Below are positions 1 through 64,000 of a stretch of DNA of 64,000 nucleotides, piece by piece; the first letter of the stretch is position 1, and the number at the start of each line of letters is the position of its first letter. This DNA comes from Thermoanaerobaculia bacterium (lineage in GTDB: Bacteria; Acidobacteriota; Thermoanaerobaculia; UBA5066): positions 512,001 through 576,000 of the forward strand of contig CAWFJJ010000028.1 of NCBI GenBank assembly GCA_963816185.1, written 5' to 3'. Position numbers and translations under genes: made by a program. The notes below the pieces were generated by a model. It saw only the letters and a list, made by a program, of their open reading frames with translations, had not been told where the DNA came from and ran no database searches.

Positions 1-918
1 GCGAGCGCCGACGACCGCATGGACTACGCGCGGCAGACTTCGCTGAGGGACGCCACCGCGGCCTTCACGGACGTCCTCCTCGCGAAGGAGCTGAAGGTCA
101 TCGCCGAGGAGACGCTCACTCAGCGCGAAAGGCACCTGGACCAGGCGCGCCGCCGCCTCGCGTTGGGGACGGCCACCGACTACGACCTCCTCGCCGCGGA
201 CGTCGCCGTCCAGAATGCGCGTCCCGAGGCGATTCGCGCCGTAAACCTCGTGGCGCTCGCCCTCGAGAAGCTCCGGATCCTGCTCGCGCTCGCGCGCCCG
301 ATCGCCGACGTGAAGGGGACGCTCGACGTCGACCTCCTCGCCGCGCCGCGATACGAGGACGCGCTCGAGAAGGCCCTCGCCGCGCGCCCTGACCTCAAGG
401 AGCTCGCCCACCAGGTCACGGTGGCGAAGGAGCTCGTGAAGATCGCGAAGACCGGCGACAAGCCGACGGTCGACTTCCGGGGTTCGGTCGGCTGGAAGGG
501 GATCAGCGCCGGCGATGTCTCGGCCGACGGCAAGACCTGGAACGCCGGCCTCTATCTCTCTTTCCCCTTCTTCGACGGCCTCGCGACCAAGGGGCGCGTC
601 CGCGAGTCGGAGAGCAACCTCAACACGCTCGAGATCGACGTCGCCCGGGCGCGGGACGCCGTGGCGCTCGACGTCAGGACCATCGTCGACGCCGTCCGCG
701 AGTCGTCCGAGATCGTGCGCGCGCTCTCTGGGACCGTGGAGCAGGCGAGGCGGCTCCTCGCGATGGCAGACAAGGGCTTCGAGCTGGGAGTGAAGACCCG
801 GATCGAAGTGGAGGACGCGCAGCTCGCCCTCCGCTCGGCCGAGGCGAGCCTCGCACGCGCCCGCCGCGAGCACATCGTGGCGCGGACGGGCCTGAGGTGG
901 GTGCAGGGGGAGCTCTAG
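1..918 (+). CDS. TolC family outer-membrane efflux protein (5' partial)
   Basis: Frame is open from base 1. Two OEP-like helical repeats and a beta-strand segment (WNAGLYLSFPFFDG); FELGVKTRIEVEDAQ is typical of the family. Confidence 0.85.
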   Translation, partial: ASADDRMDYARQTSLRDATAAFTDVLLAKELKVIAEETLTQRERHLDQARRRLALGTATDYDLLAADVAVQNARPEAIRAVNLVALALEKLRILLALARPIADVKGTLDVDLLAAPRYEDALEKALAARPDLKELAHQVTVAKELVKIAKTGDKPTVDFRGSVGWKGISAGDVSADGKTWNAGLYLSFPFFDGLATKGRVRESESNLNTLEIDVARARDAVALDVRTIVDAVRESSEIVRALSGTVEQARRLLAMADKGFELGVKTRIEVEDAQLALRSAEASLARARREHIVARTGLRWVQGEL

Positions 919-994
919 CAGGCTGGACGCACGAGACGCCCGTGGGCGGCGTCGGGACGAGCGCCGCGAGAACGCAGATGCTCTCGACGGTCGC

Positions 995-1023
995 TTGACA
1001 CATTTCTGAAGCCGTTCTAGTGT
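995..1023 (+). promoter_or_regulatory. sigma70-type promoter
   Basis: TTGACA (995-1000), 17 nt spacer, TAGTGT (1018-1023), upstream of a GGGAGG RBS and the ATG at 1095. Confidence 0.6.
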
Positions 1024-1094
1024 GCAAATGAGACAGAGTAGCAGTCACAACGACCTGTTACGTCTGGAATTCTGTCGTTTTCCCGGGAGGTTCC

Positions 1095-4000
1095 ATGTCA
1101 AACCCTGTTTTCCTGCAACGGCGTTTCGCCCTCGCGGTCTGCCTCCTCGGGCTCGCCCTCGGCACAGGGACGCTTCGTGCCCAGACTGCCGGGCAGAACG
1201 TCAACATCGTCTCGGGAACGAGCCTCCCGGGAGGAGACCCTTTCCTGCAGCGCCAGAACGAGCCGTCGCTGGCCGTCTCGAGCCGGAACCAGCTGCATCT
1301 CCTGGCGGGCGCAAACGACTACCGGACGGTCGATCTGCCGGGACTTCCCGACGGAGATGAAACGGGAGACGCCTGGCTGGGCGTGTTCAAGTCCGTGAAC
1401 GGCGGGCGGACGTGGACCAGCACGCTCGTGCCCGGCTACCCGCAGGACCCGTCCGCGCAGGGTCTGGCGTCGCCGATACACGGGTTCGCGGCCGCCTCGG
1501 ACCCGACGGTGCGCGCCGGCACCAACGGACTCTTCTACTACAGCGGCATCGCCTTCAACCGCGGCAGCAACGCGCCCGGTGCGATCTTCGTCGCCCGGTA
1601 CATCGACAACAACAACAAGGAGAACGGCGACCCGACGTCCTATCTCTCGACCGCGATCATCGACACCGGCAACTCCGGACAGTTCGTCGACAAGCCGTGG
1701 CTGGCGGTGGACGTTCCGCTGGCGGGCGCGCCCGTGTGCAGCATCCCGACCGCTCCGGCCCAGCTCTTTCCCGCGGGCAACGTCTACATCGCGTATGCGG
1801 TCTTCCCCGGCAGCAACAACAACCAGGTCGTCTTCGCCCGTTCGACCGACTGCGGGGCCACCTGGACCAAGCCCATCAAGGTCTCCGAGAGCCAGCAGTC
1901 GAACCAGGGAGTCGTCATGGCCGTCTCTCCGGCCACGGGCGGCGGCGCCGTCCCGCACCCGATCTACATCGCGTGGCGGCGATTCGCCACGTCCAACAGC
2001 ACCGACGCCATCCTGGTCGCCCAGTCCCTGGACGGTGGCCAGACCTTCTCGAAGGCGACCGTGGTCGCGAGCATCCTGCCCTTCGACCAGACCTCGATCG
2101 TCGGTTTCCGGACGAACGCGTTTCCCTCCATGGCCATCGACGCCACGGGACGCGTCTACCTCGTCTGGTCGCAGCGGGATCTGGCCGGCAACGCCCGAAT
2201 CGTGATCTCGTCCTCTTCCGACGGAGTCCTTTGGACGACGCCGGCCTCCGTCGATCCGGCATCCACCGGGCAGCAGTTCATGCCGTCGATCACCTTCACC
2301 GCGGGAAAGCTGATGGTCCTCTACTACGACTCCCGCGATGACCACACGATCGGCGTGCTCTCGAAAACGTGCCCGGCCGGTCAGACGTGCGTTCCCTTCG
2401 GACCGTTCTCCCAATACCAGCAGCCGGTCGCCGATATTGGCTTGCCCGGCCCACTTCCCGGCTTTGTCTCCGATGCGGGACTCCACCGCCGCCGCACAAT
2501 CGACGTGCGCACGACCCAGGCCGACCCGGGGGCCTCGCCGCTGTTCAGCCCGTCGGTGCGGGTCTCGAGCTACCGTTACGGCTCGAGCCCGACCTACGCC
2601 ACGACGCTGGGCCTTCCCTCAAACAGCCTCCTGCAGCTCCAGTACAACCCGCCGAGCCTTCCGATGTTCAAGCTGGGAACGACCGGTTTCATCGGCGACT
2701 ACATCGACTTCTCGGGCCCGGTGCTGGCTCCAGGCGCCAGCGGCTGGAACTTCGTCTCGCCGTCCAGCACCCAGATCGCCCACGCCGTCTGGGCCGACAA
2801 CCGGGACGTGCGCGCGCCGCGAACCCTGAATACGCTGGGCTTCCCCGACTGGACGCATTACACGCCCCCGTCCGTTTCGGGCACGGGCATCATCTGCTCG
2901 CCGGGCGACGCCGGCATGCGGAACCAGAACATCTACACGGCGCGCGTGTCGCAGGGCGTGCTCTTCCAGGCTCTCGAGAACGCGAAACCGTTGAGCGCGA
3001 CGCTTCAGCGCGGTTTCGTCGTCGTCGTGCAGAACCTGACGGGGGGCGCGAAGCGGTTCCAGCTCACGATCGCCAATCAGCCCACTGGCGGCCAGGCCTC
3101 GTTCTCGCAGACGAGCCTTCTCACCGTTCTCGACCTTCAGGTGGCTCCGCGCTCGAGCGTTTCGCGCACGATCTACGTGACGTCCACGGACGTCCACGCC
3201 TCCGTGGGTTCGAACCTCGCGGAGCTGGACTTCTCGACCGGGACCGTTCTCCCCGGCGGCATCCAGGGAGCGGTCGCGTTGAATCCGGACATCACGAACC
3301 CCGACATCACCAATCCGGACATTACGAATCCCGACATCACGAACCCGGACATCACGAACGCCGAGGTCTACAACCCCGACATCACGAATCCCGACATCAC
3401 GAATCCCGACATCACGAACCCCGACATCACGAACCCCGACATCACGAACCCCGACATCACGAATACTCTCCTGGCGAATCCCGACATCACGAACCCCGAT
3501 ATCACGAATCCCGATATCACGAATCCCGACATCACGAACCCCGATATCACGAACCCCGATATCACGAACACGAGCCTTTACGACGTCTCGGAAGCGAGCT
3601 CCACGGTCACCAACACCGGCAATACCTCGTCCTCGTACAACGTCAACCTGCTGGCGACGGACTCGGTCCCCGCGAGCTTCGGCGCTGGCGGCGGCAGTTT
3701 CCTGCAGCTGATCGTGTCGAAGAGCTTCGTCACGCAGACCATGCAGGAATGTGCGGAGCTTCCCGAGGTCAGCAACCTGGTCGTGGCCAACGTGACGAGG
3801 CCGGTCGTCAAGGACATCTCCAATACGCTGCCCGCCGACACGGACGCGGCGGTGGCGGCTGCCACGACCCCGGACGTCACGACCGGAGCGATCAGCAACG
3901 CCACGCTCGCTCTCCAGCCCGGCGAGTCGGCCCGCATCCGGGTTCGGGTCTTCCAGAACAAGTCCGACTCGGTCAAGTTCGATCCGCACAAGAGCCTCTC

Positions 4001-4349
4001 GCCCGTCGCCGTGGCGCACGGCGCGAACTCGAACAACGCGGCGAAGAAAGCCGCCTTCGCGATCCGGCTGACGATCGCGAGCAACAATCACAATCTTCCC
4101 TTGGCCGTTCCGAACAAGCCCTACAGCGCGACTCTGAAAGCCCTCGGCGGCAAGGTGACCCTCACCTGGTCGGTCATCAGCGGCGCGCTCCCGAACGGCC
4201 TCACGCTCAATGCCTCGACGGGAGTGATCTCCGGAACGCCGAAGGTGTCCGGGCCTTATCCCGTCTCCTTCTCCTTCACCGTCCGCGTCTCGGACCCGGT
4301 CGGGGATCAGTTCACGAAGGATCTGACGCTGGTCGTCAACAACAAGTAG
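1095..4349 (+). CDS. Secreted Asp-box/BNR beta-propeller protein with NPDIT pentapeptide repeats and a C-terminal putative Ig domain
   Basis: Signal peptide (..TLRA|Q); Asp-box-like SVNGGRTW, STDCGATW, SLDGGQTF; NPDIT array; C-terminal WSVISGALPNGLTLNASTGVISGTP (He_PIG-like). Confidence 0.75.
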   Translation: MSNPVFLQRRFALAVCLLGLALGTGTLRAQTAGQNVNIVSGTSLPGGDPFLQRQNEPSLAVSSRNQLHLLAGANDYRTVDLPGLPDGDETGDAWLGVFKSVNGGRTWTSTLVPGYPQDPSAQGLASPIHGFAAASDPTVRAGTNGLFYYSGIAFNRGSNAPGAIFVARYIDNNNKENGDPTSYLSTAIIDTGNSGQFVDKPWLAVDVPLAGAPVCSIPTAPAQLFPAGNVYIAYAVFPGSNNNQVVFARSTDCGATWTKPIKVSESQQSNQGVVMAVSPATGGGAVPHPIYIAWRRFATSNSTDAILVAQSLDGGQTFSKATVVASILPFDQTSIVGFRTNAFPSMAIDATGRVYLVWSQRDLAGNARIVISSSSDGVLWTTPASVDPASTGQQFMPSITFTAGKLMVLYYDSRDDHTIGVLSKTCPAGQTCVPFGPFSQYQQPVADIGLPGPLPGFVSDAGLHRRRTIDVRTTQADPGASPLFSPSVRVSSYRYGSSPTYATTLGLPSNSLLQLQYNPPSLPMFKLGTTGFIGDYIDFSGPVLAPGASGWNFVSPSSTQIAHAVWADNRDVRAPRTLNTLGFPDWTHYTPPSVSGTGIICSPGDAGMRNQNIYTARVSQGVLFQALENAKPLSATLQRGFVVVVQNLTGGAKRFQLTIANQPTGGQASFSQTSLLTVLDLQVAPRSSVSRTIYVTSTDVHASVGSNLAELDFSTGTVLPGGIQGAVALNPDITNPDITNPDITNPDITNPDITNAEVYNPDITNPDITNPDITNPDITNPDITNPDITNTLLANPDITNPDITNPDITNPDITNPDITNPDITNTSLYDVSEASSTVTNTGNTSSSYNVNLLATDSVPASFGAGGGSFLQLIVSKSFVTQTMQECAELPEVSNLVVANVTRPVVKDISNTLPADTDAAVAAATTPDVTTGAISNATLALQPGESARIRVRVFQNKSDSVKFDPHKSLSPVAVAHGANSNNAAKKAAFAIRLTIASNNHNLPLAVPNKPYSATLKALGGKVTLTWSVISGALPNGLTLNASTGVISGTPKVSGPYPVSFSFTVRVSDPVGDQFTKDLTLVVNNK
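3282..3581 (+). repeat. 15-bp coding tandem repeat, 20 units
   Basis: Consensus AAYCCSGAYATYACS. Encodes (NPDIT)5-NAEVY-(NPDIT)6-NTLLA-(NPDIT)6-NTSLY. Confidence 0.95.
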
Positions 4350-4356
4350 CCCTCAA

Positions 4357-7323
<2,967 letters not shown>

Positions 7324-7337
7324 CGTGGCCCAGAACC

Positions 7338-8876
7338 TCACTCCCACTCGATCGTGCCGGGAGGCTTGGAGGTCACGTCGTAGACGACCCGGTTCACGCC
7401 GCGCACCTCGCCCACGATGCGGCGGGAGGCGCGGTCGAGGAGATCGTGCGGGAGACGCGCCCAGTCCGCCGTCATGAAATCCTCGGTCGTCACCGCCCGC
7501 AACGCGACGACGCTCTCGTACGTGCGGCCGTCGCCCATGACGCCCACGCTCTTCACCGGCAGCAACACCGCGAACGCCTGCGAGGTCCTCTCGTAAAAGC
7601 CGCCGGAACGCAGCTCCTCGAGAAAGATCGCGTCGGCGTCCTGCAGGATCCTCACGCGCTCTTTCGTGATCTCGCCCGGGATGCGCACGGCAAGGCCGGG
7701 GCCCGGGAAGGGATGACGCGAGAGCATCTCGCCGGGAATCCCCAGCTCCTCGCCGAGTCGCCGGACCTCGTCCTTGAACAGCTCGCGGAGCGGCTCGAGC
7801 AGGCGGAACCCGAGCTTCTCGGGCAGCCCGCCGACGTTGTGGTGCGTCTTGATGACCGCCGAAGGCCCCTTGATCGACACGGACTCGATCACGTCGGGAT
7901 AGAGCGTGCCCTGTAGCAGCCACTCGGCGCCGTCCACGGCCTTTGCATTCTCGGTGAAGACGTCGATGAAGAGGCCGCCGATGATCCTTCGCTTTCGCTC
8001 GGGCTCCGCCACGCCTGCGAGGGCGCTCAGGAACCGCTCCGACGCGTCGACGCCCGTCACGGGCAGGCCGAGATGCCGGAAAGCCTCGAGCACCTGCCGC
8101 CCCTCGTATTTGCGCAGAAGTCCCGTGTCCACGAAGACGCCCCGGAAGCGATCTCCCACGGCCTCGCGCGTCAGGACCGCGGCGACCGTCGAGTCAACTC
8201 CTCCCGACAGCGCGCCGAGGACGACGCCGTGCTTCACCTCGTCTCTCAGGCGCGCAACGGTCGCGTCGCGAAAGCCGGCCATCGTCCAGGACGGCTTCGC
8301 GCCGCAGACGTCGTAGAGAAAGTTCTCGAGCATCTGGGCGCCATGCTCGGAGTGGTGGACCTCCGGGTGCCCCTGAATGCCGAAGAGGGCGCGTGCGGGG
8401 TCCTCGAAGGCGGCGACGGGCGCGTTCTCGGTCGTCGCGGTCACGGAGAAGCCCTCCGGAGCGGTCTCCACGTGGTCTCCGTGGCTCATCCAGATCGTCT
8501 CGGAGGGGCCGAGGCCGCGGAACAGACGGCCGCCCGACACCTTCACCTGCGCGCGTCCGTACTCGCGGCCCGGGGCGCTCCCGACCCTGCCGCCGTAACG
8601 CTGCGCGATCCACATCATCCCGTAGCACAGGCCCAGAACCGGCACTCCGAGACCGAAGAGCCCCGCGTCCCCCTGCGGCGCGCCCTTGTCGTAGACGCTC
8701 GAGGGGCCGCCCGACAGGATGATCCCTTTCGGGGCGAGCGCCGCGATCTCCCCCGCCTTCGTATCGAACGGAAGAACCACCGACCGCACCCTCGCTTCGC
8801 GGATCCGCCGGGCGATCACCTGCGTGTACTGCGAGCCGAAGTCGAGGACGACCACCGAATCGGCGCTGGCGTTCAC
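7338..8876 (-). CDS. guaA: GMP synthase (glutamine-hydrolysing)
   Basis: LDFGSQY, GLCYG, HPEV, SGGVDS, IKTHHNVGGLP, and C-terminal KPPGTIEWE. Confidence 0.98.
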   Translation of the reverse strand: MNASADSVVVLDFGSQYTQVIARRIREARVRSVVLPFDTKAGEIAALAPKGIILSGGPSSVYDKGAPQGDAGLFGLGVPVLGLCYGMMWIAQRYGGRVGSAPGREYGRAQVKVSGGRLFRGLGPSETIWMSHGDHVETAPEGFSVTATTENAPVAAFEDPARALFGIQGHPEVHHSEHGAQMLENFLYDVCGAKPSWTMAGFRDATVARLRDEVKHGVVLGALSGGVDSTVAAVLTREAVGDRFRGVFVDTGLLRKYEGRQVLEAFRHLGLPVTGVDASERFLSALAGVAEPERKRRIIGGLFIDVFTENAKAVDGAEWLLQGTLYPDVIESVSIKGPSAVIKTHHNVGGLPEKLGFRLLEPLRELFKDEVRRLGEELGIPGEMLSRHPFPGPGLAVRIPGEITKERVRILQDADAIFLEELRSGGFYERTSQAFAVLLPVKSVGVMGDGRTYESVVALRAVTTEDFMTADWARLPHDLLDRASRRIVGEVRGVNRVVYDVTSKPPGTIEWE

Positions 8877-8908
8877 TGCGCCGAGTATACGGACGGCGTC
8901 GCGACCGC

Positions 8909-9437
8909 TCAGGCGGGTCTGCGCAGCCGCCCGATCAACGCGCGCGGCACGGCCACGAGGCCCGCGACGATGACGCCCGAGATCAGGGCGGCGAACGCGG
9001 CGAGCGCGACGAGCAGGGGGCCGACGTTGATTCCCCCCGGCAGGTCACCGCCGTGCGCCACTCGGTGCAGGGAGACGCCATACACGAGAGCGGCAAGGGC
9101 CGTGATCGAGAGAAACGCCCAGCGGCTCTCCGGAGGGATCGCGTCGCCTTCGCCGCCCGGGACGGCGGGACCAGAGAGGCGCCGCGGCCGAGACTCCCGC
9201 GTCGGCGAAGAAAAGGAGCACGCCCGACATGAGGTAGAGAGGGACGAAGAACGCGATCGAGGCGGCGACGTATCTCACCAGGGGCCGCTTCGAAAGGGCC
9301 GCGCCGAGCGCATCGGCCAGCAGCGGATACGGGATGAACCTCTCGGTCGCGTGCGAATGCACCGCGAGAAAGGCGGTGAGTACGAGCACGAACGCCGCGG
9401 GCGCCGCCACGAGAAAAGCGCGCGCGATGCGAAACAT
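8909..9437 (-). pseudogene. Small multi-TM membrane protein with a frameshift near 9150-9165 (possibly an assembly error)
   Basis: The hydrophobic 5' ORF continues in another frame as IPPESRWAFLSITALAALVYGV...LIGRLRRPA*, ending at 8909. Confidence 0.55.
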
Positions 9438-9441
9438 CGAG

Positions 9442-10284
9442 TCAGAGCGCAGGGCGGGACAGTGCCGGCGAGCCCCAGAACGCGAGGACGCGTCTGACGT
9501 AATCGCGCGTCTCGCGATAGGGCGGAACGCCCCCGTGCTCCTCGACCGCGTGCTCCCCCGCGTTGTACGCCGCGAGGATCAGGTCTGGGTTCGTCTCGCC
9601 GAATCGCTCGGCCAGCTCGGCAAGGTAGGCGGCGCCCGCCCGGATGTTCTCCCGCGGGTCGAAGGCGCTCTTCACGCCGAGCCGCCGCGCCGTCGCCGGC
9701 ATGAGCTGCATGAGCCCGCGTGCCCCCTTTCGGGACACCGCGCGCGGATACCCGTTCGATTCCGCCCGAATGACGGCGGCGATGAGACCCGGATCGATGC
9801 GGTTCTGTTTGGCCGCTTCGAGGATCTGCGAAGAGAAGGGAGAAGAGATCGTGGAGGAAGAGAAAGAGGCACCTGAAGAGGGGGAAAGACCCGGAGAAGA
9901 AGGGAGATTCTCCGAGAAGGCGCGGACAGAACGAGGAGCGGGTCGGAGGGCATCGCTCGCGAGGCTCGCCGCCGCGCTCTCGGGCACAGGCGCCGGGCGC
10001 TCGTATTCCTCGTCCACGATGCGTTCGACGACGTCGAGCGGAATCGTCATCGAGCCGCCTCCGACGAGACCCACCGTCAGGCGGTCGTCTTCGACGACCT
10101 CGTAGCTCGCGACGCGCAGATGCCGCCCGTCCTCGAAGACGACGAGGGATGCGGCGGCGGAAGGTGCCGAGAGCATCGAGAGCAGGAGGCCACCCGCTGC
10201 CGCAGCCTCACTCACCCTTCTAAGAAAATCTTCTCTTCCCCCGGTCTCCGTCTTAAGCAAAATATTCCTCTTCCGATTCGTCAT
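9442..10284 (-). CDS. Lytic transglycosylase (SLT domain)
   Basis: ATGA overlap with the xerD stop; AVIRAES, GARGLMQLMP, AAYNAG, ETRDYV motifs. Confidence 0.9.
   Translation of the reverse strand: MTNRKRNILLKTETGGREDFLRRVSEAAAAGGLLLSMLSAPSAAASLVVFEDGRHLRVASYEVVEDDRLTVGLVGGGSMTIPLDVVERIVDEEYERPAPVPESAAASLASDALRPAPRSVRAFSENLPSSPGLSPSSGASFSSSTISSPFSSQILEAAKQNRIDPGLIAAVIRAESNGYPRAVSRKGARGLMQLMPATARRLGVKSAFDPRENIRAGAAYLAELAERFGETNPDLILAAYNAGEHAVEEHGGVPPYRETRDYVRRVLAFWGSPALSRPAL
10218..10274. repeat. TTCTAAGAA-family element (arm plus degenerate tandem arm) at the xerD/slt junction
   Basis: TTCTAAGAAAATCTTCTCTTCCC at 10218 and TCTTAAGCAAAATATTCCTCTTCC at 10251. Confidence 0.65.
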
Positions 10285-11207
10285 GCCCGCGGGTGCGTCC
10301 GGTCGTAGACCTTCCGGACGCGGGAGCGGGACACGTGAGTGTAGATCTCGGTCGTCGCGATGTCCGCGTGGCCGAGCATCATCTGCACGGCACGCAGATC
10401 GGCGTCGTTGTCCACGAGGTGCGTCGCGAACGCGTGCCTCAGGACGTGCGGCGACACGGCGGACGCGGGTAGACCTGCCTTCCGCGCGGCGGCCTTCAGC
10501 GCGAGGAAGACCGTCTGCCTCGTGATCGGCCTTCCGCGCGCGCCGGGGAAGACCCATCGTGCCGCGGCGCCGGGCCTTTCGGCCCTGACCGCCTGAAGGT
10601 AGCGCGCGACCCAGCGAGCGGACGAGTCGGCGATCGGAACGACCCTTTCTTTCGCCCCTTTTCCGCGAACGAGGAGAAATCCCTCCGAAAGGCGCAGCGC
10701 CTCCACGGGAAGGGCGGCGAGCTCGGAGACGCGCAGGCCGCACGCGTAGAGCACCTCGAAGAGCGCCCGGTTTCGGAGGCCGCGCGGCGTCGCGACGTCG
10801 GGCGCGTCGAGAAGCCGCGTCACGTCCTCGGGCGAGAGCACTTTCGGAAGCATCGTCCATCGGCGGGCGTTCGTGAGGTCGGCCGTCGGGTCGGTCTCGA
10901 GCACCTTTTCCGCCGAGAGAAAGGCATAGAGGCCGCGCAGCGCCGACGTCACGCGAGCCAGCGTGCGGGGTGACATGCCGTCCGCGCGCCTCGCGCCGAG
11001 AAACGCCACGATGTCCTGGCGGGTGACGCCCGCCGGATCGGTTCGCGAAGAGGCGAGGAATCGGCCGAATCCCTCGAGATCGCGGCGGTAGGCCTCCAGC
11101 GTATTCGCGGCAAGACCCTTCTCGGCCGAGAGGTAGTCCAGGAAGAGCGGGAGGTGCTTCTGGAAGTAGACGCCGGCCGGCGTTTTGGCAGGAGATCCCG
11201 AACTCAC
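10281..11207 (-). CDS. xerD: Tyrosine recombinase XerD-like
   Basis: LYACGLRVSEL, GKGAKER, SPHVLRHAFATHL, LGHADIATTEIYTHV; N-terminal SAM-like domain. Confidence 0.85.
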   Translation of the reverse strand: MSSGSPAKTPAGVYFQKHLPLFLDYLSAEKGLAANTLEAYRRDLEGFGRFLASSRTDPAGVTRQDIVAFLGARRADGMSPRTLARVTSALRGLYAFLSAEKVLETDPTADLTNARRWTMLPKVLSPEDVTRLLDAPDVATPRGLRNRALFEVLYACGLRVSELAALPVEALRLSEGFLLVRGKGAKERVVPIADSSARWVARYLQAVRAERPGAAARWVFPGARGRPITRQTVFLALKAAARKAGLPASAVSPHVLRHAFATHLVDNDADLRAVQMMLGHADIATTEIYTHVSRSRVRKVYDRTHPRA

Positions 11208-11245
11208 TCGGCCATTCTACGGAAGCGGAGCCCCTCGCGTCGGAT

Positions 11246-12517
11246 TCAGGAGCTCCGGAAGCGCTCGGCGGCGGGCGCCCCGGCAACCGTCAGGTCCGGC
11301 AGGGCCGAAAGCACGGTCCGGATCTCGGACTCCGAAAGGACATGGTCGGACGCCTTTGCGGCCCGGTAGAGCGCCGCGACCCGCCCGGGCGTCGGGTCGA
11401 TGCCACGCGCCCGCAGCCAGAAGAAAACGTTCGACTCGCCCGACATCGGGCCGACCTCGATGAGCTGGGTGAGACCGACCATGGCCGCCGGAACCCCGGA
11501 GTAGATCCTGTCCGCGAGCCAGTCATGGCCCTTCGCGCGAGCCTTGACGATCGCGGCGGCATGGACTCCCGTTCCGGTTCGGAAGGCGTCGCGTCCGACC
11601 ACCGGGTACCCGTCGGGGATCGGCACCTTCAGACAGGCGGACACCTTCCTGACGTATGTCGCCAACGCCGACAGATCGCGGTCGATCCAGCCGAGGAGCT
11701 GGAGGTTCACGAGGAGCTGGTCGAGCGGCGCATTTCCCACGCGCTCCCCCACCCCCAGCCCGCAGCCGTGGACCCGCTGCGCCCCGGCGCGGAGCGCGGC
11801 GAGCGAATTCGCGACCGAGAGCCCGCGATCCTCGTGGCCGTGCCAGTCGATGCGCACGGCCGGGTTCTCCCGCGCGACGAACTCCGCGAGGAAGCCCACG
11901 AGCGCCGCGGCCCCTTCGGGGGTCGCGTGGCCCACCGTGTCGCAGACGCAGATTCGGCTGGCGCCCGCGGCGATGGCCGTCCCATAGAGAGAGACGAGGT
12001 CCTCGGGGCGCGCCCGCGTCGTGTCCTCGGTGACGAACGTGACGTGAAGGGAGTTACGAACGCCGAGCGAGACGGCATCGCGCGTGAGCTTCATCATGCG
12101 CGAGAGGTCCCAGTCCTCGACGTACTGCCGGATCGGCGACGATCCGATGAACGTCGTCATCTCCAGCGCCCGACCCACCTGCTGGGAGATCTCGATGATC
12201 GGCTCGATATCGGACGCGAGCGTGCGCGCCGCGCAACAGGGCTGGAGCGACAGCTTCGCCTCCGTCATGCGCCGTACGAGCCATTCCAGGTCCTCGACGG
12301 GGGTGCCGGCGGCGGGAATGCCAATGACGGCCGTGTCGATCCCGAGCCGCTCCATGAGCACGAGAAGCTCGAATCTCTCGTCGAGCGTCGGCACGACGGC
12401 CGAGGGAGACTGGAGCCCGTCGCGAAGAGTCTCGTCGACGAGCTCGACGGGAACGTGCCGGGGACGGCCTTCTCCCGCGGCCCGGTTCCAGTCGTACACG
12501 AGGTGCTGTGGATCCAT
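11246..12517 (-). CDS. LeuA-like DRE-TIM acyltransferase (2-isopropylmalate/homocitrate synthase family), no C-terminal allosteric domain
   Basis: DETLRDGLQS, CDTVG, HGHEDRG, GERVGNA; about 423 aa from MDPQHL. Confidence 0.8.
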   Translation of the reverse strand: MDPQHLVYDWNRAAGEGRPRHVPVELVDETLRDGLQSPSAVVPTLDERFELLVLMERLGIDTAVIGIPAAGTPVEDLEWLVRRMTEAKLSLQPCCAARTLASDIEPIIEISQQVGRALEMTTFIGSSPIRQYVEDWDLSRMMKLTRDAVSLGVRNSLHVTFVTEDTTRARPEDLVSLYGTAIAAGASRICVCDTVGHATPEGAAALVGFLAEFVARENPAVRIDWHGHEDRGLSVANSLAALRAGAQRVHGCGLGVGERVGNAPLDQLLVNLQLLGWIDRDLSALATYVRKVSACLKVPIPDGYPVVGRDAFRTGTGVHAAAIVKARAKGHDWLADRIYSGVPAAMVGLTQLIEVGPMSGESNVFFWLRARGIDPTPGRVAALYRAAKASDHVLSESEIRTVLSALPDLTVAGAPAAERFRSS

Positions 12518-12577
12518 CGCGCTCTCCTCGCCGGGCACGCCTTCCCGCCCGGCCGCTCCCCGGACTAAGATCGCATT

Positions 12578-13738
12578 ATGGTCGATTCGCTCGGAATCGT
12601 GGGCTACGACTCCTTCCATTTCGTCGTGGCCGATCTCGAACGGAGCCGCCGGTTTTACGCGGGGCTCGGCTTCTCCGAGGTCGCGCGGGCCTCCGCCTCG
12701 AAGATCGAAAAGGGCGGCGAGGTCGCCTCCGTCTTCGGAGCCGGGCAGATCCGCGTCCTCGTCTCCAGCCCGAAGCGGAAAGACTCGCGCGCCGCCCGTT
12801 TCCTGAGGATCCATCCCGACGGCATCTCCTCGCTCGCTCTTCGCGTGCGCGACATCCAGGCGAGCTGGGACTTTCTGGCGGCGCGCAACGCGACGTTCCT
12901 GTCCGACATCGCGGTCGACGAGGCTCCGGGCGGCACCTTCAAGACCTTCAACATCGCGACGCCGCTCGACGACGTGACGTTTCGCTTCATCGAGCGCAAG
13001 GGGCGATACCCTCTCTTCGCGCCGGATTTCGAGGACGTCGGCGACGGCAAGCCGCGCGAGAACCCGCACGGCTTCGCGACGATCGACCACGTGACGTCGA
13101 ACGCCTACACGATGCTGCCCGTCGTGAACTGGTACCGCGACGTCCTCGGGTTTACGCACTACTGGGACGTCGAATTCCACACCGCCGAGATGGCGAGCGG
13201 CCGCCGCCTGGCCGGCTCCGGCCTGCGGTCGATCGTCATGGCCGATCCCGAAAGCGGCGTGAAGCTCGCCACGAACGAACCCATGCGACCTTTCTTCCGC
13301 GAGAGCCAGATCAACCGGTTCTGCGAGGAGCACCACGGCGCGGGGGTTCAGCACATCGCGTTCCTCGTGAAGGAGATCATTCCCGCGGTCGAAGCTCTTC
13401 GCGCCGAGGGCATTCAGTTCCTGAAGGCACCCGGGGCCTATTACGACCGGCTGCCGAAGCGCCTCGAGGACGTGAAGATCACGAACGTCAAGGAGCCGAT
13501 GGAGGCCCTGCGACGCAACCACATCCTCCTGGACGGAGCCGACGACAAATACATGCTGCAGATCTTCATGCTCGACGCCACGGCGATGTACGGCGACGAG
13601 AAGGCCGGCCCCTTCTTCTACGAGATCATCCAGCGCGAGGGCGACCGCGGATTCGGCTACGGGAACTTCCGCGCGCTTTTCGAGTCGATCGAGGCGTCGC
13701 AGCGCGAGGCCTCTCCCGCTTTAGAGGTCGTCGGATGA
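12578..13738 (+). CDS. hppD: 4-hydroxyphenylpyruvate dioxygenase
   Basis: IDHVTSN, GAGVQHIAF, LQIF, FFYEIIQR, GFGYGNFRALFESIE. Confidence 0.95.
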   Translation: MVDSLGIVGYDSFHFVVADLERSRRFYAGLGFSEVARASASKIEKGGEVASVFGAGQIRVLVSSPKRKDSRAARFLRIHPDGISSLALRVRDIQASWDFLAARNATFLSDIAVDEAPGGTFKTFNIATPLDDVTFRFIERKGRYPLFAPDFEDVGDGKPRENPHGFATIDHVTSNAYTMLPVVNWYRDVLGFTHYWDVEFHTAEMASGRRLAGSGLRSIVMADPESGVKLATNEPMRPFFRESQINRFCEEHHGAGVQHIAFLVKEIIPAVEALRAEGIQFLKAPGAYYDRLPKRLEDVKITNVKEPMEALRRNHILLDGADDKYMLQIFMLDATAMYGDEKAGPFFYEIIQREGDRGFGYGNFRALFESIEASQREASPALEVVG

Positions 13739-13747
13739 CAAGGAAGG

Positions 13748-13835
13748 GAAGAGAAAGAGATTTCTTAGAATGAATAAGACGGACCAGCGGCACTGGCTCT
13801 CTTCTTTTCTAAGCAAATCTCTCTTCTTTCTCTTC
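13748..13835. repeat. TTCTTAGAA-family imperfect inverted repeat (hppD/hmgA junction)
   Basis: GAAGAGAAAGAGATTTCTTAGAA (13748-13770), 36 nt spacer, TTCTAAGCAAATCTCTCTTCTTTCTCTTC (13807-13835). Confidence 0.8.
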
Positions 13836-13845
13836 GGACATTCAC

Positions 13846-14997
13846 ATGATTGACCGGATGCAGCTCGGCGAGGTGCCTCCGAAGCCGCACACCGCGTTTC
13901 GGTCTTCCTCCGGCGTGCTGCGGTACGAGGAGTGCCTGACGCGCCGCGGCTTCGACGGCGAGTTCTCGATCCTCTACCACGAGGGGCCGCCGATGACGGA
14001 CACGCTCATCGGTCCGGCGACGCCCGGCCGGTTCGACGTCAAGGTGCCCATCCCGGCGGAGCACCAACCGCTCCGGCGCCGCCTCCTCCTCGGGGAGAAG
14101 GCTCCCGAAGGGTTCACACCCGTCCTCTTCAACGAGGACGTGACGGTCTCTCTGTTCAGAATCCCTCGGGAAGCGGAATCGGCTGACGGGTTTTCGAACG
14201 GCGACGGGGACGACCTGTATTTCTTCTATGAAGGTGAGGGAAAGGTCGAGACTCCGTTTGGCGACGTCGCCTTTGGCGGGAACGACTACCTGCTCATTCC
14301 GCGGGGCGTGGTCGCGCGCTTTCGCATCTCCTCCCCTTTCGAGGGAATTCTCCTCGAGCTCCGCGGCGGGCTGCACATCCCCCGCGAGTTCCGGAATCCC
14401 GTCGGCCAGCTCCGGATGGACGCGCCGTACACGCACCGCGACTTCGTCCGGCCCGTCTTCCAGGGTCCACGCCCGGGGCCGAAGCGCATCCTGGTCAAGA
14501 AGGACGACGCGTTCGTCGAACGCGTGCCCCTCGTCTCGCCCTTCGACGTCGTCGGCTGGGACGGCACGGTCTGGCCGTTCGCGTTCAACATCCTCAAGTA
14601 CCAGCCGAAGACCGGCCTCGTGCACCTTCCGCCCACCATCCACTCCACGTTCGGCGCGCGCAACGCGCTCATCTGCTCGTTCGTCCCGCGCATGACGGAC
14701 ACCCACCCCGACGCGATCCCCTGCCCGTACCCGCACGCGTCGGTCGACTGCGACGAGATCATCTATTACGTCCGCGGCAGCTTCACGAGCCGCAAGGGCG
14801 TGGGGCCGAAGGCCGTCTCGCTCCATCCCGCCGGCGTGCCGCACGGCCCGCACCCCGGCGCCTACGAGGGCTCGATCGGCACGCGGTCGACGGACGAGCT
14901 CGCCGTCATGATGGACACCTTCGCCCCGCTCCGCCTCACGGAGCAGGCCCTCGCGCTCGAGTCTTCCGGCTACCACGACAGCTGGATCCCGGGCTGA
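13846..14997 (+). CDS. hmgA: Homogentisate 1,2-dioxygenase
   Basis: NGDGDDL, PFDVVGWDG, HLPPTIH, PYPH..DCDE, HPAGVPHGPHPG, ELAVMMDT; adjacent to hppD. Confidence 0.93.
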   Translation: MIDRMQLGEVPPKPHTAFRSSSGVLRYEECLTRRGFDGEFSILYHEGPPMTDTLIGPATPGRFDVKVPIPAEHQPLRRRLLLGEKAPEGFTPVLFNEDVTVSLFRIPREAESADGFSNGDGDDLYFFYEGEGKVETPFGDVAFGGNDYLLIPRGVVARFRISSPFEGILLELRGGLHIPREFRNPVGQLRMDAPYTHRDFVRPVFQGPRPGPKRILVKKDDAFVERVPLVSPFDVVGWDGTVWPFAFNILKYQPKTGLVHLPPTIHSTFGARNALICSFVPRMTDTHPDAIPCPYPHASVDCDEIIYYVRGSFTSRKGVGPKAVSLHPAGVPHGPHPGAYEGSIGTRSTDELAVMMDTFAPLRLTEQALALESSGYHDSWIPG

Positions 14998-15004
14998 GAA
15001 GTCC

Positions 15005-15736
15005 TTGAACGACATCTTTCGGTGGCTCAGGCAAAATATCGAGGCACGGCTTCCTGCCGAGGGGCAGCCGTCTCCCGCCCTCGATCTGGCGCCACCGGAT
15101 CCGGCTGCCCCGCCTTCCCCGCCGAAGCCCCGGTTCTTCGGACCGCATTTCTGGACCGGTTTCGGATTTGGAATCCTCGCGTGTTTCGTCCTCCTCGTCG
15201 GAGGCTCGATGCTCCTCGGCCTCTGGATGATGAAGGCGATGGAGACCTCGGTGTCCGGTTCGAAGGCTGGCGGGTTCCTGCCGGCGCCACCGTTCCCGGT
15301 CGCGGAAACCGTCTCTGACTTCACGCTCGGGCTCGAAAAGTCGGACGGAACGCCGTTCGACACAGCCTCTGTTCGCGGGAAGCCGGTTTTTCTCAACTAC
15401 TGGGCGACCTGGTGCGGGCCCTGCCGTGAAGAGATGCCGGCGATCCAGCGCCTTTACGACAAGACGCGGGACCTTGGAATCGTCTTCCTGCTCGTGTCCG
15501 ACGAGAAGCCCGAAAAAATAACCGAATACTGGAAGAAGAACGGTTTCACGATGCCAATCTACCGTTCCACGAAGAGCCGGCCTGCGGCCTACCAGACCCA
15601 GGGCATCCCAGCGACGTTCATCCTCGCGCCCGACGGCCGGATTGCCTTCAGCCACACCGGTGCCGCCCGCTGGGACGACGATTCGACGCTCGCGTTCCTC
15701 CGAAGCCTCCCGGCAGCCCGAACGGCCGACCCCTGA
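15005..15736 (+). CDS. TlpA/ResA family membrane-anchored thiol-disulfide oxidoreductase
   Basis: TM segment followed by LNYWATWCGPCREEMP and GIPATF. Start codon uncertain. Confidence 0.85.
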   Translation: MNDIFRWLRQNIEARLPAEGQPSPALDLAPPDPAAPPSPPKPRFFGPHFWTGFGFGILACFVLLVGGSMLLGLWMMKAMETSVSGSKAGGFLPAPPFPVAETVSDFTLGLEKSDGTPFDTASVRGKPVFLNYWATWCGPCREEMPAIQRLYDKTRDLGIVFLLVSDEKPEKITEYWKKNGFTMPIYRSTKSRPAAYQTQGIPATFILAPDGRIAFSHTGAARWDDDSTLAFLRSLPAARTADP

Positions 15737-15803
15737 TCTTCGGCGGCCGAAACCTTCGCGTCGCCGTCGCGTAACTCCTCCGATGCACCCATCCGGAGGA
15801 CCG

Positions 15804-17201
15804 ATGAAGCCACGTCTCGCCATCGCCGTGCTCGCCCTCGCGGCGGCCTCGGGGCCCTTCGCCCCGGCCGCAGAGCCGTCCGCCCCCCCGCGCGCGCCGA
15901 TCCCCGTCGACTACCGGAAGCTCCCGAACGGGCTGAAGGTGGTCCTCTCGCCCGACCACACGTCGCCCACCGCGGTCGTGGCCGTCTACTACAACATCGG
16001 GTTCCGGATCGAGCCGCGGAACCGGACCGGCTTCGCCCACCTCTTCGAGCACCTCATGTTCCAGGGCTCGAAGAACCTCGGGAAGATGGAGTTCATCAAG
16101 CTCGTCCAATCGAACGGCGGCATTTTGAACGGCTCGACGCGCTTCGACTTCACGAACTACTTCGAGGTCGTGCCCGCGAACGTGCTCAGAACGGCCCTCT
16201 GGGCGGAGGCCGACCGCATGCGCGGCCTCGCGATCACGCAGGACAACCTCACGAACCAGCAGGGCGTCGTGAAGAACGAGGTCAAGGTCAACGTCCTGAA
16301 CCGCCCGTACGGCGGGTTCCCGTGGCTCGACATGCCGCAGGTCGCGAACGAGAACTGGTTCAACGCGCACAATTTCTACGGCGACCTCAAGGACATCGAC
16401 GCCGCGACCCTCGTGGATGCCCAGGCCTTCTTCCGATCGTTCTACTCGCCGGGCAACGCCGCACTCGTCGTGACCGGCGACTTCGAGCCCGCGACGGCGT
16501 TCAAGTGGATCCAGGACTATTTCGGGTCCATCCCGTCGGCGCCGCACCAGGGGCTCCCCGACATCTCCGAGCCGCGCCAGGAGAAGGAGAAGCGCTCCGT
16601 CAAGCAGGACCCGCAGGCCCCGCGTCCCGCCCTCGCCGTCGCGTACCATGCGCCGAAGCGCAACACGCCCGAGTACTACGCGCTCGGCCTCATCGATCAG
16701 ATCCTCGCGGGAGGCAACGACAGCCGGCTCCACGAGGCGCTCGTTCGCAAGAGCGGCCTCACCGGCGAGGTCGAGTCCTCGATCAACGGCCTCGGGAACA
16801 TGTTCAACATCGCAGGCCCGACGCTCTATACGATTTCGCTCTTCCACGACCGCGACAAGACCCCGGACGCCATCCTCAAGGTACTCGACGCGGAGGTCGA
16901 GAACCTGCGCACCGTGCCCGTCGACCAGGCGACGCTCCACCGCGCGATGGTCAAGATGCGATCCGACCTCTACGCGATGCAGGAGAGCATCTTCGGGTTC
17001 GGGCGCGCGGATCTCCTTGCCTCGTTCGCGCTCTTCGACGACGACCCGGGCCGGATCAACCACCTCGAGGAGCAGTTCGCGAAGGTCACGCCTGAGCTGA
17101 TCCGGAAGACCGCGGAGGAATACCTCCGTCCCACGAACCGCACGATCCTCGTGATCGAGCCGAAGCCGGAAGCCCCGAAGCTCCCAGGCCCGAAGGTCTG
17201 A
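15804..17201 (+). CDS. M16 family zinc peptidase, active subunit (secreted)
   Basis: GGAGGA RBS, signal peptide, HLFEH inverted zinc motif, NGST. Confidence 0.92.
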   Translation: MKPRLAIAVLALAAASGPFAPAAEPSAPPRAPIPVDYRKLPNGLKVVLSPDHTSPTAVVAVYYNIGFRIEPRNRTGFAHLFEHLMFQGSKNLGKMEFIKLVQSNGGILNGSTRFDFTNYFEVVPANVLRTALWAEADRMRGLAITQDNLTNQQGVVKNEVKVNVLNRPYGGFPWLDMPQVANENWFNAHNFYGDLKDIDAATLVDAQAFFRSFYSPGNAALVVTGDFEPATAFKWIQDYFGSIPSAPHQGLPDISEPRQEKEKRSVKQDPQAPRPALAVAYHAPKRNTPEYYALGLIDQILAGGNDSRLHEALVRKSGLTGEVESSINGLGNMFNIAGPTLYTISLFHDRDKTPDAILKVLDAEVENLRTVPVDQATLHRAMVKMRSDLYAMQESIFGFGRADLLASFALFDDDPGRINHLEEQFAKVTPELIRKTAEEYLRPTNRTILVIEPKPEAPKLPGPKV

Positions 17202-17212
17202 GGAAGGACGCC

Positions 17213-18616
17213 ATGACGACCCGACGCACACTCTCGCTTCTCGCCGCTTCTGCCCTGGTCGCGCTTCTCCCGGGGGCCGCGCGCTCTCAGGAGCGCGAAA
17301 AGCCCCCCGAGCCCGACGCGCCGCGCCCGTTCAAGCTCCCGACGCCCACGCGCTTCACGCTTCCGAACGGCCTCAAGGTCTCGCTCGTTCCCTACGGGAC
17401 GATCCCAAAGGCCCTCGTGAGGCTCACGATCCAGGCCGGAAACGCGGACGAGGCCGCGGGCCAGGTCTGGATGGCCGACCTCACGGGCGACCTCCTCCTC
17501 GAGGGCACGAAGACGCGCAGCGCGAGCCGCATCGCCGAGGACGCCGCCTCGATGGGCGGCGAGGTGGCCGTGCAGCCCGGAGAGAACCTGACGACGGTCG
17601 GCGGCGAGGTTCTGTCCGAGTTCGCGCCGGCGATGGTCGACTTGGTCGCGGACGTGGCCCGAAACCCGGCGTTCCCCGAGTCCGAGCTCGCGCGGCTCAA
17701 GGCGAACCTCGGGAGGCGCCTCTCGATCGCGAAGAGCCAGTCCGGGCAGCTCGCCGCCGGGGCGTTCCGGGCCGCGATGTACCCGGGCCAGTCCTGCGGC
17801 CGCCTCTTTCCCGCCGCCGACGCCCTGCAGGGCTACACGCTCGCGAACGCGAAGGCGTTCTGGTCGGGCCACTACGGAGCGGATCGCGCCGCCCTCTACG
17901 TCGTCGGCGTCTTCGACGCCAAGGCGACCGAAGCGGCAATCCGCCGCGCCTTCGCGGGATGGGGCAAGGCATCCGCTCCGCCCGCGGCGCCGCCGAAGCC
18001 GTCCACGAAGCGCACGCTGACCGTCCTCGACCGGCCCGGGGCCTCGCAATCCACGGTGTGGCTCGGGATGCCCGTCGTCGATCCCTCGCATCCCGACTAT
18101 GTCCCTCTCGCCGTCACGAACGCGCTCCTGGGCGGCTCCTTCGGCTCGCGCATCACGAGCAACATCCGCGAGCAGAAAGGGTACACGTATTCGCCCTTCA
18201 GCCAGATCTCGGTCCGCCGGCAGGGCGCCTTCTGGGCGGAGGTTGCGGACGTCACGACGAACGTCACGGGGGCTTCGATCAAGGAGATCCTCGGCGAGAT
18301 CGACCGCCTGCGCACGGAGCCGCCTTCTCAGGCCGAGCTCAAGGGCATCCAGAACTACCTCGCGGGGACGTTCGTGCTCCAGAACTCCTCGCGCGCGGGC
18401 ATCGCGAACCAGCTCCAGTTTCTCGCCGTCCACGGGCTACCGGATTCGTACCTTTCGGGCTTCGTCGCGCGCGTGCACGCCGTCACACCGGAGGAGGTCA
18501 TGCGCCTCGCGAAGGCCTACATCAGGCCGGACGAGGCGACCCTCGTCGTCGTCGGCGACCGCAAGGTCATCGACGAGCAGCTCAAGCCCTATCAGCCGCC
18601 CGCCGGCCAGCCGTAG
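17213..18616 (+). CDS. M16 family peptidase, inactive partner subunit
   Basis: Lacks HxxEH; has LGGSFGSRITSNIREQKGYTYS; signal peptide. Confidence 0.9.
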   Translation: MTTRRTLSLLAASALVALLPGAARSQEREKPPEPDAPRPFKLPTPTRFTLPNGLKVSLVPYGTIPKALVRLTIQAGNADEAAGQVWMADLTGDLLLEGTKTRSASRIAEDAASMGGEVAVQPGENLTTVGGEVLSEFAPAMVDLVADVARNPAFPESELARLKANLGRRLSIAKSQSGQLAAGAFRAAMYPGQSCGRLFPAADALQGYTLANAKAFWSGHYGADRAALYVVGVFDAKATEAAIRRAFAGWGKASAPPAAPPKPSTKRTLTVLDRPGASQSTVWLGMPVVDPSHPDYVPLAVTNALLGGSFGSRITSNIREQKGYTYSPFSQISVRRQGAFWAEVADVTTNVTGASIKEILGEIDRLRTEPPSQAELKGIQNYLAGTFVLQNSSRAGIANQLQFLAVHGLPDSYLSGFVARVHAVTPEEVMRLAKAYIRPDEATLVVVGDRKVIDEQLKPYQPPAGQP

Positions 18617-18632
18617 GCGCGGCCGGAGCTCT

Positions 18633-19409
18633 TCAGCGGCCCGTGAACTTCGCGGGCCGCTTCTCGAGGAAGGCCGACACGCCCTCTTTCATGTCACCCG
18701 TCGCGACGCAGAGCCCGAAGAGCGCCGCCTCGTGGTCCTCGGCGGCCGCGAACGGCATCTCGAGGCCCGCATTCACGGAGTCGAGGACGCAGCGGATCGC
18801 GACAGGCGCCTTCGAGAGAATCTTCTTCAGGATCTCCCGGCTCGCCGGCAGCAGCTCGGCCGGCTCGACGACGCGGTTCACGAGGCCGATGCGCCAGGCT
18901 TCGTCTGCCGAGACCATGTCGCCCGTCAGAAGCATTTCGAGGGCCCGGCCCTTCCCCACGAGACGCGGCAGCCTCTGGCTGCCGCCGTAACCCGGAATGA
19001 GCCCGAGGTTCACCTCCGGCTGTCCCAGCCGGGCGGTTTTCGACGCGACGCGCAGCGTGCAGGCGAGCGCCACCTCGCAGCCGCCGCCGAGCGCGAAGCC
19101 GTTCACGGCCGCGATCACGGGCTTGCCGAGGTTCTCGATCGCGCCGAGCACCGCCTGCCCCTTTCGCGCGAAAGCGCGGGCCGAGACGGGCGTGAACGCG
19201 CGGAATGTCGTGATGTCGGCTCCCGCGATGAACGCCTTTTCGCCCGCGCCGGTCAGGATCACGCCGCCGACGGAATCGTCGGCCCGCGCGGCCTCGAACG
19301 CGGCGGCGAGCCCGTTCATCACGTCCGGGTTGAGCGCGTTGAGCTTGTCGGGGCGGTTGATCGTGACCGTGAGGATGCGATCCGAGACCTCGCTGAGAAC
19401 GACGGACAT
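18633..19409 (-). CDS. Enoyl-CoA hydratase/crotonase
   Basis: NRPDKLNAL, AFIAGADI, GFALGGGCE, GQPEVNLGLIPGYGG. Confidence 0.93.
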   Translation of the reverse strand: MSVVLSEVSDRILTVTINRPDKLNALNPDVMNGLAAAFEAARADDSVGGVILTGAGEKAFIAGADITTFRAFTPVSARAFARKGQAVLGAIENLGKPVIAAVNGFALGGGCEVALACTLRVASKTARLGQPEVNLGLIPGYGGSQRLPRLVGKGRALEMLLTGDMVSADEAWRIGLVNRVVEPAELLPASREILKKILSKAPVAIRCVLDSVNAGLEMPFAAAEDHEAALFGLCVATGDMKEGVSAFLEKRPAKFTGR

Positions 19410-19423
19410 CGTGGATACCTCTT

Positions 19424-19927
19424 TCAGGCGAACGGATTCTCGTCCGCGCTCGGACCGTACATGCCCGGCACGGGCACGTCGAGGAGGCGGAGATAGACGG
19501 ACAGCTGGCCGCGGTGATGGACTCCGTGGTTGAGGATCATCATCCGCACGACGGCGAGGCGCGGCATGGAGAAAACGGGTTTGCCCTTCATCGAGAGCGT
19601 CCAAAGTCCCATCGCCCGGGCGTCGTCGAGCTCGTTCAAAGCGTCCTTGGCATCTGCGATCGTCTTGTCGAACAAGGCAACGAGGCCGGTCGTGGTTGGA
19701 GGCGGCGGCGGGGTGCCGACCGTGTTCAACCCGACATCGAAGCCGTCCTCCTTCAGAAAGCCCGTCCAGCGCGGCAGCGTCGCGACGTGCGTCGCGAGCC
19801 TCCCGAGCGTCATCGACTTCGGGTGCGGCGCCCAGTCGTTCTTCCCTTCCGGCACGCGCTCGAGCATCTTGCGAGTCGAAGCGGCCTCACGGTCGAGCTC
19901 CAGGATGGACGGATCGATCAGACGCAT
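19424..19927 (-). CDS. DinB family protein
   Basis: WAPHPKSMTLGRLATHV and NHGVHHRGQLSVYLR..VPGMYG. Confidence 0.88.
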   Translation of the reverse strand: MRLIDPSILELDREAASTRKMLERVPEGKNDWAPHPKSMTLGRLATHVATLPRWTGFLKEDGFDVGLNTVGTPPPPPTTTGLVALFDKTIADAKDALNELDDARAMGLWTLSMKGKPVFSMPRLAVVRMMILNHGVHHRGQLSVYLRLLDVPVPGMYGPSADENPFA

Positions 19928-19981
19928 AGACGACCTCCTGATTCTGCCCCGCGCCCTGACGGCCCGCGCCGCCGGGAGCCT

Positions 19982-20857
19982 TCAGGCCCGCCGGTTCCCC
20001 CGCTCGTCATATTCATAGAATCCTCTCCCGGTCTTTCTTCCGTACCGCCCCGCAAGCACCATCCGTTTCAGGAGCGGCGGCGGCGCGAAGCGGGACTCGC
20101 GGTACTCGGTGAACATGATCTCCGCGATCGCGTACACGGTGTCGAGTCCGACGTAATCGAGAAGCTCGAACGGGCCCATGGGATGCGCGCAGCCCAGCTT
20201 CATGCCCGTGTCGACGTCCTCGAGCGAGCCCACGCCCTGCTCGTACGCGCGGATCGCGTCGAGGAGGTACGGCACGAGCAATCGGTTGACCACGAACCCC
20301 GAGTTGTCGCGCGCCGCGATGGGCTCCTTGCCGAGGGAACGGGCGAAGGCCGTCACGCGCGCCACCGTCTCGTCGGAAGTCCCGATCGCCCGCACGACCT
20401 CCACGAGCTTCATCACGGGGACGGGGTTGAAGAAGTGCATCCCGGCGAAGCGGTCCGGCCGCGCCGTGGCAGCCGCCATCTCGGCGATCGTGAGCGACGA
20501 CGTGTTCGAGCAGAAGATCGCGTGCGGCGCACATAGCTTGTCGAGCGCCTTGAACACCCCGCGTTTGGCCTCGAGGTTCTCGACAATCGCCTCGCTGACG
20601 AGATCGACCGAAGAGAATCTTTCGAGTGAAGAGGAGAAGTGCAGCCGCGAGAGGATCGCGGATTCATCCTCTTCTCGCAGCTTGCCGCGTTGCTTTGCCT
20701 TCGAAAGGGATTGCGTGATGCGCCTGCGCCCTTTCTCGATCAGCTCGTCGCTGGGTTCGCGGACGACGACCTCGTAGCCTGCCTTCGCGCACACCTCCGC
20801 GATTCCCGACCCCATCAATCCGGCTCCGAGAACTCCGACGGTCTTGATCTCGCTCAT
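19982..20857 (-). CDS. 3-hydroxybutyryl/3-hydroxyacyl-CoA dehydrogenase
   Basis: GAGLMGSGIA, EAIVEN, SNTSS, GMHFFNP, GFVVNR, HPMGPF. Confidence 0.93.
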   Translation of the reverse strand: MSEIKTVGVLGAGLMGSGIAEVCAKAGYEVVVREPSDELIEKGRRRITQSLSKAKQRGKLREEDESAILSRLHFSSSLERFSSVDLVSEAIVENLEAKRGVFKALDKLCAPHAIFCSNTSSLTIAEMAAATARPDRFAGMHFFNPVPVMKLVEVVRAIGTSDETVARVTAFARSLGKEPIAARDNSGFVVNRLLVPYLLDAIRAYEQGVGSLEDVDTGMKLGCAHPMGPFELLDYVGLDTVYAIAEIMFTEYRESRFAPPPLLKRMVLAGRYGRKTGRGFYEYDERGNRRA

Positions 20858-20890
20858 ACAGCACGCCCCACCACGGCGCACGTGCCTGCG

Positions 20891-20938
20891 AATCTCACTC
20901 TTCCCCTCTTAACCATTCTAAGAATCCTCCGTCTCTTC
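20891..20938. repeat. TTCTAAGAA-family arm (thiolase/hbd junction)
   Basis: TTCTAAGAATCCTCCGTCTCTTC at 20916 within an AT/CT-rich spacer. Confidence 0.6.
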
Positions 20939-20948
20939 GAACTTTGCC

Positions 20949-22136
20949 TTACGAGAGACCCTCTACGACCAGCGCCATGCCTTGCCCTCCCCCGATGCAG
21001 GCCGAGGCGAGGCCCCAGCGCTTGCCGCGCCGTCGGAGCTCCTTGAGAAGCGTGAGCGTCAGCCGCGCGCCGCTCGCCCCCAGCGGATGTCCGAGCGCGA
21101 TCGCGCCGCCGTTCACGTTCAGCTTCGTGCGATCGACCCCCAGCTCCTTGATGACTCCGAGAATCTGGCCCGCGAACGCCTCGTTGATCTCGACGAGGTC
21201 CATGTCGCCGAGCGACTTCCCCGCCTTCGCGAGCGCCGCGCGGCACGCCGAGACGGGTCCGAGACCCATTTCGGCGGGCTCGCAGCCCGTGACGGCCTCC
21301 GCCACGAGGCGACCGAGCGGGACGATCCCTTTCGCGCGCGCCTTCTCTTCGGTCGTCACGACCATGGCCACCGCCCCATCCACGATTCCCGACGCGTTGC
21401 CCGCCGTGACCATCCCGTCCTTCCCGAACGCCGGGGCCAGCTTCGCGAGCCCTTCGAGCGTCGAATCCACCGTCAGATGGTCGTCCTCGGACACAGTGAC
21501 GGTTTTGCGCCCCTTCTTCGCTTCGACCGCGATGATCTCTTCCGCGAGCCGCCCCTTCGCGCGGGCGTCGGCGGCCTTCTTCTGGCTTTCGAGCGCGAAC
21601 GCGTCCTGCTCCTCGCGTGAGACGCCGTAGCGCCGAGCGACGTTGTCCGAGGTCTGTGCCATCGCGAGGCCGGGAACCGTGTCGAAAAGGCTGCTCATGA
21701 GCGCGTCTTCGAGCTTGCCCTGTCCGAGCCTGAGCCCGGTCCGGGCGCCGCGGATGACGAACGGCGCCTGACTCATATTCTCCGTGCCGCCGGCGAGCAC
21801 GGCGTCCGTCTCGCCGAGGAGGATCCTCTGTTTCGCCTGGACGATCGCCTCGAAGCCGGAGCCGCACAGGCGGTTCACCGTGAGCGCGGGCACCTCCTTC
21901 GGCACTGCCGACCGGAGGCCGACATGGCGGGCGAGGTAGATGGCGTCGGACGAGGTCTGCAGTACGTTCCCGAAGATCACATGCCCGACCTCCCCGGGCT
22001 CGAAACGAGCCCGGCGCAGAGCTTCGCGGGAGGCTGCGACGGCGAGGTCGGTTGCAGAGGTGTCTGCGAAGAAGCCGTTGTAGTCGGCCATCGCCGTGCG
22101 GACACCTTCGGCGACAACGATCGAAAAGGTGGTCAT
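20949..22136 (-). CDS. Acetyl-CoA C-acyltransferase (thiolase)
   Basis: NRLCGSG, TAGNASG, EINEAF, GHPLGASG, CIGGGQG. Confidence 0.95.
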   Translation of the reverse strand: MTTFSIVVAEGVRTAMADYNGFFADTSATDLAVAASREALRRARFEPGEVGHVIFGNVLQTSSDAIYLARHVGLRSAVPKEVPALTVNRLCGSGFEAIVQAKQRILLGETDAVLAGGTENMSQAPFVIRGARTGLRLGQGKLEDALMSSLFDTVPGLAMAQTSDNVARRYGVSREEQDAFALESQKKAADARAKGRLAEEIIAVEAKKGRKTVTVSEDDHLTVDSTLEGLAKLAPAFGKDGMVTAGNASGIVDGAVAMVVTTEEKARAKGIVPLGRLVAEAVTGCEPAEMGLGPVSACRAALAKAGKSLGDMDLVEINEAFAGQILGVIKELGVDRTKLNVNGGAIALGHPLGASGARLTLTLLKELRRRGKRWGLASACIGGGQGMALVVEGLS

Positions 22137-22175
22137 CGCCGGATTCTATCCCGGCGAATTCCCGTTGGACCCTTT

Positions 22176-22838
22176 TTAAGGTTTGCGTGAAGCCGAGCTC
22201 GCGGCGTTTCTCTCCGGTTCCTTGAAGAGAGGCTTCTCCAGCGCATCCTGCGCCGTTGCGAGGCGCGACCGGAACGGCTCGAGAGTCCTCATGTTCGAGC
22301 GGACGGCGTCACTCTCGCGCACTTTCGATTCCCGGCGCACCCGTTCGGCTTCCGCCTCGAATTGCGCCGTCTGCTCCGCGAGGAGTTTTCGCGAGCCTTC
22401 GTCGGCAGCGTCCCCCCGCCGGGCCTTCAGGTCCGCCAGCGTCTTCTCGAGCATCGCGAGGGCCGAGGTGTTGAGCCGGGCGGTCATCGTCGCCGCCTCG
22501 GCTTCGAGAACGCGCTCCTTGACCCAGAGGAACTCCTCGACGTTCACGCGGCGGGCCCGTGCCGCGGCGACGTCCGCCGGAACGGTCGAGAGAGGATCGC
22601 TTTCGGGTGTAGGCCGCGCTCCCCGCCGGTCGAGACGCACGCGTTCGAGAATGGACAGAAACATCTGGATCTGGGCCGCCGTCACGCGCCCGTCGGCGGG
22701 AGGCCGGTAAACGTCGCGCGGCTCGGGGGGCTGCGACAGAGGCGCGCTCGTGGACGCTGCGGGATTCGAGTCGGGCGAGCCGCAACCGACGCCGGCGGCC
22801 GCGAGAACGACGAGGAGGGTGCGAACGCAATGGCGCAC
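22176..22838 (-). CDS. Hypothetical lipoprotein, helical/coiled-coil
   Basis: Hydrophobic leader ending AAGVG|C; TATCAT 6 nt upstream of the GTG. Confidence 0.6.
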   Translation of the reverse strand: MRHCVRTLLVVLAAAGVGCGSPDSNPAASTSAPLSQPPEPRDVYRPPADGRVTAAQIQMFLSILERVRLDRRGARPTPESDPLSTVPADVAAARARRVNVEEFLWVKERVLEAEAATMTARLNTSALAMLEKTLADLKARRGDAADEGSRKLLAEQTAQFEAEAERVRRESKVRESDAVRSNMRTLEPFRSRLATAQDALEKPLFKEPERNAASSASRKP

Positions 22839-22876
22839 GCCGGAATGATAGCCGCGTGGTACGATTTTTTCGCCCC

Positions 22877-24590
22877 ATGCTGACGCAAGTCGGGAAGTAC
22901 CAGATCGTCGAAAAGATCGGCGTGGGCGGGTTTGGAACCGTCTACAAGGGCCGGGATCCGTTCATCAAGCGGTCCGTCGCCATCAAAACCTGTCAGAGCG
23001 AGGAAGAGGAGATCAAGAAGCGGTTCTTCCGCGAGGCCGAGTTCGCGGGGAACCTGCACCACCGGAACGTCACCACGATCTACGATTTCGGCGTCACCGA
23101 CGACGGCACGCCTTATATCGTCCAGGAGTTCCTCACCGGCAGCGACCTCGACAAGGCGATCAAGAAGAAGGAGCCGCTCACCCTCCAGCGCAAGCTTCAG
23201 ATCTTGATCGACGTGTGTGACGGGCTCGGTTACGCGCACGGGGCCGGCATCATCCACCGCGACATCAAGCCGTCGAACATACGCATTCTCGAGGACGGCA
23301 CCGTCAAGATCATGGACTTCGGCATCGCGAAGTCGATGGTCTCTCAATCGACCCTCACGCAGACCGGGATCACGCTCGGCACCGCTTCGTACCTCGCGCC
23401 GGAGCAGATCCGCGGCGAGGATCTCGACCCGCGGACCGACATCTTCTCGCTCGGCGTCCTCGCCTACGAGATGCTGACCGGCCAGAAACCCTTCACGGGC
23501 GATCACATCTCGACGGTTCTCTACAAGATCATGAACGAGCCGCCCGCCCCGCCGAGCTCGCTCGACCCGGCACTCCCTCACGGACTCGACGCCATGGTCC
23601 TCAAGGCTCTCGAGAAAGACCGAGCGAAGCGTTTCTCGTCGTGCGGCGAGATGCGCGCCGACTGCATCGCGCTTCTTCAGAGCGTGCCCCAGGGACCCGC
23701 GTTCCAGATGCCGGAAGGCGACACGGAAAAGACGATCGCGACGCCGACGTCGGGCATCCCGAACACGGCGTCCGTATCGCGCCGTACGCCAACCGGGGGC
23801 AGGCCTCCGCGCGTCCTCGACACGCCGCTCGCGCCCGCCACCCCCAGCCCCACGTCCGGAGGGATCGGGGACGTGCGTCTTCACACGGACACCGGCGCCA
23901 GCCATCCGGTGCCTGTGCGCGAGGAGGGCGGCGGCTCGGCTCTGGCCCTGAAAGTCCTCCTCGCGGCGGTCGTCCTTCTGGCCGTGGCGGGCTCCGTCTG
24001 GTACATCGCGCAGCAGCGGCACGCCGTGGTTCCGGTCGCACCCACGCCCGTCCCGGTCCCGACGGCCGCACCCGCGCCGACCGCGCTGCCGGAGCCGACG
24101 CCCACGTCCGTGCCCGTGCCGACCGTCGCCGTGAAGGAGGTCCCGACCGACCGCTGTGGTCACGTTCAAATCGAACATCTACGCCGAGCTCTCGATAAAC
24201 GGAAAACGCCAGCCGGCCAGCCTCCCGGCCGCGACGCGCGTCACGCTGAAGCCGGGACGGTACGTCGCCGTCTTCGACGCTCCGGCTTTCATGAAGGTCC
24301 AGGAGGAATTCGAGATCCCCGCCGCGAATCCGACTCCCCTGACGATCATCGGGAAGTTCCCTCCTCGCGCGATCCTGTCCCTCACGGCCCGTCCCGTCGG
24401 CGCCGAGATCCGCATCGATGGCGTCCTCATCGGCTCTTCTTCCGGAGCCCCGATCCGGAAGACGCTGCGAGCGGGTCCTCACGAGATCTCCGTGAGCCTC
24501 GCGGGCTACAGGACGGAAGCGCGATCGGTGGATCTCAAGGAATCTGACGAGATCTACGTTATTCCCGCGATCGAGCTGAAGAAGGAGTAG
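22877..24590 (+). CDS. Membrane Ser/Thr kinase with Pro-rich linker and C-terminal PEGA-like domain; frameshift near 24150
   Basis: IGVGGFG, VAIK, HRDIKPSN, DFGIAK, APE; TM helix. The PEGA-like part (GAEIRIDG..GPHEISVSLAGY) is in a different frame (24156-24590). Confidence 0.85.
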
Positions 24591-24604
24591 CTACAATCCG
24601 GGGG

Positions 24605-26270
24605 ATGCGGATGCGCGTGCTCCTCGCGGCGGCCGGAATCCTCCTCCTCGCGGGCGTTCCCGCTTTTCGCGCAGGAAGGCTCCGAGTCGCTCGAGAAGGA
24701 AGCGCGCAAGGCCGTCAACGCCGGCCAGTTCCGTAAAGCCGCGCTGAAGTTCGAGAGCTCCGCCTCGGCGGCGAGCGATCCGCAGCGCCGCTCGCGCATG
24801 CTCGTGCAGGCCGCATGGGCGCATTTCAACGACGGAAAGAGATCCGAGGCTCAGGACGCGCTCCGTCGCGCCTTCACGGGCAGTCCCGACCTCGAGATCG
24901 TGCCCGACTTCTTCTCGCCCGAGTTCGTCAAGCTTGCGGGCGAAGTGCGCGCGGCCGCGCTTGCCGCGATTCCGCCTCCGGCGGCCGATCTCGGCGAGAT
25001 GAAGCGTGTCGCGAGAGAGAAGCTCGCGGACGGCAACACCGACGACGTCATCCACGATCTCCTCTACAGCGTGCCGCGCGAGAAGCTCGACGCGGAGGCG
25101 CTCGAGCTCCTCGCGCAGGCCTACGAGAAGCAGGGCAAGTTCACCGAGGCGGCGAAGGTCCGCGCTTCCGGGCCCGGCGGCCCGACGGCTCCCCCGGCGC
25201 CGCCCACCGGCTCTCGGCCGTCCGCCGGCGGCGTCGCGGCCGTGCCCCCGCCTGCTTCGGCACCCGGCACGGACTACCTCGCTCTCGGCCGAGCGGCTCT
25301 CGCGCGCGGTGACTCCCTGAACGCCCAGACGGCCGCAAACCGGCTCCTCGAGATCGACCCGCAATCCAGCGACGCGTACCGGCTTCTGGGAAACGCCTAC
25401 GCCCTCCGCGGCGAGAAATCCTTCGCCGAGGCGAACCTCAGGCAGTCGCTCAAGTACAACCAAAAGAACGAGGGAACGCTCCTCGACCTGTACGAGCTTT
25501 CGCTGGCAGACAAGAACTGGGACGCCGCGCTCGACGCGCTGCGCCGCGCAACCGAGGTGAATCCCCAGAACGGTGCACGACTCCTCGCTCTCGGCCGCAA
25601 GGCGTACGCGGACCGGGATCTCACGCATGCCCGGCAGGTCTTCGCGACCGCCGCGGCGGCGTCTCCGAAAGACGTCTCGGTCCTGACCGAGTACGCGAAC
25701 GTCCTCCTGCAGGCGCACGACGTCGACGCCGCTCTCGACCCTCTCATGAAGGCGGCAGCCGCCGAGCCGGACCGCGAGATCGTGCGCGCGAACCTCGCCT
25801 CCGTCCTGCGAAAGAAGGGCCTTTGGAAGGACGCCGAGAAGGAATACCGCGAGGCGATCCGCTCCGATCCCGATTACGCCCCCGCGCTGCGCGGACTCGG
25901 TTCGCTTCTTCTCGAGCGCGGCCAGGCCGCCGAGGCGATCGAGCCTCTCAGGAAGGCGGTTCTTCGTGACCCGGCGAATCTCGAGGGCGCTTGGGCGCTC
26001 GCCCGCGCCCTGCGCCAGACCGGCGCATTGAAGGACGCCGCCGAGAGCCTCGCTCGGTCGTCCGTCCAGGACAAGGCGATCCTCGACGACGAGGCCGGCG
26101 CCGTGGCCTACGAGCGCGGCCGCTACGAAGAGGCCGTGGGCTTCTTCGAGAAGGCGCTCGCGAAAGAGCCTGGCTCACCGGGGTCAGCCGTGTACAAGGC
26201 GAACCGCGACAAGGCCGCAGCAGCGGTGGCGTTCCTCAAGGGCTCGGGCCTCACGGTTCCCGAGCGCTGA
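24605..26270 (+). CDS. Secreted TPR repeat protein; 1-nt frameshift in TTTT at 24664-24667
   Basis: Removing one T joins the signal peptide MRMRVLLAAAGILLLAGVPAFA|Q to the TPR ORF 24798-26270. TACAAT lies 7 nt upstream of the ATG. Confidence 0.8.
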
Positions 26271-26298
26271 AGGCAGACCGCCGCCACACCGTCGTCCC

Positions 26299-26938
26299 TT
26301 ACCCCGGCGAAGCGGCGCCCGGAACGTCGTCTCCCCGCATCGCGGCCAGCAGATCCGTGAGGATTCGCGCGGTCGCGCCCCAGATCGCGTGCCCGCGGTA
26401 GTGGTAGACGAGCGTCATCACGTCCCGGCCCTCTCCACTTCACGGCGCGCTCCTCGACGACCATCGGGTCGAGGAGGTACGCCAACGGGACCTCGATGAT
26501 GGATTCCACCTCGCCCGCGTGCGGCGCGAACGTGATCGGATAGGGAATCGCACCGACGAACGGCGAGACCTCGAAGTCCGTGACGGTCTCGAGCTTCGGC
26601 AGCGCGCCCAGGATGCGGACGCTGGAGCGCGGGACGCCGATCTCCTCCTCGGTCTCGCGGATCGCCGTCTCCCAGAGGTTTGCGTCGCGGTCGGACACTC
26701 CACCGCCCGGGAACGAGATCTGGCCCTTGTGATGCTCGACCAAGTCCGTCCGCTTCGTGAAGAGAGTCCAGAGAGCCTTCTCGCGCACGTATAGCGGGAT
26801 CAGAACTGCCGCCGCGCGGAGCGGCGGCGAGCCCTCCGGCCTCTCGGTGGAGCGCGGACGCACCGGGAAGCCGCGGCTGAGCCGCGCCCTCAGATCTTCC
26901 ATCCAGGGGCTGTATGCGCCGCCGGGGGACTCCGTCAT
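26299..26938 (-). pseudogene. CoA pyrophosphatase (Nudix, NUDT7/8-like); frameshift near 26430 (possibly an assembly error)
   Basis: AAVLIPL, HKGQISFPGG, AIRETEEEIG. The conserved IWGATARIL lies in the shifted frame, which ends at a TAA at 26299. Confidence 0.8.
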
Positions 26939-28084
26939 GGAGCAGCGTCGGGCGCGCCGAATCCCTGCCGCTCTGCCGCGGCCTTCTCGCCCCTCTTCAC
27001 GAAGGACTGGAGATAGGCCTCGATGAAGCCGTCGAGGTCGCCGTCGAGCACCCGGTCCACGTCCCCGACCTCGAAGTTCGTCCGGTGGTCCTTTATGAGC
27101 CGGTACGGCGCGAGGACGTACGAGCGGATCTGCGACCCGAACCCGATCTCCATCTTCGTGCCCGCGCGCTCGGCGTCCTTCGCCTGGCGCTCTTCGAGGG
27201 CGCGTTGGTAAAGGCGCGACCTCAGAACCTTCATCGCCGCATCCTTGTTCTTGTGCTGGGAACGCTCGTTCTGGCACTGAACGACGAGCCCCGAAGGAAG
27301 GTGCGTGATGCGGATCGCCGACTCCGTCTTGTTGACGTGCTGCCCTCCCTTGCCGCCCGCCCGGAACGTGTCGATCCGGAGGTCCTTGTCGCCGATCTCG
27401 ACCTCGATCGTGTCGTCGATCTCCGGCGACACGTAAACCGCGGCAAACGACGTGTGTCGACGCGCCGCGGCATCGAACGGCGAGATGCGCACGAGCCGAT
27501 GCACGCCGCGCTCGGCCTTCATGTGTCCGTACGCGTACTCCCCCTCGAAACGCAGCGTCGCGGTCTTGATGCCCGCATCCTCGGCGTACGTCGCCTCGAG
27601 AACGTCCGTCTTCCATCCGCGCCGCTCCCCGTAGCGGAGGTACATGCGCATGAGCATCTCGGCCCAGTCCTGCGCCTCCGTCCCGCCGGCCCCCGCGTGG
27701 ATCTCGACGATCGCCGGCAGCGGATCCTCGTCGTGGGTGAGCTTGAAGGTCAGCTCCTTGTGGCGCGCCCAGGGCGCGATCGCCGCGAGCGCCTGATCGG
27801 CGTCCGCCTCCACTTTCTCGCCCGAGCGCAGGAACTCCGCAAGGATCTCGAGCTCGTCCTGCCGTTCCTTGAGGTCCTTGTCGTCCGCGAGGACGCGCTC
27901 GGCGCGCTTCAGCTTGCGCAGAGTCTCCTGCGCCTCGAGGGCGTTCGTCCAGAAATCCGGCTCACCGGTCTTCCGTTCGAGCTCTTCTTTCTCTTTCGCC
28001 GCCTTGCGGACGTCAAAGATAGCCCCGGAGGGCGCTCACGGACGACGCGAGTTCGAGCAGGCGCTCAATGCGTTCTTCGTTCAC
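26935..28084 (-). CDS. prfB: Peptide chain release factor 2 with programmed +1 frameshift
   Basis: GTG at 28084 gives ..ALRGYL, then CTT TGA C, and the +1 frame continues DVRK..PDFW. Contains GGTEAQDW, ISPFD (SPF) and GGQHVN. Confidence 0.96.
28012..28027 (-). promoter_or_regulatory. RF2 autoregulatory frameshift site
   Basis: CGGGGC TAT CTT TGA C on the minus strand: SD-like G-run followed by slippery CTTTGAC. Confidence 0.92.
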
Positions 28085-29630
28085 GTGGAACTTCCTCCCG
28101 ACGCGCGCGGAGAATACCGGCCACCAGCCCTGCCGCGCAAACCCACGCCACCGCGTCGCCTGCGGCCGTCGCGGGCGGCTTTGCGGAGGGCCGCTCGAGC
28201 AGCACGGCGAATGCGCCTTTCGTGTCGGGACCGAGCGTGACGAGAACGTTCCCCCTTCCATCCACCGCTCCGCTGATTCCGGTGATCGCCGCGCGCACGA
28301 GAGGACGGCCGGTCTCGATCGCGCGCAGGACGGCCGACTGCCAGTGCTGCCGCTGCGCGCCGGCACGTCCGTACCAGGCGTCGTTCGTGAGCGTGAACAG
28401 GACGTCGGCTCCCGCGCGCGTCTCCTCCCGCGCGATCCACGGGTAGACGACCTCGTAGCACACGGCACCCCCGAGCCTCCAGCTCCCGAGCGGCAGCAGA
28501 GCCGCCCCGGTTCCGGGAGTGAACGCCGACGGCACCGCACGGCTGATCGGCCGGATCATCCGAAAGAGGCCGGCGAGCGGCACGTACTCGCCGAAAGGCA
28601 CCAGCCGCTGCTTGAAGTAAGGCGGCGTCACGGGGCCGTCTTTCGTCACGAGAAGGGCAGCGTTGTAGAACGGCGCGTCCGGATTGCCTGGCTCGTCGGA
28701 CCAGACCGTGCTCAGAAGGATCGCGATGTCGAGCTCTTTGCAGAGAGTGACGACCCGGTCGCGGAAGGCGGGCGCGAACGACCAGGCGTAGGGTGCCGCG
28801 CTTTCCGGCCACAGCACGAGGACCGGCCGGCCGTGGCGGCACAGGCTCCGGGTCTGGTCCTCGAGACCGTCGAAGAGGCGTTCTGCGGTTCCGGCTTCCC
28901 AGCGAAGGTCCTGTGCCACGTTCGGCTGGACGACCCCGACCTTGAGGAACTCTCCTGACGCGCGCGGCCGCGGGGGCCCGGCCGCTCCCGCGATCACCGC
29001 CGCGAGCGTCGCGCCCGCGAGCCACGCCAGGCGCAGGTTTCGTACGGGCCGCGTGAGCGCGACGAAGAGCGCCGCGTTCAGAGCCGCCACGAGAAACGAG
29101 GAGAGCAAGACGCCTCCGAGAGCGGCGGTGCCGAGCAGCTGAGGGACGTCGGCGAGCGGGTTCGCGAGGAGCGCCCACGGGAAGCCGCCGAAGATCCAGA
29201 CGGTCGTGCGAAAGAGCTCCTGGAGTACCCACGCCGCGCCGAAGGTCGCCACGACGCCGGCGGCCGAGCGCGGCGCGACCCACGCGTAGAGGAGGCTCAT
29301 GACGCCGAACGGCACCGCACAAATCGCGGCGGCGAGCACGAGCGCGAGGACCGCGACGAACCCGGGAACGCCGCCAAAGCGGTGCACGGTGTAGGCGATC
29401 CAGGGAATCGTCACGATCCAGAAGGCGAGGCCGAAGACATAGCCGAGAAATGCTGCGTCCTTCGGACGCGCGCCGTCGAGCGCGGCGACCAGCGGGATCA
29501 GCGCGACGGGAAGCAGCGGAAGGATCGAAAAGTTCGGAAAACACAGCGCTAGAAGGACGCCGGAGGCGAGAGAGAAGAGAAGACGAGAGATTTTCTTAGA
29601 AGGTAATACGGACAACGAAAGCAAAATCAA
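28065..29630 (-). CDS. lnt: Apolipoprotein N-acyltransferase
   Basis: Multiple TM helices, GFPW, VQPN, WPES, KQRLVPFGEYVP, VCYE, TNDAWYG, RAIE. Start uncertain (TTG overlapping the lipA stop). Confidence 0.93.
   Translation of the reverse strand: MILLSLSVLPSKKISRLLFSLASGVLLALCFPNFSILPLLPVALIPLVAALDGARPKDAAFLGYVFGLAFWIVTIPWIAYTVHRFGGVPGFVAVLALVLAAAICAVPFGVMSLLYAWVAPRSAAGVVATFGAAWVLQELFRTTVWIFGGFPWALLANPLADVPQLLGTAALGGVLLSSFLVAALNAALFVALTRPVRNLRLAWLAGATLAAVIAGAAGPPRPRASGEFLKVGVVQPNVAQDLRWEAGTAERLFDGLEDQTRSLCRHGRPVLVLWPESAAPYAWSFAPAFRDRVVTLCKELDIAILLSTVWSDEPGNPDAPFYNAALLVTKDGPVTPPYFKQRLVPFGEYVPLAGLFRMIRPISRAVPSAFTPGTGAALLPLGSWRLGGAVCYEVVYPWIAREETRAGADVLFTLTNDAWYGRAGAQRQHWQSAVLRAIETGRPLVRAAITGISGAVDGRGNVLVTLGPDTKGAFAVLLERPSAKPPATAAGDAVAWVCAAGLVAGILRARREEVPRERRTH
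29568..29616. repeat. TTCTTAGAA-family arm at the lipA/lnt junction (inside the lnt 5' end)
   Basis: GAGAGAGAAGAGAAGACGAGAGATTTTCTTAGAAGGTAATACGGAC; core at 29593. Confidence 0.7.
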
Positions 29631-30508
29631 TCTTTCTTCGGCGCGAACTCTTCCGCCCGGTAGCTCGAGCGGACGAACGGGCCGGAGAAGACGGCCGAGA
29701 AGCCGAGCTCCATTCCCTGCGCCTCGAGAGACGCGAAGCGCTCGGGCGTCGCGTATTCCACGACGGGCAGGTTCCACGCGGAGGGCCTGAGGTACTGCCC
29801 CACCGTGACGACGTCGACGCCGGCGCCGCGCAGCGCGCGAAAGACGTCCACGACTTCGTCGTCCTCCTCGCCGAGGCCGAGCATGAGGCCGGACTTCGTC
29901 GTCATGGCCGGATGCCGCGCCTTCACCCGGGCGAGGAGATCCACGGAGCGGCGAAACGCCGACTTCGGGCGGACGCTGCCGTAGAGGCGGGGAACCGTCT
30001 CGACGTTGTGGTTGTAGACGTCCGGGCCGGAATCCGCGACGCGGTCGATCGCCTCCGCGGCCCCCCGGAAGTCGGGTGTCAGCACCTCGACCGTGCGGGA
30101 GAGGTCGTTGTCCTTCAGCGCCCTCACGACGGCCGCCCAGTGCGCCGAGCCCCCGTCGTCGAGGTCGTCGCGGTCCACGGACGTCACCACGATGTGCCGG
30201 ATTCCCATCTCGTTCGCCGCGTCGACGAGGCGCCTCGGCTCTTCCGGGTCGAGGGGCGAAGGACGCCCGGACGTGATGTGGCAGAAGCCGCACGCACGCG
30301 TGCAGACGTCGCCCGCGATGAGAAACGTGGCCGTCTTCCGCTCGAAGCATTCCGTGCGGTTCGGGCAGCGGGCCTCCTCGCAGACCGTCGAGAGGCTTCC
30401 GCGGCGCATTCGCGCCTTCATTTCATGGAGCTCGGCGAGCCGCAGCTTTTTCTTGCGAATCCAGACGGGGAGGGCGGGCGTTCCTCGGACAGGCTGAGGG
30501 CGGCTCAT
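29627..30508 (-). CDS. lipA: Lipoyl synthase
   Basis: CEEARCPNRTEC, CTRACGFC, TSVDRDDL, NHNVETV, RSSY. Confidence 0.97.
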   Translation of the reverse strand: MSRPQPVRGTPALPVWIRKKKLRLAELHEMKARMRRGSLSTVCEEARCPNRTECFERKTATFLIAGDVCTRACGFCHITSGRPSPLDPEEPRRLVDAANEMGIRHIVVTSVDRDDLDDGGSAHWAAVVRALKDNDLSRTVEVLTPDFRGAAEAIDRVADSGPDVYNHNVETVPRLYGSVRPKSAFRRSVDLLARVKARHPAMTTKSGLMLGLGEEDDEVVDVFRALRGAGVDVVTVGQYLRPSAWNLPVVEYATPERFASLEAQGMELGFSAVFSGPFVRSSYRAEEFAPKKD

Positions 30509-31203
30509 GGCGTCACGAGCGGCTTGTTCTTGATCTGCTTGTCGGTCTGCTTGATCTTCCGAGCCGTCGCCTCCGCCTTCGATCTGTCCTTGAAAGGTCC
30601 CACGCGCACCCGGAACCAGCCGGCCTTGCCGGGGACGGCCGAGACGTCTGCGGTGAAGCCCTCGTTCCTGAGCCGCTTCAGGAGGTCGTCGGCGGCCTGG
30701 GCCTTCTTCGTCGCGAGCAACTGGACCCAGAACGGTCCCTTCGGCGCGGCCTTTGCGCTTGCGGGAGCGGCCTTTGCGGCAGCCGTCTTTGAGGCAGCGG
30801 CCTTTGCGGGCGGAGCCGCCGTGGGGGCGGGAGGTTTCGGCGTCGGCACCGCCGTGGCCGCGGGGGCCGGTGTCGGGGCGGCCGCCGCTTCCTTCGGAGT
30901 CCCGCGCTTGTCGGAGGCGAAGCCGAGAGCTTCCTCGGCGGGCTTCTTCTCTTCGCGGGGATTTTCCGAGGGCGCGAGCGTCGGGACGGGCAGGTCAGAG
31001 GCCGTCGCCAACGCGGTCACCGCGCCCGGGCCCTTCCGCGCCGCCGCGCCCGTCTTCATCCCGAGGAAGAAAGCGAGCGCGAGCGCGACGAGAAGAAGCA
31101 GGAAGAAAAAAGCCGCTTGCCGCCCCGTGACGGAGACCTGGTAATGGACGGGCGGCCGGTCATGTCGTTCCTCTGGGCCTTCCGAGAGGCCGAGAGCGGT
31201 CAT
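30505..31203 (-). CDS. SPOR domain cell-division protein (DedD/FtsN-like)
   Basis: TM anchor, Ala/Pro/Lys linker, FWVQL...WFRVRVGPF. Confidence 0.88.
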
Positions 31204-31964
31204 CCGGGGGTCCCGCCTTTCTTCAGGAATGCCGAGATGAGGTCCATCGGCAGCGGGAAGAGGATCGTGGAATTCTTCTCCGTAGCGATCTCCGTGAGCG
31301 TCTGGAGGTAGCGGAGCTGGAGCGTCGCAGGCTCGCGGCCGATGATCGCTGCGGCCTCGGAAAGCTGCTTGGCAGCCTCGAACTCGCCGGAGGCGTGAAT
31401 GATCTTCGCACGCTTCTCACGCTCGGCCTCGGCCTGCTTCGCCATGGCGCGCTGCATCTCGATCGGGAGGTCGACGCCCTTCAGCTCGACCATCGTCACC
31501 TTGATGCCCCAGGGGTCCGTGTGCTTGTCGAGGATTTCCTGGAGGTTCTCGTTCAGCTTGTCGCGCGAGGAGAGCAGCTCGTCGAGCGTGGCCTGGCCGA
31601 GGATCGAGCGGAGCGTCGTCTGGGAGAGCTGCGACGTCGCGTACAGGTAGTTCTCGACCTTCACGACGGCCTTCGCCGGGTCCATGACGTGGAAGTAAAC
31701 GACCGCGTTCACCTTCACGGACACGTTGTCCCGCGTGATGACGTCCTGCGGCGGCACGTCGAGAACCACCGTGCGAAGGGAAATGCGGATCATCGTCTCG
31801 AACGGCCAGAAGATGAGCGTGAGACCGGGCCCCTTCGGGGCCGGCCCGAGGCGCCCGAGCCAGAACGTGACGGCCCGTTCGTACTCGTTCAGCACGTTGA
31901 TCCACTTCGACAGGAAAACCAGTCCGACGAAAACGATCGGGATGAGGATCGGCAGATTCGACAT
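31200..31964 (-). CDS. Slipin/SPFH (stomatin-like) protein
   Basis: [41 protein letters not shown]. Confidence 0.95.
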
Positions 31965-31972
31965 GAGTCTCC

Positions 31973-33259
31973 TTAAGCCCCTTTCGGAGCAGGGCGAACG
32001 AGGACGGACAGGCCGTCGAGACCCGTGATCTCGACGTTCTCGCCTGCGGCGACCGGCGCGGACGACCGCGCCTCCCAGATCGCGCCGTCCACGAAGATCT
32101 TGCCCGTCGGTGCGAGGTCCGTCCGGGCGGCGACGATCTGACCCACGAGAACGCCGGCGCCGGTGCGGTCCGGCAGCCTCTTCACGGCGAGGGCCCTGAA
32201 GGAAAGCAGGGCGAGAATCGCCGCGGTCGTGACGGCGCCCGCCACGAGCGTCACGAGCTCGCCGCGCGGCGCGCCGGGCCGTTCAGGGAACAGCAGGAGC
32301 GCTCCCAGGATGATCGCGACCGCGCCGCCCACGGCAAGGACGCCGTGCGACGCGAGCTTGATCTCGAGAAAGAAGAACAGGGCTCCGAGCACGAGAAGGC
32401 CTACTCCGGCGCCGTTCACCGGCAGGACCGACATCGCGAAGAGCGCGAGGAGGAGACAGATCGCCCCGAGGACTCCGGGCAGGATCCCGCCCGGGTGCGA
32501 GAGCTCGGAATAGAGGCCTACGAGCCCGACGAGAAACAGGAGTCCCGCGAGCGCGGGGCTCGCGAGGACGCCGAGGAACTTCTCCCGCTTCGTCATCTCC
32601 TTGACCTCGGTCTTGAGGCCGGCCGTCTTCAGGATCACGTCGGGCTTTCCGACTCGCTTCGCGGTCCGCCCGTCGAGGCGCGTCAGGAGATCCGGAATGT
32701 CGCGCGCGATGACCTCGATCAGCTTTCGCTTCTCGGCTTCGGTCTCGGAATACGACGCCGCGTCGCTCACGGCCTTCACGGCATCGTCCACGGGACGGCC
32801 GCGGGGCTCGGTCACCGAGCGCAGGAGCGCCGAGACGTCCTGTCCGATTTTCTTCGCGATCGTCTTCGGTAGGTCTTCTCCGCTGCCGCCCACGGGCGAC
32901 GCGGCGCCCGCGTTCGTGCCCGGCGCCATCGCCGCGACGTCGCACGACATCAGGACGATGAATCCGGCGGAAGCCGCCTGCGACCCCGGAGGCGCGACCC
33001 ACCCCACGACGGGCACGCGCGAGCTGAGGATCGCCTGTGTGATCGTCCGTGTGGAATCGAGACGTCCGCCCGGCGTGTCGATGCGGATGATGACGAGCGG
33101 CGCCCGCGCGTCACCCGCCTCGTTGATCGCCTGCACGATGAAGCGCGCGCTGACCGCATTGATGTCCGTGTCGAGGTCCACCACGGGAACCGGCGCGGAC
33201 GGCGGGGCCGCCGAAACCGCAAGCGACCCGAAGAGGAGAACGGCCGCCACGAAGCGCAC
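31973..33259 (-). CDS. NfeD family membrane-bound serine protease (long form)
   Basis: [26 protein letters not shown] region, C-terminal OB fold (GAIWEARS); paired with slipin. Confidence 0.92.
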
Positions 33260-33292
33260 GAGGCCATTATAGGTTCGTGCTAGAACGCGCCG

Positions 33293-34162
33293 ATGCGCTG
33301 GAAGCCTGTCGACGTTCTGACGACGCTGTTCGCGACCGCCCTCCTGGCGGCCGGGCTGATGCGGTTCGAAGCACTGGAAAACCGGGGGGTGCTTCTGAGA
33401 ATGGGGCTGGTTGCCGTCGTTCCGGCGCTGATCGCCATGCTCCGTGGCCGCAATCCGAACCCGTCTAGGAGTCTTCAAATTCTCCTGGATTTCTACATCA
33501 TCGGCTGCGTCGTCGTGATCTTCGACGGGCTCGGCCCGCTCATTCGTGCCGTCCACCCCGTCGATTACGACGCCGCGCTCATCGCGTTCGACCGCGCGCT
33601 CTTCGGAACGGACCCGACCGTGGCGCTCGAGAAGATCGCGACGCCCTTCCTCTCGGACGTCCTGACGGTCTTCTACGCGCTCTACTACTTCCACCCCATC
33701 GTCCTCGGGACGCTCGTGCTCCTCGACGACCGCGATCGCCCCGCGCTCGAGCGCGATTTCCCCCGCTTCGCGTTCGTCATCGTGTTCGTGTTCTACGTCA
33801 GCTACTTGTGCTACTTCCTCGTGCCCGCGATCGGCCCCCGCTACACGCTCGTACACGCCGGGCCGCTGCCGCGGGGCGCGATCTCGCAGGCGATCGACCA
33901 CACGCTCGACGTCCTCGAGAAGAACAAGCGCGACTGCTTTCCCTCGGGCCACACGATGGTCCTCGTGGCCATCCTCCTCGAGGCGCGTCGCCGATCGAAG
34001 AAGACGTTCTGGGCATTCCTGCCGTTCGCGGTCGGCCTGATTCTCGCCACGGTCTACTGCCGGTACCACTACGTCGCGGACGTGCTCGCGGGCCTTGCCC
34101 TCGCATTCGTGACGGTCCTGCTCGGGAACGCGCTTTACAGGCGCTTCGCCACCAGCCGATAG
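33293..34162 (+). CDS. PAP2 superfamily, Aur1/IPC-synthase-like membrane protein
   Basis: Multiple TM helices; YFLVPAIGP, DCFPSGHT, RYHYVADVLAG. Confidence 0.8.
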   Translation: MRWKPVDVLTTLFATALLAAGLMRFEALENRGVLLRMGLVAVVPALIAMLRGRNPNPSRSLQILLDFYIIGCVVVIFDGLGPLIRAVHPVDYDAALIAFDRALFGTDPTVALEKIATPFLSDVLTVFYALYYFHPIVLGTLVLLDDRDRPALERDFPRFAFVIVFVFYVSYLCYFLVPAIGPRYTLVHAGPLPRGAISQAIDHTLDVLEKNKRDCFPSGHTMVLVAILLEARRRSKKTFWAFLPFAVGLILATVYCRYHYVADVLAGLALAFVTVLLGNALYRRFATSR

Positions 34163-35262
34163 CGCCGGTAGATCCGGCCGCCGAAGATTTCGAGGGGCTT
34201 GAGGATGTCGAGGTTGTCCTCGAGCATCCACGAGAACTCCGCCCATTTGTGGCCGATGCGGAGGCCTTCCTTCATGGCCTCGTAATAGAGGACGGCGTCG
34301 ATGCCCCGTTTGCGGTACTCCGGTAGCACCCCGAGCGCCATCGTGCGGCAGCGGTCGATCTTCTTCTTCTCCGTCAGGAACCTCAGCCAGCCGAAGGGAA
34401 ACAGCGACCCGCCCATCTTCACGAGGACCTGGTTGAAATCCGGAAGCGCGAGATGGAACGCGGCGGGCTTCCCGTCGATCTCGGCGAAGAGGATGTAAGG
34501 CGGGTAAATGACGGGCTTGAGCTTCTTCGCCATCGCGTCGATCTCCTCGGACGTCATCGGGACGAAGCCCCAGTTCTTCTCCCACGCCCCGTTGTAGATG
34601 GTCTTCACGATCGCGAGGTCTTCGTCGAACTTGTTCATGCGGATCGGCCGCACGACGAGGTTCGGCTCGCGTCGCCGCACGCCCTCGGCGATGCGCGCGA
34701 GCCGCTTGAACGAGACGTCGCTCACGGGCGCGAGGATCGCGACGAGGTCTTTCTCCTTCGAATAGCCCGCGTCCGCAAAGAGGTCGAGGTAGTACGCGGG
34801 GTTGTACGTCATCATGAGAAACGGCAGCCCCGGGTCGCTCTCCTGGGGCACGAATGCCCCCACCTCGTCGTTGAGCGATGGGTTCGCGGGGCCGCGCAGC
34901 CGGTCGCAGCCCGGCAGCATCTCGCGCACGGCTGCCTCGGCGGCACGGAGAAGAGCGGTCGAGACCTCCCGGTCGTTCTCACTTTCGAAGAATCCGAAGA
35001 ATCCCGTCTTCTCCCCGTGGACCCTGTTGTGTTCATCGTCGACGATCGCCGCGATTCGCCCGACGACCCGGCCGTCTTTTCGCGCCAGAAACAGTCTTCT
35101 CTTCGCGTGCTTCCAGAAAGGGTTCCTCTTTTCGTCAAGAATCCAGCGAACGTCCGAGCGCAGCGGTGGCGGCCAGCTCGGGTCGCCGGCGTAGATCCGA
35201 TACGCCAGCTCGACGAATTCGCGGAGCGCACGGGGCGAGTCGACGGATTCGATCTTGATCAT
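34135..35262 (-). CDS. GNAT-fold N-acyltransferase, candidate bacterial ceramide synthase (bCerS/YghO-like)
   Basis: IY.GDP.W.PPL, NPFW, VGRIAA, GFFGFFE, MTYNPAYY, NWGFVP, LGVLPEYRKRG, SWMLEDN; directly downstream of the SPT-like gene. Confidence 0.75.
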   Translation of the reverse strand: MIKIESVDSPRALREFVELAYRIYAGDPSWPPPLRSDVRWILDEKRNPFWKHAKRRLFLARKDGRVVGRIAAIVDDEHNRVHGEKTGFFGFFESENDREVSTALLRAAEAAVREMLPGCDRLRGPANPSLNDEVGAFVPQESDPGLPFLMMTYNPAYYLDLFADAGYSKEKDLVAILAPVSDVSFKRLARIAEGVRRREPNLVVRPIRMNKFDEDLAIVKTIYNGAWEKNWGFVPMTSEEIDAMAKKLKPVIYPPYILFAEIDGKPAAFHLALPDFNQVLVKMGGSLFPFGWLRFLTEKKKIDRCRTMALGVLPEYRKRGIDAVLYYEAMKEGLRIGHKWAEFSWMLEDNLDILKPLEIFGGRIYRRYRLVAKRL

Positions 35263-35291
35263 GCTGCCTTGAGGAAATTCGCCTTCGGATT

Positions 35292-35385
35292 GAAGATTGT
35301 CTTAGAAGGGAGATGAAGCCGCGGCGAACGGGAGCGCCAGAGCGACGCGTGAAGGGCCTCGCCCCTTCATGCTTCTAAGAAATCC
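35292..35385. repeat. TTCTTAGAA-family inverted pair (spt/GNAT junction)
   Basis: GAAGATTGTCTTAGAAGG (35292) and TTCTAAGAAATCC (35373); internal GAAGGG..CCCTTC hairpin. Confidence 0.7.
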
Positions 35386-35405
35386 GAAAACCCCCGGTCC
35401 CCATC

Positions 35406-36683
35406 CTACGAAACCAGCCCCAGCTCCCGGCCCACCTTGTGGAACGCCTCGAGGGCGCGCGTGAGGTGGGCCTTCGTGTGCGTGGCCATGTAGGACGTCC
35501 GGATGAGGGCGCGGCCGGGGGGCGAGCCGGGGCTGACGACGGCGTTCACGAAGACCCCCTCGTCGTCCAGACGCGCGGCCATCTTGAACGCAAGCTCGTC
35601 CGGCCCGACGACGATCGGGATGACGGGCGTCTGGGAGTTGCCGCAGTCGAACCCGATGGCGCGCAGGGCCGTCAACATGAACCGCGTGTTCTCCCAAAGA
35701 CGCTCGCGGCGCTCGGGCTCGTTCTCGATGATGTCGAGCGCGGCGAGGACGGCCGCGACGCAGGCCGGCGGCGGCGCCGCCGTGAACATGAGCGCGCGAG
35801 CCCTGTGCTTGATGAACTTGATGACCTCCGGCTCGCCGACGACGAAGCCTCCCACGGTCGCGAGCGACTTCGAGAACGTACCCATGATGAGGTCGACTTT
35901 GTGCTCGAGGCCGAAGTGCTCGGCGGTGCCGCGACCGTGCTTGCCGAGGACGCCGACGCCGTGCGCATCGTCGATCATGAACGCCACGTCGTAGTCGTCG
36001 CAGATGCTGACGTACTCGGGGACGGGCGCGATATCGCCCTCCATCGAGAAGACGCCGTCGACTACGAGGATCCGCCCGTTGCGGTCGCCGTTCAGGGCGA
36101 GAAGCCGGCGCAGGTCAGCCGGATCGTTGTGCTTGAACTTCTTGACGTCGGCCCCGACCGCGAGGCGCGCGCCGTCGTAGATGCAGGCGTGGTCCTGCCG
36201 GTCGAGGTAGATCGCGTCGCCCTTGCCCGCGAGCGAGGACAGGACGCCGAGGTTGACGAGAAAGCCCGTCGAAAACGTCACGCAGGCCGGTTTCTCCATG
36301 AAAACGGCGAGGCGCTCTTCCAGCTCGACGTGGATGTCGAGCGTCCCGTTCAGGAGGCGGCTGCCGGCGCAGCCCGCGCCGTACTTCCTGACGGCCTCGA
36401 TCGCGCGCTCCTTGATCTTCGGATGCGAGGTCAGGCCGAGGTAGTTGTTCGACCCCAGCATGACCATCTCCCGGCCCCCCATCATGACGACCGGGTCCTG
36501 GCCCGACTCGATGGTCCTGAAGAAGGTAAACAGGCCGGCGGCGCGAAGCTCGTCGGGTACCGTATAAGTTCGACACTTATCGAAAAGTGAGCGGCTCAAG
36601 GCGGGTTCCGCGATGACATTCGACCGACCAAGCATCGATTCATCCTCTGCGGCTGCGGGCCGCGCCCCGTGGTGCTGTCTCAT
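35406..36683 (-). CDS. PLP-dependent alpha-oxoamine synthase, probable serine palmitoyltransferase
   Basis: GSNNYLGL, GCAGSRLLNGTLDIH, DGVFSMEGD, DDAHG, GTFSKSLA (SPT-type lysine motif). BioF/Kbl not excluded. Confidence 0.75.
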   Translation of the reverse strand: MRQHHGARPAAAEDESMLGRSNVIAEPALSRSLFDKCRTYTVPDELRAAGLFTFFRTIESGQDPVVMMGGREMVMLGSNNYLGLTSHPKIKERAIEAVRKYGAGCAGSRLLNGTLDIHVELEERLAVFMEKPACVTFSTGFLVNLGVLSSLAGKGDAIYLDRQDHACIYDGARLAVGADVKKFKHNDPADLRRLLALNGDRNGRILVVDGVFSMEGDIAPVPEYVSICDDYDVAFMIDDAHGVGVLGKHGRGTAEHFGLEHKVDLIMGTFSKSLATVGGFVVGEPEVIKFIKHRARALMFTAAPPPACVAAVLAALDIIENEPERRERLWENTRFMLTALRAIGFDCGNSQTPVIPIVVGPDELAFKMAARLDDEGVFVNAVVSPGSPPGRALIRTSYMATHTKAHLTRALEAFHKVGRELGLVS

Positions 36684-36718
36684 TTCGTGTCCTCTGTCCT
36701 TGGAATTTTACCACCTCG

Positions 36719-37705
36719 CTACGAGATCCAGCCACGCGCGAGATACCACTCCCAGGTGAGCCGTGCGCCAACCGCAAAATCCGTTCGAAATGGCTGACCC
36801 AGAGCAACTTGCGCATCCGACACATCGCAGATCCAGGCGTTCTGGAGCAGCTCGTTTGCTTTATCGGCGTTGAAGACCGGAGGCCCCTTCGCGAGCGCCG
36901 AAAGGGCGCCGACCAGGGAGCCCGCCGCCCGAATCGCCGCGGCGGGAATCGGAAAGAGCCAAGGGCGCCTGGGAGGAAGGGTCGCGAGCGTCTCGGCGAT
37001 GCCCCGGTATTCGAGGACCTCCGGGTGGGCGACGTAAAACGTCTCCCCTTTTCCTCCCCGGTCGAGCGCTCCGAGGACGGCCCGGGCCACGTCTTCGGCG
37101 TACACCATCTGGATGCGAGGCTTCCCGCCCGCGAGAACCGGCACGAAGCCCCGGGAGGCCGCGACGAACAGGTCCCTGATCGCCGTTTCGCGGGGCCCGT
37201 ACACCGCGCTCGGGCGAAGAATCGTGAAGGCGAGACCCGGCGCGTTTCGGACCGCTTCCTCGCCGGCCAGCTTCGACCGACCGTAGGACGAGACGGGGCG
37301 CGGGGAGTCGGCCACGCACACAGGGGCTCCGTTTCGGCTCGGGCCGCCCGCGGCCTGGGAAGACACGAGGACGATGTGAGCGTCCGGCCCCGCCTTCCGA
37401 ACCGCCGAGACGACGTTTGCCGTGCCGGCCGCGTTCGCGGCCATGTATTCAGCCTCGCTCCGGGCCGACGTCTTCCCGGCGACGTGCACCACGGCACTCG
37501 CACCCGCCACCAGCGCCTCGAGCGATTCCGGCCTCCTCACGTCGCCCGGAACGATCTCGACCGGAGTGTCTTTCAGCCAGCCGGGGTTCTCGGGACGGCG
37601 CGCGAGCGCGCGCACCCGGTAGCCCGCCGCGAGAAGGGCGTCGGAGACGTGGCTGCCCACGAATCCACTCCCTCCCGTGAGGGCGACGAGTTCGCCGCGC
37701 GGCAT
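36719..37705 (-). CDS. Extended SDR, NAD-dependent epimerase/dehydratase family (candidate ceramide or ketosphinganine reductase)
   Basis: TGGSGFVG, VSSQAA, YGRSK, LRPSAVYGP. Confidence 0.8.
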   Translation of the reverse strand: MPRGELVALTGGSGFVGSHVSDALLAAGYRVRALARRPENPGWLKDTPVEIVPGDVRRPESLEALVAGASAVVHVAGKTSARSEAEYMAANAAGTANVVSAVRKAGPDAHIVLVSSQAAGGPSRNGAPVCVADSPRPVSSYGRSKLAGEEAVRNAPGLAFTILRPSAVYGPRETAIRDLFVAASRGFVPVLAGGKPRIQMVYAEDVARAVLGALDRGGKGETFYVAHPEVLEYRGIAETLATLPPRRPWLFPIPAAAIRAAGSLVGALSALAKGPPVFNADKANELLQNAWICDVSDAQVALGQPFRTDFAVGARLTWEWYLARGWIS

Positions 37706-37743
37706 CGGGTGAGTGTATCGCTCGACTATGATGCCCTCCCTCG

Positions 37744-39819
37744 ATGCAAAAGAGCCTGTCCGCAGCCGCCCTGGCCCTCGTGCTCGCCGCGCCCGCCTCA
37801 GCCCTCGAGGCACCCCGCAAGATCGTCGACTACGACATCAAGGTCTCCCTCGACCCTGAGACGAAGGTCGTCGAGGGCGTCGAGACGCTTAAGTGGACGA
37901 ACCCGTCAGACGGACCCGTCGGCGAGCTGCGCTTCCACCTCTACTGGAATGCCTTCCGCAACGACCGGTCGACCTTCTTCAAGGAGTCGGGCGGGCGTCT
38001 CCGATGGGATACCGCGGACACCGTCAAAGGTTGGGGCTATACCGACGTGACCTCGATGAAGTGGGACGGCAAAGAGCTCGTGAAGGCGGCCCGCTTCGAG
38101 AGCCCTGACGACGGCAACCCCGACGACCGGACGGTCCTCGTCGTCCCGCTCCCCCGCCCCGTCGCTCCCGGCGAGACCGCGGCCCTCGCGATCGCGTGGA
38201 AGGCAAAGGTCCCGAGGGTCTACGCGCGCGCGGGCTACGTCCGCGACTTCTTCATGTTCGGCCAGTGGTTCCCTGAGATCGGCGTCTACGAGCCGAAGGG
38301 CCGCCGCCGCCGGACGGACCCGGGCTGGAACTGCCACCAGTACCACGCGAACTCCGAGTTCTACGCGGACTGGGGCGACTACCGCGTCGCGATCACGGTG
38401 CCCGAGAAGTTTGTCGTCGGCTCGGCGGGCGCCCTCGTGGATACGAAGATCGCGGGCGGGAAAAAGACTCTGACGTTCGAGCAGAAGTCGATCCACAACT
38501 TCGCCTTCACGGCCGACCCGCGGTACGTCGTCGTCGAGGACGTCTTCGACCCCGCGAAGGACATTCCGGCCGGCGAGGTCGCGCGCGCCTCGAAGACGCT
38601 CGGGCGCTCCGAGACGGACCTCCGCGCCGGGTTTCACAAGGTCGCGATTCGGCTCTACCTCCAGCCTGATCACCGCGCCTTCGACCGCCGGCACATCGAG
38701 GCGCAGAAGTGGGCGCTCGCGTGGACGGGTCTCTGGGCGTTCCCGTACCCGTACGCGCAGGTCTCGATCGTCGACCCGCCCGAAGACGGCATGGGTGCGG
38801 CCGGCATGGAGTACGAGACGATCTACACGACGCTCTCGCTCAAATGGATGTCGCACTGGCCATGCGACCGGCTCTACTTCCCCGAGATGGTCACGATCCA
38901 CGAGTTCACGCACGGCTACTGGATGGGCCTCCTCGCGTCGAACGAGTTCGAGGAGAGCTGGATGGACGAGGGGATCAACACCTTCACCGAGCAGGTGATG
39001 GTGGACCGCAAATACGGCTCGTACGTGAGCGTTCCTCCGGGAGTCGGTTTCAGCGACGAGGAGGTGAATCGCGCGCAGGCCGCGCTCACGCAGGACCACG
39101 ATCCGATCCTCGCGGCCTCGTGGAAGTACGCGACCGAGAGCTCCTATGGGCGCAACTCCTACCCGCAGACCGGCACGACGATCCAGCAGATCCGCAACCT
39201 CCTCGGCGAGGAGACGTTCTGGCGCGCGTTCCGCGGTTACGCCGAGCGCTGGCGTTTCGACCACCCGGCGTCCGAGGACTTCTTCGACTTCATGCGCGCG
39301 AGCGGGAACCCGCTCGTCGCCGACCTCATCCGGAAAACGTGGTACGGCCCCGGCTGGGTCGACTTCGCGATTCTCGATGCGCGCACGAGGGCCGACGACG
39401 GCTTCACGGGCTTCGACGACGCCGAGAAGGCCGTGAACTTCGACCCGGATCCGAAGAAGAAGCCGAAGAAGGAGCCCGACGGGCAGAAGCACAAGGGCCC
39501 ATGGCAGTCGCTCGTCGTCGTCGGCCGCGACGGCGACATCGAGATGCCGGCCCGCGTCGTGATGACGCTCAAGGACGGCACGAAGATCGAGCGCACGTGG
39601 GACGGCGCGAGCGGGTGGGTCAAGTACCACGTGACGTCGTCGTCGCCGCTCGTGAAGGCCGAGGTGGACCCGGAGCGCCGGACGGTCCTCGACCGCAACC
39701 CCTGGAACAACGCCCGCTATACGAAGAACTACGAAGGCCCGTCGGCCGCCGCCAAAGCCCGGACCTACGCCCTGCATCTCGTGGAGATCCTGCTCTCCAC
39801 TCTGTGGGGCGTTCTGTGA
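37744..39819 (+). CDS. M1 family metallo-aminopeptidase (secreted)
   Basis: Signal peptide, AGMEY, HEFTH-x18-E (WMDEG). Confidence 0.9.
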   Translation: MQKSLSAAALALVLAAPASALEAPRKIVDYDIKVSLDPETKVVEGVETLKWTNPSDGPVGELRFHLYWNAFRNDRSTFFKESGGRLRWDTADTVKGWGYTDVTSMKWDGKELVKAARFESPDDGNPDDRTVLVVPLPRPVAPGETAALAIAWKAKVPRVYARAGYVRDFFMFGQWFPEIGVYEPKGRRRRTDPGWNCHQYHANSEFYADWGDYRVAITVPEKFVVGSAGALVDTKIAGGKKTLTFEQKSIHNFAFTADPRYVVVEDVFDPAKDIPAGEVARASKTLGRSETDLRAGFHKVAIRLYLQPDHRAFDRRHIEAQKWALAWTGLWAFPYPYAQVSIVDPPEDGMGAAGMEYETIYTTLSLKWMSHWPCDRLYFPEMVTIHEFTHGYWMGLLASNEFEESWMDEGINTFTEQVMVDRKYGSYVSVPPGVGFSDEEVNRAQAALTQDHDPILAASWKYATESSYGRNSYPQTGTTIQQIRNLLGEETFWRAFRGYAERWRFDHPASEDFFDFMRASGNPLVADLIRKTWYGPGWVDFAILDARTRADDGFTGFDDAEKAVNFDPDPKKKPKKEPDGQKHKGPWQSLVVVGRDGDIEMPARVVMTLKDGTKIERTWDGASGWVKYHVTSSSPLVKAEVDPERRTVLDRNPWNNARYTKNYEGPSAAAKARTYALHLVEILLSTLWGVL

Positions 39820-40814
39820 CCCCGCTCTCGACAGGCCTCGGCGCCGCCCTCCGCCACCGGCGGCTCGCCGCCGTCCTGTGGCTCTCGCTGCTCGCGCCCG
39901 CGCTCGTCACATGGCTTCCCCTGAAGGCCCTCTTTGCGGCCTTCGACGAAGGCGCCTTCCGCGAGGCCCTCGTGAAGGGCTGGGACGGCTGGGGAATGCT
40001 GTCTTTCCTGAGGATTCAGAGACCCGAAATCATCGTGGTCCTCGCCTCGGTTCTGTGCGCGTTCCTCGTCTTCGCGCTCCTTCAGCTCTTCCTGACGGGC
40101 GGCGTCCTGCGCGTTCTCGTCGACGGCAGACCTCGATCCGTGTTCGCGCGTGTCGTCGCCGAGTCGGCCGTCCTCTTCAAGGCGAACCTCTGGGCGACGG
40201 CGCGCTTCGCGGCGTCGTCACTCTTCTGGCTCGGCCTTCTCGTCGTCCTGCCGGTGAAGATCCTGGCCAAGCTCGGCAAGGACGCGCCGCCGCACACGTT
40301 TCTTCCGGACCTCGCCTTCTGGTGGGCACTCATCGTCGGGGCGATCGTCCTTCTGAACGTCGGCCTGAGGTTCGACCTCGCCCGCATCGCCCTTGCGCGC
40401 GACGACGCCCGAAATGCCCGCGGCGCCTATCGCATCGCGAAGCAGCGTCTCTCGGGCCGGCGCGCCTCGGGAATCCGCATCCTCCTGTTCTGGCTCGTCG
40501 TGTTCCTCGCGGTGCAGGCCCTCTTCACGAGCGCAGGGCTCCGCATGAACCCCCGAACGAACGGAGCCGTCGCCGGGCTCTTCCTCTTCCGACAGATCGG
40601 GTTCTATCTCCTCGCGACGGCTCGCGTCGGTTTCTTCGCGTCCCTTCTCGCGTGGGAGAAGCGCCGTCGCCCGGCCTATTCCGTCATGGGGAGCGCCACC
40701 GGCGGGACGACGTGGAAAGCCAGCGAACCGATCTCGACAAGGGCGCCCGCGAGCGCTTTTCCGGAAACCGGCTCCAGCGTGACGACGAACGGCAGCGCGC
40801 TCTTGTCCTCGTAA
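39816..40814 (+). CDS. Hypothetical multi-TM membrane protein
   Basis: GTGA overlap with the peptidase stop; about 6 hydrophobic segments. The 3' end overlaps hom. Confidence 0.7.
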   Translation: MTPLSTGLGAALRHRRLAAVLWLSLLAPALVTWLPLKALFAAFDEGAFREALVKGWDGWGMLSFLRIQRPEIIVVLASVLCAFLVFALLQLFLTGGVLRVLVDGRPRSVFARVVAESAVLFKANLWATARFAASSLFWLGLLVVLPVKILAKLGKDAPPHTFLPDLAFWWALIVGAIVLLNVGLRFDLARIALARDDARNARGAYRIAKQRLSGRRASGIRILLFWLVVFLAVQALFTSAGLRMNPRTNGAVAGLFLFRQIGFYLLATARVGFFASLLAWEKRRRPAYSVMGSATGGTTWKASEPISTRAPASAFPETGSSVTTNGSALLSS

Positions 40815-41980
40815 GGGGCCTGGAACACGGCGTCGATGTTCGCGCCGTGGTTCGCGAGGATGCGCGCGAGGTCCGCGATGATGCCGGGGCGGTCGCGGAC
40901 GACGAACCTCAGATAGAAGGGCGACACGAACTCTTCGGGCGTCGCAGGCACGCACGGCTCGAGAACGCCGAAACCGAGCGGCGGCGCGGCTCGAGCGCCT
41001 CGACGTGCGATTTCCACGACGTCCGCGAGAACGGCCGTCGCCGTCGGGCCGCCGCCAGCCCCGCGCCCGGAGAAGACGAACGGGCCGCCGCTTTCTCCGC
41101 GCACCTCGACCGCGTTGAAAGGGCCCGTCACTTTCGCGAGGAGCGACGCCTCCAAGACGAGGTGCGTCCGGACCGAGAGGAGGAGGTGTCCGCTCTCGAG
41201 GAGGCGCGCCACCGCGAGCTGGCGGGGCGTGCGCAGGAGCATCCGGGCGTAGACGAAATCGCACGGGAGAAGCCGCCTGATTCCCTCTCGCGCGATCTGG
41301 TCGAACGCCACGTCGCGGCCGAACGCGAGTCGCGCGAGCAGCGCGAGTTTGTACGCGGCGTCGTCGCCTCCGACGTCGCTCGCCGGGTCCGCCTCCGCGT
41401 AGCCGAGCCGCTGCGCCTCGGCCAGAACCTCGGCGTACGGGCGCTGCGTCTTCTCCATCTCCGTGAGAATGAAATTGCACGTGCCGTTCAGGATGCCGGA
41501 CACCGCTGTCACGCGGTCGCCCGTGAAGCTCGCGCGCAGCGCTCGCAGGATCGGAATCCCTCCCGCGACCGCCGCCTCGATGCCGAGACCGGCGCCTTTT
41601 TCTCGCGCGAGCCCCTGCAGCTCGGTCCCGTGCCGGGCGAGAAGCAGCTTGTTCGCCGTCACGACGCTCTTGCCCGCAGCCAAAGCGGCGCGGATGAGAC
41701 CGTTCGCGGGCTCGAGCCCGCCGAGCAGCTCGACGACGAGATCCACACCGGGATCCGTCGCGACGGACGCGAGATCGTCCGTCCAGCGTACGCCGTCGCC
41801 GAGGCCGGGATCGCGCTTTCGATCGGAGCTGCGGGTCGCGACGGCCGCGAGAGAGAGGCGAACGCCGCGCCGGGAATCGAGATCGGGTGCCTCCCTCGCG
41901 AGGAGCTTCGCGAACGCCTGGCCCACCGTGCCGAAGCCGATCAGGCCGACGCGAACGGTCCCTGCGGGGTCGCTTTTCAT
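40676..41980 (-). CDS. hom: Homoserine dehydrogenase with ACT domain
   Basis: GFGTVG, VTANK, EAAVAGGIP, GILNGTCN, GYAEADP, GAGGGPTA, DRPGII. Confidence 0.95.
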   Translation of the reverse strand: MKSDPAGTVRVGLIGFGTVGQAFAKLLAREAPDLDSRRGVRLSLAAVATRSSDRKRDPGLGDGVRWTDDLASVATDPGVDLVVELLGGLEPANGLIRAALAAGKSVVTANKLLLARHGTELQGLAREKGAGLGIEAAVAGGIPILRALRASFTGDRVTAVSGILNGTCNFILTEMEKTQRPYAEVLAEAQRLGYAEADPASDVGGDDAAYKLALLARLAFGRDVAFDQIAREGIRRLLPCDFVYARMLLRTPRQLAVARLLESGHLLLSVRTHLVLEASLLAKVTGPFNAVEVRGESGGPFVFSGRGAGGGPTATAVLADVVEIARRGARAAPPLGFGVLEPCVPATPEEFVSPFYLRFVVRDRPGIIADLARILANHGANIDAVFQAPYEDKSALPFVVTLEPVSGKALAGALVEIGSLAFHVVPPVALPMTE

Positions 41981-42039
41981 GGGCGCGCAATGTACGGTAC
42001 GCGCGCGCCCCCGGTCAAAGACTCGTCGAGGAGGTCACG

Positions 42040-43611
42040 ATGTCGGCGTCCACGATCCTTCCCCTGATCGCTCTTCTTTCCCTGCCTCAGGCCGCCCGGC
42101 CCCAGGGCAGGCCCGCTCCCGAGCCCAGGCGCTCCGAAGAGGCCGCAGCTGCGAAGGCGAACCCGGCCGAGGGAAAAGAGGAGGACAAGAAGGACGAGAA
42201 GGAAGAGCCGCCCATCGTGACGCACCACGAGCTTCGCGTCGGCGGGAAAGTTCTGAAATACACGGCCACGGCGGGCCTCATGCCGCTGAGGAACGAGGCG
42301 GGCGACCTCGAGGCGCACATCTTCTACGTCGCGTACACGCTCGATCGGGGCGGCGTCCCCGTCGAGAAGCGGCCGCTCATGTTCTCGTTCAACGGCGGCC
42401 CGGGCTCGTCGTCCGTGTGGCTGCACCTCGGCGCCCTCGGACCGAAGCGCGTGAAGATGAAGGACGACGGCATGATGCCGGCGCCCCCGTACGCGCTCGT
42501 CGACAACGAAGAGACGTGGCTCACGGAAACGGACCTCGTCTTCATCGATCCGGTCGGGACGGGGTACAGCCGCGCGGTCAAGCCCGAGCTCGCGAAGAAG
42601 TTCTGGAGCGTGGAGGGCGATCTCGCGTCCGTCGGAGAGTTCATCCGCCTCTACCTCGCGCGCAGCGAACGCTGGGCGTCACCGCTCTTCCTCGTGGGCG
42701 AGAGCTACGGCACGACGCGGGCTGCCGGTCTTTCCGGCGCCCTCGTCGAGAAAGGCATCGCCTTCAACGGCATCCTCCTCGTCTCGTCCATCCTCAACTT
42801 CCAGACGGCCCGCTTCACGAAGGGAAACGACCTTCCCTACCCTCTGTTCCTTCCGACGTATGCGGCCACGGCCTGGTACCACAAGAAGCTGCCCGCCGAT
42901 CTGCAGGCGAAGCCGCTTCGGACCGTCCTCGACGAGGTCGAGAAGTTCTCCGCGTCCGGCTATCCGATCGCGCTCGCGAAGGGCGACGCGCTGACGCCCG
43001 CGGAGCGCAAGGCGATCGCCGAGCGGCTCGCCCGCTACACGGGGCTCGACTCGGCATGGATCGACCGCGCCGACCTGAGGATCGAGATCCAGCATTTCTG
43101 CAAGGAGCTGCTCCTTAACGAACGGCGCACCGTGGGCCGGCTCGACACGCGCTTCCTGGGCATCGACGAGAGCGGCGTCTCGGAGCGCCCCGATTACGAT
43201 CCGAGCAACACCGCCATCCGGCCGCCGTACACGGCCATGTTCAACCAGTACGTGCGCACCTCGCTCGGCTACAAATCGGACTCCCCGTATCAAATCCTCA
43301 TCGACCTCTTCCGGTCCTGGGACTGGGGCGCGCGAAACGGGTTCGCCGACACGAGCGAAGCCCTGCGCCAGGCGTTCGCGAAGAATCCCGACATGAAGCT
43401 CTTCGTCGCGTCGGGCCATTTCGACCTCGCGACACCGTACTTCGCGACGCAGTACACGCTCGCCCATCTGGGCCTCGACCCGAGCCAGCGCGCCCGCATT
43501 ACGACGCACGAGTACGAGGCCGGCCACATGATGTACATCCACCCGGGCGAGCTCGCGAAGCTGCGCAAGGACGTCGGCGCGTTCCTGAAAGCTGCGCTCC
43601 CGCCCCCGTAG
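42040..43611 (+). CDS. S10 family serine carboxypeptidase
   Basis: GAGGAGG RBS; FNGGPGSSS, DPVGTGYS, GESYG, DLATP, AGHMMY. Confidence 0.93.
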   Translation: MSASTILPLIALLSLPQAARPQGRPAPEPRRSEEAAAAKANPAEGKEEDKKDEKEEPPIVTHHELRVGGKVLKYTATAGLMPLRNEAGDLEAHIFYVAYTLDRGGVPVEKRPLMFSFNGGPGSSSVWLHLGALGPKRVKMKDDGMMPAPPYALVDNEETWLTETDLVFIDPVGTGYSRAVKPELAKKFWSVEGDLASVGEFIRLYLARSERWASPLFLVGESYGTTRAAGLSGALVEKGIAFNGILLVSSILNFQTARFTKGNDLPYPLFLPTYAATAWYHKKLPADLQAKPLRTVLDEVEKFSASGYPIALAKGDALTPAERKAIAERLARYTGLDSAWIDRADLRIEIQHFCKELLLNERRTVGRLDTRFLGIDESGVSERPDYDPSNTAIRPPYTAMFNQYVRTSLGYKSDSPYQILIDLFRSWDWGARNGFADTSEALRQAFAKNPDMKLFVASGHFDLATPYFATQYTLAHLGLDPSQRARITTHEYEAGHMMYIHPGELAKLRKDVGAFLKAALPPP

Positions 43612-43665
43612 GGAGCGGGAACCGAATCGAGGCGCATGGGTCCAATCCCTCGAAGGGAGATTCCG

Positions 43666-44577
43666 ATGCGCCACCAGATCCTGACCGCTCTCCTCCTCGC
43701 CGCCGGGGCCGCGAACGCCTCCTCATCGTCCGGTTTCGGCCTCGAGGTCCTCGTCGACGGACGCGAGCGTCCCGAGTACGAGGCACGCGGCACCGTCTAC
43801 GTCGAGGCCCTTCGCGGCCGCGATTACGCGCTTCGCCTTTCGAACCCGACGGGCACGCGCGTCGCCGTAGCGCTCTCGGTCGACGGGCTGAACACGATCG
43901 ACTCGCGCCGAACTTCGGCCCGGGATGCGCGCAAATGGGTTCTCGCGCCTTACGAGACCGTCGTCATTCCGGGCTGGCAGGTCTCGACCGCGGCGTCGCG
44001 AAAGTTCTTCTTCACGGGCGAGCGCGGCTCCTACGGCGCGGCCCTCGGGAAAACGAAGGATCTCGGCGTCCTCGAGGCGGTGTTCTTCCGCGAGAGGCTT
44101 CCCTACCGCATCGAGAGGCGCTGGAGAAAGGGCAAGGACCAAGAAGAGATTTCTTCGAATGAAAATGAGGACTCTGCCGCCGCGGCACCGGCGGTGCCCA
44201 GCCGAGGCGGCGATCGCGACCTTTCGAAGCAATCGTCCTCTTCGGAGGGTGCCGCCGAGAAGGGTAAGCTCTCGCAGAACGAGCCGTCCGGCACGGCACG
44301 GGACCATTCGCAGAAATCTCTTTCTTCCTCTTCGTCTCCCTCCTCGGCGCTGTCCGACGAGTACGCCGCGACCGGAATGGGGCGAAAGACGCAGTTCGGC
44401 GTGACGCAAGTCGACCTCGACCTCGAGACGGAGCCCGCCGCCGTCGTGCGGCTGCGCTACGAGTTCCGGCCGCAGCTCATCGCGCTCGGCGTCCTGCCCC
44501 GTGACCCGGACTCGTCGCGCATCGCGCGCCGCGAGCGCGCCCGCGGCTTCGAGGAGTTCTGCCCCGAAGTCCGATAG
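43666..44577 (+). CDS. Secreted hypothetical protein (beta-rich domain, low-complexity insert)
   Basis: Signal peptide; YALRLSN..VALSVDGLN..IPGWQ..FFFT..LGVLEAVFFRE. Confidence 0.7.
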   Translation: MRHQILTALLLAAGAANASSSSGFGLEVLVDGRERPEYEARGTVYVEALRGRDYALRLSNPTGTRVAVALSVDGLNTIDSRRTSARDARKWVLAPYETVVIPGWQVSTAASRKFFFTGERGSYGAALGKTKDLGVLEAVFFRERLPYRIERRWRKGKDQEEISSNENEDSAAAAPAVPSRGGDRDLSKQSSSSEGAAEKGKLSQNEPSGTARDHSQKSLSSSSSPSSALSDEYAATGMGRKTQFGVTQVDLDLETEPAAVVRLRYEFRPQLIALGVLPRDPDSSRIARRERARGFEEFCPEVR

Positions 44578-44593
44578 CCAGTCGCCACGAACC

Positions 44594-45778
44594 TCACTTC
44601 TCGTTCAGAAGCGCGAGCGCCCGGTCCGCCGCGAGGGGGCCGGGCGCCTTGCCCTGGAAGACGCGGCCCGCGCCGCCGCCCTTCCCTCCGAGAAGCGACG
44701 CGATCGCGCGACCCAGCGCCTGCGCGTCGCCGAAGCCGTCGCCGGCGCCGAGGGCGAAAACGTGCTGGCCGTCTCGCGTCGCCGTGAGGAACGCGGCGCG
44801 CGGCCCGGCTCTTTCGGAGAACCGCCGCGCGACCGCCTGAACGAACGCCATATCGCGCCCGTCGAAGTGCGCGTGCACGACACGCGGACCCGTCGCAAGC
44901 GCCGCTTCCACCGCCGCGGCCACGAGCTCCTCCTCGGCGCGGCGGAGCGCCCTCTGCGCGTCCGCGAGCTGATCCAGCTTCATCTTCGCCGCTGCCGCGA
45001 GGCCGGCGTCCGGCGCGCCGAGCAGTGTCCTCAGCGCGGCGTTCCGCTCTTCGTGGCGCGCGAACCTCCTTCGCGCCCGCCGCCCCGCCACGAAGAAGAC
45101 GCGCGTCCCGCCGCGCAAGGGCTCGGCGGACAGGAGCGCGACGAGCTCGATCTCGGCGGTGTTCGAGAGATGAGTTCCGCCGCACGTGTTGAGGTCGACG
45201 CCCTCGATCTCGACGAGCCGCACGTCGCCCGTGTGGGCCTCGGGCAGGCCACGCGTCCTGACGGGGAGCGCACGGAACTCATCGAACGTGACGCGCCGCG
45301 GGCGCACGGACCGGGCGGCCCGGATTTCCATCGCCACGCCATTCTCGAGCGCCTCGATCTCGGCAGGCGAAACAGAGCGCGCCTCGAGCTCGACGTCGCA
45401 GATCTCGGGACCGAGGTGAAAAGCCTTCGTCGGCCAGCCGAAGCGATCTTGCGCGACGGCCGAGAGCAGGTGCTGGCCCGTATGCTGCTGCATGTGGTCG
45501 AAGCGGCGGTCCCAGTCGAGCCGCACGCGCACGGGCCCGGGCGTCACAGGGGCTCCGACGTAGTGCCGGATCTCGCCGCCCGACTTCTGCACGTCGAGAA
45601 CCTCGACAGCGTCCAGGAAGCCGTGGTCCGAAGGCTGCCCGCCGCCCTCGGGAAAGAGAATGGTGTCGTCGAGAACCGCGTACGCCCGCCCCGCGTCGTC
45701 GCGCACCTCGAGGATCGAGGCGTCGAGCTCCGTGCGGTACGGCTCGCGCTCATACGCGGGAAGCCCGGTTGCGTTCAT
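44594..45778 (-). CDS. Alanyl-tRNA editing protein (AlaX-like with DHHA1 domain)
   Basis: FPEGGGQPSD, MQQHTGQHLLS, CGGTH, GGKGGG. Confidence 0.9.
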   Translation of the reverse strand: MNATGLPAYEREPYRTELDASILEVRDDAGRAYAVLDDTILFPEGGGQPSDHGFLDAVEVLDVQKSGGEIRHYVGAPVTPGPVRVRLDWDRRFDHMQQHTGQHLLSAVAQDRFGWPTKAFHLGPEICDVELEARSVSPAEIEALENGVAMEIRAARSVRPRRVTFDEFRALPVRTRGLPEAHTGDVRLVEIEGVDLNTCGGTHLSNTAEIELVALLSAEPLRGGTRVFFVAGRRARRRFARHEERNAALRTLLGAPDAGLAAAAKMKLDQLADAQRALRRAEEELVAAAVEAALATGPRVVHAHFDGRDMAFVQAVARRFSERAGPRAAFLTATRDGQHVFALGAGDGFGDAQALGRAIASLLGGKGGGAGRVFQGKAPGPLAADRALALLNEK

Positions 45779-45854
45779 GACGCCGGGAAGATTAGCGCCG
45801 CCTCACCGCGAGGCGGTAGCGCCGCCGCCCCTGGAATGACTTTCGGTTCGCTCC

Positions 45855-46430
45855 TCAGGATCTCCTCTGGACCGCGCGCACCGTCCGCAGCCATTTCAGT
45901 CGCGCCTCGAGCTGAAATCGCGCCGCCACGCTCACGCGATAGTCAGCCTCCGACGACCCGCGCTCGGCTGCCGCATAGGACCGAAGTTCTCGAATCATGA
46001 CCCGGGTCAACTCCTCGGCGCGTGAGAGAAACGCGGCTCGGTCGCGCCTCGACTTCAGGCTCTCGAGGAAATAGGCGCGCGTCCGAATTGGATCCGATGT
46101 CGCCCGGGCGGCCCAGGGCTCGAGGTCTCTGATCCAGGCCCGGATCGCGCGCGCGCCCTCCTTCGTCAACGCCAGGTCACGCCGGCCGCGGCGCGCGCCG
46201 ATCCGACTCCTGACGCTCACGAGCCTCAGCCGCAGCAGCCGTTCGATCACGGGATAGATCGAGCCGGCGCTCGCGCTCCATTCCGTCGTCGGCGAGCTCG
46301 CGAAGACGCGCCGGATCTGGTACGTGGAACAGGGCTGGAGGCGCTGGATCAGGCCGAGCGTGCAGCTTTCGAGTTCGGTCAGGTCGCCCGGCATCGCCGT
46401 TCTCCCGGCTCTTCGCGGACGGCTGGACAT
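45855..46430 (-). CDS. PadR family transcriptional regulator
   Basis: WSASAGSIYPVIERL..LTKEG wHTH with a C-terminal helical domain. Start is ATG 46430 or 46394. Confidence 0.8.
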   Translation of the reverse strand: MSSRPRRAGRTAMPGDLTELESCTLGLIQRLQPCSTYQIRRVFASSPTTEWSASAGSIYPVIERLLRLRLVSVRSRIGARRGRRDLALTKEGARAIRAWIRDLEPWAARATSDPIRTRAYFLESLKSRRDRAAFLSRAEELTRVMIRELRSYAAAERGSSEADYRVSVAARFQLEARLKWLRTVRAVQRRS

Positions 46431-46431
46431 G

Positions 46432-46450
46432 ATAGTACGAATCGTACTAT
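46432..46450. promoter_or_regulatory. Perfect 9-1-9 palindrome, probable PadR operator
   Basis: ATAGTACGA-A-TCGTACTAT immediately upstream of padR. Confidence 0.7.
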
Positions 46451-46597
46451 TTTCGAGGCCGGGACGTCGAGGTCCGGGCGGAACGGGCCCGGCGGGGAAA
46501 GGGAGAGGCAGGGCCGGACCAGGAAGTCCTGACGCTAGAGGTCGACGGATTCGTCGAGGATCGCAGGGTTCTGACGCTTGCCTCCTCGGATCCCGAC

Positions 46598-47569
46598 GTG
46601 CTGCGCCAAGACGTTCGCGCTGACGGGCTCGTCGGTGCCTTCTATTGCCGGAAGAGCGCCAGGAAACTGCCGGTGATCGTGGCCCTTGGGGGGAGCGAGG
46701 GCGGCCTCGATTTCGCCGACTGGATCGGCCCGAAGCTGGCCTCGCGCGGCTTCGCCGTGCTTGGATTGGCCTATTTCGCCCCACGCGGCAGCGCGATCGC
46801 CGGCGTGTCGACCTCTCTGAACAGGATCCCCGTCGAGCTGATCGAGAAGGCGCGCGCCTGGTTGCGCGCCCGCCCGGAAGCGGATGTCGACCGGTTCGGC
46901 CTGGTCGGGCGCTCCAAGGGCGGCGAATTCACCCTCGTCCTGGCCTCGACCTACGAGTGGATTACTGCGGCGGTCGCCTATTTCCCCGCCGACTACGTCT
47001 GGCAGGGCTTCCAATACGGTGGCGGCGGAGACATGGGCTCGTCCTGGACACGCGAAGGAAGAGATCTCGCCTTCCTGCCCTTGACCGGTACACGGGCGGA
47101 GATCGAGAGAGGCCGGCAGCCCGGCGGGAAGACGTATCTCGCGCGCGTGGCCAGGACCAACATCGCGGCGGCTTCGCCCGAGGCGCTCGCCGCGGCAACC
47201 ATCAAGGTCGAGCACAGTCACGCCGCCCTGATGCTGATCGGCGGCGGCGACGACCAGCTCTGGGATTCGGGGGCGAGCGTCGAACGCCTCGCTGCCCGGC
47301 TCAAGAGCGCGGCCTATTCCCACCCGTACGAGACCCTCGTCTATCCCGCCGCGGGCCATGACGTCGTCGGCACCGGGTGGAGGCCGACCTCGACCGAAGA
47401 CGCCGACCCCATCCAGGCAGGCGGCACACCACATGCGGATGCACACGCCCAGGCTGACTCGTGGACCAGGATGCTGAGGTTCTTGGAGCGCGAACTGCGC
47501 CCGCGCCCGAGGCTCCGTTCCTCCCGTCCGACGGGCTCCCCAGGTGAAACCTCTCCGCCACCCAATTGA
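46598..47569 (+). CDS. Acyl-CoA thioesterase/BAAT-type alpha/beta hydrolase (possibly 5'-truncated)
   Basis: LGGSEGG, GRSKGGE nucleophile, DDQLW, YPAAGH. The frame is open upstream to a TAG at 46433 with no start codon. Confidence 0.75.
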   Translation: MLRQDVRADGLVGAFYCRKSARKLPVIVALGGSEGGLDFADWIGPKLASRGFAVLGLAYFAPRGSAIAGVSTSLNRIPVELIEKARAWLRARPEADVDRFGLVGRSKGGEFTLVLASTYEWITAAVAYFPADYVWQGFQYGGGGDMGSSWTREGRDLAFLPLTGTRAEIERGRQPGGKTYLARVARTNIAAASPEALAAATIKVEHSHAALMLIGGGDDQLWDSGASVERLAARLKSAAYSHPYETLVYPAAGHDVVGTGWRPTSTEDADPIQAGGTPHADAHAQADSWTRMLRFLERELRPRPRLRSSRPTGSPGETSPPPN

Positions 47570-47643
47570 GATGAACGATTGGACTTGCGATTCTAGATGT
47601 CTCGCCGGACCTCACGCGCCGCGGATCTCTTCGCCGCAGCCGC

Positions 47644-48678
47644 CTACGAGCGCAATTCGATCGCTCGCGCTGCCGCCGCCTGGAACGCGGGCGACGGCAC
47701 GACGGCATCGAGACGCAGGCATGCCTCCGTGAATTTGATGGCATGCTCGTCGCCGCTCTTTACGGCCCCGGCGATCAGCGCCTCTCGTGACGCGCGGGGC
47801 CCTTCGACTTCCGACTGCGGCGGCTTTCCGAACACGGCGTAGATCGCCGCTCCGGCCTGCCACGCACAGGTCAGGAGGTGCGCCGCCGTCCGCGCCGAAA
47901 CGTGCGGCGCGAGAAGGCCCGCGGCGGCCGGGCCCGTCACCGCGTGAATCAATGCGATCGTACGCCCCTTGGACGTCGTCGTCCCTGCGAGAAAGACGCG
48001 GGCGAAGGCCTCCCCGAGGGCGGGGACGAAAGTCTCGGGCGCGCCCGCGTCGACGAGCGAAACCACTCCGGGGAAGTCCGGCAGCGCGGTCGCGAGCTTC
48101 AGCCCCTGCGCGATCGACCCCGTGCGCTTCACGTCCTCGGACACGCGGGGAACGTGCGTGAGCGCCTGCTCCGGCGTGAGGTGCGCCTGCAAGGTCTCCT
48201 TCCAAGGGAGCGCCTGATACGTCGCGGCCCAATAAGCGAATCCTCGCGCAACCTCCTTTCGCCGCCCCGGCATGTCGTGCCGCGCGAGCGAGCGCACCGC
48301 ATGTCCGGCCCGGATGACGCCGTGCGTCGCGGCCCCGGCAAATCCCGGCGCGAGCTCGTACACCCAGCGGTCCACGGCCGGCTCCCACGGGCCCTCTCGA
48401 AACTCCTTCAGGAAAAGAGCGAGCCAGTCCGGGTATCTCCGCACCTGGCCGAGAGCGTCGCGGATCTCGGCGCCCTTCAGAGGCGTGCCGGGCGCGGGCT
48501 CGTCACCGAGCTTCCGGCGGTACGTCTCCGTCCAGGGCACGATCGCGGCGGTCTGTTCCAGCGCGAAGAGGGCCTCGGCCGCCATCGGGCCGTGATTCGA
48601 GAGGCCGCCGCCGTACTCGGGCGCTGCTCCATCCAGAATCTCGAGGGCGTCGTCGAGGCGGTCCATTACAAGGTCCAT
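47644..48678 (-). CDS. Questin oxidase-like (DUF4243-type) protein
   Basis: NHGPMAAEAL, ATHGVIR, LIHAVTG, DEHAIKF His motifs. Confidence 0.75.
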   Translation of the reverse strand: MDLVMDRLDDALEILDGAAPEYGGGLSNHGPMAAEALFALEQTAAIVPWTETYRRKLGDEPAPGTPLKGAEIRDALGQVRRYPDWLALFLKEFREGPWEPAVDRWVYELAPGFAGAATHGVIRAGHAVRSLARHDMPGRRKEVARGFAYWAATYQALPWKETLQAHLTPEQALTHVPRVSEDVKRTGSIAQGLKLATALPDFPGVVSLVDAGAPETFVPALGEAFARVFLAGTTTSKGRTIALIHAVTGPAAAGLLAPHVSARTAAHLLTCAWQAGAAIYAVFGKPPQSEVEGPRASREALIAGAVKSGDEHAIKFTEACLRLDAVVPSPAFQAAAARAIELRS

Positions 48679-48737
48679 GCCGTCTCACGATACTCCCGAC
48701 GGCGAGAAGCCGAAGGAGCTCCTCGACGAGGACAAGA

Positions 48738-48751
48738 GTGATCGGCATCAA
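48738..48751. promoter_or_regulatory. FNR/CRP-family box upstream of cydA
   Basis: GTGAT-CGGC-ATCAA, a 9/10 match to TTGAT-N4-ATCAA; TACGAT at 48764. Confidence 0.45.
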
Positions 48752-48821
48752 GGCCGATGCGGTTACGATCACGCCCGTGGAGGACGTCTTCGCGAAGTAG
48801 CCGGCGCCCCCACCTTTCAGC

Positions 48822-50162
48822 ATGAGCGATCCTCTCTTCCTCCACCGCCTCCAGTTCGCCTTCACGATCGTCTACCACTATCTCTTTCCGGTCCTGACGA
48901 TGGGGCTGGCGTTTCTCATCGTCGTCATGAAGGCGCTCGGACTCCGTTCGGGGGGCGAGAGGTGGAATGACGCCGCGCGCTTCTGGATCCGCATCTTCGG
49001 CCTCAACTTCGCGATGGGAGTCGTGACCGGAATCCCCATGGAGTTCCAGTTCGGCACGAACTGGGCGCGGTTCTCCCGCTTCGCCGGAAACGTCGTCGGC
49101 CACACGCTCGCCATGGAGGGGCTCTTCGCGTTCTTCCTCGAGTCGAGCTTCCTCTCCCTGCTCGTCTGGGGCGAGAAACGCCTGGGCAAGAGGGGACATT
49201 TCCTCGCTGCGGTGGCGCTCTTCGTCGGAAGCTGGCTGTCCGGCTATTTCATCGTCGCGACGAACGCGTTTCTCCAGCATCCGACCGGATTTGCGGTGTC
49301 CCCCGACGGCACGCTGCGTCTCGCCGACTTCGGCGCGTTCGTCCTGAACCCGTGGGCTCTCGCCCAATACGCCCACAACATGATCGCCGCGGTCGCGACG
49401 GCGTCCTTCGTCGTCGCGGCCCTGGGCGCGTTCTATCTCCTGCAGGGAAACCACGTGGAACCGGCCCGGCTCTTCCTCAAAGTGGGGACCGTGGCCGGTC
49501 TCGTCTCGAGCGTCCTGCTCGCCTTTCCGACGGGGGACATTCAGGCGAAGCTCGTCGCGCGGTACCAGCCGGTCACGCTGGCCGCGATGGAGGGGCGATT
49601 CGAATCGGGGCCGAGGGCGCAGATCAACATGATCGGCCAGCCGAACGTGCGCGAGAAGCGCCTCGACAATCCGATCGCCGTGCCTGGCGTTCTCAGCTTC
49701 CTCGCCTACGGGCGTTTCTCGGCGGAGGTGAGGGGTCTGGACAGCTTCCCGGCGCGCGACTGGCCTGACAACATCGAGCTCCTCTACTACGCCTTCCACA
49801 TCATGGTCGGGCTGGGAACGATTCTCATCGCGATCATGGCGCTGGCGAATCTCCTGGCCTGGACCGCTCGACTCGAGAAGAGCCGGCCGATGCTCTGGAT
49901 CCTCATGCTTTCCTTCCCCTTCGCGTACATCGCGGTGACTGCGGGCTGGATCACGACGGAGCTCGGACGCCAGCCTTGGCTCGTCTACGGAGTGTTCCGG
50001 ACCGCTCAAGGTTCCAGCCAGATGGTGAGTGCCGGGACGGCTCTCTTCACGCTCATCGGGTTCTGCGGCCTCTATCTCGTCCTCGGCGTGCTCTTCCTCT
50101 TCCTCCTGACGCGAGAGATCGGGCACGGACCGGCACCGGCCTCCGAGGTCGCCCATGTTTGA
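48822..50162 (+). CDS. cydA: Cytochrome bd ubiquinol oxidase subunit I
   Basis: RLQFAFT..HYLF, GVVTGIPMEFQFGTNW, LAAMEG, ELGRQPW. Confidence 0.96.
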   Translation: MSDPLFLHRLQFAFTIVYHYLFPVLTMGLAFLIVVMKALGLRSGGERWNDAARFWIRIFGLNFAMGVVTGIPMEFQFGTNWARFSRFAGNVVGHTLAMEGLFAFFLESSFLSLLVWGEKRLGKRGHFLAAVALFVGSWLSGYFIVATNAFLQHPTGFAVSPDGTLRLADFGAFVLNPWALAQYAHNMIAAVATASFVVAALGAFYLLQGNHVEPARLFLKVGTVAGLVSSVLLAFPTGDIQAKLVARYQPVTLAAMEGRFESGPRAQINMIGQPNVREKRLDNPIAVPGVLSFLAYGRFSAEVRGLDSFPARDWPDNIELLYYAFHIMVGLGTILIAIMALANLLAWTARLEKSRPMLWILMLSFPFAYIAVTAGWITTELGRQPWLVYGVFRTAQGSSQMVSAGTALFTLIGFCGLYLVLGVLFLFLLTREIGHGPAPASEVAHV

Positions 50163-51201
50163 GCTCTGGTACGCCGTCGCCGTCTTCACCTTGACCGCGT
50201 ACGTCGTCCTGGACGGCTTCGACCTCGGCGCCGGTGCTCTCCACCTCTTCGTGGCGCGAACCGACCCGGAGCGGCGCCAGGTCCTCGCCGCGATCGGCCC
50301 GTACTGGGATGGCAACGAGGTCTGGCTCCTGGCCGCCGGCGGCGTTCTCTTCGTGGCGTTTCCGAGAGTTCTCTCCGGTGGAATCTCCGGCTTCTACTTC
50401 GCGATCTTCCTCGTCCTGTGGTGTCTGATCCTGCGAGGCATCGCGATCGAATTCAGGAGTCACGTTCAGGACCCCGTCTGGCGCCTCTCCTGGGACTTCT
50501 TCTTCGCCCTCGCGAGCTCCCTCTTGCCCGTGTTCTTCGGCGCGGCGCTCGGTAACCTGATCCGCGGGGTTCCTCTCACGTCCGAGGGCTGGTTCGAGCT
50601 CACCCTCTTCACGGACTTCAGCGCCCGCGCACCGGTCGGAATCCTCGACTGGTACACGTGCCTCGTGGGCGTCTTCGCGCTCGTCGCGCTCGCGGCCCAC
50701 GGATCGGCCTTTCTCGCCTGGAAGACCGACGGGCCCGTTCGGGAGAGAAGCCGACGGGCGGCCCGGCTCCTCTTTGCCGTCTTGACCGTGCTCTGGCTCG
50801 TCGTCACGGCCGCGACATGGAACGTGAACAGGGCGCTCCTCGAGGCGCTCGTCTCCCGTCCCCTCGCCATGCTTCTTGCCGCGCTCGCCCTCGCAGGCCT
50901 CGCCGTCGTCTTTCTGGGGCTCTCGCGGGAGCGCGATCTGTCGACGTTCCTGGGCTCTTCGGCATTTCTCGCCGGCCTCTCGACGGCGACCGCGGCCTGC
51001 GTCTTCCCCATCATGCTGCGGGCGATCCCCGATCCCGCGCTCTCGATGACGGCGTTCAACTCGGGAGGCGATCCGGCCGGCCTGAAGACGGCGGTCCGAT
51101 GGCTGTTCGTGGGCCTGCCGCTCGCGCTCTTCTATTTCGCCGTCGTGTTCCGCATTCACGGGGGCAGGGCTCGGGCGGCCGCCGAGGGCGAAGGCTACTG
51201 A
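50155..51201 (+). CDS. cydB: Cytochrome bd ubiquinol oxidase subunit II
   Basis: LDGFDLGAG, PYWDGNEVWL, LRGIAIEFR. Confidence 0.96.
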   Translation: MFELWYAVAVFTLTAYVVLDGFDLGAGALHLFVARTDPERRQVLAAIGPYWDGNEVWLLAAGGVLFVAFPRVLSGGISGFYFAIFLVLWCLILRGIAIEFRSHVQDPVWRLSWDFFFALASSLLPVFFGAALGNLIRGVPLTSEGWFELTLFTDFSARAPVGILDWYTCLVGVFALVALAAHGSAFLAWKTDGPVRERSRRAARLLFAVLTVLWLVVTAATWNVNRALLEALVSRPLAMLLAALALAGLAVVFLGLSRERDLSTFLGSSAFLAGLSTATAACVFPIMLRAIPDPALSMTAFNSGGDPAGLKTAVRWLFVGLPLALFYFAVVFRIHGGRARAAAEGEGY

Positions 51202-51331
51202 TTGGCAAGGTTCACCAGGAGGCGACGGCTACCGGCGCGGTGCGTCGAGGCCGGCAGCCGCCCCTCCCCAGCGCCGCCACTCCACTCGCGCCCGGCGCGC
51301 GACAGGTTCATCATCGGAGGCGAGGAAGGCT

Positions 51332-52420
51332 GTGGAAACCCTCACGGGTGTCGGCCACCCGACGCGGTACTGGCACGCCGTCGAAGACGGACGCATTCAG
51401 TGTGACGTCTGCCCGAAGGAATGCCGGCTCAAGGAAGGGCAGCTCGGCCACTGCTTCGTGCGCGGGCGTACGGGGGACGCGATCGTTCTCACGACCTATG
51501 GCCGGAGCAGCGGCTTCTGCGTCGATCCGATCGAGAAGAAGCCCTTGAACCACTTCCTCCCCGGCTCGTCGGTCCTCTCGTTCGGTACGGCCGGCTGCAA
51601 CCTCGCCTGCCGGTTCTGCCAGAACTGGGACATCTCGAAGTCGCGGGAGATCGACACGCTCGCGGATTCCGCCTCTCCCGAGCGCATCGCCCGATCCGCC
51701 GTCGAGCTCGGGTGCCGGAGCGTCGCCTTCACGTACAACGATCCCGTCGTCTTCATGGAGTACGCCATCGACGTGGCGCAGGCCTGCCGCGAAGAAGGCA
51801 TCAAATCCGTCGCCGTGACCGCCGGCTACATGTCTCCCGCGCCCCGCGCCGAGATGTACAAGTACATGGACGCCGCGAACGTGGACCTCAAGGCCTTCAC
51901 GGAAGACTTCTACCAGAAGATCTGCGGGGCGCATCTCGGGCCCGTGCTGGAAACGCTCGAATACCTCGTGAAGAAGACGGACGTCTGGACCGAGATTACG
52001 ACTCTCCTCATCCCCGGTCTCAACGACTCGGACCAGGAGATCGACGAGATGACGCGCTGGATCGCGGACCGGCTCGGGCCGGACGTGCCCCTTCACTTCA
52101 CCGCGTTTCACCCGGACTGGAAGATGCGCGACCGGTCCGCGACGCCGCCCGCAACCCTCCGGCGCGCGCGCGAGATCGGCCGCACGAACGGGATCCGATT
52201 TGTCTATACCGGGAACGTCTATGACCCCGAAGGGCAGGCCACGGTCTGCCCCGCCTGCGGGAAGACGCTCATCGGGCGCGACGGCTATGAGATCCTCTCC
52301 TGGGGCCTCGCCGGGGACGGCCGGTGCCGCGCCTGCGGCGCTCGTTGTCCGGGCATCTTCGAAGAAGTTCCCGGCGCCTGGGGCGCGCGCAGGCGGCCGG
52401 TGACCCTCAAGACGCAATGA
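51332..52420 (+). CDS. amrS: AmmeMemoRadiSam system radical SAM enzyme
   Basis: CDVCPKEC, VDPIEKKPLNHF, GCNLACRFCQNWDIS, FTYNDP, C-terminal CxxC pairs. Confidence 0.92.
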   Translation: METLTGVGHPTRYWHAVEDGRIQCDVCPKECRLKEGQLGHCFVRGRTGDAIVLTTYGRSSGFCVDPIEKKPLNHFLPGSSVLSFGTAGCNLACRFCQNWDISKSREIDTLADSASPERIARSAVELGCRSVAFTYNDPVVFMEYAIDVAQACREEGIKSVAVTAGYMSPAPRAEMYKYMDAANVDLKAFTEDFYQKICGAHLGPVLETLEYLVKKTDVWTEITTLLIPGLNDSDQEIDEMTRWIADRLGPDVPLHFTAFHPDWKMRDRSATPPATLRRAREIGRTNGIRFVYTGNVYDPEGQATVCPACGKTLIGRDGYEILSWGLAGDGRCRACGARCPGIFEEVPGAWGARRRPVTLKTQ

Positions 52421-53241
52421 CCCCACACAAGGTCCGCACTCCCGCCGTGGCGGGAACGTTCTATCCGGGCCGTCCCGGAGAGCTGAAGCGGATGGTCGAG
52501 GATCTGCTCGCGGGCGCGCCTATCCCGGAGAAAGGCAAGGCGCCCGCGGCCCTCGTCGTTCCGCACGCGGGGTATGTCTACTCGGGCCCTGTCGCGGCGA
52601 CGGCGTACGCCAGGCTCAGCCGCATCGGCGCCTCGATCTCGCGAGTCGTGGCCTTGGGGCCGGTCCACTACATCCCGATCCGCGGTGCTGCGGTTCCGGC
52701 CGCCGGCGCCTGGGCGACGCCGCTGGGCCAGGTGCCGATCGATGATTCCCTGCGCGAGCGCGCGGTCGCGCACGGCGCCGCGGTCGACGACCGGCCGCAT
52801 GCCCCGGAGCACGCCCTCGAGGTGCAGGTTCCATTCCTCCAGTGCGTCCTCGGCGAAGGGTTTTCGTTCCTGCCCGTCGCCGTCTCGGATCAGCCGGCCG
52901 CGGAGACGGCCGATCTCATCGGGGAGTTCCTCGGCGAGGACGGCACGTTGGTCCTCGTGAGCACCGATCTGAGCCATTACCACGACCTCGCAACGGCGCG
53001 CCGCCTCGACCGCCGCACGTCGGACGCGATCCTCGGTCGCGACGCGTCGGCGCTCTCCGGCGATGACGCCTGCGGGTTCTACCCGCTGCGGGGCCTCGTC
53101 GAGCTCGCCCGAAGGAAGAACCTCCCCGTCGAGCTCCTCGACCTCAGAACGTCGGGAGACACCGCCGGCGGCCCGGAACGGGTCGTCGGCTACGGCGCGT
53201 TCGCAGTCGGGAGAGGAACAGAAGGAATTCGGATTTCTTAG
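52417..53241 (+). CDS. amrB: AmmeMemoRadiSam system protein B (MEMO1 family)
   Basis: PAVAGTFYP, VPHAGYVYSG, EHALEVQVPFLQ, STDLSHY, ACG, VVGYGAF. Confidence 0.92.
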   Translation: MTPHKVRTPAVAGTFYPGRPGELKRMVEDLLAGAPIPEKGKAPAALVVPHAGYVYSGPVAATAYARLSRIGASISRVVALGPVHYIPIRGAAVPAAGAWATPLGQVPIDDSLRERAVAHGAAVDDRPHAPEHALEVQVPFLQCVLGEGFSFLPVAVSDQPAAETADLIGEFLGEDGTLVLVSTDLSHYHDLATARRLDRRTSDAILGRDASALSGDDACGFYPLRGLVELARRKNLPVELLDLRTSGDTAGGPERVVGYGAFAVGRGTEGIRIS

Positions 53242-53364
53242 AAGGCAAGAGGGCCCTGGCGGAGTCCGCGCGTCCACGGCGCCGCCCACGGCGCCGAAGG
53301 GCGGCAAATCGGAGGCCATTGCGCTGAGACGGTGTCTCACTAACCCTTTCTAAGAGAATCTCTT
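53231..53364. repeat. TTCTTAGAA-family inverted pair (amrB/suf junction); supplies the amrB stop codon
   Basis: GGATTTCTTAGAAGG (53231) and TTCTAAGAGAATCTCTT (53348). Confidence 0.7.
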
Positions 53365-53393
53365 ATCCCCTCCTGTATTGCCGCCTCTACTTC

Positions 53394-53429
53394 TTGACTA
53401 AATCAGTCCCATTTCATATCGTACTGATT
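53394..53429 (+). promoter_or_regulatory. suf promoter with overlapping Rrf2/IscR type-1-like operator
   Basis: TTGACT-17-TATCGT. GACT-AAATC-AGTC palindrome over the -35; second inverted repeat AATCAGT..ACTGATT. Confidence 0.7.
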
Positions 53430-53460
53430 CGGTTCGGTATACCGGACCGGGGAGAAAACG

Positions 53461-53934
53461 ATGTTCCGGATGACGAAGCTGACCGACTACGGGATCGTGC
53501 TTCTGACGCACTTCGCGGCGCACGAAGACCAGGTGGCGCACACCGCGCGCGAGCTGGCGCTGGAGACGCGCCTGCCTCTCCCCACCGTGGGCAAGCTCCT
53601 CAAGCAGCTCTCGAAGGGCGGCCTCCTCGCCTCCCATCGCGGCACGAAAGGCGGTTACGTCCTCGCGAGGCCGCCGCGCGAGATCTCCGTGTCCTCGATC
53701 ATCGCGACCCTCGAGGGGCCCGTCGCCATTACCGAGTGCAACGGCATGACGCGGTGCGAGCACGAGAGCTTCTGCTCCACGCGCCCGAACTGGCAAATCA
53801 TCAACGAGACGATCCGCGGCGCTCTCGAGGGCCTCACGCTCGCGGATATGACGCGCCCGCTCGCGCGCCGGATATCCCTCCCGACCGCATTCGCCTTACC
53901 CGCGCGATCTCCCGAAGGGAGGAGCGCGTTATGA
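53461..53934 (+). CDS. Rrf2 family SUF-system Fe-S assembly regulator
   Basis: [16 protein letters not shown]-x5-C-x5-C; first gene of the suf operon. Confidence 0.9.
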
Positions 53935-55376
53935 GCGACGCCGTTCTCGACAGGCTGACGCGGCAGGAATATCCGCACGGCTTCGTCACGGACATCGACA
54001 CCGACGTCATCCCGGCGGGCCTTTCCGAAGACGTCGTGCGACTGATCTCGAAAAAGAAGGGCGAGCCCGAGTGGCTCCTCGACTGGCGCCTGAAGGCCTA
54101 CCGCCACTGGCTCACGATGGAGGAGCCGAAGTGGGCGCGCGTGACGTACCCGCCGATCGATTACCAGAAGATCGTCTACTACGCCGCGCCGAGGTCCAGC
54201 AAGGAAGGCACTCCGAAGAGCCTCGAGGACGTCGAGCCCGAGCTCCTCGCCATGTACGAGAAGCTCGGGGTGCCCCTGAAGGAGCGCGAGATCCTCGCGG
54301 GCGTCGCGGTGGACGCCGTCATCGACAGCGTGTCGGTCGCGACGACGTTCAAGGAGAAGCTCGGATCTTTGGGCATCATCTTCTGCTCGTTCTCGGAGGC
54401 CGTGCGCGCGCACCCCGACCTCGTGAAGAAGTACCTCGGCAGCGTCGTGCCCTCGAGCGACAACTTCTTCGCGGCGCTGAACTCTGCGGTCTTCTCGGAC
54501 GGCTCGTTCTGCTTCATCCCGAAGGGCGTGCGCTGTCCGATGGAGCTGTCCACGTACTTCCGGATCAACCAGGCCGATACGGGACAGTTCGAGAGGACGC
54601 TCATCGTGGCCGAGCAGGGCGCGAGGGTGTCCTACCTGGAAGGCTGCACCGCCCCGAAGCGGGACACGAACCAGCTCCACGCGGCGGTCGTCGAGCTCGT
54701 CGCCCTGGACGACGCGCAGATCAAGTACTCGACCGTGCAGAACTGGTACCCGGGCGACCGCGAGGGCAAGGGCGGCATCTACAACTTCGTGACGAAGCGC
54801 GGCAAGTGCGCCGGAAAGAACTCGCGCATCTCGTGGACGCAGGTCGAGACGGGCTCGGCGATCACCTGGAAGTACCCAAGCTGCATCCTCCTGGGCGACA
54901 ACTCGGTCGGCGAGTTCTACTCGGTCGCCCTCGCGAACAACTACCAGCAGGCCGACACGGGCACGAAGATGATCCACATCGGGAAGAACACGCGCTCCAC
55001 GATCGTGTCGAAGGGCATCTCGGCGGGACACGGGCAGAACACGTACCGCGGCGCCGTCACGATCATGAAGAACGCCGAGGGCGCGCGGAACTACTCGCAG
55101 TGCGACTCGCTCCTGATCGGCGACCAGTGCGGGGCGCACACGTTCCCGTACATCGAGGTCAAGAACAGCTCGGCCACTCTCGAGCACGAGGCATCCACGT
55201 CGAAGATCGGCGAGGACCAGCTCTTCTACTGCCGCCAGCGGGGCCTCTCGGCGGAGGACGCCGTCTCGCTCATCGTCAACGGCTTCGCCAAGCGCGTCCT
55301 GAAAGAGCTCCCCATGGAGTTCGCGGTCGAGGCACAGAAACTACTCGGCGTGTCCCTCGAAGGATCAGTCGGATGA
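53931..55376 (+). CDS. sufB: Fe-S cluster assembly protein SufB
   Basis: [49 protein letters not shown]. Confidence 0.98.
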
Positions 55377-56170
55377 ATCTTCTCGAAATCTCGAACCTCC
55401 ACGCCTCGATCGAGGAAGACGGCACCGAGATCCTCAAGGGGATCGACCTCGTCATCCGCCCGGGTGAAGTGCACGCGATCATGGGTCCGAACGGGTCGGG
55501 CAAGAGCACGCTCGCGCACGTCCTGTCGGGGCGGCCCGGATACGTCGTGACGCAGGGCACCGCCCGGTTCAAGGGCATGGACCTTCTCGCGATGCCCGCC
55601 GAAATGCGCGCGAGAGAGGGCATCTTCCTCGCGTTTCAGTATCCCGTCGAGATTCCGGGTGTCTCGAACACGTATTTCCTGCGGACCGCGGTCAACACCG
55701 TGCGCAAGCACCGCGGGCAGCCGGAGCTCGACGCGATCGACTTCCTCGCGCTCCTCGACGAGAAGGCGAAGCTCGTGAAGATGGAGGAGGCGCTGTTGAA
55801 CCGTTCGGTGAACGAGGGCTTCTCCGGCGGCGAGAAGAAGCGCAACGAGGTCCTCCAGATGGCGATCCTCGACCCGAAGCTCGCGATCCTCGACGAGACG
55901 GACTCGGGCCTCGACATCGACGCCCTTCGAGTCGCCGCCTCGGGCGTGAACGCCCTCCGTGACGGCGTGCGCGGGATGCTCGTCATCACGCACTACCAGC
56001 GCCTGCTCGACTACATCATCCCGGACTTCGTCCACGTCCTCTCGGACGGAAGGATCGTGAAATCCGGCGACAAGAACCTCGCGAAGGAGCTGGAGGCCAA
56101 GGGCTACTCCTGGATCGAGAAGGAGCCTCCGGCGGCGGAGTCGGCGGTCGCAGGAGCCGCGGCACGATGA
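55373..56170 (+). CDS. sufC: Fe-S cluster assembly ATPase SufC
   Basis: [45 protein letters not shown]. Confidence 0.98.
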
Positions 56171-57549
56171 CGCGCGCCGCGCGGCCGACCGCCCTTTTCG
56201 AGGGAGTCGCGACGCTCACGGAGGCGGCCGCGGACTTCGCGGCGACCCGCCCCGGCCCGCCCTGGCTGCAGAAGCTGCGCCGGAACTCTCTCGCGGCGTT
56301 CGAGAAGCTCGGATTCCCCTCGACGTACGACGAGGAGTGGCGGTTCACGAACCTCGCGCCCCTCGCGCGCGCTCCATTCTCTCTTCCGCCCGACGACGTC
56401 ACCCTCGCCGAGCGCACCGCGGCTTTCGAGCTGGAAGCGCGGCTCGGGACGATCGGGCTCTCGGCCTCGGAGCCGAGGCTCGCGTTCGTGAACGGGCGGC
56501 ACCTACGCCGAAACGTCGGAGCTCTCCCGCCGGGGCTCTTCTTCGAATGGATGGGAACGGTCCTCCGGGAATCGCCGGAGCTCGTCGAGAAGGCCCTCGT
56601 GGCGTCGGTCGCGTCGGAGAACCCTGCGCGGGGCACGTTCGCCGCTCTCGGTGACGCTTTTCTGGACGAAGGCGTCGTCCTTCGTGTCGCCGCCGGCGTC
56701 CGTCTCGAAGAGCCCCTCTTCATCCTCCACGTATCGACGCCCCCCGGCTCCTCGGAGGCGCCGCGAATGGTTCACACGCGGAATCTCTTCACCTTCGAAG
56801 AAGATTCCTCAGCCACCGTGATCGAGGCCTACCTCGGATCAGGCGGGCCGTCCTTCATGAACACCCTGACGGACATTTCTCTCGCGCGGAACGCCCGACT
56901 GCAGCACATCAAGCTCCAGCTCGAGGGCCCCGAGGCGTTCCACGTCGGGCACCTCTCGGTCGTGCACGCTCCGGGCGCGACGTCCGCCTCCCACGTCTTT
57001 TCGTTCGGCGGCAAGCTCGTCCGCAACGAGATCGCGATGGACCTCGCCGGCGAAGGGGCCCGGACGGAGCTGTTCGGTCTCTTTTGCGCGAACTCCGGGC
57101 AGCACGTCGACTGCCATACGCTCATCGACCACGTCGCACCGCGTGCCGACAGCGTCGAGCTGTACAAGGGCGTCCTCGACGGCACCGGCCGCGGCGTCTT
57201 CGACGGCAAGATCGTCGTGCGTCCCGGGGCCGTACGAACGGATGCGCGGCAGACGAACCGAAATCTCATCCTCTCGGACAGCGCCCTCGTCGACAGCAAG
57301 CCTCAGCTCGAGATCCACAACAACGACGTCCGCTGCTCTCACGGCTCCACGACGGGGCGGCTCGACGCCGACGCCGTCTTCTACCTCCGCTCGCGCGGCC
57401 TCTCGCCCGAGGCGGCGCGCGCCCTCCTCACGTACGCTTTCGGCAGCGAGATGATCGAAAAGGTGCCGTCCGCCGACGTCAGGGCCTTCCTCGAGGGCCA
57501 CCTGCGCGCCTGGCTACCCGCGAACCTCGCGGCCCCGGAGAACCGATGA
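56167..57549 (+). CDS. sufD: Fe-S cluster assembly protein SufD
   Basis: EEWRFT, VFDGKI, KPQLEI..DVRCSHG, FYLRSRG. Confidence 0.95.
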
Positions 57550-58805
57550 GCGCCGTCACGAAGACCGCCCCGGAGGCGCGCACCCGCGCCTACGACGTGG
57601 AGCGCATCCGCGCCGAGTTCCCGATCCTCTCGCGCTCGGTCCACGGCAAGCCCCTCGTTTACCTCGACAACGCGAATACGACACAGAAGCCGCAGATCGT
57701 GATCGACGCAGACCGCCGGTATTACGAGGAGGAGAACGCGAACATCCACCGCGGCACGCACTGGCTCTCCGAGAAGGCCACCGAGGCGTACGAAGGCGCC
57801 CGCGGAAGGATCGCGCGCTTCCTCGGCGCCGCCTCGCCGAAGGAGATCGTCTTCACACGCGGCACGACGGAGGCGATCAACCTCGTCGCGGCAGGTTTCT
57901 CTCGGGAATTCCTCCAGGCGGGCGACGAGGTCCTCATCACGGGGCTCGAGCATCACTCGAACATCGTGCCGTGGCAGCTCGCCTGCGAGAAGACCGGCGC
58001 GAAGCTCGTCGTCGTGCCGATCACCGACGAGGGCGAGGTGCCGGTCGAGGAGTTCGAGAAGCGCCTGTCGAATCGGACGAAGCTCGCCGCCGTGTCGCAC
58101 GTTTCGAACGCGCTCGGCACCGTGAACCCCGTGAAGGCGTTCATCGCGCTCGCGCACGCACGCAAGGTTCCCGTCCTGGTGGACGGCGCGCAGGCCGCAC
58201 CGCATCTTCCGCTCGACGTGAAGGAACTCGGCTGCGACTTCTACGCGATCTCGGGCCACAAGATGTACGGGCCCACGGGCATCGGCGCGCTCTACGGCAC
58301 CGAGGAATGGCTCGAGAAGCTGCCCCCGTATCAAGGCGGGGGCGACATGATCTCCTCCGTCACGTTCGAGAAGACCACGTACAACGTCCTTCCCTGGAAA
58401 TTCGAGGCCGGCACCGCGAACATCGCAGGTGGAATCGGCTTCGGAGTGGCGGCCGACTGGCTGTCCGGGGTGGGGATCGCCGCCGTGGCCGAGCACGAGC
58501 ACGACCTCCTCGTCCACGGCACCCGGCAGCTCTCCGCCATCCCCGGCCTCACGATCGTGGGCCGCGCGAAAGAGAAGGCCGGCGTGATCTCGTTCGTCCT
58601 CGAGAACGTGCACCCTCACGACATCGGGACGATCCTCGACCGCGAGGGAATCGCGATTCGCACGGGTCACCATTGTGCGCAGCCCGTCATGGACCGCTTC
58701 GGCCTCCCCGCAACGGCGCGGGCGTCGTTCGGCCTCTACAACACGCGCGCGGAGATCGACGCGCTCGCGGCGGCGATCGAGAAAGTGCGCGAGGTGTTCG
58801 GCTGA
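57546..58805 (+). CDS. sufS: Cysteine desulfurase SufS
   Basis: YLDNANT, EHHSN, SGHKMYGP, RTGHHCA (group II). Confidence 0.96.
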   Translation: MSAVTKTAPEARTRAYDVERIRAEFPILSRSVHGKPLVYLDNANTTQKPQIVIDADRRYYEEENANIHRGTHWLSEKATEAYEGARGRIARFLGAASPKEIVFTRGTTEAINLVAAGFSREFLQAGDEVLITGLEHHSNIVPWQLACEKTGAKLVVVPITDEGEVPVEEFEKRLSNRTKLAAVSHVSNALGTVNPVKAFIALAHARKVPVLVDGAQAAPHLPLDVKELGCDFYAISGHKMYGPTGIGALYGTEEWLEKLPPYQGGGDMISSVTFEKTTYNVLPWKFEAGTANIAGGIGFGVAADWLSGVGIAAVAEHEHDLLVHGTRQLSAIPGLTIVGRAKEKAGVISFVLENVHPHDIGTILDREGIAIRTGHHCAQPVMDRFGLPATARASFGLYNTRAEIDALAAAIEKVREVFG

Positions 58806-59257
58806 TGACGGACCTGCGAGATCTCTATCAGGAGGTCATCCTCGACCACAACAAGTCTCCCCACAACTACCGGGAGATGCCCGACGCCACGCGCCTCGCG
58901 CTCGGCAACAACCCGCTCTGCGGCGACAAGCTGAAGCTCTACGTTCGCCTCGAGGGCGACCGCATCGCGGACGTCGCGTTCCAGGGCTCGGGGTGCGCGA
59001 TCTCGAAGGCGTCCGCGTCGATCATGACCGACGCCATCAAGGGCAAGAGCCTCGCCGAAGCCGAGGCGCTGTACGGGAAGTTCCACGATCTCCTGACCGG
59101 GCCGCCCGACGTCAAGGCCGACGGCGCGGGCCTCGGCAAGCTTGCCGTCTTCTCCGGTGTCCGCGAGTTCCCGGCCCGCGTCAAATGCGCAACGCTCGCG
59201 TGGCACACGCTGGAGACGGCGCTGAAGAACACGCAAGAAGTGGCGAAGACCGAGTAA
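58805..59257 (+). CDS. sufU: SufU (NifU-like) sulfur-transfer protein
   Basis: LYQEVILDH, NPLCGD, GCAISKAS, RVKCATL. Confidence 0.95.
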   Translation: MTDLRDLYQEVILDHNKSPHNYREMPDATRLALGNNPLCGDKLKLYVRLEGDRIADVAFQGSGCAISKASASIMTDAIKGKSLAEAEALYGKFHDLLTGPPDVKADGAGLGKLAVFSGVREFPARVKCATLAWHTLETALKNTQEVAKTE

Positions 59258-59260
59258 ATG

Positions 59261-59472
59261 GAAGATAGAAGAAATGAGAGAAGAGAAGAGATTTCTTAGA
59301 AAGTAATCGGGCCAGCGGCAGCGGCGAAGCAGGCGCGGCAACGGCGGAGCGGGAAGCGATGGCCGTCTGAGCGCCTTCTAAGCAATGTATTCGGACAAAG
59401 CTCGGACGCAGCGGACGCGGCATCAGCCGCGCAGACCGCGGCGCCCGTCCACGTGCCTTCTGAGAAATCTTC
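59261..59472. repeat. TTCTTAGAA-family inverted pair plus extra degenerate arm (sufU/sufT junction)
   Basis: AG tract then GAGATTTCTTAGAAAGTAATCGGGCCAGCGGCA (core 59293); TTCTAAGCAA (59376); TTCTGAGAAATCTTC (59458). Confidence 0.75.
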
Positions 59473-59851
59473 GTCCCCCGGTCCCTCTTCGGACACCACA
59501 GGCGCGGCACCGGCAGCACAGCCCGCATCGCCCTCTGACGCGCAAAGGAATCCTCTCGAGCAGACGGTCATCGACGAGGCTTTGAAGAAGTGCTTCGACC
59601 CCGAGATCCCGGTGAACATCTGGGAGCTGGGGCTGATCTACGACGTGAGCGTGTCGCCCGAAGGCGTCGCAGACGTGAAGATGACGCTCACGGCACCCGG
59701 GTGCCCTGTCGCCGGATCCCTTCCCGGCGAGGTCGAGACGAAGATCAAAGCCGTCCCCGGCATCACCGACGCGAAGGTCGAGCTCGTCTGGGATCCGCCC
59801 TGGACCGTCGAGATGATGTCGCGCGTGGCCAAAGTCATGCTCGGGATGTGA
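59453..59851 (+). CDS. DUF59/SufT-like Fe-S assembly protein
   Basis: DPEIPVNIWELGLIY, MTLTAPGCP, VWDPPW. Start uncertain. Confidence 0.9.
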   Translation: MPSEKSSSPGPSSDTTGAAPAAQPASPSDAQRNPLEQTVIDEALKKCFDPEIPVNIWELGLIYDVSVSPEGVADVKMTLTAPGCPVAGSLPGEVETKIKAVPGITDAKVELVWDPPWTVEMMSRVAKVMLGM

Positions 59852-59893
59852 GCCGGGCCACAGCGCGAGGAGTCGTCCGCGCGGTACCGTTCG

Positions 59894-61747
59894 GTGATGA
59901 TTCGGAGAATCTGCCTGCTGGCAGTCTTCTGTCTGATTGCGAGCGACGTCCAGGCCCAGACGTGCATCGGTCCCCTCGCGACGCTGATCAGCCCGGCACC
60001 CGGGTCGACCCTTCCGGCAGGTGCCGTCACGTTCGCGTGGTGCGATGCCGGGCGCGACTACTTCCTGACCGTGGAGAGCATTCGCGGCGCACACGAGATC
60101 TTCTTTGCGGTCGTCCACGTGACCTCCGTAACGCTTGGTCCGGCGTGCAACCTACCGACGGCCATCAGCCCTTCGACGGGTTGCATCCTTCCAAACGGCG
60201 AAACCATCTACGTAACTTTGTGGACGCAGGTGGGGAGCGGAAAGACGAGCTTTCAAGCCGCTCCGACGGTCACCTATACCGCCGCGAACTCGCTCTTGCC
60301 GACGGGCTTCGTTCCCATCGTCCTCGACGTCACGGGACTCGCGCACTACACGAGCGAGCTGCAGCTCACGAATTTGGGACCTGCCCCCACGACGGTGAAG
60401 CTCTCCTACGTCGGATCGATGGGCACGGGCTCGAGGGATGTGCTGGAGACCGTTCCCGCCGGCCAGCAAGTCGTCTACCCGGATGCCATTTCGTTTCTCA
60501 GGTCCCGTGGCGTTCCAATTCCGGGCGTCGGAAACCAGGGAGGAACGCTCCTCGTCTCGGCGGCCGCGGCGGGCGTCCGCGCCACGGTCCGAACGGGCGC
60601 CGATACCGCGGCTCCTCAGCCGGTGGGGCGCTCTGGCCTGGCATACAGCGACAGTGACCCGGCGCTGTCTTCGGCGGCCACGTACGTCTACGGCCTGAGA
60701 ACGAACGCCGCCGACCGCTCCAACCTCGCCGTCTACAACATGGGGTCGGCTCCCGTCTCGCTCAAGGTCACGCTCGTCTCCGGAGACGACGGGAGCGTCT
60801 TCGACGTGACGGCGGGTCTGCCGCTGGCCCTTCCGGCCCACGGCTGGTTCCAACACGGAGACGCGGATCTCCTGAGGAAGGCCGGCTTCTCCTCCGCATA
60901 CGCGATCGTGGAGAGGGTCGGGGGGACCGGGCCGTTCGGGGCGTATGGCGTCGTCAACGACCAGGTGACGAACGACGGATCGTTCATGCCGGCGCTGCCG
61001 GGCACGTCAGTCGGAAGCAAGGTCACCGTTCCCGTCCTCGTCGAGACAGGGGCCTTCGGGTCGGAGCTGATCCTGGCGAACCGCGGGACCGCCACGGCGA
61101 CGTTCACTCTGCGCTACGTCGAGTCCCTCTCGCCGGCCAACGGACCGGGAGGGACGGCGACCGTCGACGTCGCCGCCGGCCGGCAGACGATCATTCCGGC
61201 GGCCATCGATTTCCTGAGGTCGAAGGGGGTCGCCATCGGCGCCCGCGGCGTGGCTGGCTACGCGGGGAGCCTGCAGGTCCTGGTGAGCGGAGTCGGCCTC
61301 GAAAGCGTCTTCGCGGGAGCGCGGACGTCCGCGAGCTCGCCCGCCGGGGGAGAGTTCGGGGTCTTCTACCCGGGTATCGACTCGAACCAGGAGTTCTCCG
61401 ACCAGGCCTTCGTCCTCGGCTTGAAGGCCGACGCGAACAACCGGAGCAACGTCGCGGTCGTCCACACCGGGGCGGACGGGTCTGGTCCGATCACGCTGGA
61501 GCTCCAGGTGCTGGACGGCTCGAACGGCGGCAGGCCTGTTGGGCAGCCGATCTCGGTGAACGTGAACCCCGGAGGATGGGCTCAGCCTTCCGGGTTCTTC
61601 GCGAGCGCCGGCATACCGAACGGCTACGTGAGGATCCGGCGCACGGCCGGAACGGCACCTTGGTACGCCTATGGGGTGATCAACGACGGAGGCCAGCCAG
61701 GACAAAGGACCGGAGACGGGAGCTACGTGCCCGGCGTGCAGCCGTAA
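59894..61747 (+). CDS. Secreted hypothetical protein with two tandem homologous beta-rich modules
   Basis: Signal peptide (VQA|Q); duplicated motifs YTSELQLTN/FGSELILAN, RSNLAVYN/RSNVAVVH, AYGVVND..DGSF/AYGVIND..DGSY. Confidence 0.75.
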   Translation: MMIRRICLLAVFCLIASDVQAQTCIGPLATLISPAPGSTLPAGAVTFAWCDAGRDYFLTVESIRGAHEIFFAVVHVTSVTLGPACNLPTAISPSTGCILPNGETIYVTLWTQVGSGKTSFQAAPTVTYTAANSLLPTGFVPIVLDVTGLAHYTSELQLTNLGPAPTTVKLSYVGSMGTGSRDVLETVPAGQQVVYPDAISFLRSRGVPIPGVGNQGGTLLVSAAAAGVRATVRTGADTAAPQPVGRSGLAYSDSDPALSSAATYVYGLRTNAADRSNLAVYNMGSAPVSLKVTLVSGDDGSVFDVTAGLPLALPAHGWFQHGDADLLRKAGFSSAYAIVERVGGTGPFGAYGVVNDQVTNDGSFMPALPGTSVGSKVTVPVLVETGAFGSELILANRGTATATFTLRYVESLSPANGPGGTATVDVAAGRQTIIPAAIDFLRSKGVAIGARGVAGYAGSLQVLVSGVGLESVFAGARTSASSPAGGEFGVFYPGIDSNQEFSDQAFVLGLKADANNRSNVAVVHTGADGSGPITLELQVLDGSNGGRPVGQPISVNVNPGGWAQPSGFFASAGIPNGYVRIRRTAGTAPWYAYGVINDGGQPGQRTGDGSYVPGVQP

Positions 61748-61766
61748 GGGGGCGAATCGAAACAGC

Positions 61767-63314
61767 CTAGGCGGAACGACTGTCCTGCATCCGCCTGCTC
61801 TCGTTCAGGCGCGGGTCCTCCGTCGCGTGGCGCAGCGAAAGCAGCCAGCCGATCCCGAACGCGATCGTCGAGCCGAGAAGCGAGTACCACGGCCACGCGA
61901 TCTTCTTTCCGAGCTCGAACGACACCCAGCCCTTCGAACCCAGCCACAGGACGAACATGAAGACGGCCGACGTCGCAATGCCGATCATCGCGTCCGTCTG
62001 AGTCGCTTTCCGCGCCCAGAGCGCGAGGAGAAACGCGCCGAGAAGGCCGCCCGCCGTCACGCTCGCCAGGCCCAGGGCGACCTGCACGGCAGGGACGTCC
62101 TGCGGCATGCGCGAAAAGCCCACGGCCAGCCCGGCGAGGACGATCGTCCAGAAAACCGTCAGAATCTTCCCGAGGACGAGGCCGCGGCGTCCCTCGACGT
62201 GCTTGTTCCCGAGCAGGGGCGCCACGATGTCGAGCGAGAGCGCCGAAGCGAGCGAGTTCAGAGCGGACGACTCCGAGCACATCGCCGCCGAGAAGATGCC
62301 CGCGACGAGGTATGCCGAGACGAACGGCGGCAGGCTCTTCACGATGAACGTCGGAAGGATCGCATCGCTGGACGGGAATCCTCCCGCCCCCACGACGCGG
62401 CCTCCGTAGAACGCGAAGAGACCGACGCCGAGCGCGAGAAACAGCGTGAACTGCAGAATGACGAGGACACCCGAACCGATGAGGGCTTTCCGGGCATCGC
62501 GCAGCCCGCGGCACGCGAGGAGGCGCTGGACGATGAGCTGGTCGGCGCCGTGCGAAGCCATGGCGAGGACTGCGCCACCGATGACTCCGGCAAACAGCGT
62601 GTAAGGTTCTGCAAAGTTCCTGGAAAGGTTGATGAGATGAACCGGCCTCCCCTGCTCCGCGCACCTTCTAAGAATCTCTTGAAATCCTCCGAATCCCCCG
62701 CCAAAGGCGCCTAGAAGGACCCAGAGTGCCATCAGCGCCCCCGAGATGTAGACGACGACCTGGATCAGGTCGATCCAGATGACGGCCTTGATGCCCCCCA
62801 GGAACGTGTAGAGAGCCGTGGCCGCCGCGAGCATCAGAATCGCGATCCACACGGGAACGCCGAGGATGAGCGCGATCGGGATCGCGGGTACCGCCAGGCG
62901 GACGCTCGCGGCCATGACGCGCGTGACCATGAAGATGAGCGACGTGAAGCGCCGCGCGCCGACGCCGAAGCGCCGTTCCAAAAGCGCGTACGCGGTCGTG
63001 ATCTCGCCCTGGAAGTAGCCGGGGAGGAGCAGGGCTGCGACCGCGATGCGCCCGAGGAGATAGCCGAACGCGAGCTGCAGGAACGTGAAGCCCGTGCGGT
63101 AGGCGTCGCCGGGAATGGAAAGGAACGTGAGCGCCGAGGTCTCCGTCGCGATGATCGACGCCATCACGGCCCACCACGGCATCGCGTGGGAGCCCAGGAA
63201 GTAGTCCTTCGCGTCCTTCTGGCCCCGCCCGAGCACCGCGCCGAGAAGGTTGATGCCTGCGAGATAGACGGCGATCGCGATCAGCGTCGGCAGCCCGAGG
63301 GAGACGCCTTCCAT
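61767..63314 (-). CDS. Sodium:solute symporter (SSS) family transporter
   Basis: DYFLG..MPWWAV, ATETSALTF, GGIKAVIWID, DQLIVQR; about 13 TM helices. Confidence 0.92.
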   Translation of the reverse strand: MEGVSLGLPTLIAIAVYLAGINLLGAVLGRGQKDAKDYFLGSHAMPWWAVMASIIATETSALTFLSIPGDAYRTGFTFLQLAFGYLLGRIAVAALLLPGYFQGEITTAYALLERRFGVGARRFTSLIFMVTRVMAASVRLAVPAIPIALILGVPVWIAILMLAAATALYTFLGGIKAVIWIDLIQVVVYISGALMALWVLLGAFGGGFGGFQEILRRCAEQGRPVHLINLSRNFAEPYTLFAGVIGGAVLAMASHGADQLIVQRLLACRGLRDARKALIGSGVLVILQFTLFLALGVGLFAFYGGRVVGAGGFPSSDAILPTFIVKSLPPFVSAYLVAGIFSAAMCSESSALNSLASALSLDIVAPLLGNKHVEGRRGLVLGKILTVFWTIVLAGLAVGFSRMPQDVPAVQVALGLASVTAGGLLGAFLLALWARKATQTDAMIGIATSAVFMFVLWLGSKGWVSFELGKKIAWPWYSLLGSTIAFGIGWLLSLRHATEDPRLNESRRMQDSRSA

Positions 63315-63359
63315 GCGACGCGATGATCACACAGCGCCCGCTTCGCTTAAGCTCGCGGC

Positions 63360-64000
63360 ATGGGCGCGGCCGTCGAACGCAACAGGCTCCTTCAGGAGCT
63401 CGCCGCGTTCTGCGAGGCCCACCCCGTCGACGAGAAGATCCTCCTCGTTCCGACGTTTGCGGTCGGCACGCAGATCCTCGACGCGCTCGCGCGCTCGGGC
63501 TGCGCGCACCTGAACCTGAGGCCGGCGACGCCGTTCTCACTCGCGCTTGAGCTGGCGGGGTCGCTCCTCGCGGCCGACGGGCGCCGCCTGCTCTCGCGGG
63601 CGCAGCTCCTGGCCGTCGTGGAGTCCGCCTGCGACGAGGTCCTGAAGGCCGACTCCTACTTCGGGAGACTCCGAGAGCGCGTCGGGCTCCATCGAGCTCT
63701 TCACCGCACGCTGGACGAGCTCAGACGGGCCGGCGTCGCGCCCGGGGCGCTTCCACCCGAGGCGTTCGAGGACGCGCGCAAGGCGAAGGAGCTCGCCGCC
63801 CTCGCGCGCGCCTTCGACGCGGAGCTCGAGAAGATCGGGGCGGCCGACGCCGCCGAAGTCTTCGGCCGCGCGACCCGCGCGTGCGCCGGGTCCGGGCCAC
63901 GCGTCCCGTCGTCCGCCCACGTTCTCCGTCCCGCCGGCCTCGAGCTCGCGCCGCTCGAGGAGCTCTTCCTGGCCAAATGCGCCCCTGTGACCGTGCCGCT
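63360..64000 (+). CDS. Probable AddB/RexB-like helicase-nuclease subunit, N-terminus (3' partial)
   Basis: My translation, open to the window end: MGAAVERNRLLQELAAFCEAHPVDEKILLVPTFAVG...LHRTLDELRRAGV. It resembles N-termini of PD-(D/E)XK AddB-type proteins; the nuclease domain is not visible in the window. Confidence 0.55.
   Translation, partial: MGAAVERNRLLQELAAFCEAHPVDEKILLVPTFAVGTQILDALARSGCAHLNLRPATPFSLALELAGSLLAADGRRLLSRAQLLAVVESACDEVLKADSYFGRLRERVGLHRALHRTLDELRRAGVAPGALPPEAFEDARKAKELAALARAFDAELEKIGAADAAEVFGRATRACAGSGPRVPSSAHVLRPAGLELAPLEELFLAKCAPVTVP

Follow-up and report, generated by a model that had tools for sequence, protein, structure and literature searches.

The stretch of DNA analysed here (the window) comprises 64,000 nucleotides of a Thermoanaerobaculia bacterium. 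Its measured GC content of 0.66-0.69 agrees with the value of about 68% given in the original prediction. A total of eight exact copies of the 9-mer TTCTTAGAA occur in the window, all at the positions reported earlier: 10218 (-), 13762 (+), 20916 (-), 29593 (+), 35373 (-), 53235 (+), 59293 (+) and 62666 (-). Dinucleotide shuffling gives an expectation of 0.13 copies, and none of 100 shuffles reached eight. The one-mismatch copies listed at 13807, 35299, 53348, 59376 and 59458 were also all found. The core and its flanks form an arm, and the arms found in the window are given below with their matrix scores.

10206..10252, minus strand: single arm at the XerD-like integrase/SLT transglycosylase junction; exact core 10218-10226; score 37.9.
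13739..13845, no strand assigned: complete paired element filling the HPPD/HgmA spacer; cores 13762-13770 (+) and 13807-13815 (-); 36-nt spacer; scores 42.1 and 35.4.
20904..20950, minus strand: single arm at the thiolase/3-hydroxyacyl-CoA dehydrogenase junction; core 20916-20924; score 30.2.
29565..29640, plus strand: left arm of a pair at the radical-SAM (LipA-like)/LNT junction; core 29593-29601; score 40.4.
35275..35405, no strand assigned: paired element between aminotransferase (Spt-like) and GNAT genes; cores 35299-35307 (+, one mismatch) and 35373-35381 (-); 65-nt spacer; scores 24.6 and 21.4.
44125..44340, no strand assigned: paired element absent from the original prediction; cores 44151-44159 (+, TTCTTCGAA variant) and 44307-44315 (-); 147-nt spacer; scores 40.3 and 23.4.
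53210..53380, no strand assigned: paired element between the Memo/AmrB and Rrf2 regulator genes; cores 53235-53243 (+) and 53348-53356 (-); 104-nt spacer; scores 31.7 and 32.0.
59265..59490, no strand assigned: composite element between SufU-like and SufT-like genes; core 59293-59301 (+) with facing cores 59376-59384 (-) and 59458-59466 (-); scores 38.2 and 22.1.
62610..62700, minus strand: arm inside a sodium:solute symporter coding sequence; core 62666-62674, read as E-I-L-R-R; decayed facing arm 62617-62625; scores 22.7 and 10.6.

Pfam matches confirmed the seven gene junctions named previously (Phage_integrase/SLT, HPPD/HgmA, thiolase/3HCDH, radical-SAM/LNT, aminotransferase/GNAT, Memo/Rrf2 and NifU_N/FeS_assembly_P). 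The eighth exact copy (62666) lies off any junction, within the symporter gene, where Pfam SSF matches are present on both sides and the frame is open. The ORF pieces around 44125..44340 matched no Pfam family. The four inverted pairs described earlier are real, with spacers of 36, 65, 104 and 74 nt, and the matrix scan identified the core at 59458 as a second partner for that at 59293. The element at 53210..53380 is placed directly upstream of a conserved promoter-like site (53394-53422). By our own reading, the copy between HPPD and HgmA holds a small, MIRU-like open frame whose end overlaps the following start codon.

Genome-wide counting, proposed with the original prediction, revealed 337 exact copies of TTCTTAGAA in the 5.09-Mb genome. 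The over-representation is very strong and present on both strands: the 8,816 canonical 9-mers with at most two G/C have a median count of 2, and the only member of this set commoner than TTCTTAGAA is A9, an assembly artefact on contig C10. Matrix scanning of the genome found about 860-950 arms (roughly 900), both arm calls and gene calls being made with crude in-house scripts. Spread over the genome, this is an average of 15 kb per exact core and about 5.6 kb per arm. The exact cores are clustered, not even; among 24 segments covering 470 kb of the relative G011 (23 of 20 kb and one of 10 kb), eight were empty and the total was 47 cores.

Analysis of the arms showed a directional unit of about 30-45 bp consisting of a variable purine-rich tract, GAT(T), TTCTTAGAA and GG(K)GAA(K)RGGG. 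The flanks are as first described, GG following the core and a purine-rich tract with GAT(T) preceding it. The (G)TAAT..CGG stretch noted there does recur, but as just one form that the inner arm sequence GG(K)GAA(K)RGGG can take. Self-complementarity is limited to the 4+1+4 core, the two flanks being rich in purines on one and the same strand, and information content falls off gradually on either side with no sharp terminus. At the DNA level the signal is symmetric, single arms facing either way relative to genes.

Face-to-face pairs number 316 in the genome by matrix scan and take in the majority of arms, compared with no pairs in a simulated order-3 Markov genome. A facing partner within 450 nt was found for 246 of the 337 cores and a back-to-back partner for 37, the arrangement of terminal inverted repeats. 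The spacers are GC-rich, unrelated in sequence between pairs and 31 to about 360 nt long, with a modal length of 65-69 nt; the same mode recurs in 108 pairs from other genomes, though the spacers share no sequence. Spacer lengths followed neither a 10-11-bp helical periodicity nor a 3-nt rule. Arms of the same element are no closer to each other than arms of different elements: across four segments of 293 non-nested pairs, identities within and between elements were 0.513 and 0.515, 0.797 and 0.798, 0.570 and 0.570, and 0.492 and 0.491. In this respect each arm behaves independently, as its own instance of a single consensus. When 308 interiors were compared all against all by BLAST, no general similarity was found; matches came mainly from nested elements, duplicated contigs and kinase paralogues, and a few pairs of loci do share interior sequence.

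Nearly all copies are intergenic. Coding signal runs throughout 35 of the 316 pairs, some of these being doubtful, and of 194 F-L-E tripeptides that pass a strict coding filter, 3 are encoded by the core. As a description of the whole genome, the placement at operon-internal junctions claimed in the original prediction is too narrow: of the 316 pairs, divergent genes flank 93 and convergent genes 20. The divergent and convergent classes each make up 14% of intergenic regions by count, and 24% and 14%, respectively, by length. Overall, pairs are common upstream of genes and depleted between convergent genes.

This placement bears on the suggestion that the element acts in RNA, its purine-rich, Shine-Dalgarno-like half, read first in any transcript that crosses it, and its following pyrimidine-rich, anti-Shine-Dalgarno-like half forming a long imperfect hairpin that serves mRNA stability, processing or translation between cistrons. 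Many copies do lie between co-transcribed genes, and the cores pair (at least 6 of 9 positions) in the minimum-energy fold of 76% of 110 elements, with a full-element mean z-score of -1.64. Compared by eye, the right arm is similar to the genome's own 16S rRNA at its 3' end and to the first part of the trailer, and every filled HPPD/HgmA allele ends in TCGGAC followed by 5-7 nt and the start codon. However, G.U is not in excess over A.C on the transcribed strand (435 of 904 arm mismatches, 0.48; range 0.48-0.51), RNAalifold pairs the invariant cores only, with a covariation term of -0.15, and the interior is no more structured than shuffled sequence (mean z -0.54). Single arms have no strand preference, pairs between divergent genes are frequent, and decay of one arm inside a gene brings no compensating change in its partner. 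No Rfam family matches the element, no terminator-like site was found at the arms, and few pairs lie between convergent genes. The hairpin or processing reading is unsupported by these results, and we consider it very improbable.

The family was found in all 24 genomes of one uncultured Thermoanaerobaculia genus, with no match in a reversed control. It is faint in the sister genus, and a search of the remainder of the order did not find it; the family is restricted to this genus, a widespread, uncultured soil and sediment lineage known from metagenome bins alone. Copy number varies eight-fold among its species. In a comparison with G011, whose flanks are about 85% identical, 33 of 38 pairs occupy the same site and five differ. 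With gaps counted, arms have the highest identity (0.86) and the interior the lowest (0.65), the purine flanks (0.79) and the outer, mostly coding flanks (0.77) falling between them. These alignments indicate that arms are conserved in place more than their surroundings.

The window copies illustrate both stability and change. The arm at 10206..10252 is conserved in G011 and in the relative G003, and that at 20904..20950 is kept in G011, where the thiolase gene is absent. At 53210..53380 G011 has both arms nearly identical, with a diverged spacer 25-30 nt shorter, and the region at 44125..44340 is present there at similar length. At 29565..29640 the spacer and right core are deleted in the window; in G011 the left arm is the same and is followed by a spacer about 136 nt longer and a right arm that has degenerated. 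In place of the element at 35275..35405 G011 carries 5.7 kb. The SufU-like/SufT-like spacer is variable or absent across 28 relatives, and RNA-library contigs of relatives join 59218 to 59549 at this junction.

Empty orthologous sites, which the original prediction had named as a check, do exist: the three closest relatives lack the whole 107 nt at HPPD/HgmA, their stop and start codons being directly adjacent. Where genes lie close together, entire elements of 100-170 nt come and go, and at two such junctions filled and empty alleles are scattered over the genus. The filled HPPD/HgmA alleles share site-specific features and therefore point to one origin. TGA stands at both ends of the HPPD/HgmA insert, where it doubles as stop codon and start context; other filled/empty pairs are strongly diverged.

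Copies inside genes have a different history. The symporter arm was found in all six genomes of the genus compared and in none of three genomes from three other genera, which have ordinary GC-rich sequence at the homologous codons. In 15 Ser/Thr-kinase paralogues both arms are kept with rare codons (TTA, GGT, TCA) and neighbouring synonymous sites vary; TTA accounts for 0.25% of leucine codons. Stop-free variants (TTCTTCGAA and TTCGAAGAA) are used where the reading frame requires. Symporter and kinase arms replace homologous codons with a length difference of at most 9 nt and no added insert, for which reason an insertion origin was rejected for these copies. In the symporter gene one arm decays and the other has no compensating change. 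Sequence comparison thus indicates that some copies arose in place inside coding sequence, by substitution.

The unit-like gain and loss at junctions recalls an old MITE- or REPIN-like non-autonomous element with inverted ends, mobilised in trans by an unrecognised enzyme and now mostly immobile relics. The outward form put forward for this reading in the original prediction is present: inverted terminal arms, canonical unit length, intergenic location, presence or absence of the unit between species (the 107 nt at HPPD/HgmA and the five differing G011 sites) and the eight-fold copy-number spread. The genome has IS3-type and IS110-type transposase genes, and the TGA at both ends of the HPPD/HgmA insert makes a 3-bp duplication possible, although it may just be stop codon plus start context. 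Against it, the 308 interiors lack general similarity, conservation decays gradually without a sharp end, the arms of one element are not co-alike, target duplication is not clear and the in-gene copies were made by substitution. The arms exceed neutral sequence in conservation at fixed sites, which is not expected of a dead selfish element. Of the enzymes that might move such a unit, RAYT was searched with PF01797 (Y1), giving no match in this genome (94.9% complete) and control matches in 6 of 14 genomes, and no TnpB gene was found in the genome. The search for a cognate transposase flanked by the arms, also suggested earlier, covered 18 transposase loci with 1.5 kb on each side and found no exact core there; one DDE_Tnp_1 element was found and its ends are unrelated to the arms. 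We regard a mobile-element origin as quite unlikely.

A further reading is an uptake-signal-like or other self-DNA tag, comparable to the DUS of Neisseria and the USS of Pasteurellaceae, in which uptake or processing bias together with homologous recombination would spread arm-bearing alleles without per-site benefit. This part of the original prediction survives our tests in that over-representation is extreme on both strands and common to related species; density and genic share are too low for it. The word is genus-specific and faintly shared with the sister genus, it is written into genes by substitution with stop-free variants where the frame demands, and it outlasts its surroundings at orthologous sites. 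The scattered filled and empty alleles at two junctions, with a single origin of the filled HPPD/HgmA alleles, are also consistent with a tag, as is the lack of any core in the 18 transposase-bearing loci (about 3.3 kb each). ComEC, DprA and ComEA-type genes are present; however, competence genes are near-universal, with control matches in 10-11 of 14 genomes. DUS and USS are spaced at about one copy per kb, a large fraction of them genic, and their pairs gather between convergent genes as terminators. In contrast, the present family has the low density given above, is almost wholly intergenic and is depleted between convergent genes, and a tag explains neither facing pairs about 67 nt apart nor the purine tracts. 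A tag of this kind is the main rival of the explanation that we prefer; it appears unlikely to us.

Our preferred explanation, held tentatively and with less than even confidence, is a host-maintained signal on double-stranded DNA, read by a putative protein that contacts two arms. The arms would be recognition sites for a sequence-specific protein or complex touching two of them at once; the sites themselves are retained throughout the genus, and filled alleles would spread between lineages via homologous recombination. The results in favour are the independence of the arms, their symmetry on DNA, their conservation in place, the strong preference for the face-to-face arrangement, the in-gene copies made by substitution and the placement of pairs relative to genes. 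A protein that reads the arms, joint binding of two arms and movement of filled alleles by homologous recombination are inferred. The nucleoid or DNA-binding-protein site named in the original prediction survives in so far as the arms are conserved in place, independent and symmetric on DNA, but the spacers lack the 10-11-bp periodicity that a rigid looped complex would predict. Other points that count against a two-arm protein are the wide range of spacer lengths, the coming and going of whole 100-170 nt units, which resembles unit insertion rather than gradual site evolution, the long purine tracts without obvious role in a simple operator, the few copies clearly inside genes and the clustering of exact cores in G011.

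A DNA-binding-protein site and an uptake-like signal are the leading pair of explanations. It is possible, though doubtful, that the arms are a genus-specific self-DNA signal, either an uptake/recombination tag or the anchor of a two-site chromosomal protein. If so, a pressure exists that overwrites coding sequence with rare codons and carries filled alleles across species boundaries, and to our knowledge such a signal would be the first described in Acidobacteriota, as judged from a limited literature search. As to kind, we read the family as a REP/BIME-like or uptake-signal-like genomic punctuation mark, not as a currently mobile MITE or an RNA hairpin.

Dispersed short bacterial repeats are usually filed as MITE/REP, uptake signals or RNA structures, and this family fits none of them cleanly. 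Spacers of free sequence and preferred length, codon-costly copies in genes and independent arms point to a sequence-specific DNA-reading system, and such a system, if it exists, gives concrete bait for its protein. With about 350 near-palindromic elements in each genome, gene callers can be misled (our own ORF caller ran through many), and assembly and binning may also be complicated.

Comparison with known systems shows likeness to several. MITEs such as the Neisseria Correia and Rickettsia palindromic elements also have inverted ends, a length of about 100-170 bp, intergenic or in-frame locations and presence or absence between relatives; unlike them, this family has no shared interior, sharp ends, clear target duplication or parent IS, and its in-gene copies substitute homologous codons instead of adding an insert. 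Mycobacterial MIRUs likewise lie in spacers between operon genes, whereas the present copies are not tandem and follow no fixed orientation, frame or 3-nt spacer rule. Enterobacterial REP/BIME and Pseudomonas REPIN sequences are similar in that short extragenic repeats occur by the hundred, are often arranged as inverted doublets around a linker of lower conservation, are lineage-specific and remain stable at orthologous sites; BIMEs are host protein-binding sites. REP repeats are foldable imperfect palindromes and the arms of their doublets stay mutually complementary; here, the arm is no hairpin by itself, its flanks being purine-rich on both sides of the core, and doublet arms do not co-vary (equal identity within and between the 293 pairs; covariation term -0.15). 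No RAYT gene accompanies the family, its pairs are found often upstream of genes and seldom between convergent ones, and some copies lie in coding sequence by substitution. The DUS of Neisseria and USS of Pasteurellaceae share with this family a 9-mer core with an extended directional flank, equal use of both strands, a taxon-specific dialect, copies written into genes, conservation of the motif beyond its context and inverted pairs. The present family is 5-15 times less dense and almost wholly intergenic, and its arms carry purine tracts and pair about 67 nt apart, compared with the tight terminator stems of DUS and USS. We know of no DUS/USS or REP family with this architecture, in which directional arms stand face to face about 67 bp apart.

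A total of eight exact copies of the 9-mer core TTCTTAGAA were found in the window (10218, 13762, 20916, 29593, 35373, 53235, 59293 and 62666), in agreement with the original prediction, and the one-mismatch copies that it listed are also present. Dinucleotide shuffles of the window, whose G+C is 66-69%, contained 0.13 copies on average and 0 of 100 reached eight. The window corresponds to C28:512001-576000 of the source assembly (G000; 5,088,052 bases in 30 contigs). The genome-wide count confirmed the over-representation: the core occurs 337 times in G000, compared with a median count of 2 for the 8,816 canonical 9-mers with at most two G/C. A9, the sole 9-mer of this AT-rich set commoner than TTCTTAGAA, is an artefact; it tops the set because contig C10 carries (about 1146-2240) an uninterrupted stretch of 1,028 T and then 65 A, which is almost certainly an assembly artefact. 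G000 is a metagenome bin (94.9% complete, 3.4% contamination) with duplicated small contigs, and C14 and C23 copy parts of C24 and C28 at 85-100% identity, elements included, which suggests strain mixture or bin redundancy. All genomes compared in this study are metagenome bins, and the arm and gene calls come from our own scripts.

Alignment of the 337 copies on the core gave the consensus of the arm. From about -28 to -3, 5' of the core, the arm is purine-rich, often with GAAGAG-like units, and this tract is joined to the core by [AG]GA[TA]T, while the 3' consensus reads G/A, G, K, G, A, A and then a few more purines. Information content declines gradually on both sides of the core, and the arm therefore has no sharp end. 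The central T of the core tracks the orientation of the flanks, so the arm is directional despite its nearly palindromic core. A position matrix built from the 337 copies revealed 948 arms in G000 at a score of at least 16 and 861 at a score of at least 18, compared with 41 and 15 in an order-3 Markov genome of equal size. The Markov genome served as background in place of the reversed matrix, a poor control because purine tracts are identical read backwards. Among variants of the core, TTCTTCGAA (222) and TTCTTTGAA (52) are the most frequent.

Arms occur mostly face to face, at a distance that is preferred and not strict. A facing partner (at most one mismatch) lies within 450 nt downstream for 246 of the 337 exact cores, and a back-to-back partner upstream for only 37; at distances of 55-85 nt, 29 facing and 0 back-to-back partners were found. 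The matrix identified 316 confident pairs, or 385 with a less strict threshold, along with 68 confident single arms; the simulated genome contained 0 pairs. Spacers range from 31 to about 360 nt with a mode of 65-69 nt, and 66-68 nt is also the main mode in 108 pairs taken from other genomes; a second peak at 84 nt (15 pairs) matches the arm spacing of a kinase gene family described below. The spacers are GC-rich and unrelated in sequence. In an all-versus-all BLAST of 308 interiors, most matches came from nested pairs, duplicated contigs or paralogues, and a few from other pairs of loci. When 24 canonical elements of other genomes were aligned, no column between the arms was conserved. No helical phasing of spacers at 10-11 bp was found; a weak 8-9.5-bp periodicity has few peaks behind it, the 84-nt pairs among them. 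Two further arrangements were rejected: pairing between arms that flank one gene (similarity in 117 neighbouring pairs does not exceed that of random pairs) and a mini-ORF or three-frame stop module (spacer lengths obey no 3-nt rule, and one reading frame stays open through the arms).

A second repeat family of about 150 nt was observed in G000 in 25 copies matched by GTCAAGGGTC, 2-4 nt and GACCGCTG. It is intergenic, has no copy in the window and contains a long palindrome and a second short hairpin; no Rfam family reaches threshold on it. Its interior is conserved, unlike the unrelated interiors of the TTCTTAGAA pairs. At least 7 of 67 single arms have a copy 30-60 nt inward. Examples are as follows.

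Examples of the second repeat family in G000
C1:566957
C24:525726
C25:105047
C28:480799
C29:80969

Comparison between genomes revealed the paired pattern throughout the genus, in 23 of the 24 other members scanned, whereas 16 genomes from two other families of the order had none, with 0 for the reversed-pattern control in every genome scanned for pairs. A 13-mer of the arm occurs in all 24 genomes of the genus (10-86 copies each) and in 4 of 7 genomes of the sister genus (2-5 copies, facing pairs there too), and was absent from 26 genomes of other genera in the family and 63 genomes of the other two families. When bacteria and archaea were scanned at one genome per species, at least 108 stretches matched, and the matches listed are all metagenome bins named Thermoanaerobaculia or Acidobacteriota. 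The viral_contigs collection contained no match for the pair pattern or a 20-nt arm. No paper on the motif was found among the literature matches listed, in which the 9-mer appears in unrelated uses, and those listed for 'Thermoanaerobaculia' with 'repeat' held nothing relevant.

In a comparison with 470 kb of a relative, G011, 38 pairs had both anchors, and 33 of these occupy the same site. With gaps counted, identity is 0.86 in the arms, 0.79 in the purine flanks, 0.77 in the outer, mostly coding flanks and 0.65 in the interiors, with 20% gaps. The element between the Memo and Rrf2 genes is an example, with near-identical arms and a diverged and shortened spacer. Across 293 non-nested pairs, left and right arms of one element are as similar as arms of different elements in all four segments, and hence no force keeps paired arms complementary beyond the common consensus.

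The suggestion that the elements act as an mRNA hairpin or processing signal was not borne out by tests of G.U pairing, covariation and folding. For 203 pairs between co-oriented genes, G.U and A.C mismatches on the transcribed strand are balanced (G.U in 41 of 80 core, 134 of 274 inner and 219 of 427 outer mismatches; 435 of 904 overall). Folding was measured on 110 of the 132 elements whose spacers are 55-90 nt long: interiors did not surpass their shuffles (mean z -0.54, 12% below -2), and full elements did so only modestly (mean z -1.64). RNAalifold paired the invariant cores and nothing else (covariation term -0.15). No Rfam family matches the elements, and no terminator-like site was found at the arms; canonical hairpin-plus-T-run terminators are present elsewhere in G000. 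A role at the RNA level failed its specific tests and is improbable. The only RNA-library runs covering part of the region consist of contigs from relatives that are 90-95% similar, and they are uninformative on ends, strand and level. The 16S rRNA 3' end and trailer start (C1:445.5 kb) resemble the right arm and flank, which gives the left arm partial complementarity to the anti-Shine-Dalgarno tail; this likeness may be chance. A sigma-70 promoter inside the arm was rejected for want of a match. Near the elements of the window there is a single promoter-like site (TTGACT, 17 nt, TATCGT at 53394-53422), outside the Memo/Rrf2 element and between it and the Rrf2 (suf regulator) gene; the site and its surroundings are almost invariant between G000 and G011, and from its position it is probably the suf promoter and operator.

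The proposed location at gene junctions held for the seven sites named, where Pfam confirmed the gene pairs; the eighth site (62666) lies inside a sodium:solute symporter gene. First ORF calls placed 160 cores inside genes, mostly by read-through of the pyrimidine tract; a minority of cores is truly inside genes, including those of the loci below.

Arms inside genes
62666, reverse strand: symporter arm, read E-I-L-R-R in rare codons
C24:600-621 kb (G000): kinase family, arm pair in the kinase domain
C28:51.6 kb (G000): kinase family, arm pair in the kinase domain
C6:41.5 kb (G000): kinase family, arm pair in the kinase domain; others occur in G000
G006:C4:362-422 kb: an example of kinase clusters in relatives

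The symporter arm is present in 6 of 6 genomes of the genus, accompanied at a distance of about 40 nt by a facing arm in varying states of decay. In 3 genomes, each from a different other genus, ordinary GC-rich sequence stands at the homologous codons, and the length differs by only 9 nt; this copy arose by substitution and not by insertion. The Ser/Thr kinase family is very large, with 12 or more matches in each genome for most of the genus, and its genes are often clustered in tandem. Its arms flank the conserved alpha-C/beta-4 region, the left encoding D-F-L-E-G-E-E and the right F-E-E-I. Among 15 aligned kinase sequences, rare codons (GGT, GAA, TCA) are kept at the arms and neighbouring synonymous sites vary; the sixth core base is A, C or T, altering the amino acid. 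TTA makes up 0.25% of leucine codons. Of 271 F-L-E tripeptides, 25 are encoded by the core versus 0.12 expected, and under a strict coding filter 3 of 194 versus 0.09 expected. Two frequent variants, TTCTTCGAA and TTCGAAGAA, spell the two orientations of the arm without a stop codon. A coding signal before, within and after the pair was found for 35 of 316 pairs, and some of the weaker ones may be chance.

Taken together, our analysis indicates that the arm is a directional word kept at the DNA level, site by site, throughout the genus. A candidate sequence-specific protein or complex would recognise the arms on double-stranded DNA and hold two of them; we consider this the most likely mechanism, put forward tentatively and at somewhat less than an even chance.

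The outward form of the elements suggests a mobile element, whole units being gained or lost. Comparison of orthologous junctions, proposed as a check, did reveal empty alleles at HPPD/HgmA and SufU/SufT, the two loci from which allele histories were drawn. G000, with the 107-nt HPPD/HgmA element of the window, is one of 6 genomes among 26 with a full pair (100-170 nt); 5 have a spacer of 29-56 nt with one arm or a purine tract only, and in 15, including the three closest relatives, nothing separates the two genes, which meet or overlap (-1 to 7 nt). On the tree of the flanking coding sequences, the 11 alleles that are filled or partly filled are scattered over at least six positions. They nevertheless have in common site-specific features, namely an unusual inner motif and the right edge TCGGAC-N5-7-start, with an unusual right core in four of them, and so have one origin; the empty state is identical across distant clades. 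The SufU/SufT alleles are as patchily distributed: among 28 relatives, 3 align straight through, 17 retain at least the left arm with varied spacer lengths, and 8 end before the arm, 7 of these with flanks at most 9 nt apart. RNA-library contigs from two runs of one study join 59218 to 59549, skipping 330 nt, and thus come from a relative without the whole SufU/SufT spacer, in agreement with the empty alleles. Exchange between lineages by homologous recombination would be the simplest account of the patchy alleles.

The REP/REPIN- or MITE-like reading nevertheless failed almost every test that defines a transposable family. No Y1/RAYT gene and no TnpB gene were found, and no exact core lies within about 1.5 kb of 18 transposase loci (DDE_Tnp_1, rve, IS110 or DDE_3 genes); the single DDE_Tnp_1 element has ends of 42 nt that are unrelated. 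The copies have neither common interiors as a family nor sharp termini, and no convincing target-site duplication was found: TGA occurs at both ends of the HPPD/HgmA insert, where it is also simply stop codon and start context, and one 'empty' G011 site is a deletion between two TTC triplets and no virgin site. An old MITE- or REPIN-like family is, on these results, quite unlikely. Gene-content differences between the window and G011 coincide exactly with elements at two places: the thiolase gene beside the arm at 20916 (20840-22210) is absent from G011, and G011 has 5.7 kb in place of the 35299/35373 pair (35220-35406). Three more element sites carry 1.3-1.7 kb extra in G011.

Genes were called again after masking confident pairs and single arms only, since masking all arms scoring at least 16 damaged real genes. 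By our own crude gene calls, 203 of the 316 pairs lie between co-oriented, 93 between divergent and 20 between convergent genes, while these intergenic classes make up 72%, 14% and 14% by count and 62%, 24% and 14% by length. Pairs are thus about two-fold depleted after convergent genes. Single arms have no fixed direction relative to genes: they are co-oriented with both neighbours in 22 cases, opposed to both in 23 and mixed in 18 and 4.

The main rival to recognition by a protein holding two arms is a self-DNA tag, whether of the uptake-signal kind or another, that a recombination drive would spread. It accounts well for copies inside genes and for patchy alleles, but leaves the pairing, the low density and the depletion after convergent genes unexplained, and we regard it as unlikely. 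ComEC, DprA and ComEA-type genes are present, and are near-universal. The arrival of whole elements at tight gene junctions is accounted for by none of the four readings, recognition of paired arms by a protein included. In comparison with known systems, the TTCTTAGAA pairs differ from both REP and DUS/USS by their depletion after convergent genes, REP and DUS/USS pairs having the opposite tendency.

Follow-up and report, generated by a model that had tools for sequence, protein, structure and literature searches.

The window analysed here, a 64,000-nucleotide stretch of DNA from a Thermoanaerobaculia bacterium, contains between positions 33,293 and 37,705 a compact locus that probably encodes the known bacterial dihydroceramide route together with a head-group step. 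A sequence-only reading of this DNA had proposed that a probable acidobacterium has the capacity to make ceramides from this one contiguous locus, and our analysis supports that reading: its synthase, GNAT, SDR and PAP2 parts each survived a test, and the labels of the closest relatives point to a host of the Thermoanaerobaculia type. The host is a soil-type acidobacterium, and the locus adds a sound but ordinary case to a pathway whose presence across many bacterial phyla had been predicted before. All four open reading frames are present, three genes on the minus strand and one PAP2 gene on the plus strand:

33293-34162, plus strand: PAP2_3 membrane protein, Aur1/IPC-synthase-like (Pfam PF14378 (PAP2_3), 65 bits; 289 aa)
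34135-35262, minus strand: GNAT protein, bCerS/YghO-family candidate (Pfam Acetyltransf_1, 31.2 bits; 375 aa)
35406-36683, minus strand: alpha-oxoamine synthase (AOS), Spt candidate (Pfam Aminotran_1_2, 182.4 bits; 425 aa)
36719-37705, minus strand: SDR, CerR candidate (Pfam Epimerase, 133.5 bits; 328 aa from the ATG at 37705)

As had been described, the SDR, synthase and GNAT genes are co-oriented and meet a convergent PAP2 gene, with the biosynthetic trio on the minus strand, PAP2 on the plus strand and the 3' ends of the GNAT and PAP2 genes overlapping by 28 bp. Pfam also agreed with the gene classes that had been named (Epimerase, Aminotran_1_2, Acetyltransf_1 and PAP2_3). The ATG of the SDR gene lies exactly at 37705, where the sequence-only reading had ended the locus, and its open frame reaches back to a GTG at 37813. 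For the synthase, the first ATG gives a protein of 425 aa and a second ATG, at 36635, one of 409 aa; the latter is the likelier start. The left-hand neighbours encode Lnt, a radical-SAM protein (with a weak lipoyl-synthase N-domain match), SPOR, SPFH and NfeD proteins, and the right-hand neighbour an M1 peptidase. These flanking genes are unrelated to the ceramide set and, in line with the earlier observation, include no bio or tdh gene. Genes for an acyl carrier protein or an acyl-ACP synthetase are absent from the locus, as are lptF/G paralogues, and promoter and terminator scans of the locus gave no signal above chance.

Comparison with family models, solved structures and relatives makes the synthase a candidate serine palmitoyltransferase (Spt) of the acyl-CoA-using 'CFB' type. 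Both motifs that had been read in it, GCAGSRLLNGTLDIH and GTFSKSLA, were found. The best NCBIfam family was NF047600 (SerpalmtaseCFB) with 517.6 bits (cut-off 640, not reached), followed by TIGR01825 with 423.8; the synthase also stayed under the cut-offs of NF047599 (398.8 vs 500 bits) and of the alphaproteobacterial NF047603 (300.1 vs 670), models that are taxon-specific, with even Caulobacter falling below the alphaproteobacterial cut-off in a control search. Among structures in the PDB, the best solved relative was the SPT of Sphingobacterium multivorum (3a2b, 8guh; PMC10196870), which aligned over residues 33-420 with 422 bits, followed by Thermus BioF/KBL (334) and Sphingomonas SPT (278) and then by KBL (270), cysteate acyltransferase (233), BioF (225), ALAS (192) and CqsA (124). 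The comparison of Spt, BioF and Kbl models that had been suggested as a check thus placed an SPT model and SPT structures at the top, and BioF, Kbl, ALAS and cysteate acyltransferase lower.

The active site is consistent with this assignment. PMC10196870 names 16 active-site or interface residues of S. multivorum SPT; our synthase has the same amino acid at 14 of them, and the PLP site aligns with K272 at Lys244, H165 at His138, D238 at Asp210 and H241 at His213. Asn52, Gly80 and Ser243 of the S. multivorum enzyme, which hold the serine hydroxyl via water molecules, are all identical, and the two changes are Ser53 to Asn and Phe83 to Leu. Furthermore, the residue before the catalytic lysine was serine (xTFSK) in all 60 GNAT-linked synthases compared and glycine (GK) in all four BioF/Kbl rows, which bears out the claim that the GTFSKS lysine motif fits SPT better than BioF or Kbl. 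The same 64 rows were used for a quick maximum-likelihood tree, in which the sole Spt reference was the synthase of the E. coli PN43 cluster (above the NF047599 cut-off) and no Spt was biochemically proven; the four BioF/Kbl sequences were split from the 60 GNAT-linked synthases with an SH-aLRT of 95.5, and the synthase of this locus fell in the GNAT-linked clade.

The GNAT protein is a candidate soluble bacterial ceramide synthase of the bCerS/YghO family. Acetyltransf_1 matched at residues 45-122 and sub-threshold Acetyltransf_6/7 at 292-343, so that GNAT-like matches occur in both halves of the protein, and a hydropathy scan showed no hydrophobic segment. Neither an NCBIfam model nor a family-specific Pfam model matched, and the family, which numbers 1222 representatives at E<=1e-30, has no solved structure. 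Near-full-length alignments were obtained with E. coli YghO (34.6% identity, E 2e-67), a Sphingomonas GNAT (32.9% identity, E 5e-63) and the GNAT of a Streptomyces operon (40.3% identity). In the E. coli record (PN43), the neighbours of the YghO gene encode an SDR, an ACP, a fatty acyl-AMP ligase and a synthase that exceeds the cut-off of the curated Spt equivalog NF047599 (599.9 vs 500 bits), with lptF/lptG copies adjoining. On the Sphingomonas plasmid the GNAT gene comes last in a row that begins with lptF and lptG and continues with a desaturase gene, and on the Streptomyces plasmid it is part of an AOS-GNAT-SDR operon. The Caulobacter set is given in bioRxiv 10.1101/2024.02.16.580706 as CC_1162-1165, CC_1154 and LptF2/G2, and the E. 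coli YghO and Sphingomonas GNAT contexts match this published context of the Caulobacter ceramide synthase (CC_1154).

The SDR is a candidate ceramide reductase of the CerR-like, extended-SDR type, in which the GxxGxxG motif reads GGSGFVG (residue 11) and the YxxxK motif YGRSK (residue 141). It reached no NCBIfam equivalog (the best was HpnA, 116.1 bits vs a cut-off of 367.65), and it is homologous to the SDRs of the Streptomyces AOS-GNAT-SDR operon (32.8% identity, E 3e-32) and of the E. coli PN43 Spt cluster (27.6% identity, E 1e-29). According to PMC11087976, bCerS and CerR are without predicted transmembrane regions, and the GNAT and SDR proteins here agree with this description. The same source describes Caulobacter CerR as periplasmic, whereas a hydropathy scan of the 328-aa form of our SDR found no hydrophobic or signal-like stretch and no sign of export.

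To these homologies is added a conserved linkage, which we counted in 80 related GNAT loci from many phyla within the DNA fetched around each. A synthase gene was present in 59 of these loci. In 52 it lay at most 300 bp from the GNAT gene, a frequency that puts the arrangement far beyond chance, and in 48 it was immediately upstream in the same orientation. An SDR homologue lay at most 6 kb from the GNAT gene in 47 loci, and 44 had both synthase and SDR. Natural fusions of AOS and GNAT were also found (P0132 and P0209). In 21 loci the fetched DNA yielded no synthase, and the cluster is broken in the closest relatives: in one (L005) about 5 kb including cydAB separate the synthase from the GNAT gene, and in another (L004) there is no synthase within 6 kb upstream of the GNAT gene. 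Linkage to synthases across phyla, together with homology to Spt-cluster proteins in named bacteria, supports the GNAT-fold bCerS and SDR reductase (CerR) roles that had been proposed for the two proteins.

The fourth gene had been called PAP2/Aur1-like, and yeast Aur1 did come out on top in both a profile search and a fold search with its product. A profile of 22 PAP2 relatives matched yeast AUR1 best (9vj3, E 1.7e-7). This match spanned positions 63-279 of the 296 in the profile; those to phosphatases were confined to positions 211-286, with E values of about 1e-3 (PgpB 8e-4). When the AlphaFold model of the protein (pLDDT 92.3) was searched with Foldseek, the sole hits at E<=0.001 were Aur1 structures (9ivc and 9vj4, the latter with E 3.3e-5 and a TM score of 0.60 over 288 aligned columns), although identity to Aur1 in the structural alignment was only 16%. 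Six residues, P217, S218, H220, H259, Y260 and D263, were invariant across the 22 sequences and include the catalytic His/His/Asp of motifs C2/C3 that is kept between this protein and yeast Aur1, the catalytic subunit of IPC synthase. The protein has seven hydrophobic segments, PAP2_C scored just below its cut-off (25.9 vs 27 bits), and the genome carries three PAP2_3 genes. By profile and by predicted fold, the protein resembles Aur1 more than PAP2 phosphatases, and it is a candidate ceramide phospho-head-group transferase. The Bacteroides Aur1 homologue BT_1522 is described in PMC9246714 as a phosphoinositol-dihydroceramide synthase, which shows that an Aur1 homologue in bacteria makes a phosphosphingolipid, with the Aur1 fold serving to attach a phospho-head group to dihydroceramide. 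The PAP2 protein differs from BT_1522 in reaching only 31.8 bits on its equivalog, the PI-dihydroceramide synthase model NF052609 (cut-off 480), and the myo-inositol-phosphate synthase domain PF01658 was not found in the genome, which is 94.9% complete. On these two grounds we rejected inositol-phosphoceramide synthase as a label for the PAP2 protein. The lack of a hit to an inositol-phosphate synthase in the genome makes inositol an improbable head group here, and the head group so probably differs from that of BT_1522.

Our analysis shows the classes of the genes, homology to cluster genes of named bacteria, a conserved linkage and an Aur1-like fold, and we infer the substrates, products, step order and head group of the pathway as follows. 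Spt would convert L-serine and a long-chain acyl-CoA to 3-ketosphinganine, the bCerS/YghO-family GNAT would N-acylate the long-chain base, and the CerR-like extended-SDR enzyme would reduce the 3-keto group. The Aur1-like PAP2 protein would most likely then move a phospho-head group from a glycerophospholipid, probably phosphatidylethanolamine or phosphatidylglycerol and not phosphatidylinositol, to ceramide via its His/His/Asp motif, with release of diacylglycerol.

The evidence on the synthase also bears on other accounts of the locus. That the enzyme is a housekeeping BioF or a third Kbl, with the GNAT, SDR and PAP2 genes as unrelated neighbours, is scarcely credible: it did match the bioF model (375.7 bits) and a Kbl model (380.2), in each case under the cut-off, and the genome yielded no further bioF candidate, but it yielded no bioB either, two further synthase paralogues elsewhere in the genome both exceed Kbl cut-offs and are the genuine Kbl genes, and the tree, the close GNAT linkage and the fusion proteins described above all set this synthase apart. 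Synthesis of capnine-type sulfonolipids would draw on identical enzyme classes (AOS, SDR and N-acyltransferase), with the synthase as a cysteate fatty acyltransferase, the SDR as a dehydrocapnine reductase and the GNAT as the N-acyltransferase. Cysteate fatty acyltransferases are indeed described as SPT relatives in PMC13692747, but the trees in that source set them on a branch separate from SPTs and the solved cysteate acyltransferase scored far below SPT against our synthase, so that this account is very improbable. The best match in the genome to the cysteate synthase model TIGR03844 (65.7 vs a cut-off of 324.9) points the same way, although it is a weak argument because the model was built for a coenzyme-M enzyme. 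We also consider it unlikely that the synthase uses alanine, glycine or some other amino acid and thereby yields a 1-deoxy or non-canonical N-acyl amino-ketone or amino-alcohol lipid in place of a true ceramide. SPTs are described as working with alanine and glycine, though inefficiently (PMC10196870), a use of other amino acids by Spt-like enzymes is a speculation of Ding et al. (PMC11334938), and the synthase here is under the NCBIfam Spt cut-off; however, 14 of the 16 named residues of the serine-using S. multivorum enzyme, including the three around the serine hydroxyl, are kept, and the Aur1-like partner would require a C1 hydroxyl, which serine alone supplies.

A further alternative leaves the core pathway as proposed and makes the PAP2 protein an ordinary lipid phosphate phosphatase of the PgpB, LpxE, undecaprenyl-diphosphatase or ceramide-1-phosphate phosphatase type, its position beside the ceramide genes then being incidental or regulatory. 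We regard this as a serious if somewhat doubtful alternative. The C2/C3 motifs are common to phosphatases, NCBIfam gave weak matches to LpxE (26.4 bits) and PgpB (18.3), and the third Foldseek hit was B. subtilis PgpB (5jki, E 8.4e-3, TM 0.43). Moreover, the gene lies on the opposite strand, has no counterpart in 58 of the 80 loci and belongs to a family, PF14378, that also matches genomes making no sphingolipids, e.g. those of E. coli and B. subtilis. Against this stand the match to Aur1 along nearly the whole protein, where phosphatases cover the motif region only, the rank of Aur1 as best match by fold, and the recurrence of a PAP2 homologue beside the GNAT gene in 22 loci (15 of them with at most 300 bp between the two genes, and 11 with the convergent arrangement seen at this locus), which are spread over Acidobacteriota, Nitrospirota, Gemmatimonadota, Eisenbacteria, Verrucomicrobiota and delta-proteobacterial MAGs. 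Within the preferred reading of the protein as an Aur1-like transferase, we tentatively propose that the PAP2_3 gene could represent a hitherto unassigned family of bacterial Aur1-like phosphosphingolipid synthases that would take the head group from phosphatidylethanolamine or phosphatidylglycerol and not from phosphatidylinositol. If true, phosphosphingolipids would be made in soil by Thermoanaerobaculia and other Acidobacteriota, and this would account for ceramide signals correlated with Acidobacteriota.

Comparison with described systems places the locus among known sphingolipid gene sets. The Caulobacter crescentus pathway is reported to comprise Spt (CC_1162/CCNA_01220), bCerS (CC_1154/CCNA_01212) and CerR (CC_1164/CCNA_01222) (PMC11087976, PMC11334938, bioRxiv 10.1101/2024.02.16.580706), and in Bacteroides fragilis CerS (BF9343_4218) and CerR (BF9343_4240) are described as defined by knock-outs (bioRxiv 10.1101/2023.05.23.541633). 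Homology of our proteins to these experimentally proven enzymes rests on the intermediates named above and on gene context. With Caulobacter the locus shares the three enzyme classes and a GNAT and an SDR without membrane segments, and its GNAT is homologous to those in the Caulobacter-like contexts of Sphingomonas and E. coli. In contrast to the E. coli and Caulobacter-type clusters, which carry acyl carrier protein and acyl-ACP synthetase genes, the acidobacterial locus is without them; it also differs from Caulobacter in having all genes contiguous, no lptF/G paralogue, and an Spt nearest the Bacteroidota (acyl-CoA) type (517.6 bits on the CFB model vs 300.1 on the alphaproteobacterial one). 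Compared by description, the order proposed here is that of B. fragilis, in which Spt is followed by N-acylation to keto-dihydroceramide and then by reduction. Such clusters have already been reported as widespread: Ding et al. 2024 (PMC11334938) predicted Spt-like genes from metagenomes in 38-40 bacterial phyla, frequently adjoined by bCerS and CerR, by the same logic of an Spt-like clade with neighbouring bCerS and CerR and with the same kind of co-localised set as here. The main text of that study does not name Acidobacteriota, its phyla being listed in a figure and in Supplementary Data 2. The same source, citing Stankeviciute et al., states that in sphingolipid-producing Bacteroidota the three genes are not close together, whereas in the acidobacterial locus they are adjacent.

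The four genes that the sequence-only reading had proposed as a compact sphingolipid (ceramide) locus at 33293-37705 are all present as real open reading frames, and their assignment to four protein classes was upheld by Pfam. The observation of the four-gene locus is confirmed, and its interpretation as a ceramide locus is supported. The genes are arranged as follows:

36719-37705, minus strand: SDR, candidate ceramide reductase (CerR), ATG start, 328 aa
35406-36683, minus strand: alpha-oxoamine synthase, candidate serine palmitoyltransferase (Spt), with a second ATG at 36635 as the likelier start
34135-35262, minus strand: GNAT protein, candidate bacterial ceramide synthase (bCerS), 375 aa
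33293-34162, plus strand: PAP2 protein, 289 aa

The second ATG of the synthase is favored as the start, since solved SPTs align with the protein from residue 33 onward. The SDR and synthase genes are separated by 35 bp (83 bp from the second synthase start) and the synthase and GNAT genes by 143 bp, while the PAP2 gene lies on the opposite strand to the other three and its stop-proximal end overlaps that of the GNAT gene by 28 bp. Of an 870-codon minus-strand open reading frame that runs over PAP2 (31973-34585), the final 425 codons (31973-33250) are the real NfeD gene, and the remainder is an artefact of the high G+C content (67%). To the left of the locus lie Lnt, a radical-SAM protein with a weak lipoyl-synthase N-domain match, SPOR, SPFH and NfeD, and to the right an M1 peptidase. 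These flanking genes have no tie to lipid head groups, biotin or threonine, in agreement with the earlier statement that no bio or tdh genes are adjacent. Scans of the locus for promoters (none found) and terminators (three terminator-like sites against 3.8 expected) were at chance level. For both the GNAT and the PAP2 protein, the nearest relatives are labelled Thermoanaerobaculia or Acidobacteria.

The identity of the synthase was weighed against the related BioF, Kbl and sulfonolipid enzymes. Among NCBIfam models, the Bacteroidota-type serine palmitoyltransferase model NF047600 ranked first at 517.6 bits, under its cut-off of 640 and well ahead of TIGR01825 (423.8), Kbl (380.2) and bioF (375.7). 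Against solved structures, the synthase scored 422 bits with Sphingobacterium multivorum SPT, followed by Thermus BioF/KBL (334), Sphingomonas SPT (278), KBL (270), cysteate-C-fatty acyltransferase (233) and BioF (225). A sulfonolipid reading was rejected on these scores, with cysteate-C-fatty acyltransferase at 233 bits versus 422 for SPT. In addition, a quick maximum-likelihood tree was inferred from 64 rows, namely the window synthase, 57 synthases of related loci, the two Kbl paralogues of the window's own genome and, as references, E. coli BioF, E. coli Kbl and the cluster synthases of E. coli PN43 and Streptomyces; the partial synthases of two loci (L005 and L067), with fewer than 300 aligned residues, were dropped. 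A branch with an SH-aLRT of 95.5 separated the four BioF/Kbl rows from the other 60, the window synthase included. Furthermore, the argument of the sequence-only reading that the lysine motif favors SPT held within this data set, in that the residue preceding the catalytic lysine was serine in 60 of 60 GNAT-linked rows versus glycine in four of four BioF/Kbl rows; the motifs quoted in that reading were found in the synthase translation. A BioF or Kbl identity was thus rejected on the basis of the lower scores, the split in the tree and the serine before the catalytic lysine.

Sixteen active-site and interface residues given in the S. multivorum SPT paper (PMC10196870) were mapped onto the alignment, and the window residues were checked by script. 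Fourteen of the 16 are identical (Asn52, Tyr54, Ala79, Gly80, Ser81, His138, Ser185, Asp210, Ala212, His213, Thr241, Ser243, Lys244 and Met271), and the two substitutions are Ser53 to Asn and Phe83 to Leu. This agreement is consistent with the use of serine by the synthase and is no more than consistency, because most of the 16 residues are general to the family. Elsewhere in the window's genome (5.09 Mb, 30 contigs, 94.9% complete) there are two further synthase paralogues, on contigs C5 and C29, both above the cut-offs for Kbl (glycine C-acetyltransferase). Neither bioB nor any other bioF candidate was found in this genome, and a role of the synthase in biotin synthesis is therefore unlikely. 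The lack of bioB and of a distinct bioF there also suggests biotin auxotrophy.

The GNAT protein is named by no curated NCBIfam model, its protein atlas matches were generic GNAT clusters only, and a search of the PDB returned distant GNATs and no related structure of the family. The family is large, with 7761 representatives at E<=1e-3 and 1222 at E<=1e-30. We scanned one genome per species, which gave 80 GNAT loci from many phyla, and searched each with the four window proteins. A synthase was present in the fetched DNA of 59 loci, lay within 300 bp of the GNAT gene in 52 and stood directly upstream on the same strand in 48; three of the 21 loci without a synthase had less than 1.5 kb of upstream DNA. 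An SDR homologue was found in 47 of the 80 loci, together with a synthase in 44, and a PAP2 homologue in 22, of which 15 had it within 300 bp of the GNAT gene and 11 in the convergent arrangement of the window; synthase, SDR and PAP2 co-occurred in 16. Two representatives, P0132 (780 aa) and the truncated P0209 (648 aa), are natural fusions of an aminotransferase-class synthase domain with a bCerS-like GNAT. Another, P0122 (784 aa), carries the GNAT unit in two tandem copies.

A tblastn search of a plasmid collection returned 44 records. In the E. coli PN43 record (NZ_MG591698.1), yghO, whose product is 34.6% identical to the window GNAT protein over its full length, lies beside genes for a fatty acyl-AMP ligase, an epimerase-family SDR, an acyl carrier protein and a synthase. 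This ceramide-type cluster adjoins copies of lptF and lptG, with yghO next to the glc operon, and its synthase scored 599.9 bits on the curated Spt equivalog NF047599, above the cut-off of 500. The gene set matches that published for Caulobacter, which comprises CC_1165 to CC_1162, the N-acyltransferase CC_1154 and LptF2/LptG2 (CC_1156/CC_1155) (bioRxiv 10.1101/2024.02.16.580706). Some E. coli thus carry a complete Caulobacter-type ceramide gene set. The record is filed as a plasmid; at 354 kb it looks chromosomal. A literature search on yghO returned nothing on its function. A Sphingomonas parapaucimobilis plasmid carries lptF, lptG and a desaturase together with a GNAT 32.9% identical to that of the window, and a Streptomyces plasmid carries a synthase-GNAT-SDR operon whose synthase and GNAT are 40.3-42.0% and whose SDR is 32.8% identical to the window proteins. 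On the latter plasmid (Streptomyces sp. NBC_01001, L119:4721-9247), a condensation-domain gene comes after the operon, its start codon overlapping the preceding stop codon, a hint that the sphingoid product is acylated again or undergoes amide formation. Through these named intermediates and their gene context, the window GNAT protein is tied indirectly to the experimentally defined Caulobacter enzyme (CCNA_01212).

The SDR of the window belongs to the extended type, carries the motifs GGSGFVG and YGRSK, and shares 27.6% identity with the SDR encoded in the E. coli Spt cluster. It reached no NCBIfam equivalog, the top model being HpnA at 116.1 bits versus a cut-off of 367.65. Caulobacter CerR is described as periplasmic (PMC11087976); a hydropathy scan of the window SDR revealed no hydrophobic N-terminal stretch.

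The PAP2 protein has seven hydrophobic segments. An alignment of 22 relatives from several phyla shows Pro-Ser-x-His and His-Tyr-x-x-Asp without variation. With the profile of this alignment, yeast AUR1 ranked first (E 1.7e-7, profile positions 63-279 of 296), and PgpB-type phosphatases matched the motif region alone (positions 211-286, E about 1e-3). An AlphaFold model built from the same alignment was confident (pLDDT 92.3, pTM 0.90), and Foldseek matched it at E<=0.001 to Aur1 structures only, 9vj4 (E 3.3e-5, TM 0.60, 288 aligned columns) and 9ivc; B. subtilis PgpB came next (8.4e-3), with human SMSr much lower in the list. The bacterial Aur1 homologue BT_1522 has been proven to produce phosphoinositol dihydroceramide (PMC9246714); the window protein scored only 31.8 bits on the BT_1522-type equivalog versus a cut-off of 480, and the window's genome, at 94.9% completeness, gave no match to a myo-inositol-phosphate synthase domain. 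Together, the AUR1-first profile and fold matches, the low equivalog score and the lack of an inositol-phosphate synthase match argue for PAP2 as a candidate Aur1-like head-group transferase whose head group is probably something other than inositol. This reading calls for caution: the PF14378 family is broad, with matches in E. coli and B. subtilis as well, three PF14378 genes are present in the window's genome, and PAP2 lies opposite in strand to the other three genes.

In soil, Acidobacteriota rank among the most abundant bacteria. A lipidomics study of soil that correlated ceramides with a Vicinamibacteraceae sequence variant asks explicitly if members of the phylum make sphingolipids (PMC9969633). 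Spt, bCerS and CerR are often clustered, and Spt-like producers have been predicted in 38 phyla of Black Sea MAGs, which brings the total to 40 (Ding et al., 2024; PMC11334938); Acidobacteriota are unnamed in the main text of that paper, whose phylum list sits in the supplement. Our literature search on sphingolipids in Acidobacteria/Acidobacteriota and ceramide in Thermoanaerobaculia turned up, among the papers listed, no report of this gene cluster in the phylum. The four-gene set can be cloned and so offers a concrete route to the question of acidobacterial sphingolipids. The core pathway is established and the head-group enzyme is its less defined part, so that the gain concerns annotation and the catalogue of taxa making these lipids, with no new mechanism; PAP2 is a candidate for the poorly defined bacterial enzyme by which ceramide receives phosphate-linked head groups other than inositol.

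Within Acidobacteriota the GNAT gene is patchy: at E<=1e-40 it was matched in 39 of 151 sampled genomes, including the window's genome and the unpublished G227, and in 26 of 105 genera, with no match in eight genomes from four other families of the window's class (f3-f6). The cluster is non-contiguous in the closest relatives. At the locus L005, whose GNAT is 82% identical, about 5 kb separates synthase and GNAT gene (L005:700-6000), holding cytochrome bd oxidase subunits I and II, an FHA/OmpR-type regulator and a beta-propeller open reading frame; at L004 (90% identical), there was no synthase within 6 kb upstream of the GNAT gene. In a sequencing-run search, the best DNA runs contained less than half of the sampled words. 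One soil metatranscriptome library held contigs, mostly 88-95% identical, on the PAP2, GNAT and synthase genes (window 33493-36661), where stretches without cover are uninformative. These contigs may be transcripts of relatives' copies or carried-over DNA, and are no demonstration of transcription because such libraries can contain DNA. GNAT homologues, mostly 36-43% identical, were also found in 123 of the 201 sampled genomes of the class of G001, the genome with locus L082; a search of these 201 genomes found no Caulobacter-type landmark. G001 is labelled as a Sulfitobacter sp. MAG, and its label and class are at odds with expectation for Roseobacteraceae.
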